Shown in pieces: positions 1 through 64,000 of a DNA stretch of 64,000 nt (positions are counted from its first letter, which is position 1; each line of letters opens with the position of its first letter). A program made the translations under genes and the position numbers. The stretch comes from Octopus bimaculoides (lineage: Eukaryota), in contig NC_068981.1 of NCBI RefSeq assembly GCF_001194135.2, forward strand, positions 107,335,878-107,399,877, given 5' to 3'. The notes under the pieces are model-generated. The model had not been told where the DNA came from and searched no databases. It worked only from the letters and a program-made list of their open reading frames with translations.

Positions 1-168
1 TATATATATATATATATACACACACACATATATATATATATATAAAGAGGGAGAGAGAGAGGAGAGAGACAGAGAGAGAGAGACACAGAGAGAGAGACAG
101 AGAGAGAGAGAGACAGAGAGAGAGAGAGACAGAGAGAGAGACAGAGAGAGAGAGACAGAGAGAGAGTG
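1..168. repeat. Compound microsatellite (TA)n(CA)n(GA)n with periodic GAC interruptions
   Basis: Directly visible. Confidence 0.95.
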
Positions 169-232
169 AGATGAAATGCATCTTTCAACATGTTGTTGAT
201 TGAACAAGTTTAAATAGAAATAAAATACTTAC

Positions 233-307
233 AGGAATTTTCAAATTCGGATGAAACACCACATAACCATTTCGATTAATAGCAAAAGCGTATCCAAGAG
301 GGCCAAG
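233..307 (-). CDS. CACNA2D: alpha2delta exon (75 nt, phase 0-0): LGPLGYAFAINRNGYVVFHPNLKIP
   Basis: Acceptor gttttcag, donor gtaagt; conserved GY.FAI..NG.V.FHP Cache motif. Confidence 0.95.
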
Positions 308-1831
308 CTGAAAACAGTAAGCAATACATATTTTCCCTGAATCATTTCGATAGTTTTCAATATAAAATTCATTTGTGTGATCGTTTACATTAGTTTGAAG
401 GAAAGAATACACTTTATCAGACAAAGAATTTCAACATGTCATAGGAAAATAAAATGTTCTGCAGAATACTAATGACTGAAGAATTTGTTACCATCATCAT
501 CATCATACATTATACATTGCTGTATCTGAATTACTTTTATACATTATGCTAATAATTTATTCCTTGACCTTGCTGATTTACAAAGTCAGAGAAATGGAGA
601 ATATTGAATAAAATGTATTTTGTCCTCATTTTCTATGCATTGTTAGATGATTGTCATCACATTGGTTATACTTACAAATCGCACAATATTTTAAAAAATT
701 ATAGTCTAAATAATAACATGATAGTAATTATAGAACATTTATTAAGAACAACATAATAACCAGTAAAAGAATTTTATCTAAATACTGTTCCATTGCACAA
801 GTTATAAGGAGTATATATCAGCTCTGAAAAATAACATTATACTAAATTGAAGGAAAGGAAGGTTTGCTTTTCCATTCATTTTGAAGATAGAAATCGAAGT
901 AGGACTATGTAATGAGTTTCATACTTCATGAAACTTGATGTAGAGGGAAGATTAGAATCTTTGGTTTCCCACCTGGGTAATTTTGAATAAAACTAATTCT
1001 AAGTGATATTATTTGTATCGTGTAAGACACTATGAGCATCTATTGGCTAATGTTCCAATATCATTGGCTGTTACAGATGATAGAATTGGAAAAAGCTCTC
1101 AGTTCACTCTGTGGTGTGGTTGGTGTTAAGAAGGGCAACCAGCTGTAAAAACCATGCCAAAACAGGCACAGAAGCTTGGTGTAGTCTTCTACTTGGTTGG
1201 CTGCTATCAAACCATCCAGCTCATGCCAGCATGGAAGGTGGATATTAAGTGATGATAATGATGATGATGTCATGCTATCAATGGGGAGGGAATATAAGTT
1301 TCAAGAGATACATGAAAATATTAGTCCTTGAGACTAATATTGATTTCAAATTTTGGCATAAGGCCAGCAATTTCGGGGGAGGGGATAAGTCAATTACATC
1401 AACTCCAGTGTTCCAGTTTATTGACCTAGAAGGGATGAAAGGCAAAGTCAACCCTGTCAGTATTTGAGCTGAGTGTAAAGTTGGAAGAAATGCCACTAAG
1501 CATTTTTCTTGATGCTGTAACATTTCTGCCAACTTGCCATATAACCTTGAGACTAATATTAAATTTTTTTTGTTTTTTAATATTAATCCCTGAGACTAAT
1601 ATTAAAAATATTCCTTTTCTTTACAACACACGTAAATGTTTAATATGATTTGAAGCACTTTGCTTTTAATACTAAAATCCTGTAACTGAAAGATATGTAA
1701 CATTGCAAGATTTTCTGTTGATTAAAGAAATGTTGAAATTTTTTTAAAATGATATTAATCCAGTTCCTCAAAGTTTTTAAAAGTTTCAAATGTACTCAAG
1801 AAGAAATTAATGTCATGAAATGAGGACATAC

Positions 1832-1909
1832 TTTATGTCTTTCAATTTTCTTTAACATATCATCTGTTGTTATATCAACGCCCATCACTCCAAGAATTGT
1901 TTGATTGTT
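1832..1909 (-). CDS. CACNA2D: alpha2delta exon (78 nt, phase 0-0): NNQTILGVMGVDITTDDMLKKIERHK
   Basis: Acceptor tactttcag, donor gtatgt; conserved LGVMGVD motif. Confidence 0.93.
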
Positions 1910-2836
1910 CTGAAAGTATATCAAGATATAACAAATCAAATGTCATTTTTGTAAAGACAAGAATATTTTACATTAAATATTTCATAGTAATGAATGGAAA
2001 GTAAGAAAAATAGCAAGTTGTACATTATTCAGTTATTGGGTCAAATGTTGTATTAAATTTTTTCAACAAGACAAATTTTGACATGAATATTTTCTAAAAC
2101 AATTATTTAAATTATTAATGCTAAAATTTACATTTGTATTTTCTCTTCAGGATTCATATCATGCATAAAAATATATTCAAGCTACAAAAGTAATCTCATA
2201 ATATAACTATCTATAAATATATATTAATCAAAACTATAATTTCCAGATTTAGTTTTAGCAATCATATCACGTAGTTACTATTTCAATGACTGAAGATATA
2301 GTACTTCTTTTTAGATAATTTCATATGTAAGTTTTGCATAGAGATGATTTGTTTCTTTTTTCTTTCACTGTGTTTATATTTTTGTGTTAATATTGTCTGA
2401 GGAAAAGATAGGTTTGTGTGGTTAAGAAGTTTGCTTCACAACTGCATAGTTTTAGGTTTACTCCTACTGCATGGCACCTTGGACAAATATCCTCAACTAT
2501 AACCCTAAGTTTTCCAACCCTTGAGTAGCTTTGGTGGATGGTGACTGAAAGAAGCCCAATGATGTGTGTGTGTGTATATACACATACACACACACACTTT
2601 TTTTGTAGGTTAAGAAAGCTACCATTGGTTTCATGCTAAGAATTCTCAGTAATTATCAAGCCTGCCAAATAAGTATATCGATCAGGGGAAACGACTCCCA
2701 ATTGTTATCTCTCTTGAATTAGTTCTAGCCACATTCAGATTTCTAAATATAACTATGAATATGGATACACACATATGCACGTGTGCACCCATGCAGAATA
2801 TCCATGCATAATGTGCACACACTCACACCTGCATTA

Positions 2837-3280
2837 TGTCAGAACATATGTTACAATTATGTGCTTTAACTACAGCATTAGGGCTTTTAGCTCTTATTTC
2901 TAGCAATGTAGGTGTTCTAACACCCTAGTCATATTTGGTAACAATTATAACTTTCCTTTTTGGTAGCACATTGCACACAGTTGTCTATATTAATTTTTTG
3001 TATACACATTAGCGATTCACTAAATCATCCAGAGATTTTTACGGTGAATACATATGTATTGACAGAGAATTAAATCTGGAATCAGCCAAATTGAGTGGTT
3101 CCTACTGATGAGGCTAAAACTGCCCAATCAGTATAGGGAATCCTTAACCAGTGTTTTCAGGCCATTACAGTCCCTGTCAGAACACATGTATGTGCTTTAA
3201 CGACAACATTAGAGCTTTTAGCTCTTATTTCTAGCAACGTATGTGTTCTAACACCCTAGTCATATTTAGTGACAATTATA
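2837..3280. repeat. Direct repeat of ~105-113 bp (2837-2949 and 3175-3280)
   Basis: tgtcagaaca...tatgtgctttaac.aca.catta..gctttagctcttatttctagcaa.gta.gtgttctaacaccctagtcatattt.gt.acaattata occurs twice. Confidence 0.85.
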
Positions 3281-3282
3281 TA

Positions 3283-4147
3283 TACATGAGATCTGATCAA
3301 TAAGTATCCAGACTGTTGCCATAGTAACAAAGCTAAAGCTGCTTAGCAAAGATTGACCTTAAACTCTGCTGAGCATGCGCACTAAGTTCTAATGTTCTAG
3401 CTCATTTCTATTCTTTACAGCAGTGCTTGGAATGAATGTGTGTAGTGTGTGATCATTGTATTGACCAGGACAGAGAAACTTGTCATGTTGATACCTGCTC
3501 AGAGGCCTGCGCAAAGTTGCAGAAAGTGTATGGAGAGGAGCCACACACAAGTGTATGAGTGGTTCAGACGTTTCCAAGTTGGTCAAAAAATGTTGATACT
3601 GATGAACCTTCTGAGAGGCCCGCAACCAGCAGAACTGAGAAAAACATCACAGATGTGCATGCAGCTGTGAGGGGAAATAATCAAATCACTATGTGTGAGT
3701 TATCAGAGGATGTGTAGATTAGCTATGGTTCAGTTCAGTCCATTATCACTGAAGATTTGGGTATGAGACACATGTCTGTCAAGTTTGTGTCAAAAATGCA
3801 TTCAGCTGACATGAAAGACACTTGGGTTTCAGTGGCATAAGATCTTGATTGCATCAAGAATGATGAAAACTTTTTGAAAATTTTACATAAGCCTCTGAGC
3901 AGGTATCACCAAGCTTTTGGCAAAATCTGATGCAGATTCTCTGGTCAACTTTCTGTCATGGTTAATGCAATGATGACACACTACACACCTTCCTTCTAAG
4001 CACTGCTGTAAACAGCAGAAGTGAGCAAGTACGTTAAAACTTAGTGTGCATGCATAGCAGAGTTCAAGGTCAAAGATCAATCTGTGCTATGTGCTTTAGC
4101 TTCATTATTATGGCGACAGTCTGGAAACTTATTGATCAGACCACGTG

Positions 4148-4149
<2 letters not shown>
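3283..4149 (+). mobile_element. Decayed Tc1/mariner element with TIRs
   Basis: Left end ta-catgagatctgatcaataagtatccagactgttgccata matches the reverse complement of the right end (ta-cacgtggtctgatcaataagtttccagactgtcgccata); TA at both ends. Internal frameshifted transposase N-terminus (..HTQVYEWFRRF..; EDLGMRH). Confidence 0.85.
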
Positions 4150-4181
<32 letters not shown>

Positions 4182-4632
4182 TATAGGTACAAGCATGGCT
4201 GTATGGTAAAGAAATTTATTTCCCAATCCATGGTTTTGCATTTAAACTATTTCTGAATGGATTTGTCTGACAGAAACTGAAAGAAGCTTGTTGTGTGTAT
4301 ATTTATATATCTGTGTGTGTGCGTGTGTGTATGTGTTTGTGTCTCTTGCTTTTAACATCACGCAATGTGTGTAAATAAAAACCTTTGTCATAAGGCAGTG
4401 TCCATTTCCACTTTTCCATGGAAAAAAGTCCAGTCATGAGGAAGTCCAGTCATTGTCTTACTTGGTTGATTACTTTAGATTACTTTAGTAAAGTAATCTA
4501 ATTATGAAAGTTGTATCATTTAAAATGCAATTTACTAATTACAAAAACAATGAGAATTAAACACAAGAAAATGATACCCACAAAAAAATCTGTAAATAAA
4601 TATAAAAAGAATCACTTAAAAAGGTAACTTAC

Positions 4633-4689
4633 AGCTCCTAAGGTCCGATTATATACAGGCAGTGTAACAGTTGTTACCATGCCTAATCC
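4633..4689 (-). CDS. CACNA2D: alpha2delta exon (57 nt, phase 0-0): GLGMVTTVTLPVYNRTLGA
   Basis: Acceptor tttttcag, donor gtaagt; matches the LG.V.T.TLPV.N motif. Confidence 0.93.
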
Positions 4690-6866
4690 CTGAAAAATAA
4701 ACATTGAAATATTGAAGTAAAAGATAACACTAATCAAGCATGTGAAAATCATTTAAAATGAAAACAAATATTTTTTAAAATAATATTTGATTTTTTAAAA
4801 TGATGTTTAGTAATTAACTAAAATAATTTACCAAAAAATTGTGCAAGAAGTCAATTATAAAGATTAAAACTTTAAATAAAGTTTAAGTGTATTATCATTA
4901 TGTTTCAAGCTAAGTTATAGTTAATTATATTAAAGTAATAAAATATATGGGGAAATTGATAAAATAAAAAAGTGGGTAAAGCACTAGTTCTCATCATAAT
5001 ATCACAGACAAGTGGCACCAAATCTGAAAGCACTCTTAAACAAGTAAATCAGAATACTGTACAAGAGCAATTAGCCAGAGTTGCAAAGCAACTTTGTGAT
5101 AGCTAATAACATTTCAAAAGTAGGCTCTGGTATTTAAAATCTACCGGTAGCTCTCAAAAGGGCTTGATGGGAATATTTACAAATGAACTGTTAAAATGTA
5201 TTAAAAATTATTAGAAGTTAATGTCACATTCTTAAAATGTTAGGTAATTACAGTAATAAATAAAACCAATCAGTTAGTACTAGTCATTTATAAAAAGTTA
5301 ATTTTAAATTATCGATATATGATTTAATAGACAGTTTTAAAAAATGTTAAACAGAAAGATAGTGTGCATATGAGTGAAGAAGGTGGAAATAAGTATGCAT
5401 TGCACCATTAAAGTTGAATAGCAAGAAAGAAAGCATATTGTTATCATAGAAATTCATGCATGCAAAATATGATATACTGGGTCTCACAGATAGGTTCATA
5501 GAACTTAAATTTATTTTGAAAACTCTCTTGCTAGGATGGATGCCAAGAAAGACCAAATTTAAAATTTATAGATGCTAGATAACATTGAACAATTTCAAAG
5601 TAATAGCTTCTCTCCAGAAAATAACTCAACTCTAAAAAATCATTTTTATTTGTTAAAAATATTAATACAAAAACACTTAATCAATAATTAAATTTGGTTA
5701 AGAACTTGATAAATTTAGTAAAGTGGTGTATTAATATAGTTAAAACAGTCAAACTAGCAAAAGATACTGTATTTAAAAGGATGATTAGATATAATATAAA
5801 AAATTATACATGTTTAATTTTCATTAAATAAATAAATAAATAAATACAAACGTTAGTAAGAAGCATGTTCAATTTGAGATTTTAGCTTTAAAATATGAAA
5901 CACAGAGCTACCAGTTATCAGGAAAGAGCTTCTTGTCAGAAAAAACTGCACATGAAATAAAGATTTCCTTGGAGATCAGTATTGAGTCAAATTGTCTTCT
6001 CCATTTTAATTCCAAATATTGATGAGGCAACCATTGACTCTAAACTAAGAAGATTGGTGCTTTTGTTCTCTTCAAAAATACTGATCTAATGGACATAGTA
6101 TAGCAAACAATTATTTTAGAGTATTTTCATCAGGTATGTTCAACATATATTGAAAGGTTTGATAACATATTAGAAAATTTAATGGCATATTTTGCTAAAA
6201 ATTTTCATCTAGGAATTTAGGAATGCAGAATTGATACTTGTCTGGTATCTTCCACTACTTTGCATAATTTTCTGTTTTATTCAACACACATGAAACAGTT
6301 TTTGATTAGTAATTATAAGAGAAATAAAATATTATACAAATTTCCACCAAAAGAAAATCAAACAAGGAACCAGAAGGTATGACAATGTCAAAAAGTAGAG
6401 TAGAAAAATATAGAATTAATGAAGAAATCCTACAAAGAAAAAGAAAAAATGGGTAGCCATTTAATGAAGATTGAGAAACTTGGCTACGTATTAAACTAGG
6501 GAGTCAACTTGTACAAACTGTATGTACATATATAACATATACTTAAATTTTTCATATTTACTTGAAACTGGCCCTCTTTCTTTGCCATCATTTTCAAGTA
6601 TTACTTGAAGCAATAAATGATAAAAATTTTATTTGAAAAGAAAAGGTCAACCTTTAATCTTTCACTTATCTTCTGTACCACTTATTTTTTTGCACCCAAG
6701 AAGTAATCTTTATGAAAATACAAAATCAATCATAACAATAGACTTGGCTAGTAGTTTGATCTATCTCATATGATAGCAACTGTCCAACATAGCATCACAG
6801 AGTTTCTTCATCTTCATTGAGGTGTTTTATCTACCAGCTATATACACTGACATCTCTAAAATAATT

Positions 6867-7083
6867 TTAGAATGGTGGTGCCTTCTGGTAGTATAAGTAG
6901 AAGTTAGAAAGCTGTTTGTAATTCTTATCCTTAATATCTTTCAGGAAGGCTGCACAGTTCTTTGCAAAGCCCAGCACTTTCTTTTGTGTTTGAGGGTCTT
7001 GGTAACTCCACATCCATTGTGCTTTTGTTTTTAAATCTCCATCTACTACTGTTAATGTTTTACTCCAAGTGCTAACATCAAAA
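6867..7083 (-). CDS. Candidate terminal coding exon D of unassigned intronic transcript (phase 2 start, 71 aa + TAA)
   Basis: Acceptor gttattttag; open frame FDVSTWSKTLTVVDGDLKTKAQWMWSYQDPQTQKKVLGFAKNCAAFLKDIKDKNYKQLSNFYLYYQKAPPF*. The frame is closed by an in-frame TGA about 4 codons upstream of the acceptor. GC-richer than its flanks; AATAAA on minus at 6628-6633 and 6276-6281 (weak evidence in AT-rich DNA). No homologue recognised. Confidence 0.55.
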
Positions 7084-9744
7084 CTAAAATAACTTCAATC
7101 AATTTTTTTATGTAATGATAAAATATTCTCTTATTACATTATTGCTTCAATGATTTCAAATCTTTTGTAAATTATTATAATCATTTGCCACAATGACAAT
7201 ATGATACTGCTGAAGTAACAATGATGGTGACGGTTATGAAAATGCTTGGAATAACAGTTTTATTCTGTCTTTATAAGTTAGCTTAAGTGTCTACATTTTT
7301 CAAAACAATTAAAAATGCAATAGATAAACTTAAATGCAGACTTTTAGAAACACCATAATACAAAATATATCTGAAATATAATTAAATATTTCCATAAAAG
7401 TCAGATATTTAAAACAGAAATAACAACTTACAATGGCTAAAAGAGATACAAATTACAGGGTGTATATTAGTTGTATAATTATATACAATCAAACTGTAAA
7501 ATATACAGAAAGGCAAATCAGCAATCAAAATTTACTAAAAGCTGCTACATCACAGAAAACATCAAATCAACAGTTATATTACATTTATTATTTATTAAAA
7601 CTCAATAATCTCACAACATATATTTAGTTTAAAGTAGGTTGTAAAGAAAAAGAGTTAAATAATGTTACTAGAATAAAATTCCAATAAAGAGTATTTACTT
7701 TTGTTGAGGTTAGGGTTACAGCAAAAAAAAAAAAAAAAGTAACTTCCAAAAATTCATAATTTTTTAAATTAAATATCCCTTACCTTTTCATATACGTAAA
7801 AAACTATTTTGAAAAATGTTATGGAAATGTATCCTATCAATTTCTAGTACATTGGCAAACAAACAAAGAATAATAATGATAATACAAGACAGAAACAAAA
7901 GATAAAATCAGAAACCTATTTTCAGGAAAATAGTATCTCAACACCTATTTCTTGGAAAATATGTTTTATATACTTCAAAAATTATCGTTAAAAATCATTA
8001 ATTTCCATAATACTAAAGTAATTTCTGCAGGAAGGTAATATGATAGATATTATTTTCTATGTAAGGTCAAAAATATAAGCAAGCACATACATACATACAT
8101 ACACAAACTCAGCCAACAAAAAAGCCATTACACAGTTACTCGACCTGCTCGAAACAACAGCCAAATGTACCTCAAATCGAACCCTGTCATCTTAGAAAAG
8201 GAACGACACTTCCTACAATGTAGTCTGAGATGTGCAAAAAGATGGGATGATCATGAATAGAACACTTTTGATTTTTAGATGTGTTAAATCAAAGCTAATT
8301 TATGATTATGTAAACACATGTAAATAATTAAATATTACACTTAAAGGTGGTGTTCCAGCATAGCCTTGGCTGTGATGGCTAAAACATACTAAAGAACTGC
8401 TCTTACACACACACACTGACAATTATACATACAAATATGGCTATAATAACCACCAGAATCACAAGTCACACCATCCAAGTTCTGGAATGATATTACATTA
8501 GTCAATTAACCTTTATTTCTGTTTTCTTTTACATATTTTTCTCATAAACAATAAGGTTTTCTTTTATTCATTATCATTAAATTGCAAGGTAAACTTGACA
8601 TATGAATAATCTCTTCCACAAATGAGTAGAATCTGATTGTTTTTGTGATGTTATGAATAATTTCTTCATGTGCCAATGAAATCAATAATTATCTTAAACA
8701 TTTTTTTCTGTTATGCTTTTTTTTTTCTGTTATGCTTCATTCAATGTTATATATTATGAAACAATATAATAACATGAGCTATTCTAATCATGATTATTTA
8801 GTGGGAAAGATCTGAAATGGTTTTGGAAACTAATACAATATCTAATGAACATACTACAATACATACTAAAATGAATTCATTTAAATTTTAGCACCAGACA
8901 GAATCACAGCATTGTTTGTAGAATGTTTAAAAAGAAGTATTCAAATAACCATTATTTCTATTTTTTCCTAATCTTTTTTACAGAGGATATAAGAGAAGTA
9001 AATGTTCACTAAAGTCTACTAAGAGTATGAGAAGCTTATTCACAATAGCAGCAGTTAATTTAAAGTATTTCTGGTTTCTAAAATGTAAAATATACCATGG
9101 AACTGAAGTAAATTTGTTTATATAATACAGATTAAGCAGAAAAAAATCTAATTCTAAAAAGGATTACTCAAAAAGGGGACATTGAGAAGGTGATAAATAA
9201 ATAATTTTGGTAGTTAAATACAAGTTCTAAGAACAGTACAAGAAATAAAGGGAAAATTAGATGATTGTTAATTAAAGTTGTTCACCAACCAAGAGAATGC
9301 TATTTTTATAATGTGATCTATAAAAATCTGGACTGAATTTCTGTCAAAAGTGAATGTAATGTTCTAGACGAGAAATTAGGTATATTTGGGATTATAGTCA
9401 GTCATTAAGTGCCTACAGCTAAAGTACCTGTTATTATTCCTTAATAAAGAAAAAGTTTCTTGGTACACCTTGGTTTTAGTTTGAGATGTACATTCTTGGA
9501 TTTGTATATGTAAATGAATATATATATATTTGAAATTTATAGAAAAACAAAAGACAAGGACAGGTGTATGAATAACAAGCAAGTGTATTAGTTTGATGCT
9601 CGGGAAAAATGAAGAAGTCTTTTATTTTTCGAGCCTGCACTTTTCAACAGAATGGAATAAGAGAATATAAACAGAGAGAGAATGAAAAAAACTTGTAGAT
9701 TTTAGAAGTCCAACATGGCGAATGTGTATATATATATATAAGCT

Positions 9745-12316
9745 GATAAGAAAATATTTGCCAATGTTCTACGCCATGAGGACCAAAGATTTGAGGTATT
9801 TTGTGTTGCAAGACAGTGTGTGAGAGAGAATCGTGATGTCATAGGAGAGAAATGTGTCCACATGGATGATGGTACACTTACACTAAACGAGGCTGCAAAG
9901 AGAGAAGTTTGGAGATGCCACTATGAAAGGTTGCTCAATAAAGAGAATGAATGGGAGAAAGAGAGTCTGCCGAAGGTCGACCCAACAGAGGGACCAGCTA
10001 TCCAAGTTGACAGTACCATGGTAGATAAAGCAATTAAGAGTATGAAGACAGGGAAACGCCCCGGCCCATCAGGAATCACTGCAGAGATGCTCAAAATATC
10101 TGGCAGTGTTGGCTATAGCTTAGTCACCTGTATTGTTAATCAGGTGATACACGAAGGAGTCATGCACAATGACTGATGTAGCAGCACCATAGTCAACTGC
10201 TACAAAGGTAAAGGTGATGCTTTAGATACAAATAATTACAGAGGTATCAAGTTGTTGGATCAGGTAAGGAAAGTCACGGAGAGGGTCATAGCCCAACTAA
10301 TTGGGGAGAGAGTAAGTATAGATGAGATGCAGTTTAGGTTCATGCCAGAGAAAAGCACCACTGATGCTATATTTCCAGTAAGACAGCTGCAGGAGAAATA
10401 CCTAGCCAAAGATAAATCTCTGTACCTGGCTTTCATTGACATGGAGAAGCCTTTGAAAGGCTCCCCCGATCCCTTATCTAGTGGTCAATGAGGAAACTAG
10501 AGATAGAAGAATGGTTAGTGAGAGTTGTGCAAGCCATGTACAGAGACGCTGTGAGTAAGGTGAGGGTTGGCAATGAGTACAGTGAAGAATTTCGGGTAGA
10601 GGTAGGGGTCCACCAAGGTTCAGTCCTCAGCCCCCTCCTATTTATCATAGTCCTCCAGGCAATAGCACAGGAATTCAAGAGCTCTTCTATGCTGTTGACC
10701 TTGCTTTAATTGCTGAGTCACTATCAGAACTAGAGGAGAAGTTTCAGGTTTGGAAGCAGGGACTAGAATTGAAGGGCCTTAGAGTCAACTTAGCTAAAAC
10801 CAAAGTCCTAATAAGTAGGAAGGTAGACAAAACACAAACCCCTTCAGGTAGATGGCCCTGCTCAATCTGTAGAAAAGGCGTAGGTAGAAACTCTATAAGA
10901 TGCACCCAGTGTAAGCTATGGACACATAAGATGTGCAGCAATATCAAAGGAAGGCTAACTAGGAAGTTAGTTTTTGTATGTGGCAGATGTTCAGGAGCAA
11001 TAAACACTGAAAATGTGCAGAAAACAACTTCTGCCACATTCCAGGGAGAAAAACTACAAGTAGTTGATAGCTTCCATTATCTAGGTAACCAAGTTAGTAG
11101 TGGGGGAAGGTGCACTGAAAGTGTAGCTGCTAGAATAAGAATAGCCTGAGCAAAGTTCAGAGAACTCTTACCTCTGCTGGTAACAAAGGGCCTCTTGTTC
11201 AGAGTAAAAGGCAGACTGAATGACGCATGTGTACGAACAGCCATGCTACATGGCAGTGAAACATGGGCCGTGACTGCTGAGGACATGCGTAAGCTCGCAA
11301 AGAACGATGCCAGTATGCTCCGATGGAAGTGTAATGTCAGTGTGCATACTCGACAGTGTAAGTACCTTGAGAGAAAAGTTGGACCTAAGAAGAATCAGTT
11401 GTGGTGTGCAAGAGAGACGATTGCACTGGTATGGTCATGTGGTGAGAATGGATGAGGATAGCTGTGTGAAAAAGTGCCACACCCTAGCAGTTGAGGGAAC
11501 CTGTGGAAGAGGCAGGCCCAGGAAGACCTGGGATGAGGTGGTGAAGCACGACCTTCGAACATTAGGCCTCACTAAGGCAATGACTTATGACCGAGTTCTT
11601 TGGAAATATGCTGTGCGTGGGAAGACCTGGCAAGTCAAGTGAGACCATAATCCGAGGCCTCTGGCAAGGGTGTAGCCAGCCCACTTATGCATACCTTTCC
11701 TTCATTGGACACTAAATTCTGCTTGCAAAGCCTGTTGGGGTGAGTGAGGTCGAAATCAAACCATATTCAACGACTGGCCTCCATGCCAACCTTCCTTCAT
11801 TGGATACTAAACTTGGCTTGCAAAGACCTGTTGGGGCAAGTGAATTCGAAATCGTGTTGACACCTGTACCAGTGGAGTGCTAAGAGCACCACCTGAGCGT
11901 AATCATTGCCAGAGCAGCTATCTGGCTTCCATGCCAGTGGCACGTTAATAGCACCATTTGAGCGTTATCGTTACCAGCGTCACCTTACTGGCACTTGTGC
12001 TGGTGACACGTGAAAAACATTCAAGCAAGATCGTTGCCAGTGCCGCTGGACTGGCTCCTGTGCAGGTGGCACATAAAATACACCATTTTGAGTGTGGCTG
12101 TTGCCAGTACCGCCTGACTGGCCTTCATGCCGGTGGCACATAAAAGCTCCCACTACACTCTCGCAGTGGTTGGTATTAGGAAGGGCATCCAGCTGTAGAA
12201 ACTCTGCCAGACCAGATTGGAGCCTGGTGCAGCCGCTGCCTCTCCAGACCTCAGTCAAACCGTCCAATCCATGCCAGCATGGAAAACAGACGTTAATCGA
12301 TGATGATGATGATGAT
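9745..12316 (+). mobile_element. 5'-truncated, frameshifted RTE-clade LINE
   Basis: RT fragments (K.PGPSGITAEMLK; NYRGIKLL; STTDAIF..RQLQEKY; GVHQGSVLSPLLFIIVL; YAVD in place of YADD), a Cys-rich finger, DSF.YLG, RL.WYGHV.RM and GRGRPRKTW. The 3' UTR ends in a (GAT)n tail; the element sits next to (TA)n. Confidence 0.93.
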
Positions 12317-13478
12317 AATATACACTCATCCATATAATAGTTTATGTGGAAATTGAATTAAAATTAGAAAGTAATGGATCCATATAATTTATTCCAATTT
12401 TTTAAATTTTCAAGTAACTGGACTAACTATGTACATAATTCCTCATCTCTTAAATATTGGACTAACTATTCAATGAATTCTAGTGTGGCTGAGTACTCCA
12501 CTTACACTAACATCCTTAACATAATCCTTCAGTAGAATTTACTTGACACAGTGTGTAAAAATACTGTAAAATTACTTGTACTGTCTATCTACCAAATTTC
12601 TACAAAATATCCATCAACCTACAAGGCTTGAAAGTAAATGAAATCAGAAAGCTCTGAAAAGCAAGAAGTTTTAATTCTATCATTGAAAATATTCCTAACG
12701 GTGCTAATACTTCATATGCAATATGATATTGATGAAAACATGATTATCTGATAGGTTTGTTGAGATTTAATACTGCAAGATAGTCTAATTTGAGAATGTG
12801 CTTTCTTGCCATGTGTACAGAGAATAATTTTAAAATTTAGTGGAAGCAGGAATCTAGTTGAATAATTATCATGAGGATAAAAATGGGAGTATTCCAATGT
12901 CTGTTTATTAAGGTGAAATTTTCAAGTTAAAACTTTGTATGCTTATAAAATAGCTAAAAATCTTAATGAAACTCAACATCCTGTTGCAATTGGATTTGTT
13001 AGAGTATTTAATATTTTAGACATTAGACGACATTATTGATGCACAAGAAATATAACTTGGGAATTATTAAGGTTTTTAAATACTGTAACATCTAACTGTA
13101 AAAAAATGAATTCCCAATATAATTCCATGTGACCATATCACATTGAGCTACTAGATAGAAATGTTAAAAATTGGCAATACCATTTCTTTTTGCTGTTAAA
13201 AATTATAACAAACACACACTCATCCATCCATGCATATACACCAACATAATATTCATATATGTAGATACATGCGTATGCTTACATTACACATATATATATA
13301 AAACAACTTTACAATTATTAAAACATACTCAGAAATTGTACAACCAAAAGCAGATGAATGCCACAAAAAATATCACAAAACTAATGACTTGATCAAACAG
13401 AAAAATCTATTCTTAAATGTGTAATATACATATATATATGTATATTATTTTTGTTGGTAGTTAATTTATAATATATTG

Positions 13479-13539
<61 letters not shown>

Positions 13540-16500
13540 TATATACACATATATATATACACATATACATATATTTATATACACAAATATATACATACAC
13601 ACACACACTTACACCATAAATAATTTAAAATATAGTTCCAACAAAACAGCATATCCCAGGAAAATATTCTGTATAAATAGTAAATATTTCAATAGTAAAA
13701 ATCAGCAAGACATGCAAGACACAGAATTGATAGCACATGTTGGTTTTAACACACACAAGCCATGCAACTACATGTCCCAAAACCAACAAAGGCTTAGAAT
13801 ATATCTGCGACATAACACAACAGCAGCCTAAAATTTCTCTCCTCAGTTTGACCTACATGAAAACGTAAAGCAAAACACAAATGTAATGAAATTGTTGCAA
13901 CATCAATTTTCCCTCCAAATCTCAACCTTGGACAGCAGCACAGATTTCTTTGAATAAAACACACCAAACCAAAACTTTCAAATGCTAGCCATATATGTCA
14001 AGTACATTTCTGGCAATCACTTGATCTACCAAGAGAATCCAATGCAAAATGTAGGATAGATGTTAAATGAGATGCAACATGCTGTCACATTCCAAATAGC
14101 TAATTAAAAGATGAAAAAATCTACAGCCAGCATGAAAACAAACGTCCTTTTGAATCTGCATGTCACTAAAACATTTTTGACCAAGTTTTTTAATAGAGCT
14201 ACTTAACAACAACAAATCTCAATTAAGTTCAAACTTAAAAGTTTTCAAGCTTCATTGTTATATGTTTCTGTTGGTCACACAATGTTATATTGGTTCATAA
14301 ACTAACTAATATACTTATTCTGGTGAAGGTGGTTGTCACACAATAGATACATACTTAGAAAAACTGTAGAAATACACAAATATGCCATCAACAAAAAAAC
14401 ATGTCCTCATAGGGCCTCTTGATACAAATTGTACAACTAGAGACTAAAAATAATGCACTGAGACTGGTCTAGTTAGTTAAACTAACCACATCACTGCACA
14501 CACAATTTAAAACAAGAATGAGAATTTATATTGGTTATACTTATGTGAATACTAATGATGAACAAAACCTCAACCTTGAGAATAATACTGGCAACTTGAA
14601 AACAGAGTGTTGTGACTCTGAAATATTGACATATAAATATTGTAGTCCTAGCAACAGGCTTTTCATTTGTTTATCACCATTTATAAATTTAAACATAAAA
14701 ATGGACAAATAAAAACAAATGTACAAAACATCTAAAAAGTTGATTTGCAGGTACTGATAAATCATGATCTACAACTGTAAAAGATAGGCCTTCAATGACT
14801 GATTCATGAATTCACCATAAAACAATATAAGATCAAGACATGGAAGTTTGTGGTATAGGAAACTGACAGAGGTAACTCCTTTTAATTTTCAAATCAATAA
14901 AGTAAAGTATTAGCAGTGTAATAGCAAAAGGATCAAATTTACAGAATCTAGGAACCTTTTGTTCATTAGCAAAACAGCCAAAACTTCATTATATTTGTAT
15001 GTAAAAACATTTTATCATGATATCTATCCATAAAAATTTATTACAGTAGCTATGAATAAACATACAAACAGGTATGTTATATTTAAAAAATTATTACGAT
15101 GTAGTTTAGTGTGTATTTCATCTTTTGATATTTTTACTTGAGTTTTGATAGTAAAAATTCTAAATATACATGGAAGTTAAAATATACTAAACTTAAACCG
15201 TATACTCAATTCAATACGCTTAAACTAAAAGCTTGGCACACATATTGTATCTGTATGTCTCAGCATGCATGTGTAAATATTTATATGATGATGTAAAATT
15301 CTTCTTCATTTTAGCTAAGTTTAGTAACAAAGACTCAAAAAAGTAGCAGAGACACTATAATGTAGGAAATAATTAGTTATATATAAAGATTATCACAGCT
15401 AGAAAGAGGTATAAATTCTGGGTTATATGGAAAAAAAAATATATTAAAAATTAGCAGGATTGTTTATTGAAAAGTTTGTAGACACAGAATCAAATTTGAA
15501 ATAAATAAATACAGAAATAATAAGTAGCATCTCATGGTGTGCATTTAATTTTTTCTTGATTATATAGTTGTAGTCTACAGTATAAAATAGTTACAGTTAC
15601 TGTTTTAAATTCTCAAAATAAGGGCAATAATAAAACAATAGTGAAGTGGTAGTAATCATACAGCACCAGACTATATGCCTTAAAGTATTGTTCCACTCCT
15701 CAACATTCTGTGTTCAAATCCTATAAAGGTGAATTTTTTAAATAATCCTTCTGTCTGATTAACATAGTACCAGTGATGTCAAGATGATTTCATCAAACTA
15801 AACTCCTTTTCCACAAGTTTATCATACTGTTTCCATATAAGAAATCAATATTAGATCAATGAAATAATAACTATTTCTATTGTTGAAGGTTTCTCATTTT
15901 TATGATCTGTTTGTTAAATGTTTTGAATAGTTTTGATGCAAAGCTAAAAACAAATAAATATAAAATTACATCTGTTAATTTGCATATCATTTTCTATTCA
16001 AACAATATTTCAGATAATGGAAAATATGGCAGATTGATGGGAAAACAGAAGAATATGTTCATGTGTAAACATGTTTTGATCAATAAAAGGATGCAGAATT
16101 TGATTCACACATTTCAGTTGTTTGTTGTAGATATCTAAATAGATTGTCTAGTGTGGACTGAGGATTATCAAATAAATATTTTACTTAAAATCATACTGGT
16201 GCTGCAGCACTGGCAATAATAGTCATTAAAAAAATAATATATATAGGTAAAAGTTTCTCACACGTGTACATGCACACACACACACACACACGCACACACA
16301 CGCACACACACACACACACACGCACACACACACACACACACACATACAGCTTTGTGGAGCTTTTTTTCCCCAAATAATTTGAAAGTTTTGTTGTAGTGTT
16401 TTAAATGAAAAAATTACAATTCCACTATAATTTTTCTTATCAGTCTACATTTCTGCAGCACCCAGTTACAAATACTCAGCACACTAGAAATGGATAATCT

Positions 16501-19500
16501 TATTTGAAAGACACTGAACTGATTTAATAATAGACTGTTCCTACACTGTAATTTAAAAAATTATATTTAAGATGAAAAAAGATTTAAAAAAATTTTTTTT
16601 CAAAGAAAGAATGTCAAACAATTTAAGCCTAAAAAGTGATAAAATCAAAATATGGATTAGATGCTAAAATGTTAGGGATAAAATTTTAAACTTTCTTTCA
16701 GAATAAAATGTTATAGCTAAAACTAGTTATTATTTGATTTAATGAGGGATAATTTTAGGAAATTTTCAATCTTAATGACTTTTTAATAAATTTGAACATT
16801 TTTCCTAAATTTCTTGAAATTAAGGATTTTTAAAAAAGATGTCCTGTATCCATAATGATATTTTTTAATAAATTATTATAATTCATTTCAAAATAAAGAG
16901 GTTAATAAATCCTGTTTAATTTAGTTACTCAAATTAACTCCAAACTTGTATTATATTAATCAGTTAGGAATAATTAGCTTAATTTATAAAAAGATATTCA
17001 TGAAAACACTCAGTTATGTCCAGGCACTCTATATGATTGTTTTATTCATTGTCAATGAACAAGCTCATTTAAAATGCTTGCAATAAGGGACAATTGTTTG
17101 TTTATAATTATTATTAACACAGGTTATTAAATATATAGTTATACCACACATGGTTTTTCAAAGGGGGAATATTTTGACTGTTTATTCAAAATATGTTAAA
17201 ATGTATAAAATGTTATAAAATTCACCAATTTCTGGTAAACACTTCTTATTGTACATACACTCAACACACATTCTATATTCTAATTTACAATATATCAAAA
17301 AAACTTTTAAAATCTATTAACTATTGAATTATTAAAACTAAGATATATTATTTTATTCAAACATTGATTTCCCACAATGAATAGTATACTTATTAAGAAA
17401 CTACTTATCAAAGTGAAGTTGGCTGTACTTAAAGAATGGAAAATACAATAAATTACAATATAATTGAAAATTCAATAGTATTACTGAATAATATTATACT
17501 ATAACAGAACTTGGTGAAATGTGAACTCACTACACTGGTTTAAGATGATAGGATAAAAAAAAAGGAGTTTGGACCTGCATGCATAATAGGCGATATTTTT
17601 GTTAAGAAAGACTGGGTACATCTTTTAACATCATAATATGGTTTTTCATTGATGATTTAAGAATACCAATTTCTAAAGTAGAAAATGTTGCAAATAATAT
17701 AAACTGAAAGAAAAATACTAACATATTGTGTCATAACTGTCAACAAAATGGGCTTTATTCTTAGTTGAAACTATATCACTAATGCAGCTAATATCCTTAG
17801 GAGAAGCTTTAGCATCACAACTTTATATTTCTATTATGCTTAAATAATGGAGCTTTGTGTTGAGTCAAAAGGAATCCATGACTAAAACCATAAATACCTA
17901 TACAGATCTATCCATAATTAAATTTAAATCTATGGAAAATACCTCTTAAAACATCTGACAGTGTCATGTACAACAATAGGGGAAAAAAAGAAACCATATT
18001 ACTTTGAAGAAACGAGACAATTAAGTCAGCACTAATTAAAAAATAGTACATGAAGTAAAATGATACATATCACAAAGGTCACATTCTGTGCTACATAACT
18101 ATGAAGGCAAAATATAGATAGTAAAGTACCAACACTTTGTACTAATTGATCTTCTGAAAGTATTCTATAACTTAAAGGATCACTGATAAAATTACAGAAA
18201 CAAAGTTAAAATGTTAAGTGAAAAATCTGATATATGAGCAGATGTTCTTAAAACTTTTTGCTGTTTCTTTTAGAATTCTATATCATACTTATTTTTGTTG
18301 CAGGTTCAATATCCTATCAAAAGGAAACATTTTACAGCTAAAAAAAGAAAGACCAAATTAATGTGGCTGACTACAGTTGTTAGAACCATACCAGTTCAAT
18401 ATGTTTAACTTAATGCCCAGAATTCTAAATCATAAATAATTGCATTTCAATGAAAAAGAGTGAGTCAGAGAAGAATGAGCAGCACTCATTCTTTTTTTCA
18501 GGGTTTTTTTTAAGCTGGTGGGGAGAAGTTAACTTTAGATGTGAGACCAAGGGCCAAGTGGTGGTGGCAACCATGCAATGTGTCATGTCTACTACCCAAG
18601 AACAGCAACATTCCTCTAATAGGTTTTTTCTCAGAGCTTCCTTCTTCTAAATTTCACTCACAAAATGGCTTAAAAAACTTGCCCAAGGTACTGTGCAGTG
18701 GAAATGAATTCAAAACTAGTTAGTTGCATAGTGAACCTTTTAACTACAGTTATGTTCATACTGTTCATAGGGATTAAAAGAACTGGCATAAAAAAGAGCA
18801 TTTCTAATGCATAGACATGGATTACATACAGTCTAAGAGAGTCTGCTAGTAGTCCACTCTCAGAATCTTTCCTACAAATGCCTGTAATAGTTCAAATTAT
18901 ACAATACTGTTACTGTATAGCAGCTGTATGTTTTCAATACCAGATACTAGTGAGAAACCTTACAAGAAAACTAGATGTGATTTGGATAAAAAAGAATGAC
19001 ATGCCTAAGCTTTTATAAAGAATCCACCAAATAGTAAAGTCATATAAACATAAATCCAGCTAATATCAGAGTGAATCATGCAATAAACTCTCTAATGCAA
19101 TAGTTAGGTTTTTTTTTTAGGGATGTACTATCCCTCTGAGCTCAGTATATTTTTGTTTTGATGTGTAGGACATGTGGTGTCTAAATTAAAATGAAAGTAC
19201 TGAGGTAACATTTTAAGGCATTGAAAGTGTTTCTGCAATTACTTAACCTTCTTGCTAAAGGTAGAGCTAAACATTTCACAACACTCTACAATCCATAAAA
19301 TAGAGATCACATATTTTAAATCTTGAATCTTTACAACATGCTAACCATAAAAGTTGTGGTGTTATGGTTAGAATTCTGCCTGAATGAGTGACAATGTTTA
19401 ATTCTCCACCCATCCCCCGAAATCCTACCAAACATATCATTTCCATCTGAGAAAAAGAGAGAGATAGAGTGATTGATCTTAAGATCCATAAAGACAAGAA

Positions 19501-19982
19501 GAGAAATGTTGTTGCTGATGATAAAAGAGTCTTTATATGCAAGTTTAAACCATTGTATTGTAGCAAAAATCTTGAGAAAGGATAAAGGGAATAAGATATT
19601 TGAGAAGTGGAATTTGAGCTGAAAAGTTTTGGAATTTAAAACTCAAGTGTTAGGAATATATAATAAAGAAGTTGTTATCAAATTTGTGCTGCTGGGCTGG
19701 TTGTACAGAATAACCAGAAAAGATTACAAAAGGAGAGAGCATATCAAACAACTTAAGACTTATGTATGTGGTTTAGGGACAACAGGCAAAATACTAAAAA
19801 CAGGCCAAGCTGGAGAAAAATGTAATCTAACCACTTGTAATACCTTTCAAATCAATTATTCATCTTATTTTAAGCGTCTATTTCTATATAAATATGTGAG
19901 AGAGAGAATAGAACAAATCTACTTTAGCAGTCTTGTAATGTTTTCATTAATGTACCCAGTCTTATTATTTATATACGTATAC

Positions 19983-20020
<38 letters not shown>

Positions 20021-23000
20021 CAAGTTACAGTAAACAGCACACTGACTCTCAAGAATATGGATGCTAGGTTGTTGGTCAAGCAATTTTAACTGTATAAAAG
20101 CAGGTAGTTGCCTAAACAGCATACTTGCAAATGAAGTATAAATACCATTTTGTCAGAATAGATGTTCACCCACTCACTGTGTTTGGCATTGTTTAGCACC
20201 AATGGTCGACTGAGAACAGGAAGATATTCCTTTGAACAAATCAAGGTTTTCAAGTTAGCCAAATCAAAGGATTACATTGTAAAATATCCAATGGGATACT
20301 AAAAATGGAATTTACATTAATGTCTTTCTAAAAAAGGAACGGAAAGTGTATCTTAATAAAAAGAAAATAAAGAAACAATTATGTTAGTTCTGGATAGAAA
20401 CAGGATGCAAGAGTGAGTTTATATATAGACTAGCTATTTGAAAAAGTATAAAAAGAAGAAAAAAAACTACGAATAAAATCAAGAATAGTCTTTCTTATGA
20501 TGTCAGTCAGGTCCATTTAATATCTGTGTATAGTAAAAAAGAGTGTAGAGTAATAGAATTGTCTACATGAGAAATTAACACTGAAACACGAGTGCCTAGT
20601 AAATTATGTGAAATTTATGGACATTTGGAAGCTTATGATAATGATAGAATATGCAACAGAAATCAGCTAACTTGCTGAGAGATAACAGATGCTTAAATTC
20701 GTTCCTTACTATATGTATCCTCAAGACTGAGATAAAAAAAAATATATATAAAGCATTTGGTATGAAAATAGTACTCCATTATCATAAATCTATAAATTGA
20801 AAGAGGCTGTCCAAAACTTCAAAAATTTAGGCTTGTGAATTCAGTATATTCTAACAAACACATAATATAGCAAAACAAGTTTTAGTATTATGTTAGACTC
20901 TAACAATTTTTAAAGTTGATCTTGAAAGTATTGTTTTAGAAGTATGAAAGATGTGCTGAATACTATTGCACAACCATAACTAGAACTGGAAACAAGAATT
21001 TTATACAAAAAGTCATCAATATAAATGTTTATTTTTGTTTAGATGAGGTGAAGAAAAGCATGAACATTAATGTAGTGAAGAGAACATTAAGCTATTTATA
21101 AATTAAAATTTTGGAAAATTTTCCCAAGGTTTTAATGATTCTCAATTAGTTTTAGATTTTATTGAAACTGCTTCCTTTCAGATTTAAAACAGACTACATA
21201 TTCACAATTTTCACCAAACAGAAAAATAACATATACTCAAAGGGATAAACCAGACAGTTGATATATTTCTGACAGTATTGGAAACTATTTCATACACTCG
21301 TCATGATATAAGAAAATGCTTCAGAGTTATGACTTGGTAGTTTCTATGTGTAGAAAAGAACAAATACTGTTTTTGATGAAAATGTGATTGTGCTTTTCCT
21401 TGCAAAAAACACAAAAACAAATATTAATGGACTTAATCAGTAATGCAATCAATGAGTTGATTAAAAAGCAGTTAGAAAATGAGAAAGCTGATGTTGTAAT
21501 GGCAAAAACCCTTTCCCAAGATAATAAAACACAGATAAGAGACATCTGTTATGTAAGGGGAGTGATCAATACATAGTGGCATAGTAAGTGCCAAGATTGA
21601 TTGGGAGATGCTCAAAAGAAAATATTTTGATATTTATAGGATTTTCTCTTCACAAAAAAGGTATAAAAGAAGCAATAAATATAGATGATCAACAAAGTCT
21701 AGAAAGAAGAGCCAATATGATTAGATATATCTATAATATAAATAAAAAAGGATAGACTGTTTAGATAAGCTATAAAAACAACTAGCAATTATGAAGATCA
21801 GATGTTTTCTGCAAGAGAGAGATAACTTCAATCACATAGACATTCAGGAAACATGTATAAGAGTTGAAGTGAACACAATTTGTGGATCAAATGATCAGTG
21901 GTTATCAAATAGAAATACTGTAAAGCTCAATATAAAAACTCACAGCAAAGTTGTTTAGGTTAAGACATGATAACAAACAACTATCTGAAGAGAGCTGATG
22001 ATTCTATAACACAGAATATGGATACAAAAATTTTGATTGATACAATCATTAAAAACAGAATATTGCAGCAGATTCAGTACTCTGTTACTCTCTCTCTCAC
22101 ACACACACATACACACAATACAATACACACACAATACAATATATATATATCTTAATATATAAAAATATATATGAAGTAAATAATGATTGTAAAGCAGTTT
22201 TAGAAGCTTATCATCAAACTTTACCAAATTGCAGACTACTTCCCATCACTGGAATTGGACACATGTTGGCGAGTCATCATCATTTAATATCCACTTATCC
22301 ATGCTGATACATCATAATATTACAGTATATACAGACAGAAAATTCTGCAAATTTGCAAAGTTGATGGAAAACTTCCTAAATTGTTCAATAGCCCCATCCA
22401 CCTTACACACTATAGGTGTAGTTTAATATTCAATTTAAAAAAAAAATCAATACACTTTTGAGATATCCAACAATTTATCATTTCAAAATGTAAAACATTT
22501 TATGTGATATTTTAAATTCCAAAAGCCATAAATGTTACAAAATTGCAAATTAACCTACCAGCATTACAGGAATAACTGGTCATGTAACAGGACTTTTTGA
22601 CTACTTGAACAAATATATTAGAAAGTAGAATAGGGATTTAGAATATATTTAAAATCATGTAAGCACATACCTATACACACACTGAATTCAGTTATATGTG
22701 CAGGTTAAGTTTTATGAGACTGACAATCCTAGCATTAATTCTTTTAATTCTCTTTTGAAAGGGTCTGGCAACAATTTCTTTTCTAAATTATAATCTAAAA
22801 CATTTTTAAAAAAACCTTTTAAAGAATTAACATTGCTTTTAAACATTCCCTTATATCTCACAAATCAAATAATCATTGAGCACTTTTCTCTCCTTCTTAT
22901 TAAGTTATGAGATACATTTTGCAATTGTTTAATTGTATTTAAAGCTTCAATGTGTGGTACAGTGGCAAAATTGGTTGAGAGTTGAGCAAAATACTTTCTA

Positions 23001-24276
23001 GTATTTAGTTATGTCACTTTATGCATTGGTTTTCAATTATTTTTTAGTGAGTTGATTTTCATACAAACCATTGAAATGAAACTGGAACAGAAGTTAGGCA
23101 GCTCGCCTAAATGCACAATACACTGGCATGAATAGCATTTGAATCAAATTTAGATGCGCATTAACCTTGCAATTATTTTACATATTATATAAGAGATTGG
23201 AATTTAGAAATAAAATATCAAATTTCATAGTTATGTTTGTTTTTGAAGATTTCATTTGAAATTTAAACAATTATAACTAATTTTCATTAAATAATTATTT
23301 GCTCAAACTAAATTTTGCAGTAAATTTTGATGGTTTGGGATTTAACTGCAATTGTCAAGTTAATCTGCAATAGATATACTACACAATAGCTTCTACTGTA
23401 AATAGTTAAATATATTATCAAACATATATATCATATAAATTGAGCATTTCTAACAGTCTTTTAATGAAAAGTATGTTAAAATTATTGTTGCATAAATTTT
23501 AAAAGTATTTAGAAAAAATTTTTGTATAGTTGACAAAACTGAAAAAAAATTGTATAATAGGCTATATTTTCAAATAAAAGAGTAAAAAAATATGCATTTT
23601 AAATTTATACATATTGTTATAGATCTTTTCATAAATTTCAAATTATTCACTCACAGTACAGTCAAATGAACATTACTTCTAATGTAGAAACATGTAGATC
23701 TATCATGTAAATCTATGATTAGTTGTCTATTAGAGTTGAATACATGGCTAAATTTTCATTTGTTTAGCAAAGTAAATACAAATGACTTCATACCTTTAGA
23801 TTTTTGTTCTAAAAATATAATGCCTCAATGTATGTTACAACAGTCTTCTCTTCTTGGTTACTAATCTGCTTTAAATTAATCCATCAGAAGGAACCAGATA
23901 TAAGCCTAAGGTCAGCTGAAACATGGTACAAACAAATTAAAGGAACAATGATGCTATGTTTAAAGAAAATAACTTACATTAATATTCATCAGAATGTTTC
24001 AGATCTAATACAGTTATAAATAATCATAAAGATATACATTCATATTTCTTTCCATTTCATTTTTAAAAAAACATTGCAGCATTAGATGCTTCCAGAAAAA
24101 ATTTTTTAGATGTATGATAAAAACCTTTTGAAGCACAGTGGATTTAACCTCATGATAGAAACAAATCAAAGAATTATAAACCTATTCTTAATATTGGTAA
24201 AGTCATTTTCATTATGAAGTTTTGTTTACTGAAGAAAATAAGTGGATATTAAAGGATATTATGACATCTGGTTTAC

Positions 24277-24327
24277 TGGCAATAAGACTGTAATCCTGTC
24301 CTGTTCTCTATGAAATTTGGAATATAC
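24277..24327 (-). CDS. Candidate exon C of unassigned intronic transcript (51 nt, phase 2-2): YIPNFIENRTGLQSYC
   Basis: Acceptor tttgtctacag, donor gtaaac; open and phase-compatible with 25813-25908 upstream and 6867-7083 downstream. Confidence 0.5.
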
Positions 24328-24847
24328 CTGTAGACAAATATATATAATTACTCTTCAGTGATATCTAGTATAACTACTAGTGTATACTAATGTATTAATG
24401 TAGTATAACTACTAGTGTATACTAATGTATTATTGTAGTCCCAGTGACGGGACTAAGCAGTTGCTCAAACAATCACTAAAGCCAACTCAAATCGTTAAGA
24501 GGCTTCTACGTAGACACAGAAGCCACTAAGGGAGCATGTACATTGTTTCTTCATCTGTTAGAGTTAGCAACAAAATCTTCCTCAAAATTCAATTAGTAAA
24601 AATTTTAAAAATTTAATTATGTGTTGCTAAGAGGACAAGCAATTTGATTTCATAATCTATAAATTACAGAAATAGCTCCAATAAAGTACAAAGTTCTAGT
24701 GGTATTCAAATTAATACTAGGAGTATATTTCATACCACACAGGTTTTACAAGCTAGAAGAAATAGATATTTTCACTATATGGGTAGAAATAAAAAAGAAT
24801 AATAATAAAAAAAAACATCAGAATTGTGATAACTATGATTTATATAG

Positions 24848-25037
24848 GAGGTGCCGGTGGCACGTAAAAGCACCCACTACACTCTTGGAGTGGTTGGCAT
24901 TAGGAAGGGCATCCAGCTGTAGAAACTCTGCCAGATCAGATTGGAGCCTGGTGCAGCCTTCTGGCTTGCCAGTCCTCAGTCAAATCGTCCAACCCATGCT
25001 AGCATGGAAAGCGGACGTTAAACGATGATGATGATGA
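24848..25037 (+). mobile_element. RTE 3'-UTR/tail fragment with (GAT)n (others: ~1080-1270 +, ~32130-32260 -, ~46275-46455 -)
   Basis: ggaagggcatccagctgtagaaactctgcc...catgctagcatggaaagcggacgttaaacgatgatgatg, the same sequence as the 3' end of the LINE at 12150-12316. Confidence 0.85.
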
Positions 25038-25812
25038 CAACATTTGTAAATGTTTTATTTGTATGATGTTAAGTAAAGATCATAAAAAAATATTTAGTAT
25101 GAAACTAATGGTCACCATTATCTAAAAAATATATGACCAACATCATTTTGCTAAGCAAGTAACTAAGATAATCATGTTAAATGCAGATGTGAAATAAATA
25201 TACAAAAAGCTATCAATCAAGAAGATTATCATAATATATTTGCTATTGGGCTGATTACTGATAAAAAAATATTTGATTTAAAAACTAGATTGTACTATAA
25301 GGAATGGAAAAAAATTTTAGCCTAATACCTCTAAAACAAACTTAAGGCATTTTTCCATGTGTTATCAATTTAAATTTATTTTCCAGTTAATACATCTCTT
25401 TCGACTGAAGTTTTACCAGAATGTAAATATACTTCTTTTTTATGTCTTGAATCCCAAAATAATGATTTTGTTCAGAAAAAAATACATGACAGCAGAGATC
25501 CCTGTTTTGTTACCAAAAGGAAAACCTTTCTTTCACCCATTATGAATACAATATAAAATTCAAAGGCTAGAAATGTACTCTCAAGAACCATACAAATTGT
25601 TCATAATCATCAGTTGTTAAAAGCTCAAAATGAATATGACACACTCTCCACATAATATATGCAATTATTAATATTACTAACTGTATAAATGAATTTCTTC
25701 ATTCACAATGAACATAAAACTGTCAATTGTGAAGCTATTATATATTGTTAGAAACTTATACTAATAACAAACCACTTATTCTTTAGTATATTTAACCTTC
25801 AGATTTTCATAC

Positions 25813-25908
25813 CTAATCTCTTCCACAGCAACATTTAGTTGCAATTCAGTGACAGACTTCACAAGGTGAGCCAAGTGTTGGCACACAGAACCTCTCAAAA
25901 ATCTGGTC
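25813..25908 (-). CDS. Candidate exon B of unassigned intronic transcript (96 nt, phase 2-2): TRFLRGSVCQHLAHLVKSVTELQLNVAVEEI(R)
   Basis: Acceptor aagtttcag, strong donor AG|gtatga; open and GC-richer than flanks. Confidence 0.5.
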
Positions 25909-27025
25909 CTGAAACTTTCTGATGGCTTTATTCTTCACTAAAATAGTTCATTATGAATATGGAACAAATGGTTCTACAACTGAGCTGGGTGGGACAAAAA
26001 TTCAAATTGCATCCTATCAATTATATTTTGTACCTGTGTTACAACCAACCTCTTACCATTTTTATTACTTAATTAAAAAAAAAAATTAATAATATCATTT
26101 TGTTTTGTTTTAATAACAAATGACAAAGATGTTCCTATATCAATCCAATCCAATTTAAATGTGCTAAGAATATAAGAAAACATGGGGTACAGACACTTAA
26201 TTATTCTATGCATATAATTTAATTTATTATTTTCCGATGTACATTAAAAGTCAGGAGTTTAATATATATTAATTGTAAATTAAAATTTCCTAAAACATTT
26301 TAATAGAAATATTATCATTAATGGATCACTAACCAGATTTAAGTATTATCATACAATATTGAATATAGTGTTTTGTACAGGAGTGAATTGCCCAAATGAG
26401 CACAATTTTGTAATAAAAATGTAATTTTAGTTTTAGCAAAAGAACTAATGCCTTTTTAAGGAACAAAATAAAGACAGCAAAGTTTATAATTCTAAGTTTT
26501 TGGTAATCACCTTACCAACTATATCTTTTGTTGCTTTATGGTTTACTATAAAGAAAATTTAAATGAAAACAACAAGTGGTAATGTAATATGTGACAGGTG
26601 CGTTATTAAGAGAAAGTTTATTTTATAAAATATTGCTTTATTAAGAATACTGCTTTGTTTATATACATATGTATATACATATATTTATTTATTTTATTGA
26701 CCATATACACTCAATGTACATGTTTTGTTTGTTCACTGGTTTTCTGAAGTATAGCACTTGAGGGATGACTCTCTCATCCCTAGTTCAATTCAGGCATGTG
26801 ATATTGATAAGCCACAAAAATGGTGAAATACCATCACTCCTGAATTCGATCGGAGGCAAGTTGTCTCACCTGTCTATGACTTCCAGGAGTTTTAATAACA
26901 ATGAGGAAGTCCTCCCCTAAGCACTATAGCGCACCGAAATGGCAAACAAACAAAACACATACATGGAGCATAGGCAGTCAATAATAATTTTCTCAACACT
27001 AACACTGTTTTCAATTTGTCATTGA

Positions 27026-27067
<42 letters not shown>

Positions 27068-29325
27068 CAGTTGATATTGAAAACTGGCATCCATCAGAAA
27101 TTAACTAATTGAAGTCAATACTTGATGGTTAAAATATTAAGGCTGTATTTACTTTTGCTTTAACTAATAAAAGAAGCCAGTTTAAAATATCTTAATCTCA
27201 AAAGTTTATACAAGAAACAGGAACTCATTGTAGTCAAGAGACCAAAAGAGAACTTCTATGTGACATTCAAGAGATATTGTCTTCAAATCAATCCTTTCCA
27301 TCTCAAAAGAAATCATATAGTCCTAATTTCCTCTCTAAACTGATGGTAGATGGTTAATGCTTGGAACATTTTTGAAAAATACTGTTTATCAGAACCAAAC
27401 AGGGGTTAAACAATGACAACATAAATATATCAACAAAAAGGATATATTATTGTTGAAGATCCTGTACAGAAGACATTTGACATATAGGAAAATATGCTAA
27501 TTCACATTTCCACATTTTCTCATATTTCCAATGCACTATTCAAAAAATATCTAAATATGATTTCTTATGTTGTGAATTATTACAGTGGTAGAGGATAAAA
27601 AATGGCTATTTCTTTCATTCAAGTTTATCTTACTGTTTTTAAGGAAAAGAAAATCATTCTAGAAATCAATTTGAAGACTCAGTTACCAAGAACTATCAAC
27701 CGAGTCATGGTGTTCATAACAATGCAATTTAAAACAAAAACAATTTGTGTTTATAATTTATTAATCAACATGAATTAAGTAGGGAAAAATTCTAACATGA
27801 AATTATCATTCTTTTATGCACAATGCATATTTTAGAAAAACAAATTTGCAAGGAATAATTTGATGTATTATATATTTTATTTAGTTTTAGTAAGAGCCAT
27901 TCTACTTTGTCTGCACCTTATATCATAACTCATGCCCAAGCAATAGAGGTAGAGTGGTTGGAACTATGCAAACACTAAATTTTTTAACAACATGCCAATT
28001 GTCATAACAATAATGTAGATTAATAGAAAAAGTAAACAACAAAGCATTAAGATATCTAAAACCATGATCAATTTAGGCTTTATCTAAAGACAGCATATCT
28101 ATTCTTCACTTATTGAAAAAATAAAAGTTCTATTAATTATTAAAGAAAAAGAGATTATTTATTTTAATATTACTGAAGGCTCTCAAAATTGGTATATGGT
28201 GAAATCTTCCTTGAAATAAATTTTCATGAGAGAGAGAGAGAAAGAGAGAGAGAAGCCTCACTGAGAAAAGACTTAGATTAGCAAGTATGATAAAACAATG
28301 GACATCTTAAGAACAATGCTTTTATACATAGATAAACAGAAATTTTAGATCAAAAATTCAAAAGTCAACATTCACCTAATTATAAGAAAATGTCATGAAC
28401 ATGTAAAGGGAAATTTTCTATCCAAGCCTTTAAATTCCTTTATTTTAATTTATTTGGCTGTGTTAACAGTTTTAACTACTCTCAAAACATTTTAAATGCA
28501 ACTGCTTCATGTGCTTCATGTTTGCAATGGATAAAAAAAAAAAAAAGTAAATGTTCATCTAGGAAAATAGCATATCTATCTATAATGTAATGGGAAAATG
28601 ATAGATAACAAAGTCCCTGAAACCTCAAAACAACACAGTACTTTGGATGTAATAATGCTATTTTGTAAAATAGAACATTTTTTAAAAAGCAACCCCTCTT
28701 TAATATTTCATCAACATTTGTTTAGCTTGCCAAACAATGTTCAATCAAATGTAATTGATTAATGTATAAGGCATCCCATTTATTCAGCTATTGTAAATTA
28801 CTAGTATTTGAGTTTTATATTGTTATAATATCTTCATATAAATTATCTGTCAAAAAAATTCACAGAAAACCTTTGATATCTGACAAAAGGCTCCATAACT
28901 AAACAACAATTCTATTGATTGAGTAAATTCCAATGTTCTCATTATTATTATTATATACAACTTATTTCTTATACACAAACTGTTTAGCAATAAGATTTTA
29001 GAAGTCCAAATGACAAGCCATTAAACAGGATTTTTCTAGCTCTAATTATTTAATAGATTTTAAAATTTTATTAATATTTTTTTTTTTTTTAATAGAGAAT
29101 TCCAGTTATGCATTCTGTTTATTCTTTATATTAACAAAAGTATCCAGTATATGGACTATTAGCAACAGCTACCAAACTACTCATTTGTTTTAGAGATAGT
29201 TTTGATGATCAACTAGTCAATTATTTTAATTCTACTTTTAGATAGTTTCAAAGTAAGACAAATATTCAGTGCATGAGTAAGCTGAACTGTGAAGTAGAAG
29301 TATTTGATCAGAAGTCAAAACATAC

Positions 29326-29339
29326 AGTAAGTCTAGATA
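29326..29339 (-). CDS. Candidate 14-nt microexon (phase 0-2): YLDL(L)
   Basis: Acceptor gaatttctttgcag and donor gtatgt; supplies exactly the phase change needed to join 30506-30583 to 25813-25908. It could be a chance match. Confidence 0.3.
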
Positions 29340-30505
29340 CTGCAAAGAAATTCATCTGGATGTGCTACCATTCCTGCTAATTAGTCTAATCATGAAGTAA
29401 AGTAGTGTGGTCAGGTAATACTACAGCACACACCTTAAAAGTTAAAATGAGTGCTTTTATAAAATTATCCTCCAGACCCTTTGCTTTTCTTCCTACATTC
29501 TAAATATGCAACAAAATTCTTGAAAATTCACAATGATTATGAAGTTAATTTTTGTTTTAGCTGAAGAACTATAAGCTTGTGCCTCTTCCTTGTATTGTGC
29601 CCTGGGGAAAACAATGTAAAATTAATTCTATATTATATATGACAATTTAATGCTGGCATCTGATTTTTACGTTGGGGCCAGTTTGAATCAGAATATTTTA
29701 AAAGTTGATCATGATACTTTTTGAAATGATAAAAGGAGGAAACAATGATAAATAGAAAATATAGGGATATTAATTTTTGAAAATATACATATACTTGCTT
29801 TTAGTTACAGAGAAGCCACTAAATTATGATAACTATTACCACCACCAAAAATGATCACACCCAGTCAAATATGCACAATTTCATATTTGAATAATAATCC
29901 TGAAAGCAATTCCACCATGCCATTATCATTTTATAAATCAATTAGAATAATCATCTTTATTTTCTAGCAAACCAAACAAAGAATACAACTAACATATAGT
30001 AAGGGAGTATATGTTCATTTTTCTCAAATAATGAATAAATGTATACAATTAACAATCTCAGATTTAATGGTGAACAATATCTTCATATAAATATACATCA
30101 ATATGTATACACAGGTAATTTTATTTGAGTTTAAATCTCAGCTAAATTTTTTTTCCTTTCATTTGTTTGTCAAAAAGTAAAACTGATATATATTTACATT
30201 CAAAATAATTTATCTGAAATATTTTTTTATTTTTATATATTTGAGAAAAGTTTACATCATCAGAGCCTCCTATAGTAGTGTATTCCCAGTTTTGTGATAT
30301 ATATGAAAGAAACAGTATTTACTATAACATTTCTAAAGAAGTTAATGATTCTTATAGAGAGAAGACATGCCAATGTTGTTTTTAGCAGAAGATAATGAAA
30401 AAGAAACCATTAACATTTCTTTAAAAGAAAACAGTGGGTATTTGCAGCAGTAGAAGCAACCCTAAACTTATAAATTTTGTCAGCTATATAAGTATTAAGT
30501 GTTAC

Positions 30506-30583
30506 CGAACGGTCTAATCCAAGAGACCAATGAAAGTAGTAAGATGCTGTTCCTGGAGGACCACCCATATGTTTCAAAAACTC
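30506..30583 (-). CDS. Candidate exon A (78 nt, phase 0-0): EFLKHMGGPPGTASYYFHWSLGLDRS
   Basis: Acceptor tattacctacag, donor TCG|gtaaca; open, GC-rich island in AT-rich intron. Belongs either to the intronic transcript or to alpha2delta as an alternative exon. Confidence 0.55.
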
Positions 30584-32789
30584 CTGTAGGTAATATAGAT
30601 GCAACAAAATATTTTTATAAAAATGTTAACAAAAATTTTCATAAAGTGAAAGTCTAACAAAAATCCACAGGAAAGAAAAACCTGAGAAAAATCTGGATAG
30701 AATGGAATATTATAAAATTAGGTTAAATAAAAAAAAATATTAAAGTATAAATAACAATACATTTCTGATATGCACCTGGTTTGATATTGACTGAAAGAAA
30801 AGTTTTAAATATTTATAGACAAAATTTATAAAAAATGTATTTTTAAAATAACAATTACAACATGATTTTTCATTTAAAACCAATCTGTGAGATCCATAAC
30901 AGGAAGGATTGGGGTGATAATTGGTGCAGGTGAGAAATAAATGAAATAAGCTGGGTAACTAGCATAATATGTGAAAAAGAATATATAACAAAAGTGCTTG
31001 AAAATTTGGTTTAAGAGAAACTGCTTTAGCCTGATGTAATTATATATACTTGAATAGTAATTTTGAGAAATATATTGAAGTTGATATAACTAATTAAAGA
31101 TTGGAATATTCTTTTCAAATACATTACTGATATGCCTGTTCTATGTTAGAAAACAAAACTGATTAATAAGTTTTAGATTTTGTTTTAATACTTGAAAAAC
31201 TAAAGATAATTTTAAACACGAATAAACATAATAGCATTAATTTTTATATGTATAAACATTTTCATTTCCTAAACAGGAAAAAATTTCAGTGTCATGTCTA
31301 AATTTCAGAAATCCTGAAACAAATTCTGTCTATAAGGGTAATTTAATCGTATCTAAATTATTATGTAGATTTAACTAAACAATTCTTTTTAAATTAAGGA
31401 AAATAGATTTTTTTTAAATATGTATTTTTTAAAAATATGTATGTAATAAAAGTCGTAATTTTTTCTATTGTTTTCATTTTCTAAACTATTTTAAAAGCAT
31501 TAATCATGTACCTATTTCATCAGAAGCCATAGATGTACATCAGTAGTTCCCAAATATATTTTACAATATAGAACAAATGAAAATATTTTGGCATACATAG
31601 TGCATAAAGTCAATGTAGTAAAACAGGATTTTTATTTTAGTCTAGTTTGAACTACAGAAAATGAATAAATATGAATTTTATTCAATAAATAAAACAGAGT
31701 CTTCATGATTCATCATGATTTTTAGATTGAGAATTTAGTTTGTATTTTCATATTTTAAAAATATAATTCCATTATTTTTGTAATGCATTTAACTACATTT
31801 CAAGACACAATAGTATGCCACAACACATTCATGAGAAACCTCTGATATACATTACTTTATCATTTTTTTTTTACGTTTTGTTATAAGCATGCAAGAAAAA
31901 CTAAACTTCTTAAACATAAGATGGTTCACTGAACTGCTAAATATGGAAATAACAAGATGTTTGTGCACTCAACTTATGGGAATATATTCCATCCAATGGG
32001 ATTGTTACAATTGTAGTTTCCAGAAGTTTGTTCCATTATAATCTTATATTACGGATGTTAAATGATAATATGCTGATTATATTATGTATTTTCTATCTAT
32101 CTATCTAAGGAAAATAGAATGCACACACACACACATATACTGTCTATTTTGGCATGGTTTCAATAGCTGGATGCACTTCCTAATGCCAACCACTTTACAG
32201 AGTGTACTGCGTACTTTTAAGGTGGCATTGGCACAGGCACTTTTATGTGACACTGGTATATATTATCAAAGGAAAATAGATAATACACCCACACACATGT
32301 ATGTATAGCAAGCTATGACAGTTCTTTTGGTCGCTACTATCAGGCACCAAACATGTGATCTAATGAGGGTTTGAAGTGAATAGTAACCACTCTCTTGACT
32401 TGAACTGTAATATATTTTACAATTTTACAAGCAGTTTACAATTCCAAAAGTGCAATTCCAGGCTTGATACACTTTTTCCCTTGTTAAAACTAATGCTTTA
32501 TAAACAATAGTTCAAATATTACTTCCTAGTTACCAGCATAGCTTTCATCCTGTTTAAACTGGTCGTGCTAAGGTAATTTTCATTTGGTACAAACAGCAAG
32601 GTATTATCATTGTTTTCACAAATATTGGCCAGATAATCAATGAAAACTCAGAATAGGAGTAGGTCAAGTAGAGCCATATGGAACTGATGCAAATAAGATA
32701 ATAACATGGCTGATGTAACAGTCTATACCAAAGAAGATAGAGACTCAATATGAAAATTGAAACCAGCTTAGGAATAAAAAAAAAAAAAA

Positions 32790-34660
32790 GACATCACCAT
32801 TTAATGTCTGTTTTCCATGCTGGCATGGGCTGGACTGTTTGACAAGAACTGACCAGCTGGGGAACTTCCAATTGTCTATATCAGCATGGTTTCTATTGCT
32901 GGATGCCCTTCCTAAATCAACCACTTCAGAGTATACTCGGTTGTTTTTTATGTGACACCGGCACAGCTGCTCTTTATGTGGCACTAACTTGGATGCTTTG
33001 TATGTGACACCAGCATGGGTACTTCGTATGTGACACTGGCACAGGTGCTTCGTATGTGACACTGGTACGGGTGCTTCATATGTGACACTGGCACAGGTGC
33101 TTTGTATGTGACACCAGCATGGGTGCTCCTTACATGACATTGGCACGAGTGCTTCATATGTGACACCAAAACGGGTGCTGCTTACATGACACTGGTATGG
33201 GTTCTTTTTACATGATACCAGCATGATGGCTTTTTTATGCCGCCATCACAAGGGCTTTTTATGTAACATTGGCATGAAGGCTTTTTATATGGCACTGGTA
33301 CAAGGGCTTTTACGTGACGCTGGCACAAGTGCTATTAATGTGACACCAGCACCCGCAAGCCCTCAAGAGAAGGACTTTTTGGCTGAGAGAGGGATGTAGA
33401 GGATATGCCTGCATGTATGGATGGTCATAGTTTACTTAGCTTTATAGGTCTTCTCAAGCAAAGCAAACTGCAAGAAGTCTTATTCCCTTGTCATCTCTGT
33501 GAGGCCCAAAGTCTGAAGATCCTTCCTCACTACTTCATACCCCATCTTTCTGGTTCTACTCCTTCCATACATTCCTTTCACAATTAAAGATCAGCATTTC
33601 TTATGCAGCTGTCCTTAGCTAACTGATTCTCCTGAAGTTGCCTTATCAGGAAGAAAGCATCAGTAGTGCTTCTCTCTGGCACAAAACCAAACTGCATCTC
33701 ATTCAAGCTCATGCTCTTCCTGATTAGTTGAGCTATAATCCTCATTGTAACTTTCATCACCTGGTCCAACAATTCGATACCTCTGTAATTATTTCTGTCT
33801 AAGGTGTCACCTTTACCTTTGTAGCAGTTGACTATAATGCCACTACACCAGTTATGGGGCATGATTCCCTCATGGATAACCTAATTATCTGTATGGGTGA
33901 ATAGGATCCCACTCCACTAGATATTTTACACATCTTAGTGGCAATTCCTGAAGGACCAGGGGCTTTCCCTGCCTTCATTGCTTTATCTACCAAGCTACTG
34001 TCAATTCGGATAGCTGGTCTCTCTTTCGGATCCACATTAGGCAGATTCTCCTTTTCTCATGCATTCTCTACCTTTAGCAGCCTTGCCTAGTGGCATGTCC
34101 AAGCCCCTTTCTTTGCAGAAACACTAACTGTAAGTGTACCATCACTCATGCAAACACACTTCTCATACTGCCATTGACTAGAATGGTTGGTCCCTTTGCT
34201 AGGCTCACATTTGGAAGGCTTTCTTTCTCCCAAGTATTCCATGTTTAGAAGCCTTTCTTGTCTCTTTTCCAAATTACAAAGTACAAATGTACCATAGTCC
34301 ATTTGTATACACTTTTCTCTTTCACAACGTCTCAATTTTCTCTCACACATTGTCTTGCAATCCAAAACACCTTAAGCCACTGGTCCTCATGTCACAGAAC
34401 ATTGGCAAACTTCTTCCTTTCTGCTTCTCCCCTCGCTAAATATGCTGGTCTCCTAGCTTCCCTTCTAGCTACCTAATACAGTTCTTACTATTACCACTTT
34501 TCCAGTCCTTCCAGGCCCTTTTCTTCACTCTAATGGCCCTGTTCGATCTCATGTTAGAGGGAACTTTGCACCAGCTATAAATTTGGTAAGTGACCCTCAT
34601 TAACTTATCCTGTAGAAACCTCCAGTTGTCCTCTATGTTATATGTTTTTCTCACTCAAAC
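32790..34660 (-). mobile_element. Internally deleted RTE LINE fragment
   Basis: Minus-strand ORF pieces KAGKAPGPSG, NYRGIELLDQVMKV, QFGFVPERSTTDAFFLIRQLQE from the same family as 9745-12316. The 3' UTR and tail lie at about 32790-33400. Confidence 0.85.
32949..33360. repeat. About 16 tandem degenerate ~26-bp units (TATGTGACACTGGCACAGGTGCTT..) in the RTE 3' UTR
   Basis: Directly visible periodicity; units diverge toward 33360. Confidence 0.85.
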
Positions 34661-34819
34661 TGTGATGACCCCAAACTTATTGGAGTCATATCCCTTGAAA
34701 ATACATAAATATGTGTGTGTGTATCATTTAATATATACAGTATTTGAATGAGCTACTATTAGTTTCATGCTGTAAAAACATAAACTGGCAAGCTTAAATA
34801 TTAACAAAACAGTAAATTA

Positions 34820-34825
34820 TATATA

Positions 34826-34883
<58 letters not shown>

Positions 34884-34893
34884 NNNNNNNNNN

Positions 34894-34935
<42 letters not shown>

Positions 34936-34963
34936 TAGATAGATATATAGATAGATAGATAGG

Positions 34964-35001
<38 letters not shown>
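34820..35001. repeat. Compound microsatellite (TA)n-[N10]-(GA)n-(GATA)n
   Basis: Directly visible. Similar TA/CA/TG tracts lie at 13478-13608, 16270-16345, 19985-20018, 27026-27066, 36462-36570, 47990-48090, 50692-50728 and 63750-63810, with (TAT)n at 55086-55122. Confidence 0.95.
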
Positions 35002-35539
35002 TATTCTTCACCTGTTGCAGTACCCCCACTAGACTTGCCTAATGAGGAGAATTGCTAGAAACCCAGCAAGGCAAAAACAAAACCTGTGAAAAGGATGGAT
35101 GAACCTAGTATAGGTTCAACAATTATTGGCACTGAATTTCTTGCCCTGGCTTGTCTCTGGATAATATTAGTAGGGTTGAGAAGGTCTGTGATGTACATTG
35201 CAAGCCTTATTGGACTTAAAATTTTAGGCTTTGCAATCACTGGTGAAGCAGCTTTCTGATGCCTGGTCAAGTAGGAGGGCACCATAGCAAGCATGGAAGC
35301 CACAGGCATGAACCCAAATGAAGCTCACTGTGGGTGCAATAACTTCATGCACAGGCAATGCTGGCATTTTGCAAGGGCAATGGTCAGTGATGGTTTTCCT
35401 CAGTCATGAGTGGATAGCCATCATCATCATTATATGAATATATATATATCATCATTATCATCACTTAATGTCTGTTTTCCTTATTTATATATATACATAC
35501 ATACATACATACATACACACATATGTGTGTATACATATA

Positions 35540-36428
35540 TATGTGAGGTGGTATCAAAAGGTTCCCAGACTAGTTATGTTTAATGGAAAATAACTTATTT
35601 ACCTAAGTTTTAACATCACTTCCTTCAAAATAGTCACCTTGCACAGCAATACACTGGTCCCAGCATTCCTGCCACTTTTGGAATCTGGCCTGGAAATCAT
35701 TTTCCATAAGCAAGTCAAGGACCTTTTGCAATTCACTTTTGATCTCAACAATGGTGTTAAAACAGTGACCTTTGAACGGCATTTTCATCTTGGGGAAGTC
35801 CACAGGTGCTAAATCTGGCAAATAACATGGGTACAGAGGTGATACCATGTTTTTGATGAGAAACTCACAAGCAAGGAGAGTTTGATGACAAGGTGCATTG
35901 TCATTGTGAAAAACCCATTTCTTTGTGCTCCACAGATCTGATTACTTTTGTCAAATGTCCTCCCTTAAATGCTTCAAAATGTCATCAATTGTCCTCCAAC
36001 AATCCCAAGATGATGAATTTTCTCCACATCTTAATGAGGTGGTGTGTGACACTCATGGCAAGTCTTCCAGATTGTTTGCCAAGTGGTTCTTCTGCTTTTG
36101 AAGTATCCATTTACTCTAAACATTACATACAACCCATTGCCTAGTTGCCGTAAGCTTGCCAAAGCATGCTTAATGTCTTTGTAGCAGACTACCCAAGTTT
36201 AACATAAAATTTCACATTGGCTCTTTGCTCCAACTTCCTGTCCATGACAAACATTGTAGACTACAGCATACACATGATCACAAAATACGAATTTCACAAC
36301 AGTAATGTTACTCGGCACACTGTCTCACAAAGGTCACAGCTAGCTCTCACTGCACACACAACCATGTGCTACCATCTGTTGGCATGCTACAGAACTAGTA
36401 TGGTAACTTTTTTATACTACCTTTTATA
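35540..36428 (-). mobile_element. Decayed mariner element with TIRs
   Basis: Ends aggtggtatcaaaaggttcccagactagtt versus reverse complement aggtagtataaaaaagttaccatactagtt. Minus-strand transposase C-terminus PCYLPDLAPVDF..KG..F..I.EIK...FQKWQECWDQCIAVQGDYFEG resembles the YSPDLAP motif region. Confidence 0.85.
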
Positions 36429-36487
36429 TGTTTCAGCCCTAAGGCTGTGGCCATGCTGGGGCAATATATATATACATACATATATAT

Positions 36488-36573
<86 letters not shown>

Positions 36574-37919
36574 GTAGAAGAAATAAATTCAAGGAAAGCA
36601 GGTATGAGAGAAAGAACACCACAAAGACTGAAAACAAACTGAAGGAGGACAGAATAGATCTTGACGCAGAAAGCAAGAGAAAGACAAGAAACAGACAATT
36701 GGGGATTATAATTTTTTTTACCATTACCTTGTGGGATAGGTTTCTTTTGCAGTGCATTTATAATTAGTTGATTGAATGTTTTCTACTGCAATGTCAATAT
36801 GACTGGTTGGCATTGTTGAATTTTGAAAATCTTGATTCTGTCTCTTGGACTTCATACCATTGAGCATTTGTAAAGTTTGTTAAAATGTTTTTGCTTACTT
36901 CATTGTTGTGCAAGTTAGTATGCAAGTTAGTATGGTGGTCCAGAGAAAGTTGCAGAATTGTTTGCCAAGTGGTTATGGTAGCTTGACTCGGGGGTTGAGA
37001 AAGTGCTCTAGGAAGAATTGTCATGCAGAGGCTTGACAAGTAACAATTATCTGGTTCACATCATGTGGCCATTTGCTGTATAATATAATTGTGTATGTGT
37101 GTGTGTGTGTATGTGTGTACATATATAATATTTTGCATGAAAGTTATATGAATTTGTTCATAAGCTTGCTTATGTATATTATGTGTATATAGCATCAACA
37201 CTGACAAGGTATCCACCCAAGAGTGATGAAGAACATTCAGCACATACCTTATTATAATAGATTATAGCAGAACTATGGCTTGATTAGTAGAGCTCTGAAA
37301 GTTTTTCTTTCTTTCTTTCGTTCTCTCTCTCTCTCACACACACATGTGACTGAGGAAGGGAATTGGAGAGAAAGAAGAGAAAGATCAATGAGATCAAAGA
37401 GCAATGACATCAGAAGACATGAATGGGTGGGAGGAACAAAAGTATTATGGAATGAGGGTAAGGATATGTATAGGTGGTGAGGAAAAGGGGAGTTGTAAGC
37501 AAAAGCAGGTGAACAAAAGTAGAGATTCTGATGAGATAAAGTTGAGAGTAGATGAAGGGTCGCATTAGAGGTGGTTCAGAAGAAAAAGAACACTGGCTGG
37601 CAGCACAGCATGGTAAGTTAGAATATACTGAATGGGAGAGATGAGGGTGACTTAATGTCATCTCCTATGTATAGTTCTGCAGAAGGGCAAGTGGATAGTG
37701 TGATAAGGGTAGATCAATCAGTACAGGTAAGAGGATTGAAATTTACCTGGTGGAATTTTCCGTAGTGGAATTTACCTAGAACTGTTAGAGACATAGATGA
37801 AAAGTGCATTAAAAAATAGGTAGATGAAAGGATGGATCAAAAATGAGGTAGGTTTAGCAGGGTTTAAATATTAAAACCTCTAAACACTACAGTTGAATTA
37901 GAGTATGTGTGGTTGTGAG

Positions 37920-38170
37920 GAGAATGGTTCAACTGCAGCACTATGTATCACCAATCGATACAGCTCTTTGACATATCTATGAAATACATCTTTCAGTTAG
38001 CCTTCAATTTATCCCATGTTTGCTTGGACTCCCTTTTCCAGGTCTTCCACTCAGTACTTATGCAGCAGTATTCCTCCATGCACATCACACACCCATACCA
38101 ACATAACCTTCTCTCTTGTACACAACACCCAGTTTCTTTTTCAGTTCATTCGCACTCTGGTGTTCATGGA
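37920..38170 (-). mobile_element. Degenerate RTE C-terminal remnant
   Basis: Reverse complement resembles the 11340-11560 region (gtgcaagagag...tggtatgggt.tgtg; gaagacctgg). Confidence 0.5.
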
Positions 38171-38399
38171 CACTAATATTACATGCATACAAAGATGCAT
38201 GCACATGCACTTATATACATATATACTCATAAATATATATGCACATATATACACACACACACATTTAAAAATACTTACACATACATATACACTACACAAA
38301 CATATAAATAAATGCACTTATATACAACTCACACACATGCATATGTACACACTTAAACACACATATACATATGTACACATATAAACACACACATGTGCG

Positions 38400-38790
38400 A
38401 AGGCGCATGGCTCAGTGGTTAGAGCATTGAGCTTACGATCGTGAGGTTGTGAGTTCGAATCCCGGACCGGGCTGCATGTTGTGTTCTTGAGCAAGACACT
38501 TTANNNNNNNNNNTCCCGGACCGGGCTGCATGTTGTGTTCTTGAGCAAGACACTTTATTTCACATTGCTCCAGTTCACTCAGCTGTAGAAATGAGTTGCG
38601 ACGTCACATGTGCCAAGATGTATCGGCCTTTGTCTTTCTCTTGGATAACACTGGTGGCATGGAGAGGGGAGGCCATCATGCATGGGCGACTGCTGGTCTT
38701 TCATAAACAACCTTGCCCAGACTTGTGCCTGGGTGGTAACTTTCTAGGTGCAATCCCATGGTCAGTCATGACCTAAGGGGGTCTCATCAA
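38400..38790 (+). mobile_element. tRNA-derived SINE
   Basis: Box A (tggctcagtggtt) and box B (gttcgaatccc), followed by gtgttcttgagcaagacacttta core; interrupted by a 10-N gap. Confidence 0.8.
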
Positions 38791-39580
38791 TCACACACAC
38801 ATACATATGTACACATATAAACACACACATATATTCATACAGTGTATATATATTATACATACACACTCACACAGACACAATGTGCATACATACATGCACC
38901 CATCTACACACACACATACATAAACTGGACACATCAAATGATTGAGCTCTGTAGGGCCTTTTGCTACTAACAAATGTATGCATTCTACATAACTGATTTC
39001 TTATTTGAACTATGATCTTCCAAGATCATATATATAGACACAAACTCACACACGTGTGTGTGTGTGTGTGTGAACTGGTGTGTTATGTCCCCTTATTTTA
39101 GCAATGTAGCGTAGTTGTTGAATGTGTACTTAAATTTATAACATTGTCAAAATCCCTCTAAGTTGGTACCATAGCACAGCTGCAGCTGAATGACTGTAGC
39201 TATCTTAAGAATATAAGAAATACGCACAAATTGTTTTATGTTCAGGCTAAAATCAGATACACTTGACATCAATAAAAACAGTCTCACAGAATGCAGAAAG
39301 TAGAGAAAAACAGCAGGAAATGCACTAACAGTAAGGGAAACAACATATGGTAAAGATATGAAAATAATTGCACAAGAAAAAAAAAAAAGATTTTAATATA
39401 AGCAAGCAACAGTTTGCATGAAATAAATAAACACAAGAAAGTAAAAGAGAGTAAAGAAACTAGAGCACAAGGCACACAAGCAGTAAGAAAAGAAAAAAGA
39501 TCATGTGACATAACACTGTGTTGATAACTAATTAATATAGGAATATAAGTTGTAGAAGGAAGAGGTAATAGCCAGCTTAC

Positions 39581-39664
39581 ATGGCTATCCTGGTACACCC
39601 CAGCCCACTTGATGTATTCAGAATGATTAAGGGCCAAAGGTCGAGCTAGAACTCCTATATAGTG
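39581..39664 (-). CDS. CACNA2D: alpha2delta exon (84 nt, phase 0-0): HYIGVLARPLALNHSEYIKWAGVYQDSH
   Basis: Acceptor tttattccag, donor gtaagc; matches Y..VL.RP......W..VY.D. Confidence 0.92.
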
Positions 39665-40794
39665 CTGGAATAAATAACATAGCAAGCATAGCTTAAGTCA
39701 CACAGTTTACAGCAGTACCAACATATTTTACACATGGATTGCAACCAAAATAAAACAATAAAAAATTTCCAAAACTTATAGTTATTACTTTTCTTTTGTA
39801 TTTAGTAATAAATGTAGTCATTTATATAAATATTTTCTATAAAATATGCATTGATTCTTACTTTGCATATAATTATTAATACAAAAATTAAATTTTGTTT
39901 GTGAAATTCCTTTCAAATAGCTTTCGTCATCATTAATCAATAGCCTTTTATTGCTGGTTGAAATATACCCCAAAATTACATTACAAAACAAAACAGGCAT
40001 TATATAGATATATGTAAATCAATATGTATGAATATATATGTAAATTAATATGTATGAATATATCCATGTATATAAATATATTTATTTATATATATTATTT
40101 GTAGGATTCATTAGGGTTATTATATATATGTGCGTGCATTCCTAATGTATTTTTTAACATTATTATTACAGTTGTTATTATCGTTGTTACTATAACTATT
40201 AGTAGTATTTTGAACTGATTGAACCCCAAGCAAAATTTAGTTACATTCCATTAGAATCTGATTTCAAATTCTATGAACGATGACTTTAGATTTCCTCCTT
40301 CTAAAGTGAAAAAAAAATAAATACAAGTACTAGCACCAAATAAATGCTCATAATTATCAAAAGTAATGTAAGTTAATATTAGTATTAGTAGTGCTGGGAA
40401 TAATGGCAATTGTTAATTAGCATGGACATGAATAAATAGCAATAATACTATTATCAGTAGTAATGTTATTAACTGAACTAATTAATAGTTTCTTTTTTAT
40501 AAATTTTCTAAAACAATATGTGTTGACCTATACCAAATGTGTTTTAGAATTAAACTCTTTAAACAGGAGGTGTATTTAATTTTCACACAAATGATGGATT
40601 TTTTTACGTAAACTATCTGGTAGAAAATGGAAATTCTAAGAGAGGTACCATTTTATGTTGGGTGTAAAAACATGAATTGACAAATATATGGTGATATCTT
40701 AAATAAGGATGATGGAATGGAGCTTATGTTTTACAAAGCAAATTTTACATATCACCAATGAAGGAAGGGTGTGCTGAAAAATTATTCTAGTATA

Positions 40795-40957
40795 ATCATC
40801 ATCATCATCGTTTAACGTCCGCTTTCCATGCTAGCATGGGTTGGACGATTTGACTGAGGACTGGTGAAACCGGATGGCAACACCAGGCTCCAATCTAATT
40901 TGGCTGAGTTTCTACAGCTGGATGCCCTTCCTAACGCCAACCACTCAGAGAGTGTAT
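40795..40957 (-). mobile_element. RTE 3'-tail fragment, reverse orientation
   Basis: catcatcatcgtttaacgtccgctttccatgctagcatgggttggacgatttgactgaggactgg, the reverse complement of the 24848-25037 tail. Confidence 0.85.
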
Positions 40958-42902
40958 AATAATTTATAATAATCAAGGGGATAATTCTTTATGCTATGAG
41001 TTATGTAATTTTGCTTTGCAAACAGATTATTATAAAACAAACTATTGTTTGTCTTTAACATTTGTTTATTAACCAGAAAAATTACCCTTATACAAAGTCT
41101 CTTACAACCAACAAAGAATCCTCTACACGCTAGAAATAATAGCCAAGTCCCCAACTCCCATCTAATATTTTAGAAGTACAAGACAATATCAATAACACTA
41201 CACAGCTGTTTGACCTGCTAGAAAGTGGCCAGATCTCCAACTCATACCACATCATTTAAAAAGAAATTGAGACCATGTCTACTCAGTTTTTATCTAGGGT
41301 TAAAGAATGACAAGTTCTCATAATTTTTTTACATTTCTTTCTATTTTTTATTCTCCCTCACTTTCTTATGAAGAAGGATAGCAATGCTAATATCAAATCC
41401 AAAAGCAATCATCAATATCAACATTATGAACATAATATTGATAATTAGAATTAAGTGAGCATGAGGATGATTATGTGCTTAGTCCAGTCAAATTTTAAAT
41501 AAATTCATTTAACAAAATCAAATTCTGACTAAGTTTATACTGAATTTAATTTCTTATCATTCTTAGTTGAAAATTGTTATATTCTTCCAACCTTTCTAAC
41601 ATCAAATTTGGCGTTGTTGTGACATTGAGTAATATTCAACAAACTCAAATTATTTATGCCTATACAGCATTAAAAGCCATAATTCAACTATGAATATTAT
41701 AAATTTTTACATTTTCTTGGCTCCTCTAGGCTCTTTAATTATATTTCTCCTATTATATTGTTTATTTTAATGGTATATTTGGATTAGACTATAAATATGA
41801 AGTATATAACAAAAGAAACATAAAAGTTTTTATAATATTATTTATATTAAATTTGAAATTTCCGTATATTCTTTAACCCATTAATAACCAATGCCCCATT
41901 TTTTGAGACATGTTTATTTACCAAATATAATTCATTACTGGTAATTACTCTAACAAAAAATATTGCATCTATTAATATTTGAATATTTGGTAAGGTTCAA
42001 TGAGCTCTTACAAAAATACATATCTCCTCAACAATAATGGATATAATTTTCCTTTTGGAATAAAAGATTTTTTTTAAATGTGTTTTTTTTTTCACAAGAA
42101 ACTACATAAAAAGAGCTATTTACTTATCATTATTGGAATCTTCCTATGACTTAATTACTTTCTACATTTTTCATTTCTTTCAAATATTAAAAACAATTTT
42201 ATATAAAAAAAAAAAATCAATGCTTAAAAATATTTACACAAAAAAATTCGGAAACAATGATAACAAGAATCAATGCATATTCAAAACTAGCTGAGAATTA
42301 GGCAAGTAAAAAAAAAATACATTTTCTGTTTCACTGAATGCTAAAACCCCTTGAAGGTGCAAGATTCCTTTGAATCTAATTAACTGTTCTTCCTGATTTT
42401 GTTTTCATGCAAAAATATCTTATAACTCCATTATAAACAGCTGATGTTTGTTTTTATACTCTAAATTAAAAACAAAACAAATTAGATTTAATTTCCATAA
42501 GTAAACCTGTAATGCATTTTTTTAAAAAAAGGTTCTGGATTATTTAAAACTTTATGATTTAATTTTAATCAGTAAATGGTAAAATATGATTTGAGACATT
42601 TTCTGAATAACACCTGGAAAAAATATAATCCTTTATAGAATCATGCTACAATTACAGAATAGCCATTTAATGACGAGATACATGACAAAGTAAGTTTTTA
42701 GATTTAATAAAATATCTCAAAATAGAAGTTAAGAAATATTTTGAACTTGCAAATTAATTCACTGATAAATATTTACAATTACAGAATTATTTAAAATGAA
42801 AGTCGTTATTGAAGAGTATCAGAAATGAATATTGTTTTAATGAATATTGCTTTATATTCAAATCAAATTTGTACTGGGAATTTTAAACTACACCATACTT
42901 AC

Positions 42903-42952
42903 TTGAACTTTGGATCGTATAGCACCCATGGCTGGAATCTGTGAAAAATAAC
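42903..42952 (-). CDS. CACNA2D: alpha2delta exon (50 nt, phase 1-0): (G)YFSQIPAMGAIRSKVQ
   Basis: Acceptor tttttcag, donor gtaagt; end of the VWA domain. Confidence 0.92.
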
Positions 42953-43384
42953 CTGAAAAAAATTATAGCTATCAGTATAACTATCATCATTATCAAACCA
43001 TTAACAAAATTTTCAAAAGTAAAAATGTTTGCTCAATATGCTTTATATATATTTTGTTGTGTTGGGGTGAGTCATACTGTCTTAATATATATATATATAT
43101 ATATGAAGATGAGGTTGTCCTTGTGCTCTTGTGCTGGTGACCAATTCCCCTGACAAGAGATCTTTTGGGACCCTCCTGTCCAGCATGCAATGTACATGAC
43201 CAAGCCAGTGCAGATGAAAGGGTGAGTATACTGGGTATAGTACTGACCACATTTATATATATGTGCCAAACAGCCATTGAGCATGATGTGGTACTCTGAC
43301 TTGTTGAATCTTGTTGAACCATCCAATCAGTGCCAGCATAGAAAATGGACATTAAATAGTAAAGATCATGGCATTGAAACACAG

Positions 43385-43775
43385 TTATTCCAACTTTGTG
43401 TGGTAAGTTGCTTGCTTACCAACCACATGGTTCCGGGTTCAATCCCACTGCGTGGCATCTTGGGCAAGTGTCTTCTACTATAGTCTCAGGCCAACCAAAG
43501 CCTTGTGAGTGGATTTGGTAGACGGAAACTGCAAGAAGCCCGTCGTATATATGTATACATATGTGTGTGTGTATGTTTGTGCATCTGTGTTTGTCCCCCC
43601 CAACATTGCTTGACAACTGATGCTAGTGTGTTTACGTCCCCGTAACTTAGCGGTTCGGCAAAAGAGACCGATAGAATAAGTACTAGGCTTACAAAAAATA
43701 AGTCCTGGGGTTGCTTTGCTCGACTAAAGGCAGTGCTCCAGCATGGCTACAGTCAAATGACTGAAACAAGTAAAG
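43385..43775 (+). mobile_element. tRNA-derived SINE (related copies at ~2410-2560, ~47460-47700, ~48530-48740, ~55490-55640, ~63690-64000 plus strand; ~61425-61750 minus strand)
   Basis: tgtgtggtaag..ttccgggttcaatcccactgcgtggcatcttgggcaagtgtcttctactatag...gatttggtagacggaaactg..(TG)n...gactaaaggc.gtgctccagcatggc..agtcaaatgactgaaacaagtaaa; shared among the listed copies. Confidence 0.8.
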
Positions 43776-44859
43776 AGTACTATTAAAAAAAAGGTTCAAC
43801 AATTCTTAGACTTTTTTATATTCAACACTAACAGAGAAGTTAGCATAATTGTTTCACTTCAGGTAATGGGTAGTACTTTTAAAATTATCTCCTTGATATT
43901 TTGTCAACTATACACAATCCAAATCTTTGGTGGATCTGAAAACTTTAAAAACTTTGTTTATGTATCAATGATTGGAAAAGGCAAAGTGCTTTATAAATGC
44001 TAATTTGAAGATTTACAAGACGTTGTAGGAAAAAATAGAATGTAATTAAATCACCAAGCCATGACAGATTTAGAACTGAGTATAATTAAGGCTTCTAGAG
44101 GTAAAGTGCAAGGTGTCACTAACAATGTTAGTTTTTTTTTCCATTTACAATGCTGTATTTGGCTGAAAATTCAGAAGAATGAACTCAGTATACAATACCA
44201 CAACGACAAAAAACTTCAGTTTAAAATTGTGTAATGTTTTTGCATTAGCATTCCTTTAGTCTGATAAAAATTCAAGGAGTTTTTAATGAACTGAAAGTCT
44301 TTTTATCTAAAGAAGCCAGAAAATTTACTGACTGACTCAAGGCCAAGAAAAGATTTGCATAAAGATGCAGTTGTTTGATTACAAACATTATTTCTACCAG
44401 ATTTTTGTTAGTATATAATTGCATGTACCCTAAACAACATTGAAGTGTGACAGATGTGAAAAATTTAAGGGATACTCATGCTGGTGCATATCAAATTATA
44501 GAATTTCAAAAAGGGCTGAATCACACTGAAGGTGATAATAAATGTATTCCCTAGAACAAGATATGTCTCAGAGAAAAAAAGGCAGGTTTTCATTCACTGT
44601 CCCTCTGATACATATATTTTCATTTAAAAAGTAAATGTATTTTAATGTTTCTCAAATAGATTCACATTTGATAAATGTGCTTTAAATTTTTTTTTTTTCT
44701 GAATATTTTTGGGGTTTTCATATTTCAGGATTTCAACATCTGAATGATATTTTGGGGATTCTGATATTTCAGGATTTCAACATTTGGGATTGATAACCCA
44801 CTTATACCACATTTATATGTATGTGTGTGAGCATGTGTTTATCTCTATTGTTGAGGTCC

Positions 44860-45416
44860 ATATCTGCAATAACCAGTGGAAGTGCTGTAATTAATTATCT
44901 TTGTCAGTAGTTTTTGATCTTTTTATTAGTTAGCTAATCTGAATTGATATCTTGAATTTTAAAGAACATTAGAAAAGCAAGTGTTTTTGTAAAAACAAAC
45001 GACACAAGTTTTTATAACATGGTTGTAAGGAAAACGTATGTTATATTACTTCAATGAAATGTAAGAAAATCAAAAGGATATGAAAATCTATTGTTTAAAT
45101 TTGTCTGGCAATTTGGAACAGAATTCCTTTATTGTCATTTACCTTAAAGGAATTCTGTTCCAAATTGCCAGACAAATTTGAACAATAGATTTTCATATCC
45201 TTTTGATTTTCTTACATTTCATTGAAGTAATATTACATACATTTTCCTTACAACCATGTTATAAAAACCTGTGTCGTTTGTTTTTACAAAAACACTTGCT
45301 TTTCTAATGTTCTTTAAAATTCAACATATCAATTCAGATTAGCTAACTAATAAAAAGATCAAAAACTTCTGACAAAGATAATTAATTACAGCACTTCCAC
45401 TGGTTATTGCAGATAT
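44860..45416. repeat. 557-bp near-perfect palindrome (272-bp arms, 13-nt loop)
   Basis: 44860-45131 is the reverse complement of 45145-45416 with about 6 substitutions and no indels by manual comparison; loop ttgtcatttacct. Confidence 0.95.
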
Positions 45417-45564
45417 CTTTAATCACAATTCTTTGTTTAATTTAACTAAAACAAACTAACCTAAAATACATTTTCCCCACATTACTGTGACATTTCAATA
45501 CAATGATTTATACAAATATGTAAATTTTTGAGAACTGCCTACTCCTTGTAAACATAAAGAAAAG

Positions 45565-45604
<40 letters not shown>

Positions 45605-45870
45605 TTATTGCCAAGATGTCTCACATGCGCAAATTTACAGTATGCCAGAATTAAATGAATTCTAATAACAGGTACATTATGGGTACCTCATTGAATTTCA
45701 ATCAACGTGGTCATTTTCATTTATTCTTTAAACAATCAACCAAATTCTTTTGTAAGATATTTCAAATCTATAATATAAGGGTTTATAACAAAGATTAAGG
45801 AGATGTAATAGATGAATTACTCAAAATATGTAAAAATATAATTAAGTTTGAAAACATCAAGTAAGGTTAC

Positions 45871-45949
45871 CTCGATTACTACAGGCCATCCAACGAATAG
45901 CAGACGTAGGATTTGCAGTAGGACCTACTGCATACGTGAAAACTCTCAC
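45871..45949 (-). CDS. CACNA2D: alpha2delta exon (79 nt, phase 0-1): VRVFTYAVGPTANPTSAIRWMACSNR
   Basis: Acceptor ttattacag, donor gtaacc; conserved VRVFT..VG and WMAC.N.G. Confidence 0.95.
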
Positions 45950-46227
45950 CTGTAATAAAAAGAAATGTTATTACAACCAGGAATTGAACATAAATTATGT
46001 TAATATAGTCACAATTGTATTGGATTTAGTAAAAACGAACATAGTTGAAACAATGGACAGTTCACAACTAAAACTTACTTCATCAGAGGTGGCAGAAAGG
46101 AAAAGTATAGTCAATCTGTCAGTCTATTCTTACAAACTCATTTCTCTACTTCATATTTTATGATTATGATTTTAATAAGCTTTTCTATAGATAAAATTAA
46201 AACTACATATGTATGTGTGTGTGTGTG

Positions 46228-46261
<34 letters not shown>

Positions 46262-47240
46262 TATATAACATAGTCATCATCATCCTTTAACGTTCATTTT
46301 CCATACTGGCACAGGTTGGACAGTTTGACCAGACCTGGCAAGCCAGAGAGCTGCACCAGGTTCCAGGCTGATTTGGCTTGGTTTCTATGGCTGGATGCCC
46401 TACCAAGTGTCAACCACTTTACAGAGTGTGTTGGGTGCTTTTAATGTGGCACCAGGTACATATGTGTGTGTATGTGTGTGTGTGTGTACCATAATATATA
46501 TACATCAAGAAAAGGCAAATATACTGCAATATTCATATTGAGATAATATCTCTCATAGTTGTGCTTTGTTTAAAAACAAATATACCAGCTGCAGTTGAAA
46601 ACTGTCTGCCACTGATGTAGTGATGAGAATGCTAACATGCACATTTCTGCCTTGTTGGACTTTATCAACTTGTTAAGCTTGTACTTGCTACTTATTGCAT
46701 ACTAAAACAAAATCCATTGCTACTGACTGGTATAGGAAAATAATCAACTACTCACATACTTTTTTTTAAACAATGTACACCATGATATTTTCAAGTTTAT
46801 AGGCAAGATGTATTACTTTGAAGCTTTGTAGAAAGGGTAATACAGGTGAAGGATGTAACAGTAGTAGCAGTAAGAACTGATCTTTCTACTTTGTGAAAAA
46901 GTATTAATACATTAAGAAAAATCAAATATAAGTTTTATGTAGTCAGTTTATATCAAATATAGATAAAATGATTAGCATCATATGCATCAAGAACAATTAG
47001 AGCAATTTTGTATGTGGTTGCTCAACCTGATAGAAATAGATGCCAAATCTGTATCCAACAGTCTGCTTTAAAAGGGAGAATATATTGATGTGGTCAGAGA
47101 TACACTGTATACGAAAAAAGAGAAGATGGGCATGACTGAAAAGCTTTTGATGATAGATTTAATCAATCAAGGTTGACCTGGGGCTGAAGAATAATAAGTT
47201 TTTTGCGAGGCTCATTTTAAATGTAAGAAAATATACATAC

Positions 47241-47369
47241 CGACTTATTTTTTGACCAGTTGTATTTTTCAAAAACCTCTTTGGCATTATCAGTTCCACC
47301 ATCAGTAAGTAACATGATGACTTCATTGCACTGGGCACCAACTCCATTTTGTTTAGATTTGTTTCTGAA
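47241..47369 (-). CDS. CACNA2D: alpha2delta exon (129 nt, phase 0-0): FRNKSKQNGVGAQCNEVIMLLTDGGTDNAKEVFEKYNWSKNKS
   Basis: Acceptor ttattatag, donor gtatgt; CN..IML.TDGG...A.E.F.KYN VWA motif. Confidence 0.95.
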
Positions 47370-47748
47370 CTATAATAAAATGATATATTAAGATAAATAC
47401 AAAATAAGAATAAGTAGCAAATAATGAGAAGAACAAGATAAACATTAAAAAAATATGCATAGGTGAAGGTGCGGTTGTATAAGAAGCTTCCTTCCCAACT
47501 ACATGGTTCTGGGTTCAGTCCCACTGCATGGCACCTTGGGCAAGTGTCTTCTTGTATAGCACTTGCGAGTGGATTTGGTAGACGGAAACCGAAAAAAGCT
47601 TGTCATATGTGTGTGTTTGTCCCCCATCACCAGTTGACAACCTGTGTTGGTGTGTATATGTCCCTGTAACTTAGCGGTTCAACAACAGTGACCAATAGAA
47701 TAATACACACACACACACACATATATATATACACGTGTATATATATAT

Positions 47749-47769
<21 letters not shown>

Positions 47770-47779
<10 letters not shown>

Positions 47780-47975
47780 GAAGAATGTACGAAAAAAACA
47801 ACAACAGACGAGGACAGGTGATGTAAACAACAAAAGGATGTATTAGTATGATGCTCGAGAATACGGAAAGCCTTTTACGTTTCGAGCTATGCTCTTCAAC
47901 AGAAAGAATACGGAGACAAGGAGAAAAACACGGAGAAAAAAAATTGAATAGTGTCCAGTCAGCGGTCAATCATAG
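47770..47975. repeat. Dispersed repeat, second copy at ~9540-9720; possibly a Penelope-like element end
   Basis: Shared gacgaggacaggtg..aacaa..gtgtattagt.tgatgctcg.gaa..ttt.cgagc....cttcaacagaa. The family assignment is inference. Confidence 0.5.
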
Positions 47976-47984
47976 TAATGGCTA

Positions 47985-48034
<50 letters not shown>

Positions 48035-48809
48035 GTACATATATATACATATATAAATATTTATATATATATATATATATATACATATATAAACAAATAA
48101 TCCATATAACATTTAATATATTAAACAAAACTATATAAATTTCATCAGATAAATGAAATGAAGCAGATTAGATGCTAAGATGGATTAATCTTTTACTTCA
48201 TAATCCTTGACAATTGTTTCACACAAAAAGAACCAAGATTTCCATAAACAGAAGATCACAAAGACCGAATTTGTTTTCATCAATTGGTGAAAGTTTAATG
48301 GAAAATAAGAAAAACATTTAAAATATACCGTGAAGTTTCTCTAAGCTATCATTATTAAATCCGTATTAGTATAATCCTTCTTCCACTCATGATACTCTCA
48401 ATCAAGATGAAAAAGTTAAAGGAATTGGGTGTTTAAATACCTAATAGTTAATTCTTGAATGCCTCACTATGAAATCCGATAAATATCCATTCAAAAGCCC
48501 CCTACAGAAAATACGGGTCAAGATGTATACATGTGCATGTGTTTGTGTGTCTGTTTGTCCCCACCAACATGGCTTGACAACCGCTGCTAGTGTGTTAACG
48601 TCGCCGTAACTTAGCGGTTCAGCAAAAGAGAATGATAGAAGTACTAGGCTTCCAAAGAATAAATCCTGGGGTCAATTTGCTCGACTAAAGGAGGTGCTCA
48701 AGCATGGCCACAGTCAAATGACTGAAACAAGTAAAAGAATAAAAGAAAAAAACAATATACATATATGTATAATTATATATATACACATACACACACACAC
48801 ACACACACA

Positions 48810-49290
48810 CTCTCTGAGTGGTTGGCGTTAGGAAGGGCATCCAGCTNNNNNNNNNNNNNNNNNNNNNNNNNNNNNNNNNNNNNNNNNNNNNNNNNNNNNN
48901 NNNNNNNNNNNNNNNNNNNNNNNNNNNNNNNNNNNNNNNNNNNNNNGTGGCAGATGTTCAGGAGCAATAAACACTGAAAATGTGCAGAAAACAACTGCTG
49001 CCACAATCCAGGGAGAAAAACCAGAAGTAGTTGATAGCTTCCGCTATCTTGGTGACCAAATTAGCAGTGGGGGTGGGTGCGCTGAAAGTGTAGCTGCTAG
49101 AATAAGAATAGCCTGGGCAAAGTTCAGAGAGCTCTTACCTCCGCTGGCAACAAACGGCCTCTCACTCAGAGTAAAAGGCAGACTGTATGATGCATGTGTA
49201 CGAACAGCCATGCTACATGGCAGTGAAACATGGGCCGTGACTACTGAGGACATGCATAAGCTCACAAGGAATGAAGCCAGTATGCTCCAT
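48810..49290 (+). mobile_element. RTE LINE fragments spanning an N gap
   Basis: ORF 48982-49362 (DSFRYLGDQISSGGGC.ESVAARIRIAWAKFRELLP..RVKGRLYDACVRTAMLHGSETW) is nearly identical to 10980-11310; a 3'-UTR piece precedes the gap. Confidence 0.88.
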
Positions 49291-49481
49291 ACCTCATCTT
49301 TAATATTGTCCTCTCTCACTACAGTTTACACTGAACTCCAGCCTACCCACCCCAGTCACTAGATTATCTTTCTTTTCCACCAACACTTGCCTTCCCCCAC
49401 CAACTCTTGCAACCTATCTAACCACTCATCTTTCACTCACATTCTCCCATTGTCTACTGTATCATCATCATTATTATCCTT

Positions 49482-49670
49482 GAAGGTGGCAAGCCAGCAG
49501 AATCATTAGCATGCTGGATGAAATGCTTAATGGTATTTCACCCATTGCTATGTTCTGAGTTCAAATTCCCTTGAGGTCAACTTTGTCTTTCATCCTTTCG
49601 GGATCAATAAAAGATGTACCAGTAGAACATTGAGGTCAAAGTAATCAACTCATCCCCACCTCCCCCAAGC
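49482..49670 (+). mobile_element. Second SINE family (degenerate reverse copy at ~1340-1545)
   Basis: ggtggcaag..agcagaatcattagc...gttctgagttcaaattcc..gaggtcaactttg.ctttcatcctttcggg.tcaataaa; box-B-like gttcaaattcc. Confidence 0.7.
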
Positions 49671-50036
49671 TACCTTTGTGGAAAAAATTTGAAATAATAA
49701 TTATTATCATTCTTATCTTCCCCATCATCAATAGTTGCTACACTACTCATTATCCACTGTTCACAACATTTATTGCAAAATCTCAACCCTACTCAATCTC
49801 TATAGTTGTCATCTACTCTTCACCATCTCCCCTACTCATCATCCACTCAATAGTTGTTTTTCATTATTTTCACTGCCTCACCCATTCCTCACCTCTCACT
49901 CTTGCGACATCCACCTACTCACACACCTGGTTCTTCTAGTTCCATTCACTTCTACTCACTTTGTACTTTGAAGGTCAACACATATGCCTTATTACCATTA
50001 TTTTCATCTCTTCCATGCTATATCCCAATCCCCCCC

Positions 50037-50691
50037 NNNNNNNNNNNNNNNNNNNNNNNNNNNNNNNNNNNNNNNNNNNNNNNNNNNNNNNNNNNNNNNN
50101 NNNNNNNNNNNNNNNNNNNNNNNNNNNNNNNNNNNNNNNNNNNNNNNNNNNNNNNNNNNNNNNNNNNNNNNNNNNNNNNNNNNNNNNNNNNNNNNNNNNN
50201 NNNNNNNNNNNNNNNNNNNNNNNNNNNNNNNNNNNNNNNNNNNNNNNNNNNNNNNNNNNNNNNNNNNNNNNNNNNNNNNNNNNNNNNNNNNNNNNNNNNN
50301 NNNNNNNNNNNNNNNNNNNNNNNNNNNNNNNNNNNNNNNNNNNNNNNNNNNNNNNNNNNNNNNNNNNNNNNNNNNNNNNNNNNNNNNNNNNNNNNNNNNN
50401 NNNNNNNNNNNNNNNNNNNNNNNNNNNNNNNNNNNNNNNNNNNNNNNNNNNNNNNNNNNNNNNNNNNNNNNNNNNNNNNNNNNNNNNNNNNNNNNNNNNN
50501 NNNNNNNNNNNNNNNNNNNNNNNNNNNNNNNNNNNNNNNNNNNNNNNNNNNNNNNNNNNNNNNNNNNNNNNNNNNNNNNNNNNNNNNNNNNNNNNNNNNN
50601 NNNNNNNNNNNNNNNNNNNNNNNNNNNNNNNNNNNNNNNNNNNNNNNNNNNNNNNNNNNNNNNNNNNNNNNNNNNNNNNNNNNNNNNNNNN
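50037..50691. other. Assembly gap (other gaps: 34884-34893, 38504-38513, 48847-48946)
   Basis: Runs of N. Confidence 1.
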
Positions 50692-50730
<39 letters not shown>

Positions 50731-51445
50731 TGAAATCATTCTTGTTATTTTAAAGGAGAAATTAAACTTGTTTGGAGAGTTTCCTATTGACTTTGAAAAT
50801 GATAAGAATCTAATATATTAGTTTTTACAGTGTCAGAGTAAGTTGTCATATAATCCTTCGCAATTTAATGTTTCATTGTCTATATCAGCATGGGTTTGAC
50901 AAGCTGACAATACATTATTTGCCAAACATCTCAATTCTGATGCTTAAACTTCTTTGCTTTCTTTAGTCTACCTCTGTTTCATCAACCAAAAACTTCCACC
51001 ACTTCCTTTTTAAAACCCCAAAATGTTTCATAATTTATACAGCTTGTCAATATCAGTGTTGTTGGTTATTTTGCATACATCAGCTGATTCATTTAATAGG
51101 CCAGCTGCTTGCTTACTTTATCTGTTTTTCATGTTTACAGCTAGACATCCAACAGAACACAGGTGTTTGCATTTGAAATGCTAGAAATAACAGCCAAATT
51201 ACATTCTATTTCAGTAAATAAAGTAGGGATGCAGTTGAGAATGTGGCCTAAATTACACTGTGATTATAAGTGTACCAATCACAGCTGAATAACAACAATA
51301 AGCGTTCCAAAAAAATCATTTTCTCTAATTATTGAATATCCATTGCCTTACCATCTCATATTTTACTGTATTATAGCTTCAAATTTCTGAACAAAATATA
51401 AAATATACATTTAAAAGAAAAGGATAATTTATATAAATATCATAC

Positions 51446-51535
51446 CACTTCAAATTGTTCAAATGCAAATTTAAACCCTTCCTTGAAATTTGCCATATCA
51501 TGGGCTGTGAGATTTTCTACAGCTTTTGTGAGAAT
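51446..51535 (-). CDS. CACNA2D: alpha2delta exon (90 nt, phase 0-0): ILTKAVENLTAHDMANFKEGFKFAFEQFEV
   Basis: Acceptor ttttactag, donor gtatga; GF.FAFEQ motif. Confidence 0.92.
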
Positions 51536-51930
51536 CTAGTAAAATAAATGGTAATTAGAATTTAACAAACAATAGCAACAATATGAATAACAAAATTTTA
51601 TGATAGAAATAATAATCTTTTCATGTGGCAGTCCCATGAAAGGGAAGAATGCTACTGTTATTTAGCCCTAGGAAACATTGTTTCCAGTTGCCCATGGCAC
51701 ATTTTCTGTGTCCTTATGTTTTCAAAGGGGAGATAAGCACCTCTACCCAGCAAAGCCAGCATCAAGAGACTATTTTCAGAGTCATTGCTCACCATCAGTC
51801 TGAAGTAGCATGGCTTGCTAGCTTTATTCTTTACTATGAGCATATAGCTCTTACAAAGAAGGCATAAACAAAGACAGACAACACAATATAGTGGGGTACA
51901 TAAAACATAAAAGAAAGAAAATATACCAAC

Positions 51931-52002
51931 CTTTTTATTTCTGTAATTAGCTTGCACAAATGTGTCGTTGAAACAACTGACAAAACTTGCATCTTTTGAA
52001 AA
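51931..52002 (-). CDS. CACNA2D: alpha2delta exon (72 nt, phase 0-0): FSKDASFVSCFNDTFVQANYRNKK
   Basis: Acceptor catttccag, donor gttggt; CF...VQAN.RNKK motif. Confidence 0.92.
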
Positions 52003-52768
52003 CTGGAAATGAAATAGAATTGTTCTGAGTAGACTTTAAAAAACTATTACAACGTTAAGTTTTACTTTAATTCTTTGTTCTAAGTAGAAAGAAACTACAG
52101 CTATATATAAATTTAACCTCCAGAGTTCTAAGAACTCTACCTTAGCAAAAATCATGTAAACAAGGTTCAAAAGATGAATAATGTTAATTTGCTATGAGAA
52201 TCTCCAAAAGAAGGTTGCCCTGCTTCTTAAACACACTTCCAATAACAAAATGGCAATAAAAAGTGATATATCAAGAAAAGTGTTTAAAATTAAGCACTTT
52301 GACTACATGACTCACCATAAAACATTAGATTAGTTGTTCCCAGTCTAAACATTGCTTAGTATACTCAACATATTAACAAAACCCTCTTCAAACAAATCCA
52401 CAAGAGTGCACTTACATAAAGGAACTAACTCCATATTTCAAAAAAATCTTTTCTTATATAGATTCTACAATTTTACATACTGAGATTTCATGTCCTAAAT
52501 GCTAATTACAAAACAGGCCACCAAAATGGCATAAGCAGATCTACAGAATATATTCACTAACATGTACACATATATTTCAAGTACTACTTATTATATGTAA
52601 GTGACTTTCTTACATAGAAGAAATATTTCCTATCTTTGACAACATGCAATTGCATATTTTTAGAAACTGTATTTTGGTATTAAATAGTTTTGTCTATAAG
52701 AGACCTATTTTTAAGTGATAGAAATTACTATATTTACATGAAAATAAGAGCAAATAATTATTTCTTAC

Positions 52769-52868
52769 ATGAGCAATATTTACAAAATCATTCTCTCCCA
52801 GAGTATCCAATAAAGATTTCACTGCCACCTTAATAAGCTGAAGGGCTTGCCCATGCACACTGCCACTC
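52769..52868 (-). CDS. CACNA2D: alpha2delta exon (100 nt, phase 2-0): (T)[33 protein letters not shown]
   Basis: Acceptor ttttgcag, donor gtaaga; completes the DTSGS MIDAS motif; LDTL..NDFVN motif. Confidence 0.96.
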
Positions 52869-53829
52869 CTGCAAAAATATGAGAAAATGGTTTTATACAA
52901 ATATAACTGCATAAAAAATGCATGTGCTATAATATATGGATTCATATCATGGTTAAATGAGTACAGGTGAGTTGGACATATGGAGTGAAAAACAGTCTTT
53001 TAAAATTGAAGATAAGTAGACATAGTAGTTTAAGCTGGTTATTTTACCAGAAATTATTGTGTGTAGGACCTAGTTGCTTAAGCAATGTTACATAGTAAAG
53101 AAGGTGTTAAGCTTTTGAGAAACATGTCACTAGATAAGAAGGCCAGTACACATCAGATTCAAACCAAGAAAGTATTTAGAGGTACATAATGTTAAAACTT
53201 TAATTATTCAGTGCTCCTGTTATTTACAGTTATATTTTAAAGCTGAATGGTCTGAGCCAGCAAACTAATATTTTTACTACTGAGTAGTGTAACTGATGAA
53301 TATAGATGTTGATCAGAAAATGATGTACATAAACAATTGTTAAATTAAGCTCAGTAACCCAATTTGACAATGTTATGTAAATATTAATTAAGTTCATTAA
53401 TAATCATTCTTGTGCTTTGGTTAAAAGAAAATGACCTGCATTGTAATACTATTCACATTATTTGAAATATTACTCACATTCTCATTTATCTGAAAATTAT
53501 TTGAGCAGTGACGAAATTAATGAAGATAGTTTTTAATACATAGAAAGTTTGAAGACATGAATGAAAGAATGATGCTGATATATGAAGGAAATGTTTTCAA
53601 TTTAACATTATTAAGAACAATAGAATTGTTCAATTGCTAAAATAAAACTAATACTGAAAAATATCTATGAATTTAAGCTTAGAAAACTAGATGTGATGAG
53701 GAAATCAGAAACAGACCTTATTAAAAATTGTTAATATTTTTAATTTGGTGAAATAAGAGATAAACAGATACTTTAAATTTTGGTAGTAATGATGATCTAT
53801 ATATGTTAAATGTTAAAAATTATACTTAC

Positions 53830-53880
53830 GTGTCAATAATAATCATCATGTCTTTGGGTGAACTTGCTCCTTGAGTATAC
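53830..53880 (-). CDS. CACNA2D: alpha2delta exon (51 nt, phase 2-2): (W)YTQGASSPKDMMIIID(T)
   Basis: Acceptor aatgtcag, donor gtaagt; WY.QGA.SPKDM.I..D motif. Confidence 0.96.
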
Positions 53881-55084
53881 CTGACATTAAAGTGTTAAAA
53901 ACGATATGGAATAAATTATGAAAATATACTAAAAAGCAATAAATGCAAATTTTAAAATATAAAATATTTTTAAAGTACAAACTAAAACCAAAGGTATAGT
54001 TTTCATCATCTTTTTCTACTACCATAGAGCTCATCCATAAACTATTTTCATCTAGCAATGAAATATACTGACTTTGTACATGTCAATGCTGCATATTAGC
54101 TGTAGAAAGCCAATGATATTCAAGTTTTAAAAGAAGCAGCTTCAAGAGCAGTAGCATTAACATTTGTATATTTATTGTATTTAGCATACCAAAGCAATCA
54201 ACTATATATTATGACTTTAGATGTCAATGTTGTGTGTGCCTGTTTGCAAATACTGCACTATATATAGTGAAATTTATGTGAGATTTTGAATGTCAAAATA
54301 TAAGAAAACTAAAAATGAATTGAATATATCCAGTTTATAAAAGTTAACTAAAACATTCTATATGAATAAAATCATTCTTTACAGTTTCTCTTTTTTTTTT
54401 TTTTTAGTTATAAGAGCTTACCACCATAAAAAACATTGTTTAACAAGCTAAAAAGAATATACAACACAAAAACAACTTTGTAATCTCTATGGTTATAATC
54501 ACATCACTTGAATGTCATCTACAAGTACAATATATGAAAACAAGTCAACAAAAACAGCCTTCTCCAACTAAAATTCACAGAAAAATATGAAGTTAATGCT
54601 TACTGTTATAGGCTATACACTTTTACACCATATTACCTACTTGCAATTAAGTGGAGGGGTTAATTTAAATGTCAAATATTTTGTCTATGGACATAGAACA
54701 ATACAAGTAACAGAATTTTGAACCCTGGTTCTTATGGCCAGTGTCCTATTGATTGAACCAGTTAAAAAAAATAAAGAGAATTACAGAAGGTATAATGAAC
54801 TAAATGAAAAGGTAAACTATAAAATTTAGAATGCAAACATAAACAGGTTTAAATAATATATAAAATGGAGAAGTATAATAATGATATGAGGCCAGTAACA
54901 AATTCAGAGAAAAAAGAGGTAGGTTAATTTGTTTGATCCCTAACATCTATTCCTAAATTTTTTTCAAACTAATCTATATTTAATTTACCAGTAAAAACAT
55001 TTTTTCATTTATCAAATGTAATACTAAATAATGACAATCTATTCATCTCCTGCCAGCATGGAAAGCAGATGTAAAACAATAATG

Positions 55085-55123
<39 letters not shown>

Positions 55124-55237
55124 TAGAAAGGATGCTAATTGAAAACAACGCTTACAAAAAAAATGTCTTTTATCCATTTAACAACTTGGGCTAACAATAA
55201 GAAAAATTTAACCATTTCAAAATTTAATAATTCTCAC

Positions 55238-55295
55238 CATGGACGTCTACGCACATCAAAAAGATCAACACTACCATGTGTTCTCCATCTGCTTG
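55238..55295 (-). CDS. CACNA2D: alpha2delta exon (58 nt, phase 1-2): (A)[18 protein letters not shown](W)
   Basis: Acceptor ttttattgcag, donor gtgaga; DL.DVRRRPW motif. Confidence 0.95.
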
Positions 55296-56479
55296 CTGCA
55301 ATAAAAACAAGGAATTTATAAATTCTGGAATGAAAGAACAGTTCATTGCTTATATGATTTGATAAACACTAATTTATTTACAAATTTAAATTATACTACT
55401 TTTGTTTATGTGGGTTAATATTGGACTTTGACCAAAGCTGTTTAATACCAAGAATTTGTTCAGTTTTGCTTAAATACATATAGAATAGGATTGCAGGTAT
55501 AGCTGCATGGTTAAGAGGTTTGTTTTAAAACTACATGATTTGAAGTTTGATTCCATTGTGTGACATCTTGGTTAAAACATCTTAGATTGCCTCAAGTTGA
55601 CTAGTACGTTGTCAAAGGAATTTGGTACATGAAAACTGTTGAAGCTATAGGATATATTACATCTTTTGCCATATATTAGCTAATGATGTGAACATCAAAG
55701 AAAAACTAGTACTTTTTGAATGAAGTTCACCAAGTTGTAACTGCTTCCCCATCACTCGTTTTGGCAGAAATGCAATTGACTAATGATTGCTACTGGAAAC
55801 ATGTAACCCATGATGTCATTAGTCATGAATTATGATACAAATAAAATAAATTATTTAGGAATAAACACGTCTGGTATTTTGGCTATGTGGATATAAGATG
55901 TCAATCATATAGTTTAAGTTGAGCTGCTTCATTGTAAGGTATATTGTTCTGAAGTTTATAATTTAAAATATGTTGAAAACTATTTTGTTTCTACATTATG
56001 AAAGTTGTCAAACTCTGCAAACACTAGTTTAGCTTCACTTATGTTGTTCACTTCAACCAACTGGTCTAATTTATGTATGTATACAATGTAGGTAACTGAA
56101 CTGAAGTTCTAAAACCAAGAATATTCAAGAGTCTTAAAACAGTAATACATTGGATAGAAAGGTTCAATGAGTCAAATATTAAATAGAATACTTTATGGCT
56201 TTAAACTATAATAGATTGAAGGACTTGGATAAATTAGTAAGAATAGCAGAGAAGACATAGTTTGTATACTAAAAGAAGATAGAAAAATATAATTAGAATT
56301 ATGTTATAAAGTGATTGGTTTATTGAACGGTTAGTTAAGAATTATTGGATAGTGAAGTAAATAAGTGATTAGAAGCAAGTATATACACATGTACAGTTCA
56401 ATTTGCAATATTTATACTTAAGCTGTATGATACATTTGTTATAAATTTTTTATATATTTTTTTTTCTTGTAGATTTTAG

Positions 56480-57480
56480 AATTGTTATAAATTTCTTCAG
56501 TTTCCAAATACCCTGGCTTTGGTAGTTTTGGCACAAGTAGTTGAAGATGTGAGTGAATGAAAGATTTCCTTCAGGCCTTAGTTGTATATTTCTAATTTAG
56601 CTAAGCCCTAAAGTTATTGAATCTCTGAGTTTTTCCTATATCTAGCAGAAGAAAGAGGTTAAAGTAACGGCCTAGTGGCAAGTGTGTTGTTTCTGTTCTG
56701 AGAGGTTTTTGAAGGTCAATTTTTTTGAAAACCGTTCATTTCCAGAGAGTTTGTATGATATTGGAGTCTCGGTGTTACTTAAGGTTGTTGTGACATACTA
56801 TATGGCTGTTGTTAGTTATTGGTGCTGCTAATTAATTTGTAGAGTATTTTCTGTTTATGTGGTTTACATTCAATATGGATGTTTGCCAGTTTTTAGCTCT
56901 TCTTTGGTTTATTTGGTTTATCATTTTCTTGTTAAGTTGTTTGATGCTGAGTTTTACTTCTGATGTATTTGCAATGATTCCTAGTTTTTATCAATTTGGA
57001 GACTTCAGTCATATAACTAGGGAAGTATTTTTCTGTCTTGCTTGTGAATATGTTCTTTGAAAGCCTCTATAATTTTGCTGAGTGGATAGAAGAGTCATTA
57101 GTGCATCAAAAAGAATGCTTTATAGTATTTGTTCTGGTTCTCTGTATTCTGAGTTCAAATCATACCCCATGTTGTTGGGGTGGGACAGCGACACTTCTGT
57201 TAGGAACCATGCTGTCACTATGACAAGTAATACAATATCTGGATTCTGTGAACTGTAATTCTATCCTTTGATGGAGGTGATCAATGGTTCTTTAAGAAGT
57301 TTATGGGGTGTTTCATTTTGTTCATTGATATGCATGTGTGTTGTGATGATGAGAGGTAGATGGGTGAAACAGAGTTGCAGGAACATTTGCTATATTGTTG
57401 TAGTGGATTGGTGTATGGAGCAGAAAATAACACCTAGAAGAAAGTTGGAGAGGTATGTGGGTGTGTTGTTTAGAGAATAA
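56480..57480 (-). mobile_element. Highly degenerate retroelement remnant, possibly Penelope-like
   Basis: G/T-rich non-unique-looking block with stop-riddled frames; ..GIWKLKK-like fragment near 56500. Weak. Confidence 0.3.
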
Positions 57481-57560
57481 AGAAAATTTATTTGTATTCT
57501 AGTACCATGCTTTGAAACTGCCTCTCATGACAGTGTATGTTAAAGTGGTGCATCTTTAAG

Positions 57561-58232
57561 TACAAGGGGAAGTCAAAAATTATCTGCACTTTCACTATAA
57601 CATATCTTTATTATTGTCACACTGCCTTCTGCGCATGAGTGCTTATAGTTGGTACTATTGTGGTCACATGATAGAAATTGGAGTCTGATCGGGCCATTTT
57701 TTTTTTCTGGCTTTACAGTGTAAGTATGGCTGCTCCACTAGCAATGTGCACCAAAGAAGAACAAAGAGCAGTGATTCAATTTCTCTGGTCGATAGGTGTC
57801 TCAGATGCTGAAATTCATCAGAGGCTTTTAACACAATATGGAGACAGTGCACTACTGCATAGAAGTATGTATGAGTGGATCGAGAAGTTTAAAAATGACT
57901 GGACAAGCATAACGCATGAAGAGGGAGCAGGACACCAGTCAACCTCCACCACTGACGAGAAGATTCAGCAAGCTCGAGTGATGTTAATGGTAAACTGGTT
58001 CACCATTATCATCTCTCAAATCACTGCTCTTTGTTCTTCTTTGATGCACATTGATAGTGGAGCAGCCATGCTTACACTGTAAAGCCAGAAAGAAAAGTAG
58101 CACGATCAGGTTCAAACTCTGATCACATGACCACAATAGTACCAACTATAAGCACTCATGCGCAGAAGGCAGTGCGACAATAATAAAGATATGTTATGGC
58201 AAAGTGCAGATAATTTTTTACTTCTCCTCATA
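57561..58232 (+). mobile_element. Non-autonomous mariner derivative with ~215-bp inverted arms
   Basis: 57561-57776 is the reverse complement of about 58019-58232 (TA-bounded). Internal transposase N-terminus MAAPL..CTKEEQRAVIQFLW..GV..AEIH.RL..QYG....S.YEWIEKFK. Confidence 0.88.
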
Positions 58233-58817
58233 TGTAGATTAGCAGCACAGCTGGTAAGGTCTGTGGTAGTATGCAGCTGTTTATTATATACATGTACTGT
58301 TTTCATAGTCAACACTTATATTTCCAGCATGTTATACCCTATATGTTTTAAAATATCATTGCATAGCTTGGCCAAATTATTAAGTTATAACTTTTGCATT
58401 CTAAGTTTTTCCAAAATGAATTTCATATTTTTTCTTTTTTTGAATCATACCCCAAACATGTGCTTTAAATTTGTAACAGGACTTTACAAAATATTCTTAC
58501 ACTAAATTATGGCACTTATAAGACATCAGATCTGCTGTTTCATGCAAAAAATCTGATATCAGCAGAAAACAATTTTCTTTATTTCAAAATTGAAATTTTT
58601 CACAAGTCATTAAATTTGACTATTGGCACAATTAGACTGGTAATATACTTTTATTGCCAACTTATTACTTTTAAGCATAAGCCATATTAGAGTAGAAAGA
58701 ATTATTTGTGAATGAAGTCCATCTGACACCAAACAGAACATTTTCCATTTTTATGTAGTTTATATTTTATTTATGAATATGAATATAATTTAAGAATTAA
58801 AATAAAAATTAATTTAC

Positions 58818-58949
58818 CGGGATACATTCTCATGAAACCACTCTGGCTTCCAAAATACTGCCACAATAACTTTTTATTTTTGTTATAATTATCTTCAAAC
58901 ACTTTATCAAGCTGTGCTGACCATCCTAATCCATTGAGTATGTCTATAT
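58818..58949 (-). CDS. CACNA2D: alpha2delta exon (132 nt, phase 1-1): (D)IDILNGLGWSAQLDKVFEDNYNKNKKLLWQYFGSQSGFMRMYP
   Basis: Acceptor tatttacag, donor gtaaat; LN.L.W...LD.VF..N and LLWQ.FGS..G..R.YP motifs. Confidence 0.95.
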
Positions 58950-61900
58950 CTGTAAATATATATAGGAAAAAAAATTCCATTAGCTTATCATACAAAATGT
59001 AAAATTTTTAAAAAATTGTGATATACATCCATAATAGTTCACTTTAGAATGAATACAATTGTATTTACTTGAAAAAAAAAAATCAAAAATAATACATCTC
59101 AAAGTAAAACACGTGCAAGTTTGGGGTATACATGTATATGCATGTATAAATGGCAAATTTTGAGCCAAAGTGACTAAACTGCAACTATTTTAAGAAAATA
59201 TAAAATAGTATTTAATGTGTGAAGTGGCAAAGTCATTCATATGTGCACTATATACAAATAGATATCTCATTGCTTTACTGCAATTTATTGATATGATACT
59301 ACTATTTTAAATGTCATAATAATTTCTCACTAAAATCTGAAAGAGTAAAAACACTGGTGATTTATACTCTTTTAGAACACTGAAGATCAAGAAGGTTGCA
59401 TATACTGAATTTGTGAAACAGGTGGGGTTTTTTTTTTTCATGCTGAATTTTTCTCAAGATCTTTTGTTGAAAAATGTCATTATATTTTATTCAAATTGAA
59501 AAATAAATCAAGATGAACAGCCCGTTAAACTTGGTCAAGAAAACTAGTTCAGCTACATAATTCTCTTTATCGAGAAAGTTACAGGAATGTCATATGCAGT
59601 CTTCTTTGACAAGTGATATATTCCTACCAATATCAGTTTTTTATAATGATCAGTAAGCAGTATATTGTGACCAAGAAAATATCTGATACTTTAATTTCTT
59701 TTCATTGAATTAATTTAATAAAAAAAGCAAAAATGTTAGTTACTCTAGTGTAGCATGAAGAAAAAAATATTGTTTTAGGTTGTACTCTTCTTTGGATACA
59801 TTAGCTATATAGATTTTCAAGATCTGATAATTAAATATGATCACAAGTGTTCGAGGCAAATTAATTACATTTATACAAGTGTATTAATAAGTCATGTTAA
59901 AGCAGTATAATAATCTACAAAATTTGTTTCATTATTTTTACATAATTTTGTAATAATAAAATCAAGTGTGAACACTCCCTTGCTTTCCAATTTATGTATT
60001 TAGGTTATGCATCTAATAGTGCCACCAAAAATAAAAAATAAAAAATAAAATATCCAATTGGGTTTTACACTTCAAAGAAACAAGCTTGTGTGTATTAGAA
60101 TTCTTCAAACAAAAAAAATTTTGTGGTAGGGGTTGCAATGCTATGAAACATATTAATCATGTACAATGATTTTTTTTATGCTTTATAGATTTATTTTCCT
60201 TCAATTGACATATCAAGACATAATTCACATTTGGGAATTAATCAACAACACAATAAGCCTCAAAATATAGATTTTTTTACTTTCAAACATCTATTACTTT
60301 TAATATATCTAACACTTGCTCATGCCTGCAAAAAGAAAGGGGGGTCATGGTTAGAATGCTTTTGTTCATTGGTCTACTCAATCAAGCTAACCTGGAACTG
60401 AATATTGTATCTATTCTTATAACTGACTTGCTATGCATGCAGCAACAATATTTCAGTTAAATAAACCCATTACAAAACATTCTCAGTTTACTCCATTGAG
60501 ACTGACACTTAAAACTGGTTGTTCAGTCATCTACTATTGTTTCATTTAAAAAGTTGGCAAATTATTCATACTGGATTTTAGTTTGGTTGCATATTTCATC
60601 ATACAAACTTAGCATTAATCACATATAATCTATTTTACATTTCCAAACAAATATCTAAAATAGCTTAGCTGTTCTATTGCTGTGATTTTTTCTCTTTATC
60701 AAATAAAAAAAGTAAAATTTGAGACTAACAACCCACACTTCATTCATAGACAATATTACGGATAAACATCCATGGAAAGTAAAACTTGAATATGAATACA
60801 AAAATAATAGACATAATCAATATCAAGTAAAGGAGAGTGTCTAGAGTTCATAGTTGAGAAGTTCAAAGAACTGTTACCTATTCTGACAGGAAATAGATAT
60901 TTTTTATGATAAAGGGACAGGCAATATACAGAATCAGCTCAAGTATATTTGGTGTAATAAAGTTACTGTTTCTATCATGTCTAGAATAGAATGGGATAAA
61001 AATGATGTGTTGTGTGTACAGTAGAGTTGGGAGGAGTGGCTAAATCTAGATTAGCTCCATGGATATTGAGATATTTATTGAAACAGAGAAGTTTATAATT
61101 TTAAGGAAATTGAGATAATTTATACTGACAGATTCTAAGGATGAGGCAATAAAGATAGGCTACTAAACTGAGTAGCAAAAAATATACATTAAAATGACTA
61201 TAGATGAATTGATTGGATATCAAACCAAGACAAACCAGTGGTTTTAGTTCAGCAAATAGAAAGAAACATAATTGAATATTGGTTAATTGTATTAAGACAA
61301 AGTATCAACTAATACTAGTTAGAGTGACAAAACATTAGTCCTTCAGTTACCTAACATTAAATTAAATAATATCAGTTTTGTGCATGAAAAAGCATATAAA
61401 CATTTTTTTAGCTTTTATCATTTACTTTGGACTGTAGCCTTCCTGGGTCACCACCTTGAAGGGTTGGTTTAACAAATTGACCCCAGTACTTTTAAGTCTG
61501 GTATTTATTTTATATGGGGATGCAAACAAAGCAACTCTAGTTGTCAAGGATTGGGAGGTACAAACACACATGCACACAGACACACACACAAAAGGCTTCC
61601 ACACAATTTTACCTACCAAATTCTCTTACACGGCATTGGATGGCCTGGGGTTATAGGAGAAGACACTTGCCCAAGGTTTTGCGTAATGAGATTGAACTTG
61701 AAACCATGAGGTTGTGAAATGAATCTCTTAACCACACAGTCATGCCCAAAACAATATTGTAATAAATATAAAACAAATGTTTTATATCTTCTTTTTTTAT
61801 TAAGATAAAGCATTTAACATAAAGTTAATATGAAAACAATTTGAGGAAAATATATGCAATCTCTATATATGGGGAGAAATGTTCCATATATAATTTTTCT

Positions 61901-62939
61901 TTCAACTGATGTATGAAGGTAGTCAAAATTTGGAAAAGGAAATATTGAAAATGTAGAGATCAACTGAATTTTTAGACAAAATATATTTCTCTTTTGGTAT
62001 AGTTAAAAGAAAGTTGTGTTTATCTCTAGCCCTTTTAAAGCATAATTTACAAAGAAAATTAAAAGACATTTTTAATAAATGTAATTAATTTAATGATATA
62101 AGAGATATCTACATTAGTAAATGTCTTTTTCACTTATGAATTAACATCCAAAGAGACAGGAATTCTATCACCAAAAAGTCTAATTCAAAAACTTGAGGTA
62201 AAATTGAACCAAAAAGCTAAAGTATCAGGTCATGGATTTCCTTAGGCTTATTGCTGTCAGCAAAAATGAAATTTTGAAAAACAAAGTAAGATTGCATGAC
62301 ATTTGTTACACAGCTATGTAATTTGGACAATGAACCAACTCTGCTCATTGTTCCAAGATTGTTTTTGGTGTGACCACATTTTAAAATCTATTTGGAGGGA
62401 TAAATATTAACTGAAAAGATTATCCTTTATAAATTTTTTTAAAAATTTGTTAATTATGTATTATACATTTTCTACTTGTTTTTCAAGTGACAAAAATAAA
62501 ATACTCAAAACAAATTTTTGATATCACAATGTTTTCAAATTTATAATACATATTGCATGCAAAACATTTTCTTTTAATTTATCAATGCTCTCCTCCTCTA
62601 GAAACAGGCAAACAGGGATTATTTTCTGTAATTTGAAAAGATCTCATAAAAAACTATATTTTTTTCCATGCCACAGTTTCTTTTTAGTTGTTAGGGTCAC
62701 TATGGGTGTTAATCCAGTCCTAACAGCGGCACTTGTGGGTCTCACAGATCTGGAAGCCAAGCCCCCAGATAAACACCGATGCACAGGCTGTTGTTATCAA
62801 ACTGAGCGTGAGTCGAAAGCAAAGTCACTACACAACAGAATGGCAATTATGTCTTAGCTTTCACTGCTTAAACTAAACACGTGACATTTTTGCCTTACAA
62901 TATTGGATATTTCCTTTCACTCTTTTTAAAAAATGGCAC

Positions 62940-63182
62940 TCTGTTGGTTACAACAACTAGGTTCCTGTTTATCTGATCAATGGAACAGTCTGCTTGCAAA
63001 ATTGACATGCAGTTGGCTGAGTATTTCACAGACATGCATACCATAAGCTGAGTGGACTGCAGCAAGGTGAAGTAGAGTACCTTGCTCAAGAACACAGTAT
63101 GCTGCAGGGAATTGTACTCATGACTTTATGATCATGGGCCGAATACCCCTAACCACTGAGTCATGCACCTTCACTCTCTTAA
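62940..63182 (-). mobile_element. SINE of the 38400 family, reverse orientation
   Basis: ccttgctcaagaacaca...aaccactgagtcatgcacct is the reverse complement of the 38400 head. Confidence 0.65.
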
Positions 63183-63744
63183 CCATAGACAAAATGAGTG
63201 AAGTGATAGAGACAGAGAAAGGAAAGCATCAGTCATTTACAATGACAATTAGACTGAAATACAATCAATCTTTTCTAGCTTCTTTACTTTTAACAATGAA
63301 GAAGAGGGAAAGACATTTAGTAATGAAGAGAGGGAACGTCTTTCAGGTGTTTGTGTTTTTATTCTGGGAGATCTAGAAAGATCGAGTGTTAGTTCTCTCT
63401 TCTTTCTCCCACCCCTGATACTTATTCACCTTCTTTCATAGTTCTTTATGTCTTTTAGTTGGGGGGAAAGACCATGATTTTTCATGCACGTTTAACGTTT
63501 TCTCTGCAAACTACAAACAAGACCTTCCCTTCCCTTTTCTTCCAAACAAAAACTAATGCAAATTTTGAACGGGGTATAGCTCTGAAAAGAGCCCAGAAAA
63601 TGGTTAATATCCCCCTACAAAATCTGTGAGGGAGAAAAGTTGCCAACAGGTGGCTACACAAAATCCAACTCTATACTTTAAAAAGTGTCTTCTGGTCAAC
63701 CAAAGCCTTGTGAGTGAATTTGGTAGATGGAATCCAAAAGAAGC

Positions 63745-63786
<42 letters not shown>

Positions 63787-64000
63787 TGTGTGTGTTTGTG
63801 TCTGTGTTTGTCCCCCATCACCATTGCTTGACAATCGATGCTGGTGTGTTTTCATCCACGTGACTTAGCTGTTTGGCAGAAGAGACTGATGGAATAAGCA
63901 CCAGACTTACATGGAATAAGTTCAGAGGTCGATTTCTTCGACTAAAAGGCGGTGCTCCAGCATGGCAACTATCAAATGACTGAAACAAGTAAAAGAGTAA

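What the first reader, a model, noticed from the sequence alone, without database searches (positions are those of the whole stretch)
6867..30583. Hidden multi-exon, same-strand coding unit inside the 35-kb alpha2delta intron
Seen: the alpha2delta exons 39581-39664 (..YQDSH) and 4633-4689 (GLGMV..) join directly in frame. Yet the intron between them holds four GC-richer, AG/GT-bounded, stop-free segments on the same strand. A (30506-30583), B (25813-25908), C (24277-24327) and terminal D (6867-7083, ending in TAA) chain in frame if a 14-nt microexon (29326-29339) is used. The product reads EFLKHMGGPPGTASYYFHWSLGLDRS-YLDLL-TRFLRGSVCQHLAHLVKSVTELQLNVAVEEIR-YIPNFIENRTGLQSYCH-(possibly further exons)-FDVSTWSK...YYQKAPPF*. 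B, C and D are barely represented in the ORF track. I recognise no family. Inference: either a nested co-directional gene (uncommon; nested genes are mostly antisense) or an alternative 3' end that fuses the alpha2delta N-terminus/VWA to a new C-terminus. The latter would lack the delta peptide and GPI anchor, giving a potentially secreted decoy isoform.
Basis: partly seen in the sequence, partly recalled or inferred. Interest (0 to 1): 0.8.

Follow-up and report, generated by a model that had tools for sequence, protein, structure and literature searches.

The report
One known alternative exon, three chance ORFs
Of the claimed hidden exons in this octopus calcium-channel alpha2delta gene, one (A) is a real, already annotated alternative exon of the gene itself, and the other segments look like chance open reading frames, so no hidden gene is supported.

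Summary
The window is the Octopus bimaculoides alpha2delta-2 gene, on the minus strand. All five segments exist as described and chain in frame, but the chain is a construct.

**Segment A (30506-30583)** is real. It is the exon that RefSeq isoform X3 (XP_052825062.1) uses between exon 9 (42903-42952) and exon 11 (4633-4689). It is the middle member of a three-exon, one-at-a-time cluster:
- E10a, 39581-39664
- A, also called E10c, 30506-30583

The window CDS built with each choice, or with none, is an exact substring of isoforms X1, X3, X2 and X6 respectively.

**The microexon, B, C and D** have no support.
- They are absent from 25 cephalopod alpha2delta proteins.
- No nested gene is called in the 204-kb gene range.
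- No homologues were found.
- 92 other mini-exons would restore the frame equally well.
- D's ORF is one of 21 of similar length on that strand.
- B and D have poor acceptor sites.
- A C-to-D splice would skip the real exon E10b.

Cuttlefish RNA-seq contigs from four runs read through the A-type exon's donor and stop 18 codons later. That would give a VWA-only alpha2delta, or it may simply be intron retention.

Verdict: ordinary and already annotated.

The parts
42903..42952 (-). alpha2delta exon 9 (..GYFSQIPAMGAIRSKVQ). It ends in phase 0 and is the donor used by all exon-10 alternatives.
   Evidence: Spliced mapping of cephalopod proteins; exact match to RefSeq isoforms.
39581..39664 (-). 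Exon 10a (HYIGVLARPLALNHSEYIKWAGVYQDSH), 84 nt, phase 0-0. Used in O. bimaculoides isoforms X1 and X5.
   Evidence: Exon-10 profile HMM E=4.4e-13. 28/28 residues identical in cuttlefish.
30506..30583 (-). Segment A, here called exon 10c (EFLKHMGGPPGTASYYFHWSLGLDRS), 78 nt, phase 0-0. Used in RefSeq isoform X3 (XP_052825062.1) and in a 2015 gene model, spliced exon 9 to A to exon 11.
   Evidence: exact substring of X3. The cuttlefish orthologous exon EFLQHLGRPKELESEYWSLGLDRS aligns to window 30584-30502 at E=3e-10.
20146..20229 (-). Exon 10b (EYLPVLSRPLVLNNAKHSEWVNIYSDKM), 84 nt, phase 0-0. Used in isoforms X2 and X4.
   Evidence: (E=4.9e-14). Used in cuttlefish RNA-seq contig L001.
4633..4689 (-). 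alpha2delta exon 11 (GLGMVTTVTLPVYNRTLGA), the common acceptor for all exon-10 alternatives.
29326..29339 (-). Claimed 14-nt microexon. No support.
   Evidence: One of 92 equally valid frame-restoring AG..GT mini-exons between A and B. Absent from all isoforms.
25813..25908 (-). Claimed segment B. It is a GC island with one open frame, a purine-rich (poor) acceptor tract and a good donor. Not in any annotated product. Nature unexplained.
   Evidence: (acceptor score -3.6).
24277..24327 (-). Claimed segment C. 51 nt, open in two of three frames, little GC contrast, and the claimed frame scores worst for codon periodicity. No support.
6867..7083 (-). Claimed terminal segment D. It lies in a 75-codon stop-to-stop ORF (6870-7094). 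It has a poor acceptor and no homologue, and the structure model is low-confidence. Most likely a chance ORF.
   Evidence: (acceptor score -3.2).

Best explanation
**Shown.** The window carries the Octopus bimaculoides alpha2delta-2 gene on the minus strand. Each is 78-84 nt and phase 0-0. Annotated isoforms use exactly one of them, or in one isoform none.

**Inferred.** The exon encodes the 26-28 residues between the end of the VWA domain and the start of the first Cache domain. Choosing a, b or c therefore swaps that linker without changing the rest of the protein.

**Remaining segments.** The 14-nt microexon, B, C and D are not part of any product. They are most likely chance stop-free stretches with chance AG/GT edges in an AT-rich intron that offers thousands of such candidates. 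There is no nested gene.
For: - **A is annotated.** The window CDS built with E10a, E10b, A or no exon 10 is an exact substring of RefSeq isoforms X1, X2, X3 and X6 respectively (isoform list).
- **A is conserved as coding sequence in cuttlefish.** There are 13 identical, 3 synonymous and 8 non-synonymous codons plus a 6-nt indel. The last 8 codons and the GTAA of the donor differ at one base. Similarity stops 4 nt past the donor.
- **E10a and E10b are clear paralogues.** An exon-10 profile scores them at E=4e-13 and 5e-14 against 2812 window ORFs. Cuttlefish RNA-seq contigs use either a or b.
- **The a-c-b order is seen elsewhere.** It recurs in an Elysia gene model, and all three exon types occur across gastropods and bivalves.
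- **Position in the protein.** Exon 10 is residues 449-476 of X1. The Pfam VWA match ends at 438 and the dCache_1 match starts at 480.
- **Against B-D.**
  - Absent from 25 cephalopod alpha2delta proteins.
  - The only other gene called within the alpha2delta range plus or minus 10 kb in GCA_001194135.2 is glutathione synthetase, beyond the 3' end.
  - No Pfam, PDB or database homologues.
  - The chance nulls.
  - Acceptor scores of -3.6 (B) and -3.2 (D), against -1.7 to 8.6 for the 12 real exons scored, 10 of which score above 1.
  - AlphaFold mean pLDDT of 56 for D.
Against: - Profile HMMs do not link A significantly to exon types a/b (2.4 bits) or to mollusc type c (-0.6 bits). Its place in the cluster therefore rests on position, phase, length and usage, not on demonstrable sequence homology.
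- B is a sharp GC island with one open frame and a good donor, and it sits at the 76th percentile of decoys for codon periodicity. That is unexplained.
- The periodicity test misclassified the real exon A, so it cannot exclude B or D.
- I had no RNA-seq reads and no second cephalopod genome for this intron. An unannotated rare transcript cannot be ruled out.
- The protein searches see only cluster representatives. The list in the word-indexed search also appeared to stop at about 1.75 times the query length, which is my inference.
Confidence: 0.88

Rival explanations
1. B, C and D, with or without A, form a real but unannotated alternative 3' end of alpha2delta. This would give a truncated protein with a new C-terminus that lacks the Cache domains, delta and the GPI anchor.
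For: - B to C to D are phase-compatible without any helper exon.
- B is a GC island with one open frame and a TAG|GTATGA donor.
- D ends in a stop, with AATAAA 233 nt downstream.
- Truncated alpha2delta products are annotated elsewhere, for example 601-aa human CACNA2D4 isoforms.
Against: - None of the six RefSeq isoforms, the 2015 gene models or 19 other cephalopod proteins holds them.
- There are no homologues.
- C and D were picked from thousands of candidates.
- AATAAA occurs 1.26 times per kb in this intron, so a signal downstream of D is expected by chance.
- B and D have purine-rich, poor acceptor tracts.
- A C-to-D splice must skip exon 10b.
- After exon 10a or A, both phase 0, B would be read in the frame that hits TGA after 20 codons, not in the claimed frame.
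Confidence: 0.05
2. A to D are exons of an independent protein-coding gene nested in the alpha2delta intron on the same strand.
For: The only support is the in-frame chain itself.
Against: - A is spliced to alpha2delta exons 9 and 11 in isoform X3.
- No nested gene is called in the locus.
- No start-codon exon was found. The sequence upstream of A up to exon 10a is LINE, mariner-like and microsatellite debris.
- The nested gene's last intron would have to contain the host exon 10b.
Confidence: 0.02
3. The A-type exon also serves as a composite terminal exon. Read-through of its weak donor and cleavage in the downstream intron would give a secreted alpha2delta of about 440-480 aa that holds only VWA_N and VWA. 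This is seen in cuttlefish and may also occur in octopus.
For: - Contigs assembled from four cuttlefish RNA-seq runs (L002-L005) are fully spliced up to the A-type exon. They then run at least 289 nt (586-689 nt in three of the four) into the intron, with a stop after 18 codons and AATAAA or ATTAAA signals 335-592 nt after the stop.
- The same product appears as model CAE1276745.1.
- None of the seven full-length (1060-1065 aa) cuttlefish-like Logan proteins in the P0131 cluster uses the A-type exon.
- The donors are weak: GTAACA in octopus and GTAATT in cuttlefish.
- An oyster-like transcript (P0011) and a Solemya model (P0006) also stop just after a type-c exon.
Against: - No poly(A) tail is visible in the contigs.
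- The read-through peptides are not conserved: VILVAAVN.. in cuttlefish against VTLNTYIA.. in octopus.
- Models that stop after type a exons occur too (Lingula, Candidula, one JGI protein), which points to generic intron retention or prediction artefacts at these long introns.
- In octopus, A is annotated as spliced on to exon 11.
Confidence: 0.2
4. B, and the other GC islands between A and exon 10b, are functional non-coding elements of the exon cluster. They could be a poison exon or RNA elements that steer the choice among a, c and b.
For: - Five GC islands lie at 24.4-30.6 kb. Three of them are closed in every minus-strand frame.
- If B were spliced after exon 10a or A, it would introduce a stop.
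Against: - I found no significant complementarity between these islands and other parts of the window.
- There are no Rfam matches.
- No conservation data are available.
Confidence: 0.1

Closest known systems
Clusters of mutually exclusive, tandemly duplicated exons in ion-channel genes, for example exons 8/8a and 21/22 of CaV1.2 and 37a/37b of CaV2.2 (PMC5748662, PMC5059693, PMC3916075)
   Same: Tandem alternative exons of nearly equal length and the same phase, in one interval between two constitutive exons. Each annotated full-length isoform uses one of them. Exons a and b are clear paralogues.
   Different: - This cluster is in the auxiliary alpha2delta subunit, not the pore subunit.
- It has three members spread over 19.5 kb.
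- The middle member (A) has diverged beyond detectable similarity.
- All members are multiples of 3 nt, so the reading frame does not enforce exclusivity.
- One isoform (X6) skips all three, and some mollusc gene models hold two or three in tandem.
RefSeq annotation of O. bimaculoides voltage-dependent calcium channel subunit alpha-2/delta-2, isoforms X1-X6 (XP_052825055, -56, -62, -63, -64, -65)
   Same: The window's exons, A included, reproduce these products exactly.
   Different: Nothing differs for A. The annotation holds no product with B, C, D or the microexon.
Nested genes in vertebrate alpha2delta introns (LRTM1 in CACNA2D3, LRTM2 in CACNA2D4). This is recalled from memory, not tested here.
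   Same: They show that alpha2delta introns can host other genes.
   Different: No nested gene is called in the octopus locus, and the claimed peptide has no homologue or Pfam domain.

Membership tests
Mutually exclusive exon cluster (tandem exon duplication) | Alternative exons lie in tandem between the same two flanking exons. | tested here: met
   E10a 39581-39664, A 30506-30583 and E10b 20146-20229 all lie between exon 9 (42903-42952) and exon 11 (4633-4689) on the minus strand.
Mutually exclusive exon cluster (tandem exon duplication) | The exons have the same phase and near-equal length. | tested here: met
   Lengths are 84, 78 and 84 nt, all phase 0-0, with AG/GT borders.
Mutually exclusive exon cluster (tandem exon duplication) | Sequence homology among the alternative exons: a versus b. 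| tested here: met
   An exon-10 profile of 37 alpha2delta homologues hits E10b at 4.9e-14 and E10a at 4.4e-13 among 2812 window ORFs.
Mutually exclusive exon cluster (tandem exon duplication) | Sequence homology among the alternative exons: A versus a/b, or versus mollusc type c. | tested here: not met
   Octopus A scores 2.4 bits (E=22) against the a/b profile and -0.6 bits against a type-c profile. The cuttlefish exon scores 1.2 and 0.4 bits. Only weak motif resemblance remains: E-[FY]-L at the start, and W...D-[RP]-x at the end.
Mutually exclusive exon cluster (tandem exon duplication) | Mature products hold exactly one member. | tested here: inconclusive
   - O. bimaculoides isoforms X1-X5 hold one member each, but X6 holds none.
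- Cuttlefish RNA-seq contigs hold a, b or c singly.
- Several mollusc gene models hold two or three in tandem, which may be annotation errors.
- No read-level data were available.
Nested protein-coding gene | The gene has its own first exon with a start codon, and a transcript independent of the host. | tested here: not met
   A is spliced to host exons 9 and 11. No candidate first exon was found: the sequence upstream of A is transposon and microsatellite debris. No nested gene is called in GCA_001194135.2.
Nested protein-coding gene | The product is recognisable as a protein, by homologues, a domain or a confident fold. | tested here: not met
   - Pfam: 0 hits. PDB sequences: 0 hits.
- 5.8 billion protein clusters: 0 hits.
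- 1.84 billion representatives: only spurious hits to repeat proteins.
- AlphaFold mean pLDDT of 56 for D.
Alternative last exon / truncated isoform built from B-C-D | Transcripts or annotated products join an upstream alpha2delta exon to the new exons. | tested here: not met
   No 8-residue word of B, C or D (nor the microexon's 5 residues) occurs in any of the 25 cephalopod alpha2delta proteins, RefSeq X1-X6 included. RNA-seq reads could not be examined.
Alternative last exon / truncated isoform built from B-C-D | The reading frame is conserved in related species. | not testable with these tools
   No cephalopod genomic sequence for this intron could be fetched. The gene ranges are too long, or the product is not on record.

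The most novel reading that the evidence does not exclude
In cephalopods, and perhaps in molluscs generally, the type-c version of alpha2delta exon 10 (segment A) doubles as a composite terminal exon. When its weak donor is not used, the transcript ends in the downstream intron. It then encodes a secreted protein of about 440-480 aa that holds VWA_N and VWA but lacks the Cache domains, the delta peptide and the GPI anchor. Such a protein could act as a decoy or as a ligand-binding fragment. In this reading the exon-10 choice would control protein architecture as well as linker sequence.
Probability: 0.2. Interest if true: 0.5.

Novelty: already known. Interest (0 to 1): 0.15.

Why it matters
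As submitted, the finding would have meant either a rare co-directional nested gene or a new decoy isoform of a calcium-channel subunit. The evidence shows neither.

The one real element is an alternative exon that RefSeq already annotates. The practical lessons are modest:
- In this AT-rich genome, GC islands with splice-like edges are a fair cue for exons. A and the missed E10b both qualify.
- Chaining such islands in frame carries no weight, because thousands of candidates exist.
- Alpha2delta genes of molluscs carry a three-way alternative exon at the VWA/Cache junction. Three searches of the paper library found no description of it. It may deserve functional study, because the VWA domain is the part of alpha2delta known to contact the channel's pore-forming subunit (stated from general knowledge, not tested here).

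Tried and rejected
- **A as a third exon-10 paralogue by profile HMM.** Not significant. The link was established later through annotation and position instead.
- **Codon-position periodicity model.** It was trained on 14 real exons. The true frame scored best in 13 of 14, and decoy ORFs did so 57% of the time. A, C and D looked like decoys and B was borderline. Because it misclassified the real exon A, I treat it as weak evidence.
- **Crude splice-site matrices**. Several real exons also score low, so I use them only as a relative guide.
- **Self-BLAST of the segments.** All are unique in the window, so none is an in-window repeat.
- **Similarity of A-D to alpha2delta proteins.** None.
- **Rfam and tRNA scans.** Nothing.
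- **Inverted repeats and complementarity among GC islands**, as possible selector elements. Only LINE copies and microsatellites turned up.
- **AlphaFold on D.** Low confidence, and no decoy was run for calibration.
- **Mapping the odd C-terminal tail of O. sinensis XP_036357014 to the window.** No match.
- **The first homology search.** It returned nothing even though proteins holding A exist. Only cluster representatives are searched, so its silence on B-D is weaker evidence than it looks.
Full report
**1. The observation**

All five segments are present on the minus strand at the stated coordinates. Each has AG before it and GT after it (D ends in TAA). The direct in-frame join of 39581-39664 to 4633-4689 is also correct.

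A and B are sharp GC islands: 0.44 against flanks of 0.23-0.28. That is similar to true exons in this window, which run 0.42-0.46. C and D show much less contrast.

**2. The gene**

A tblastn search with a human CACNA2D1 sequence (written from memory, so used only as a probe), followed by cephalopod proteins, mapped 13 alpha2delta exons on the minus strand from about 58.95 kb to 0.23 kb.

The same search revealed a second copy of the 84-nt exon 39581-39664. It lies at 20146-20229 and reads EYLPVLSRPLVLNNAKHSEWVNIYSDKM. It has the same length and the same phase, with AG/GT borders.

A profile of this exon built from 37 alpha2delta homologues was scored against 2812 six-frame ORFs of the window. 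It hit the two copies at E=4.9e-14 and 4.4e-13.

**3. What A is**

The first searches with the 151-aa chain found nothing: no Pfam or PDB-sequence hit and no hit in 5.8 billion protein clusters. That silence was misleading, because only cluster representatives are searched.

Listing the members of the cephalopod alpha2delta clusters and reading them gave the answer.
- O. bimaculoides RefSeq isoform X3 (XP_052825062.1) reads ..AIRSKVQ|EFLKHMGGPPGTASYYFHWSLGLDRS|GLGMVTTV... This is exon 9, then A, then exon 11.
- Isoforms X1 and X5 use exon 10a.
- Isoforms X2 and X4 use exon 10b.
- Isoform X6 uses none of the three.

The window CDS assembled with each choice is an exact substring of X1, X2, X3 and X6. 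This also identifies the window as O. bimaculoides.

A is therefore an annotated alternative exon of alpha2delta itself. It is the middle member of a three-exon cluster in the order a, c (=A), b.

**4. Conservation of A**

Cuttlefish (Acanthosepion pharaonis model CAE1276745.1, plus four Logan RNA-seq contigs) has an orthologous exon, EFLQHLGRPKELESEYWSLGLDRS, placed directly after exon 9.
- The codon alignment shows 13 identical, 3 synonymous and 8 non-synonymous codons, plus a frame-preserving 6-nt indel.
- The last eight codons and the GTAA of the donor differ at a single base.
- Nucleotide similarity to the window covers 30584-30502 only (E=3e-10). It stops 4 nt past the donor.

**5. The cluster in other molluscs**

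In 56 aligned alpha2delta proteins, gastropods and bivalves show three exon types at this position:
- type a: xYxxVxARPLAL...
- type b: EYxPVLSRPxxL...WGNIYxD...
- type c: fast-evolving, ending in DPR or DPH

Some gene models hold two types in tandem. One Elysia model holds all three in the order a-c-b, which is the genomic order in the octopus. An annelid model holds a and b in tandem.

Profile HMMs do not link cephalopod A to type c or to types a/b with any significance. That assignment therefore rests on position, order, phase, length and weak end motifs.

Exon 10 encodes residues 449-476 of X1. It lies between the end of the Pfam VWA match (residue 438) and the start of the dCache_1 match (residue 480).

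Three literature searches found mutually exclusive exons described for CaV alpha1 subunits, but none for alpha2delta.

**6. The microexon, B, C and D**

No 8-residue word of B, C or D, nor the microexon's five residues, occurs in any of the 25 cephalopod alpha2delta proteins. That set includes all six O. bimaculoides isoforms and the 2015 gene models.

In the chromosome-level assembly GCA_001194135.2, the alpha2delta gene spans 204 kb. The only other gene called within that range plus or minus 10 kb is glutathione synthetase, beyond the 3' end. No nested gene is annotated.

D's 75-aa ORF was scored by HMMER against 1.84 billion representative proteins. It gave six weak hits, and the three I read (P0121, P0123, P0125) were multi-copy matches in tandem-repeat proteins. 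An AlphaFold model of D has mean pLDDT 56, with a single helix.

The chance expectations are as follows:
- 5755 AG..GT stop-free segments of 45-300 nt on the minus strand, and 6615 on the plus strand.
- 92 alternative mini-exons of 59 nt or less that would restore the A-to-B frame.
- 21 ORFs of 70 codons or more on the minus strand outside the transposon zones, against a Markov-1 null of 4.7.
- AATAAA occurs 1.26 times per kb, so a signal downstream of D is expected.

Structural points also count against the chain:
- The acceptor tracts of B and D are purine-rich, scoring -3.6 and -3.2. The 12 real exons scored range from -1.7 to 8.6, and 10 of them score above 1.
- A C-to-D splice would skip the real exon 10b.
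- After exon 10a or A, both phase 0, B would be read in a frame that reaches TGA after 20 codons, not in the claimed frame.

A codon-periodicity model placed A, C and D among the decoys and B at the 76th decoy percentile. Because it misjudged the real exon A, I give it little weight.

B remains an unexplained GC island.

**7. The truncated-isoform idea**

Contigs from four cuttlefish RNA-seq runs (L002-L005) are fully spliced from the N-terminus to the A-type exon.
- They then read through its donor (GTAATT) and stop after 18 codons.
- They continue 289-689 nt into the intron, at least 586 nt in three of the four.
- They pass AATAAA or ATTAAA signals, but show no poly(A) tail.

The product has 439-477 aa and holds only the VWA_N and VWA domains. 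No cuttlefish-like full-length protein in the cluster uses the A-type exon.

Similar read-through ends occur after type a exons in other phyla, and the read-through peptides are not conserved between cuttlefish and octopus. Plain intron retention in assemblies is therefore at least as likely as a real isoform. I put the real-isoform reading at about 0.2.

**8. Surroundings**

The GC-richer stretches inside the interval are transposon debris.
- Reverse-transcriptase fragments lie at about 9.7-11.6 kb (plus strand) and 33.6-34.4 kb (minus strand). They form a long inverted repeat.
- A mariner-like DDE fragment lies at 35606-35941 on the minus strand. I identified it by eye, and Pfam gave no hit.

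No RNA family or tRNA was found in the window.

**9. Verdict**

One of the claimed segments is a genuine exon, but it is already annotated and belongs to the host gene's three-way alternative exon cluster. The other segments are best explained as chance. The novelty class is 'already known', and interest is low.

Noticed in passing
window 20146-20229 (-), with 39581-39664 (-) and 30506-30583 (-): Alpha2delta exon 10 exists in three alternative versions (a, c, b) spread over 19.5 kb. The same three types, in the same order, occur in gastropods and bivalves, and types a and b occur in an annelid model. Three searches of the paper library found no description of this.
   Followed up: yes
L002-L005 (cuttlefish Logan RNA-seq contigs); window 30413-30505 (-) for the octopus equivalent: Cuttlefish transcripts read through the donor of the A-type exon and stop 18 codons later, which would give a VWA-only alpha2delta. 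In octopus the same read-through would add 31 residues (VTLNTYIADKIYKFRVASTAANTHCFLLKKC) before a stop, with AATAAA 274 nt past the donor.
   Followed up: partly
window 24427-24561, 26790-26919, 27890-27975: Three sharp GC islands (0.42-0.46 against flanks of about 0.22-0.28) lie between A and exon 10b. They are closed in every minus-strand frame, unique in the window, and match no Rfam family. Their nature is unknown.
   Followed up: partly
window 9742-11639 (+) and 33587-34426 (-): Two decayed copies of a non-LTR retrotransposon (RVT_1 fragments, one followed by a PHD finger) sit in opposite orientation inside the interval. They form inverted repeats of up to 292 nt at 76-78% complementarity, about 23 kb apart in the pre-mRNA.
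   Followed up: partly
window 57675-58079 (+), 35606-35941 (-), 3446-3714 (+): Mariner/Mos1-like transposase fragments. The first has a Pfam HTH_48 match (E=1e-5). The other two were recognised by eye only.
   Followed up: partly
window ~48.80-48.95 kb and ~50.02-50.70 kb: Runs of N (assembly gaps) lie inside the intron between the exons at 51446-51535 and 47241-47369, flanked by microsatellites and a LINE fragment.
   Followed up: no
P0127 (O. sinensis XP_036357014.1), not in the window: The O. sinensis RefSeq model ends after exon 10a with a 106-aa tail whose ...TPHGNSDH... stretch recalls, from memory, a LINE endonuclease motif. The rest of the gene is a separate model (XP_036357085.1), so the gene is probably split or mis-modelled. 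The tail does not map to this window.
   Followed up: partly
window 40815-40988 (-), 24663-25025 (+), 12092-12334 (+), 46274-46441 (+): A short element recurs that translates as ..EWLALGRASSCRNSA.xDWSLV.. It is probably a SINE-like repeat scattered through the introns.
   Followed up: no
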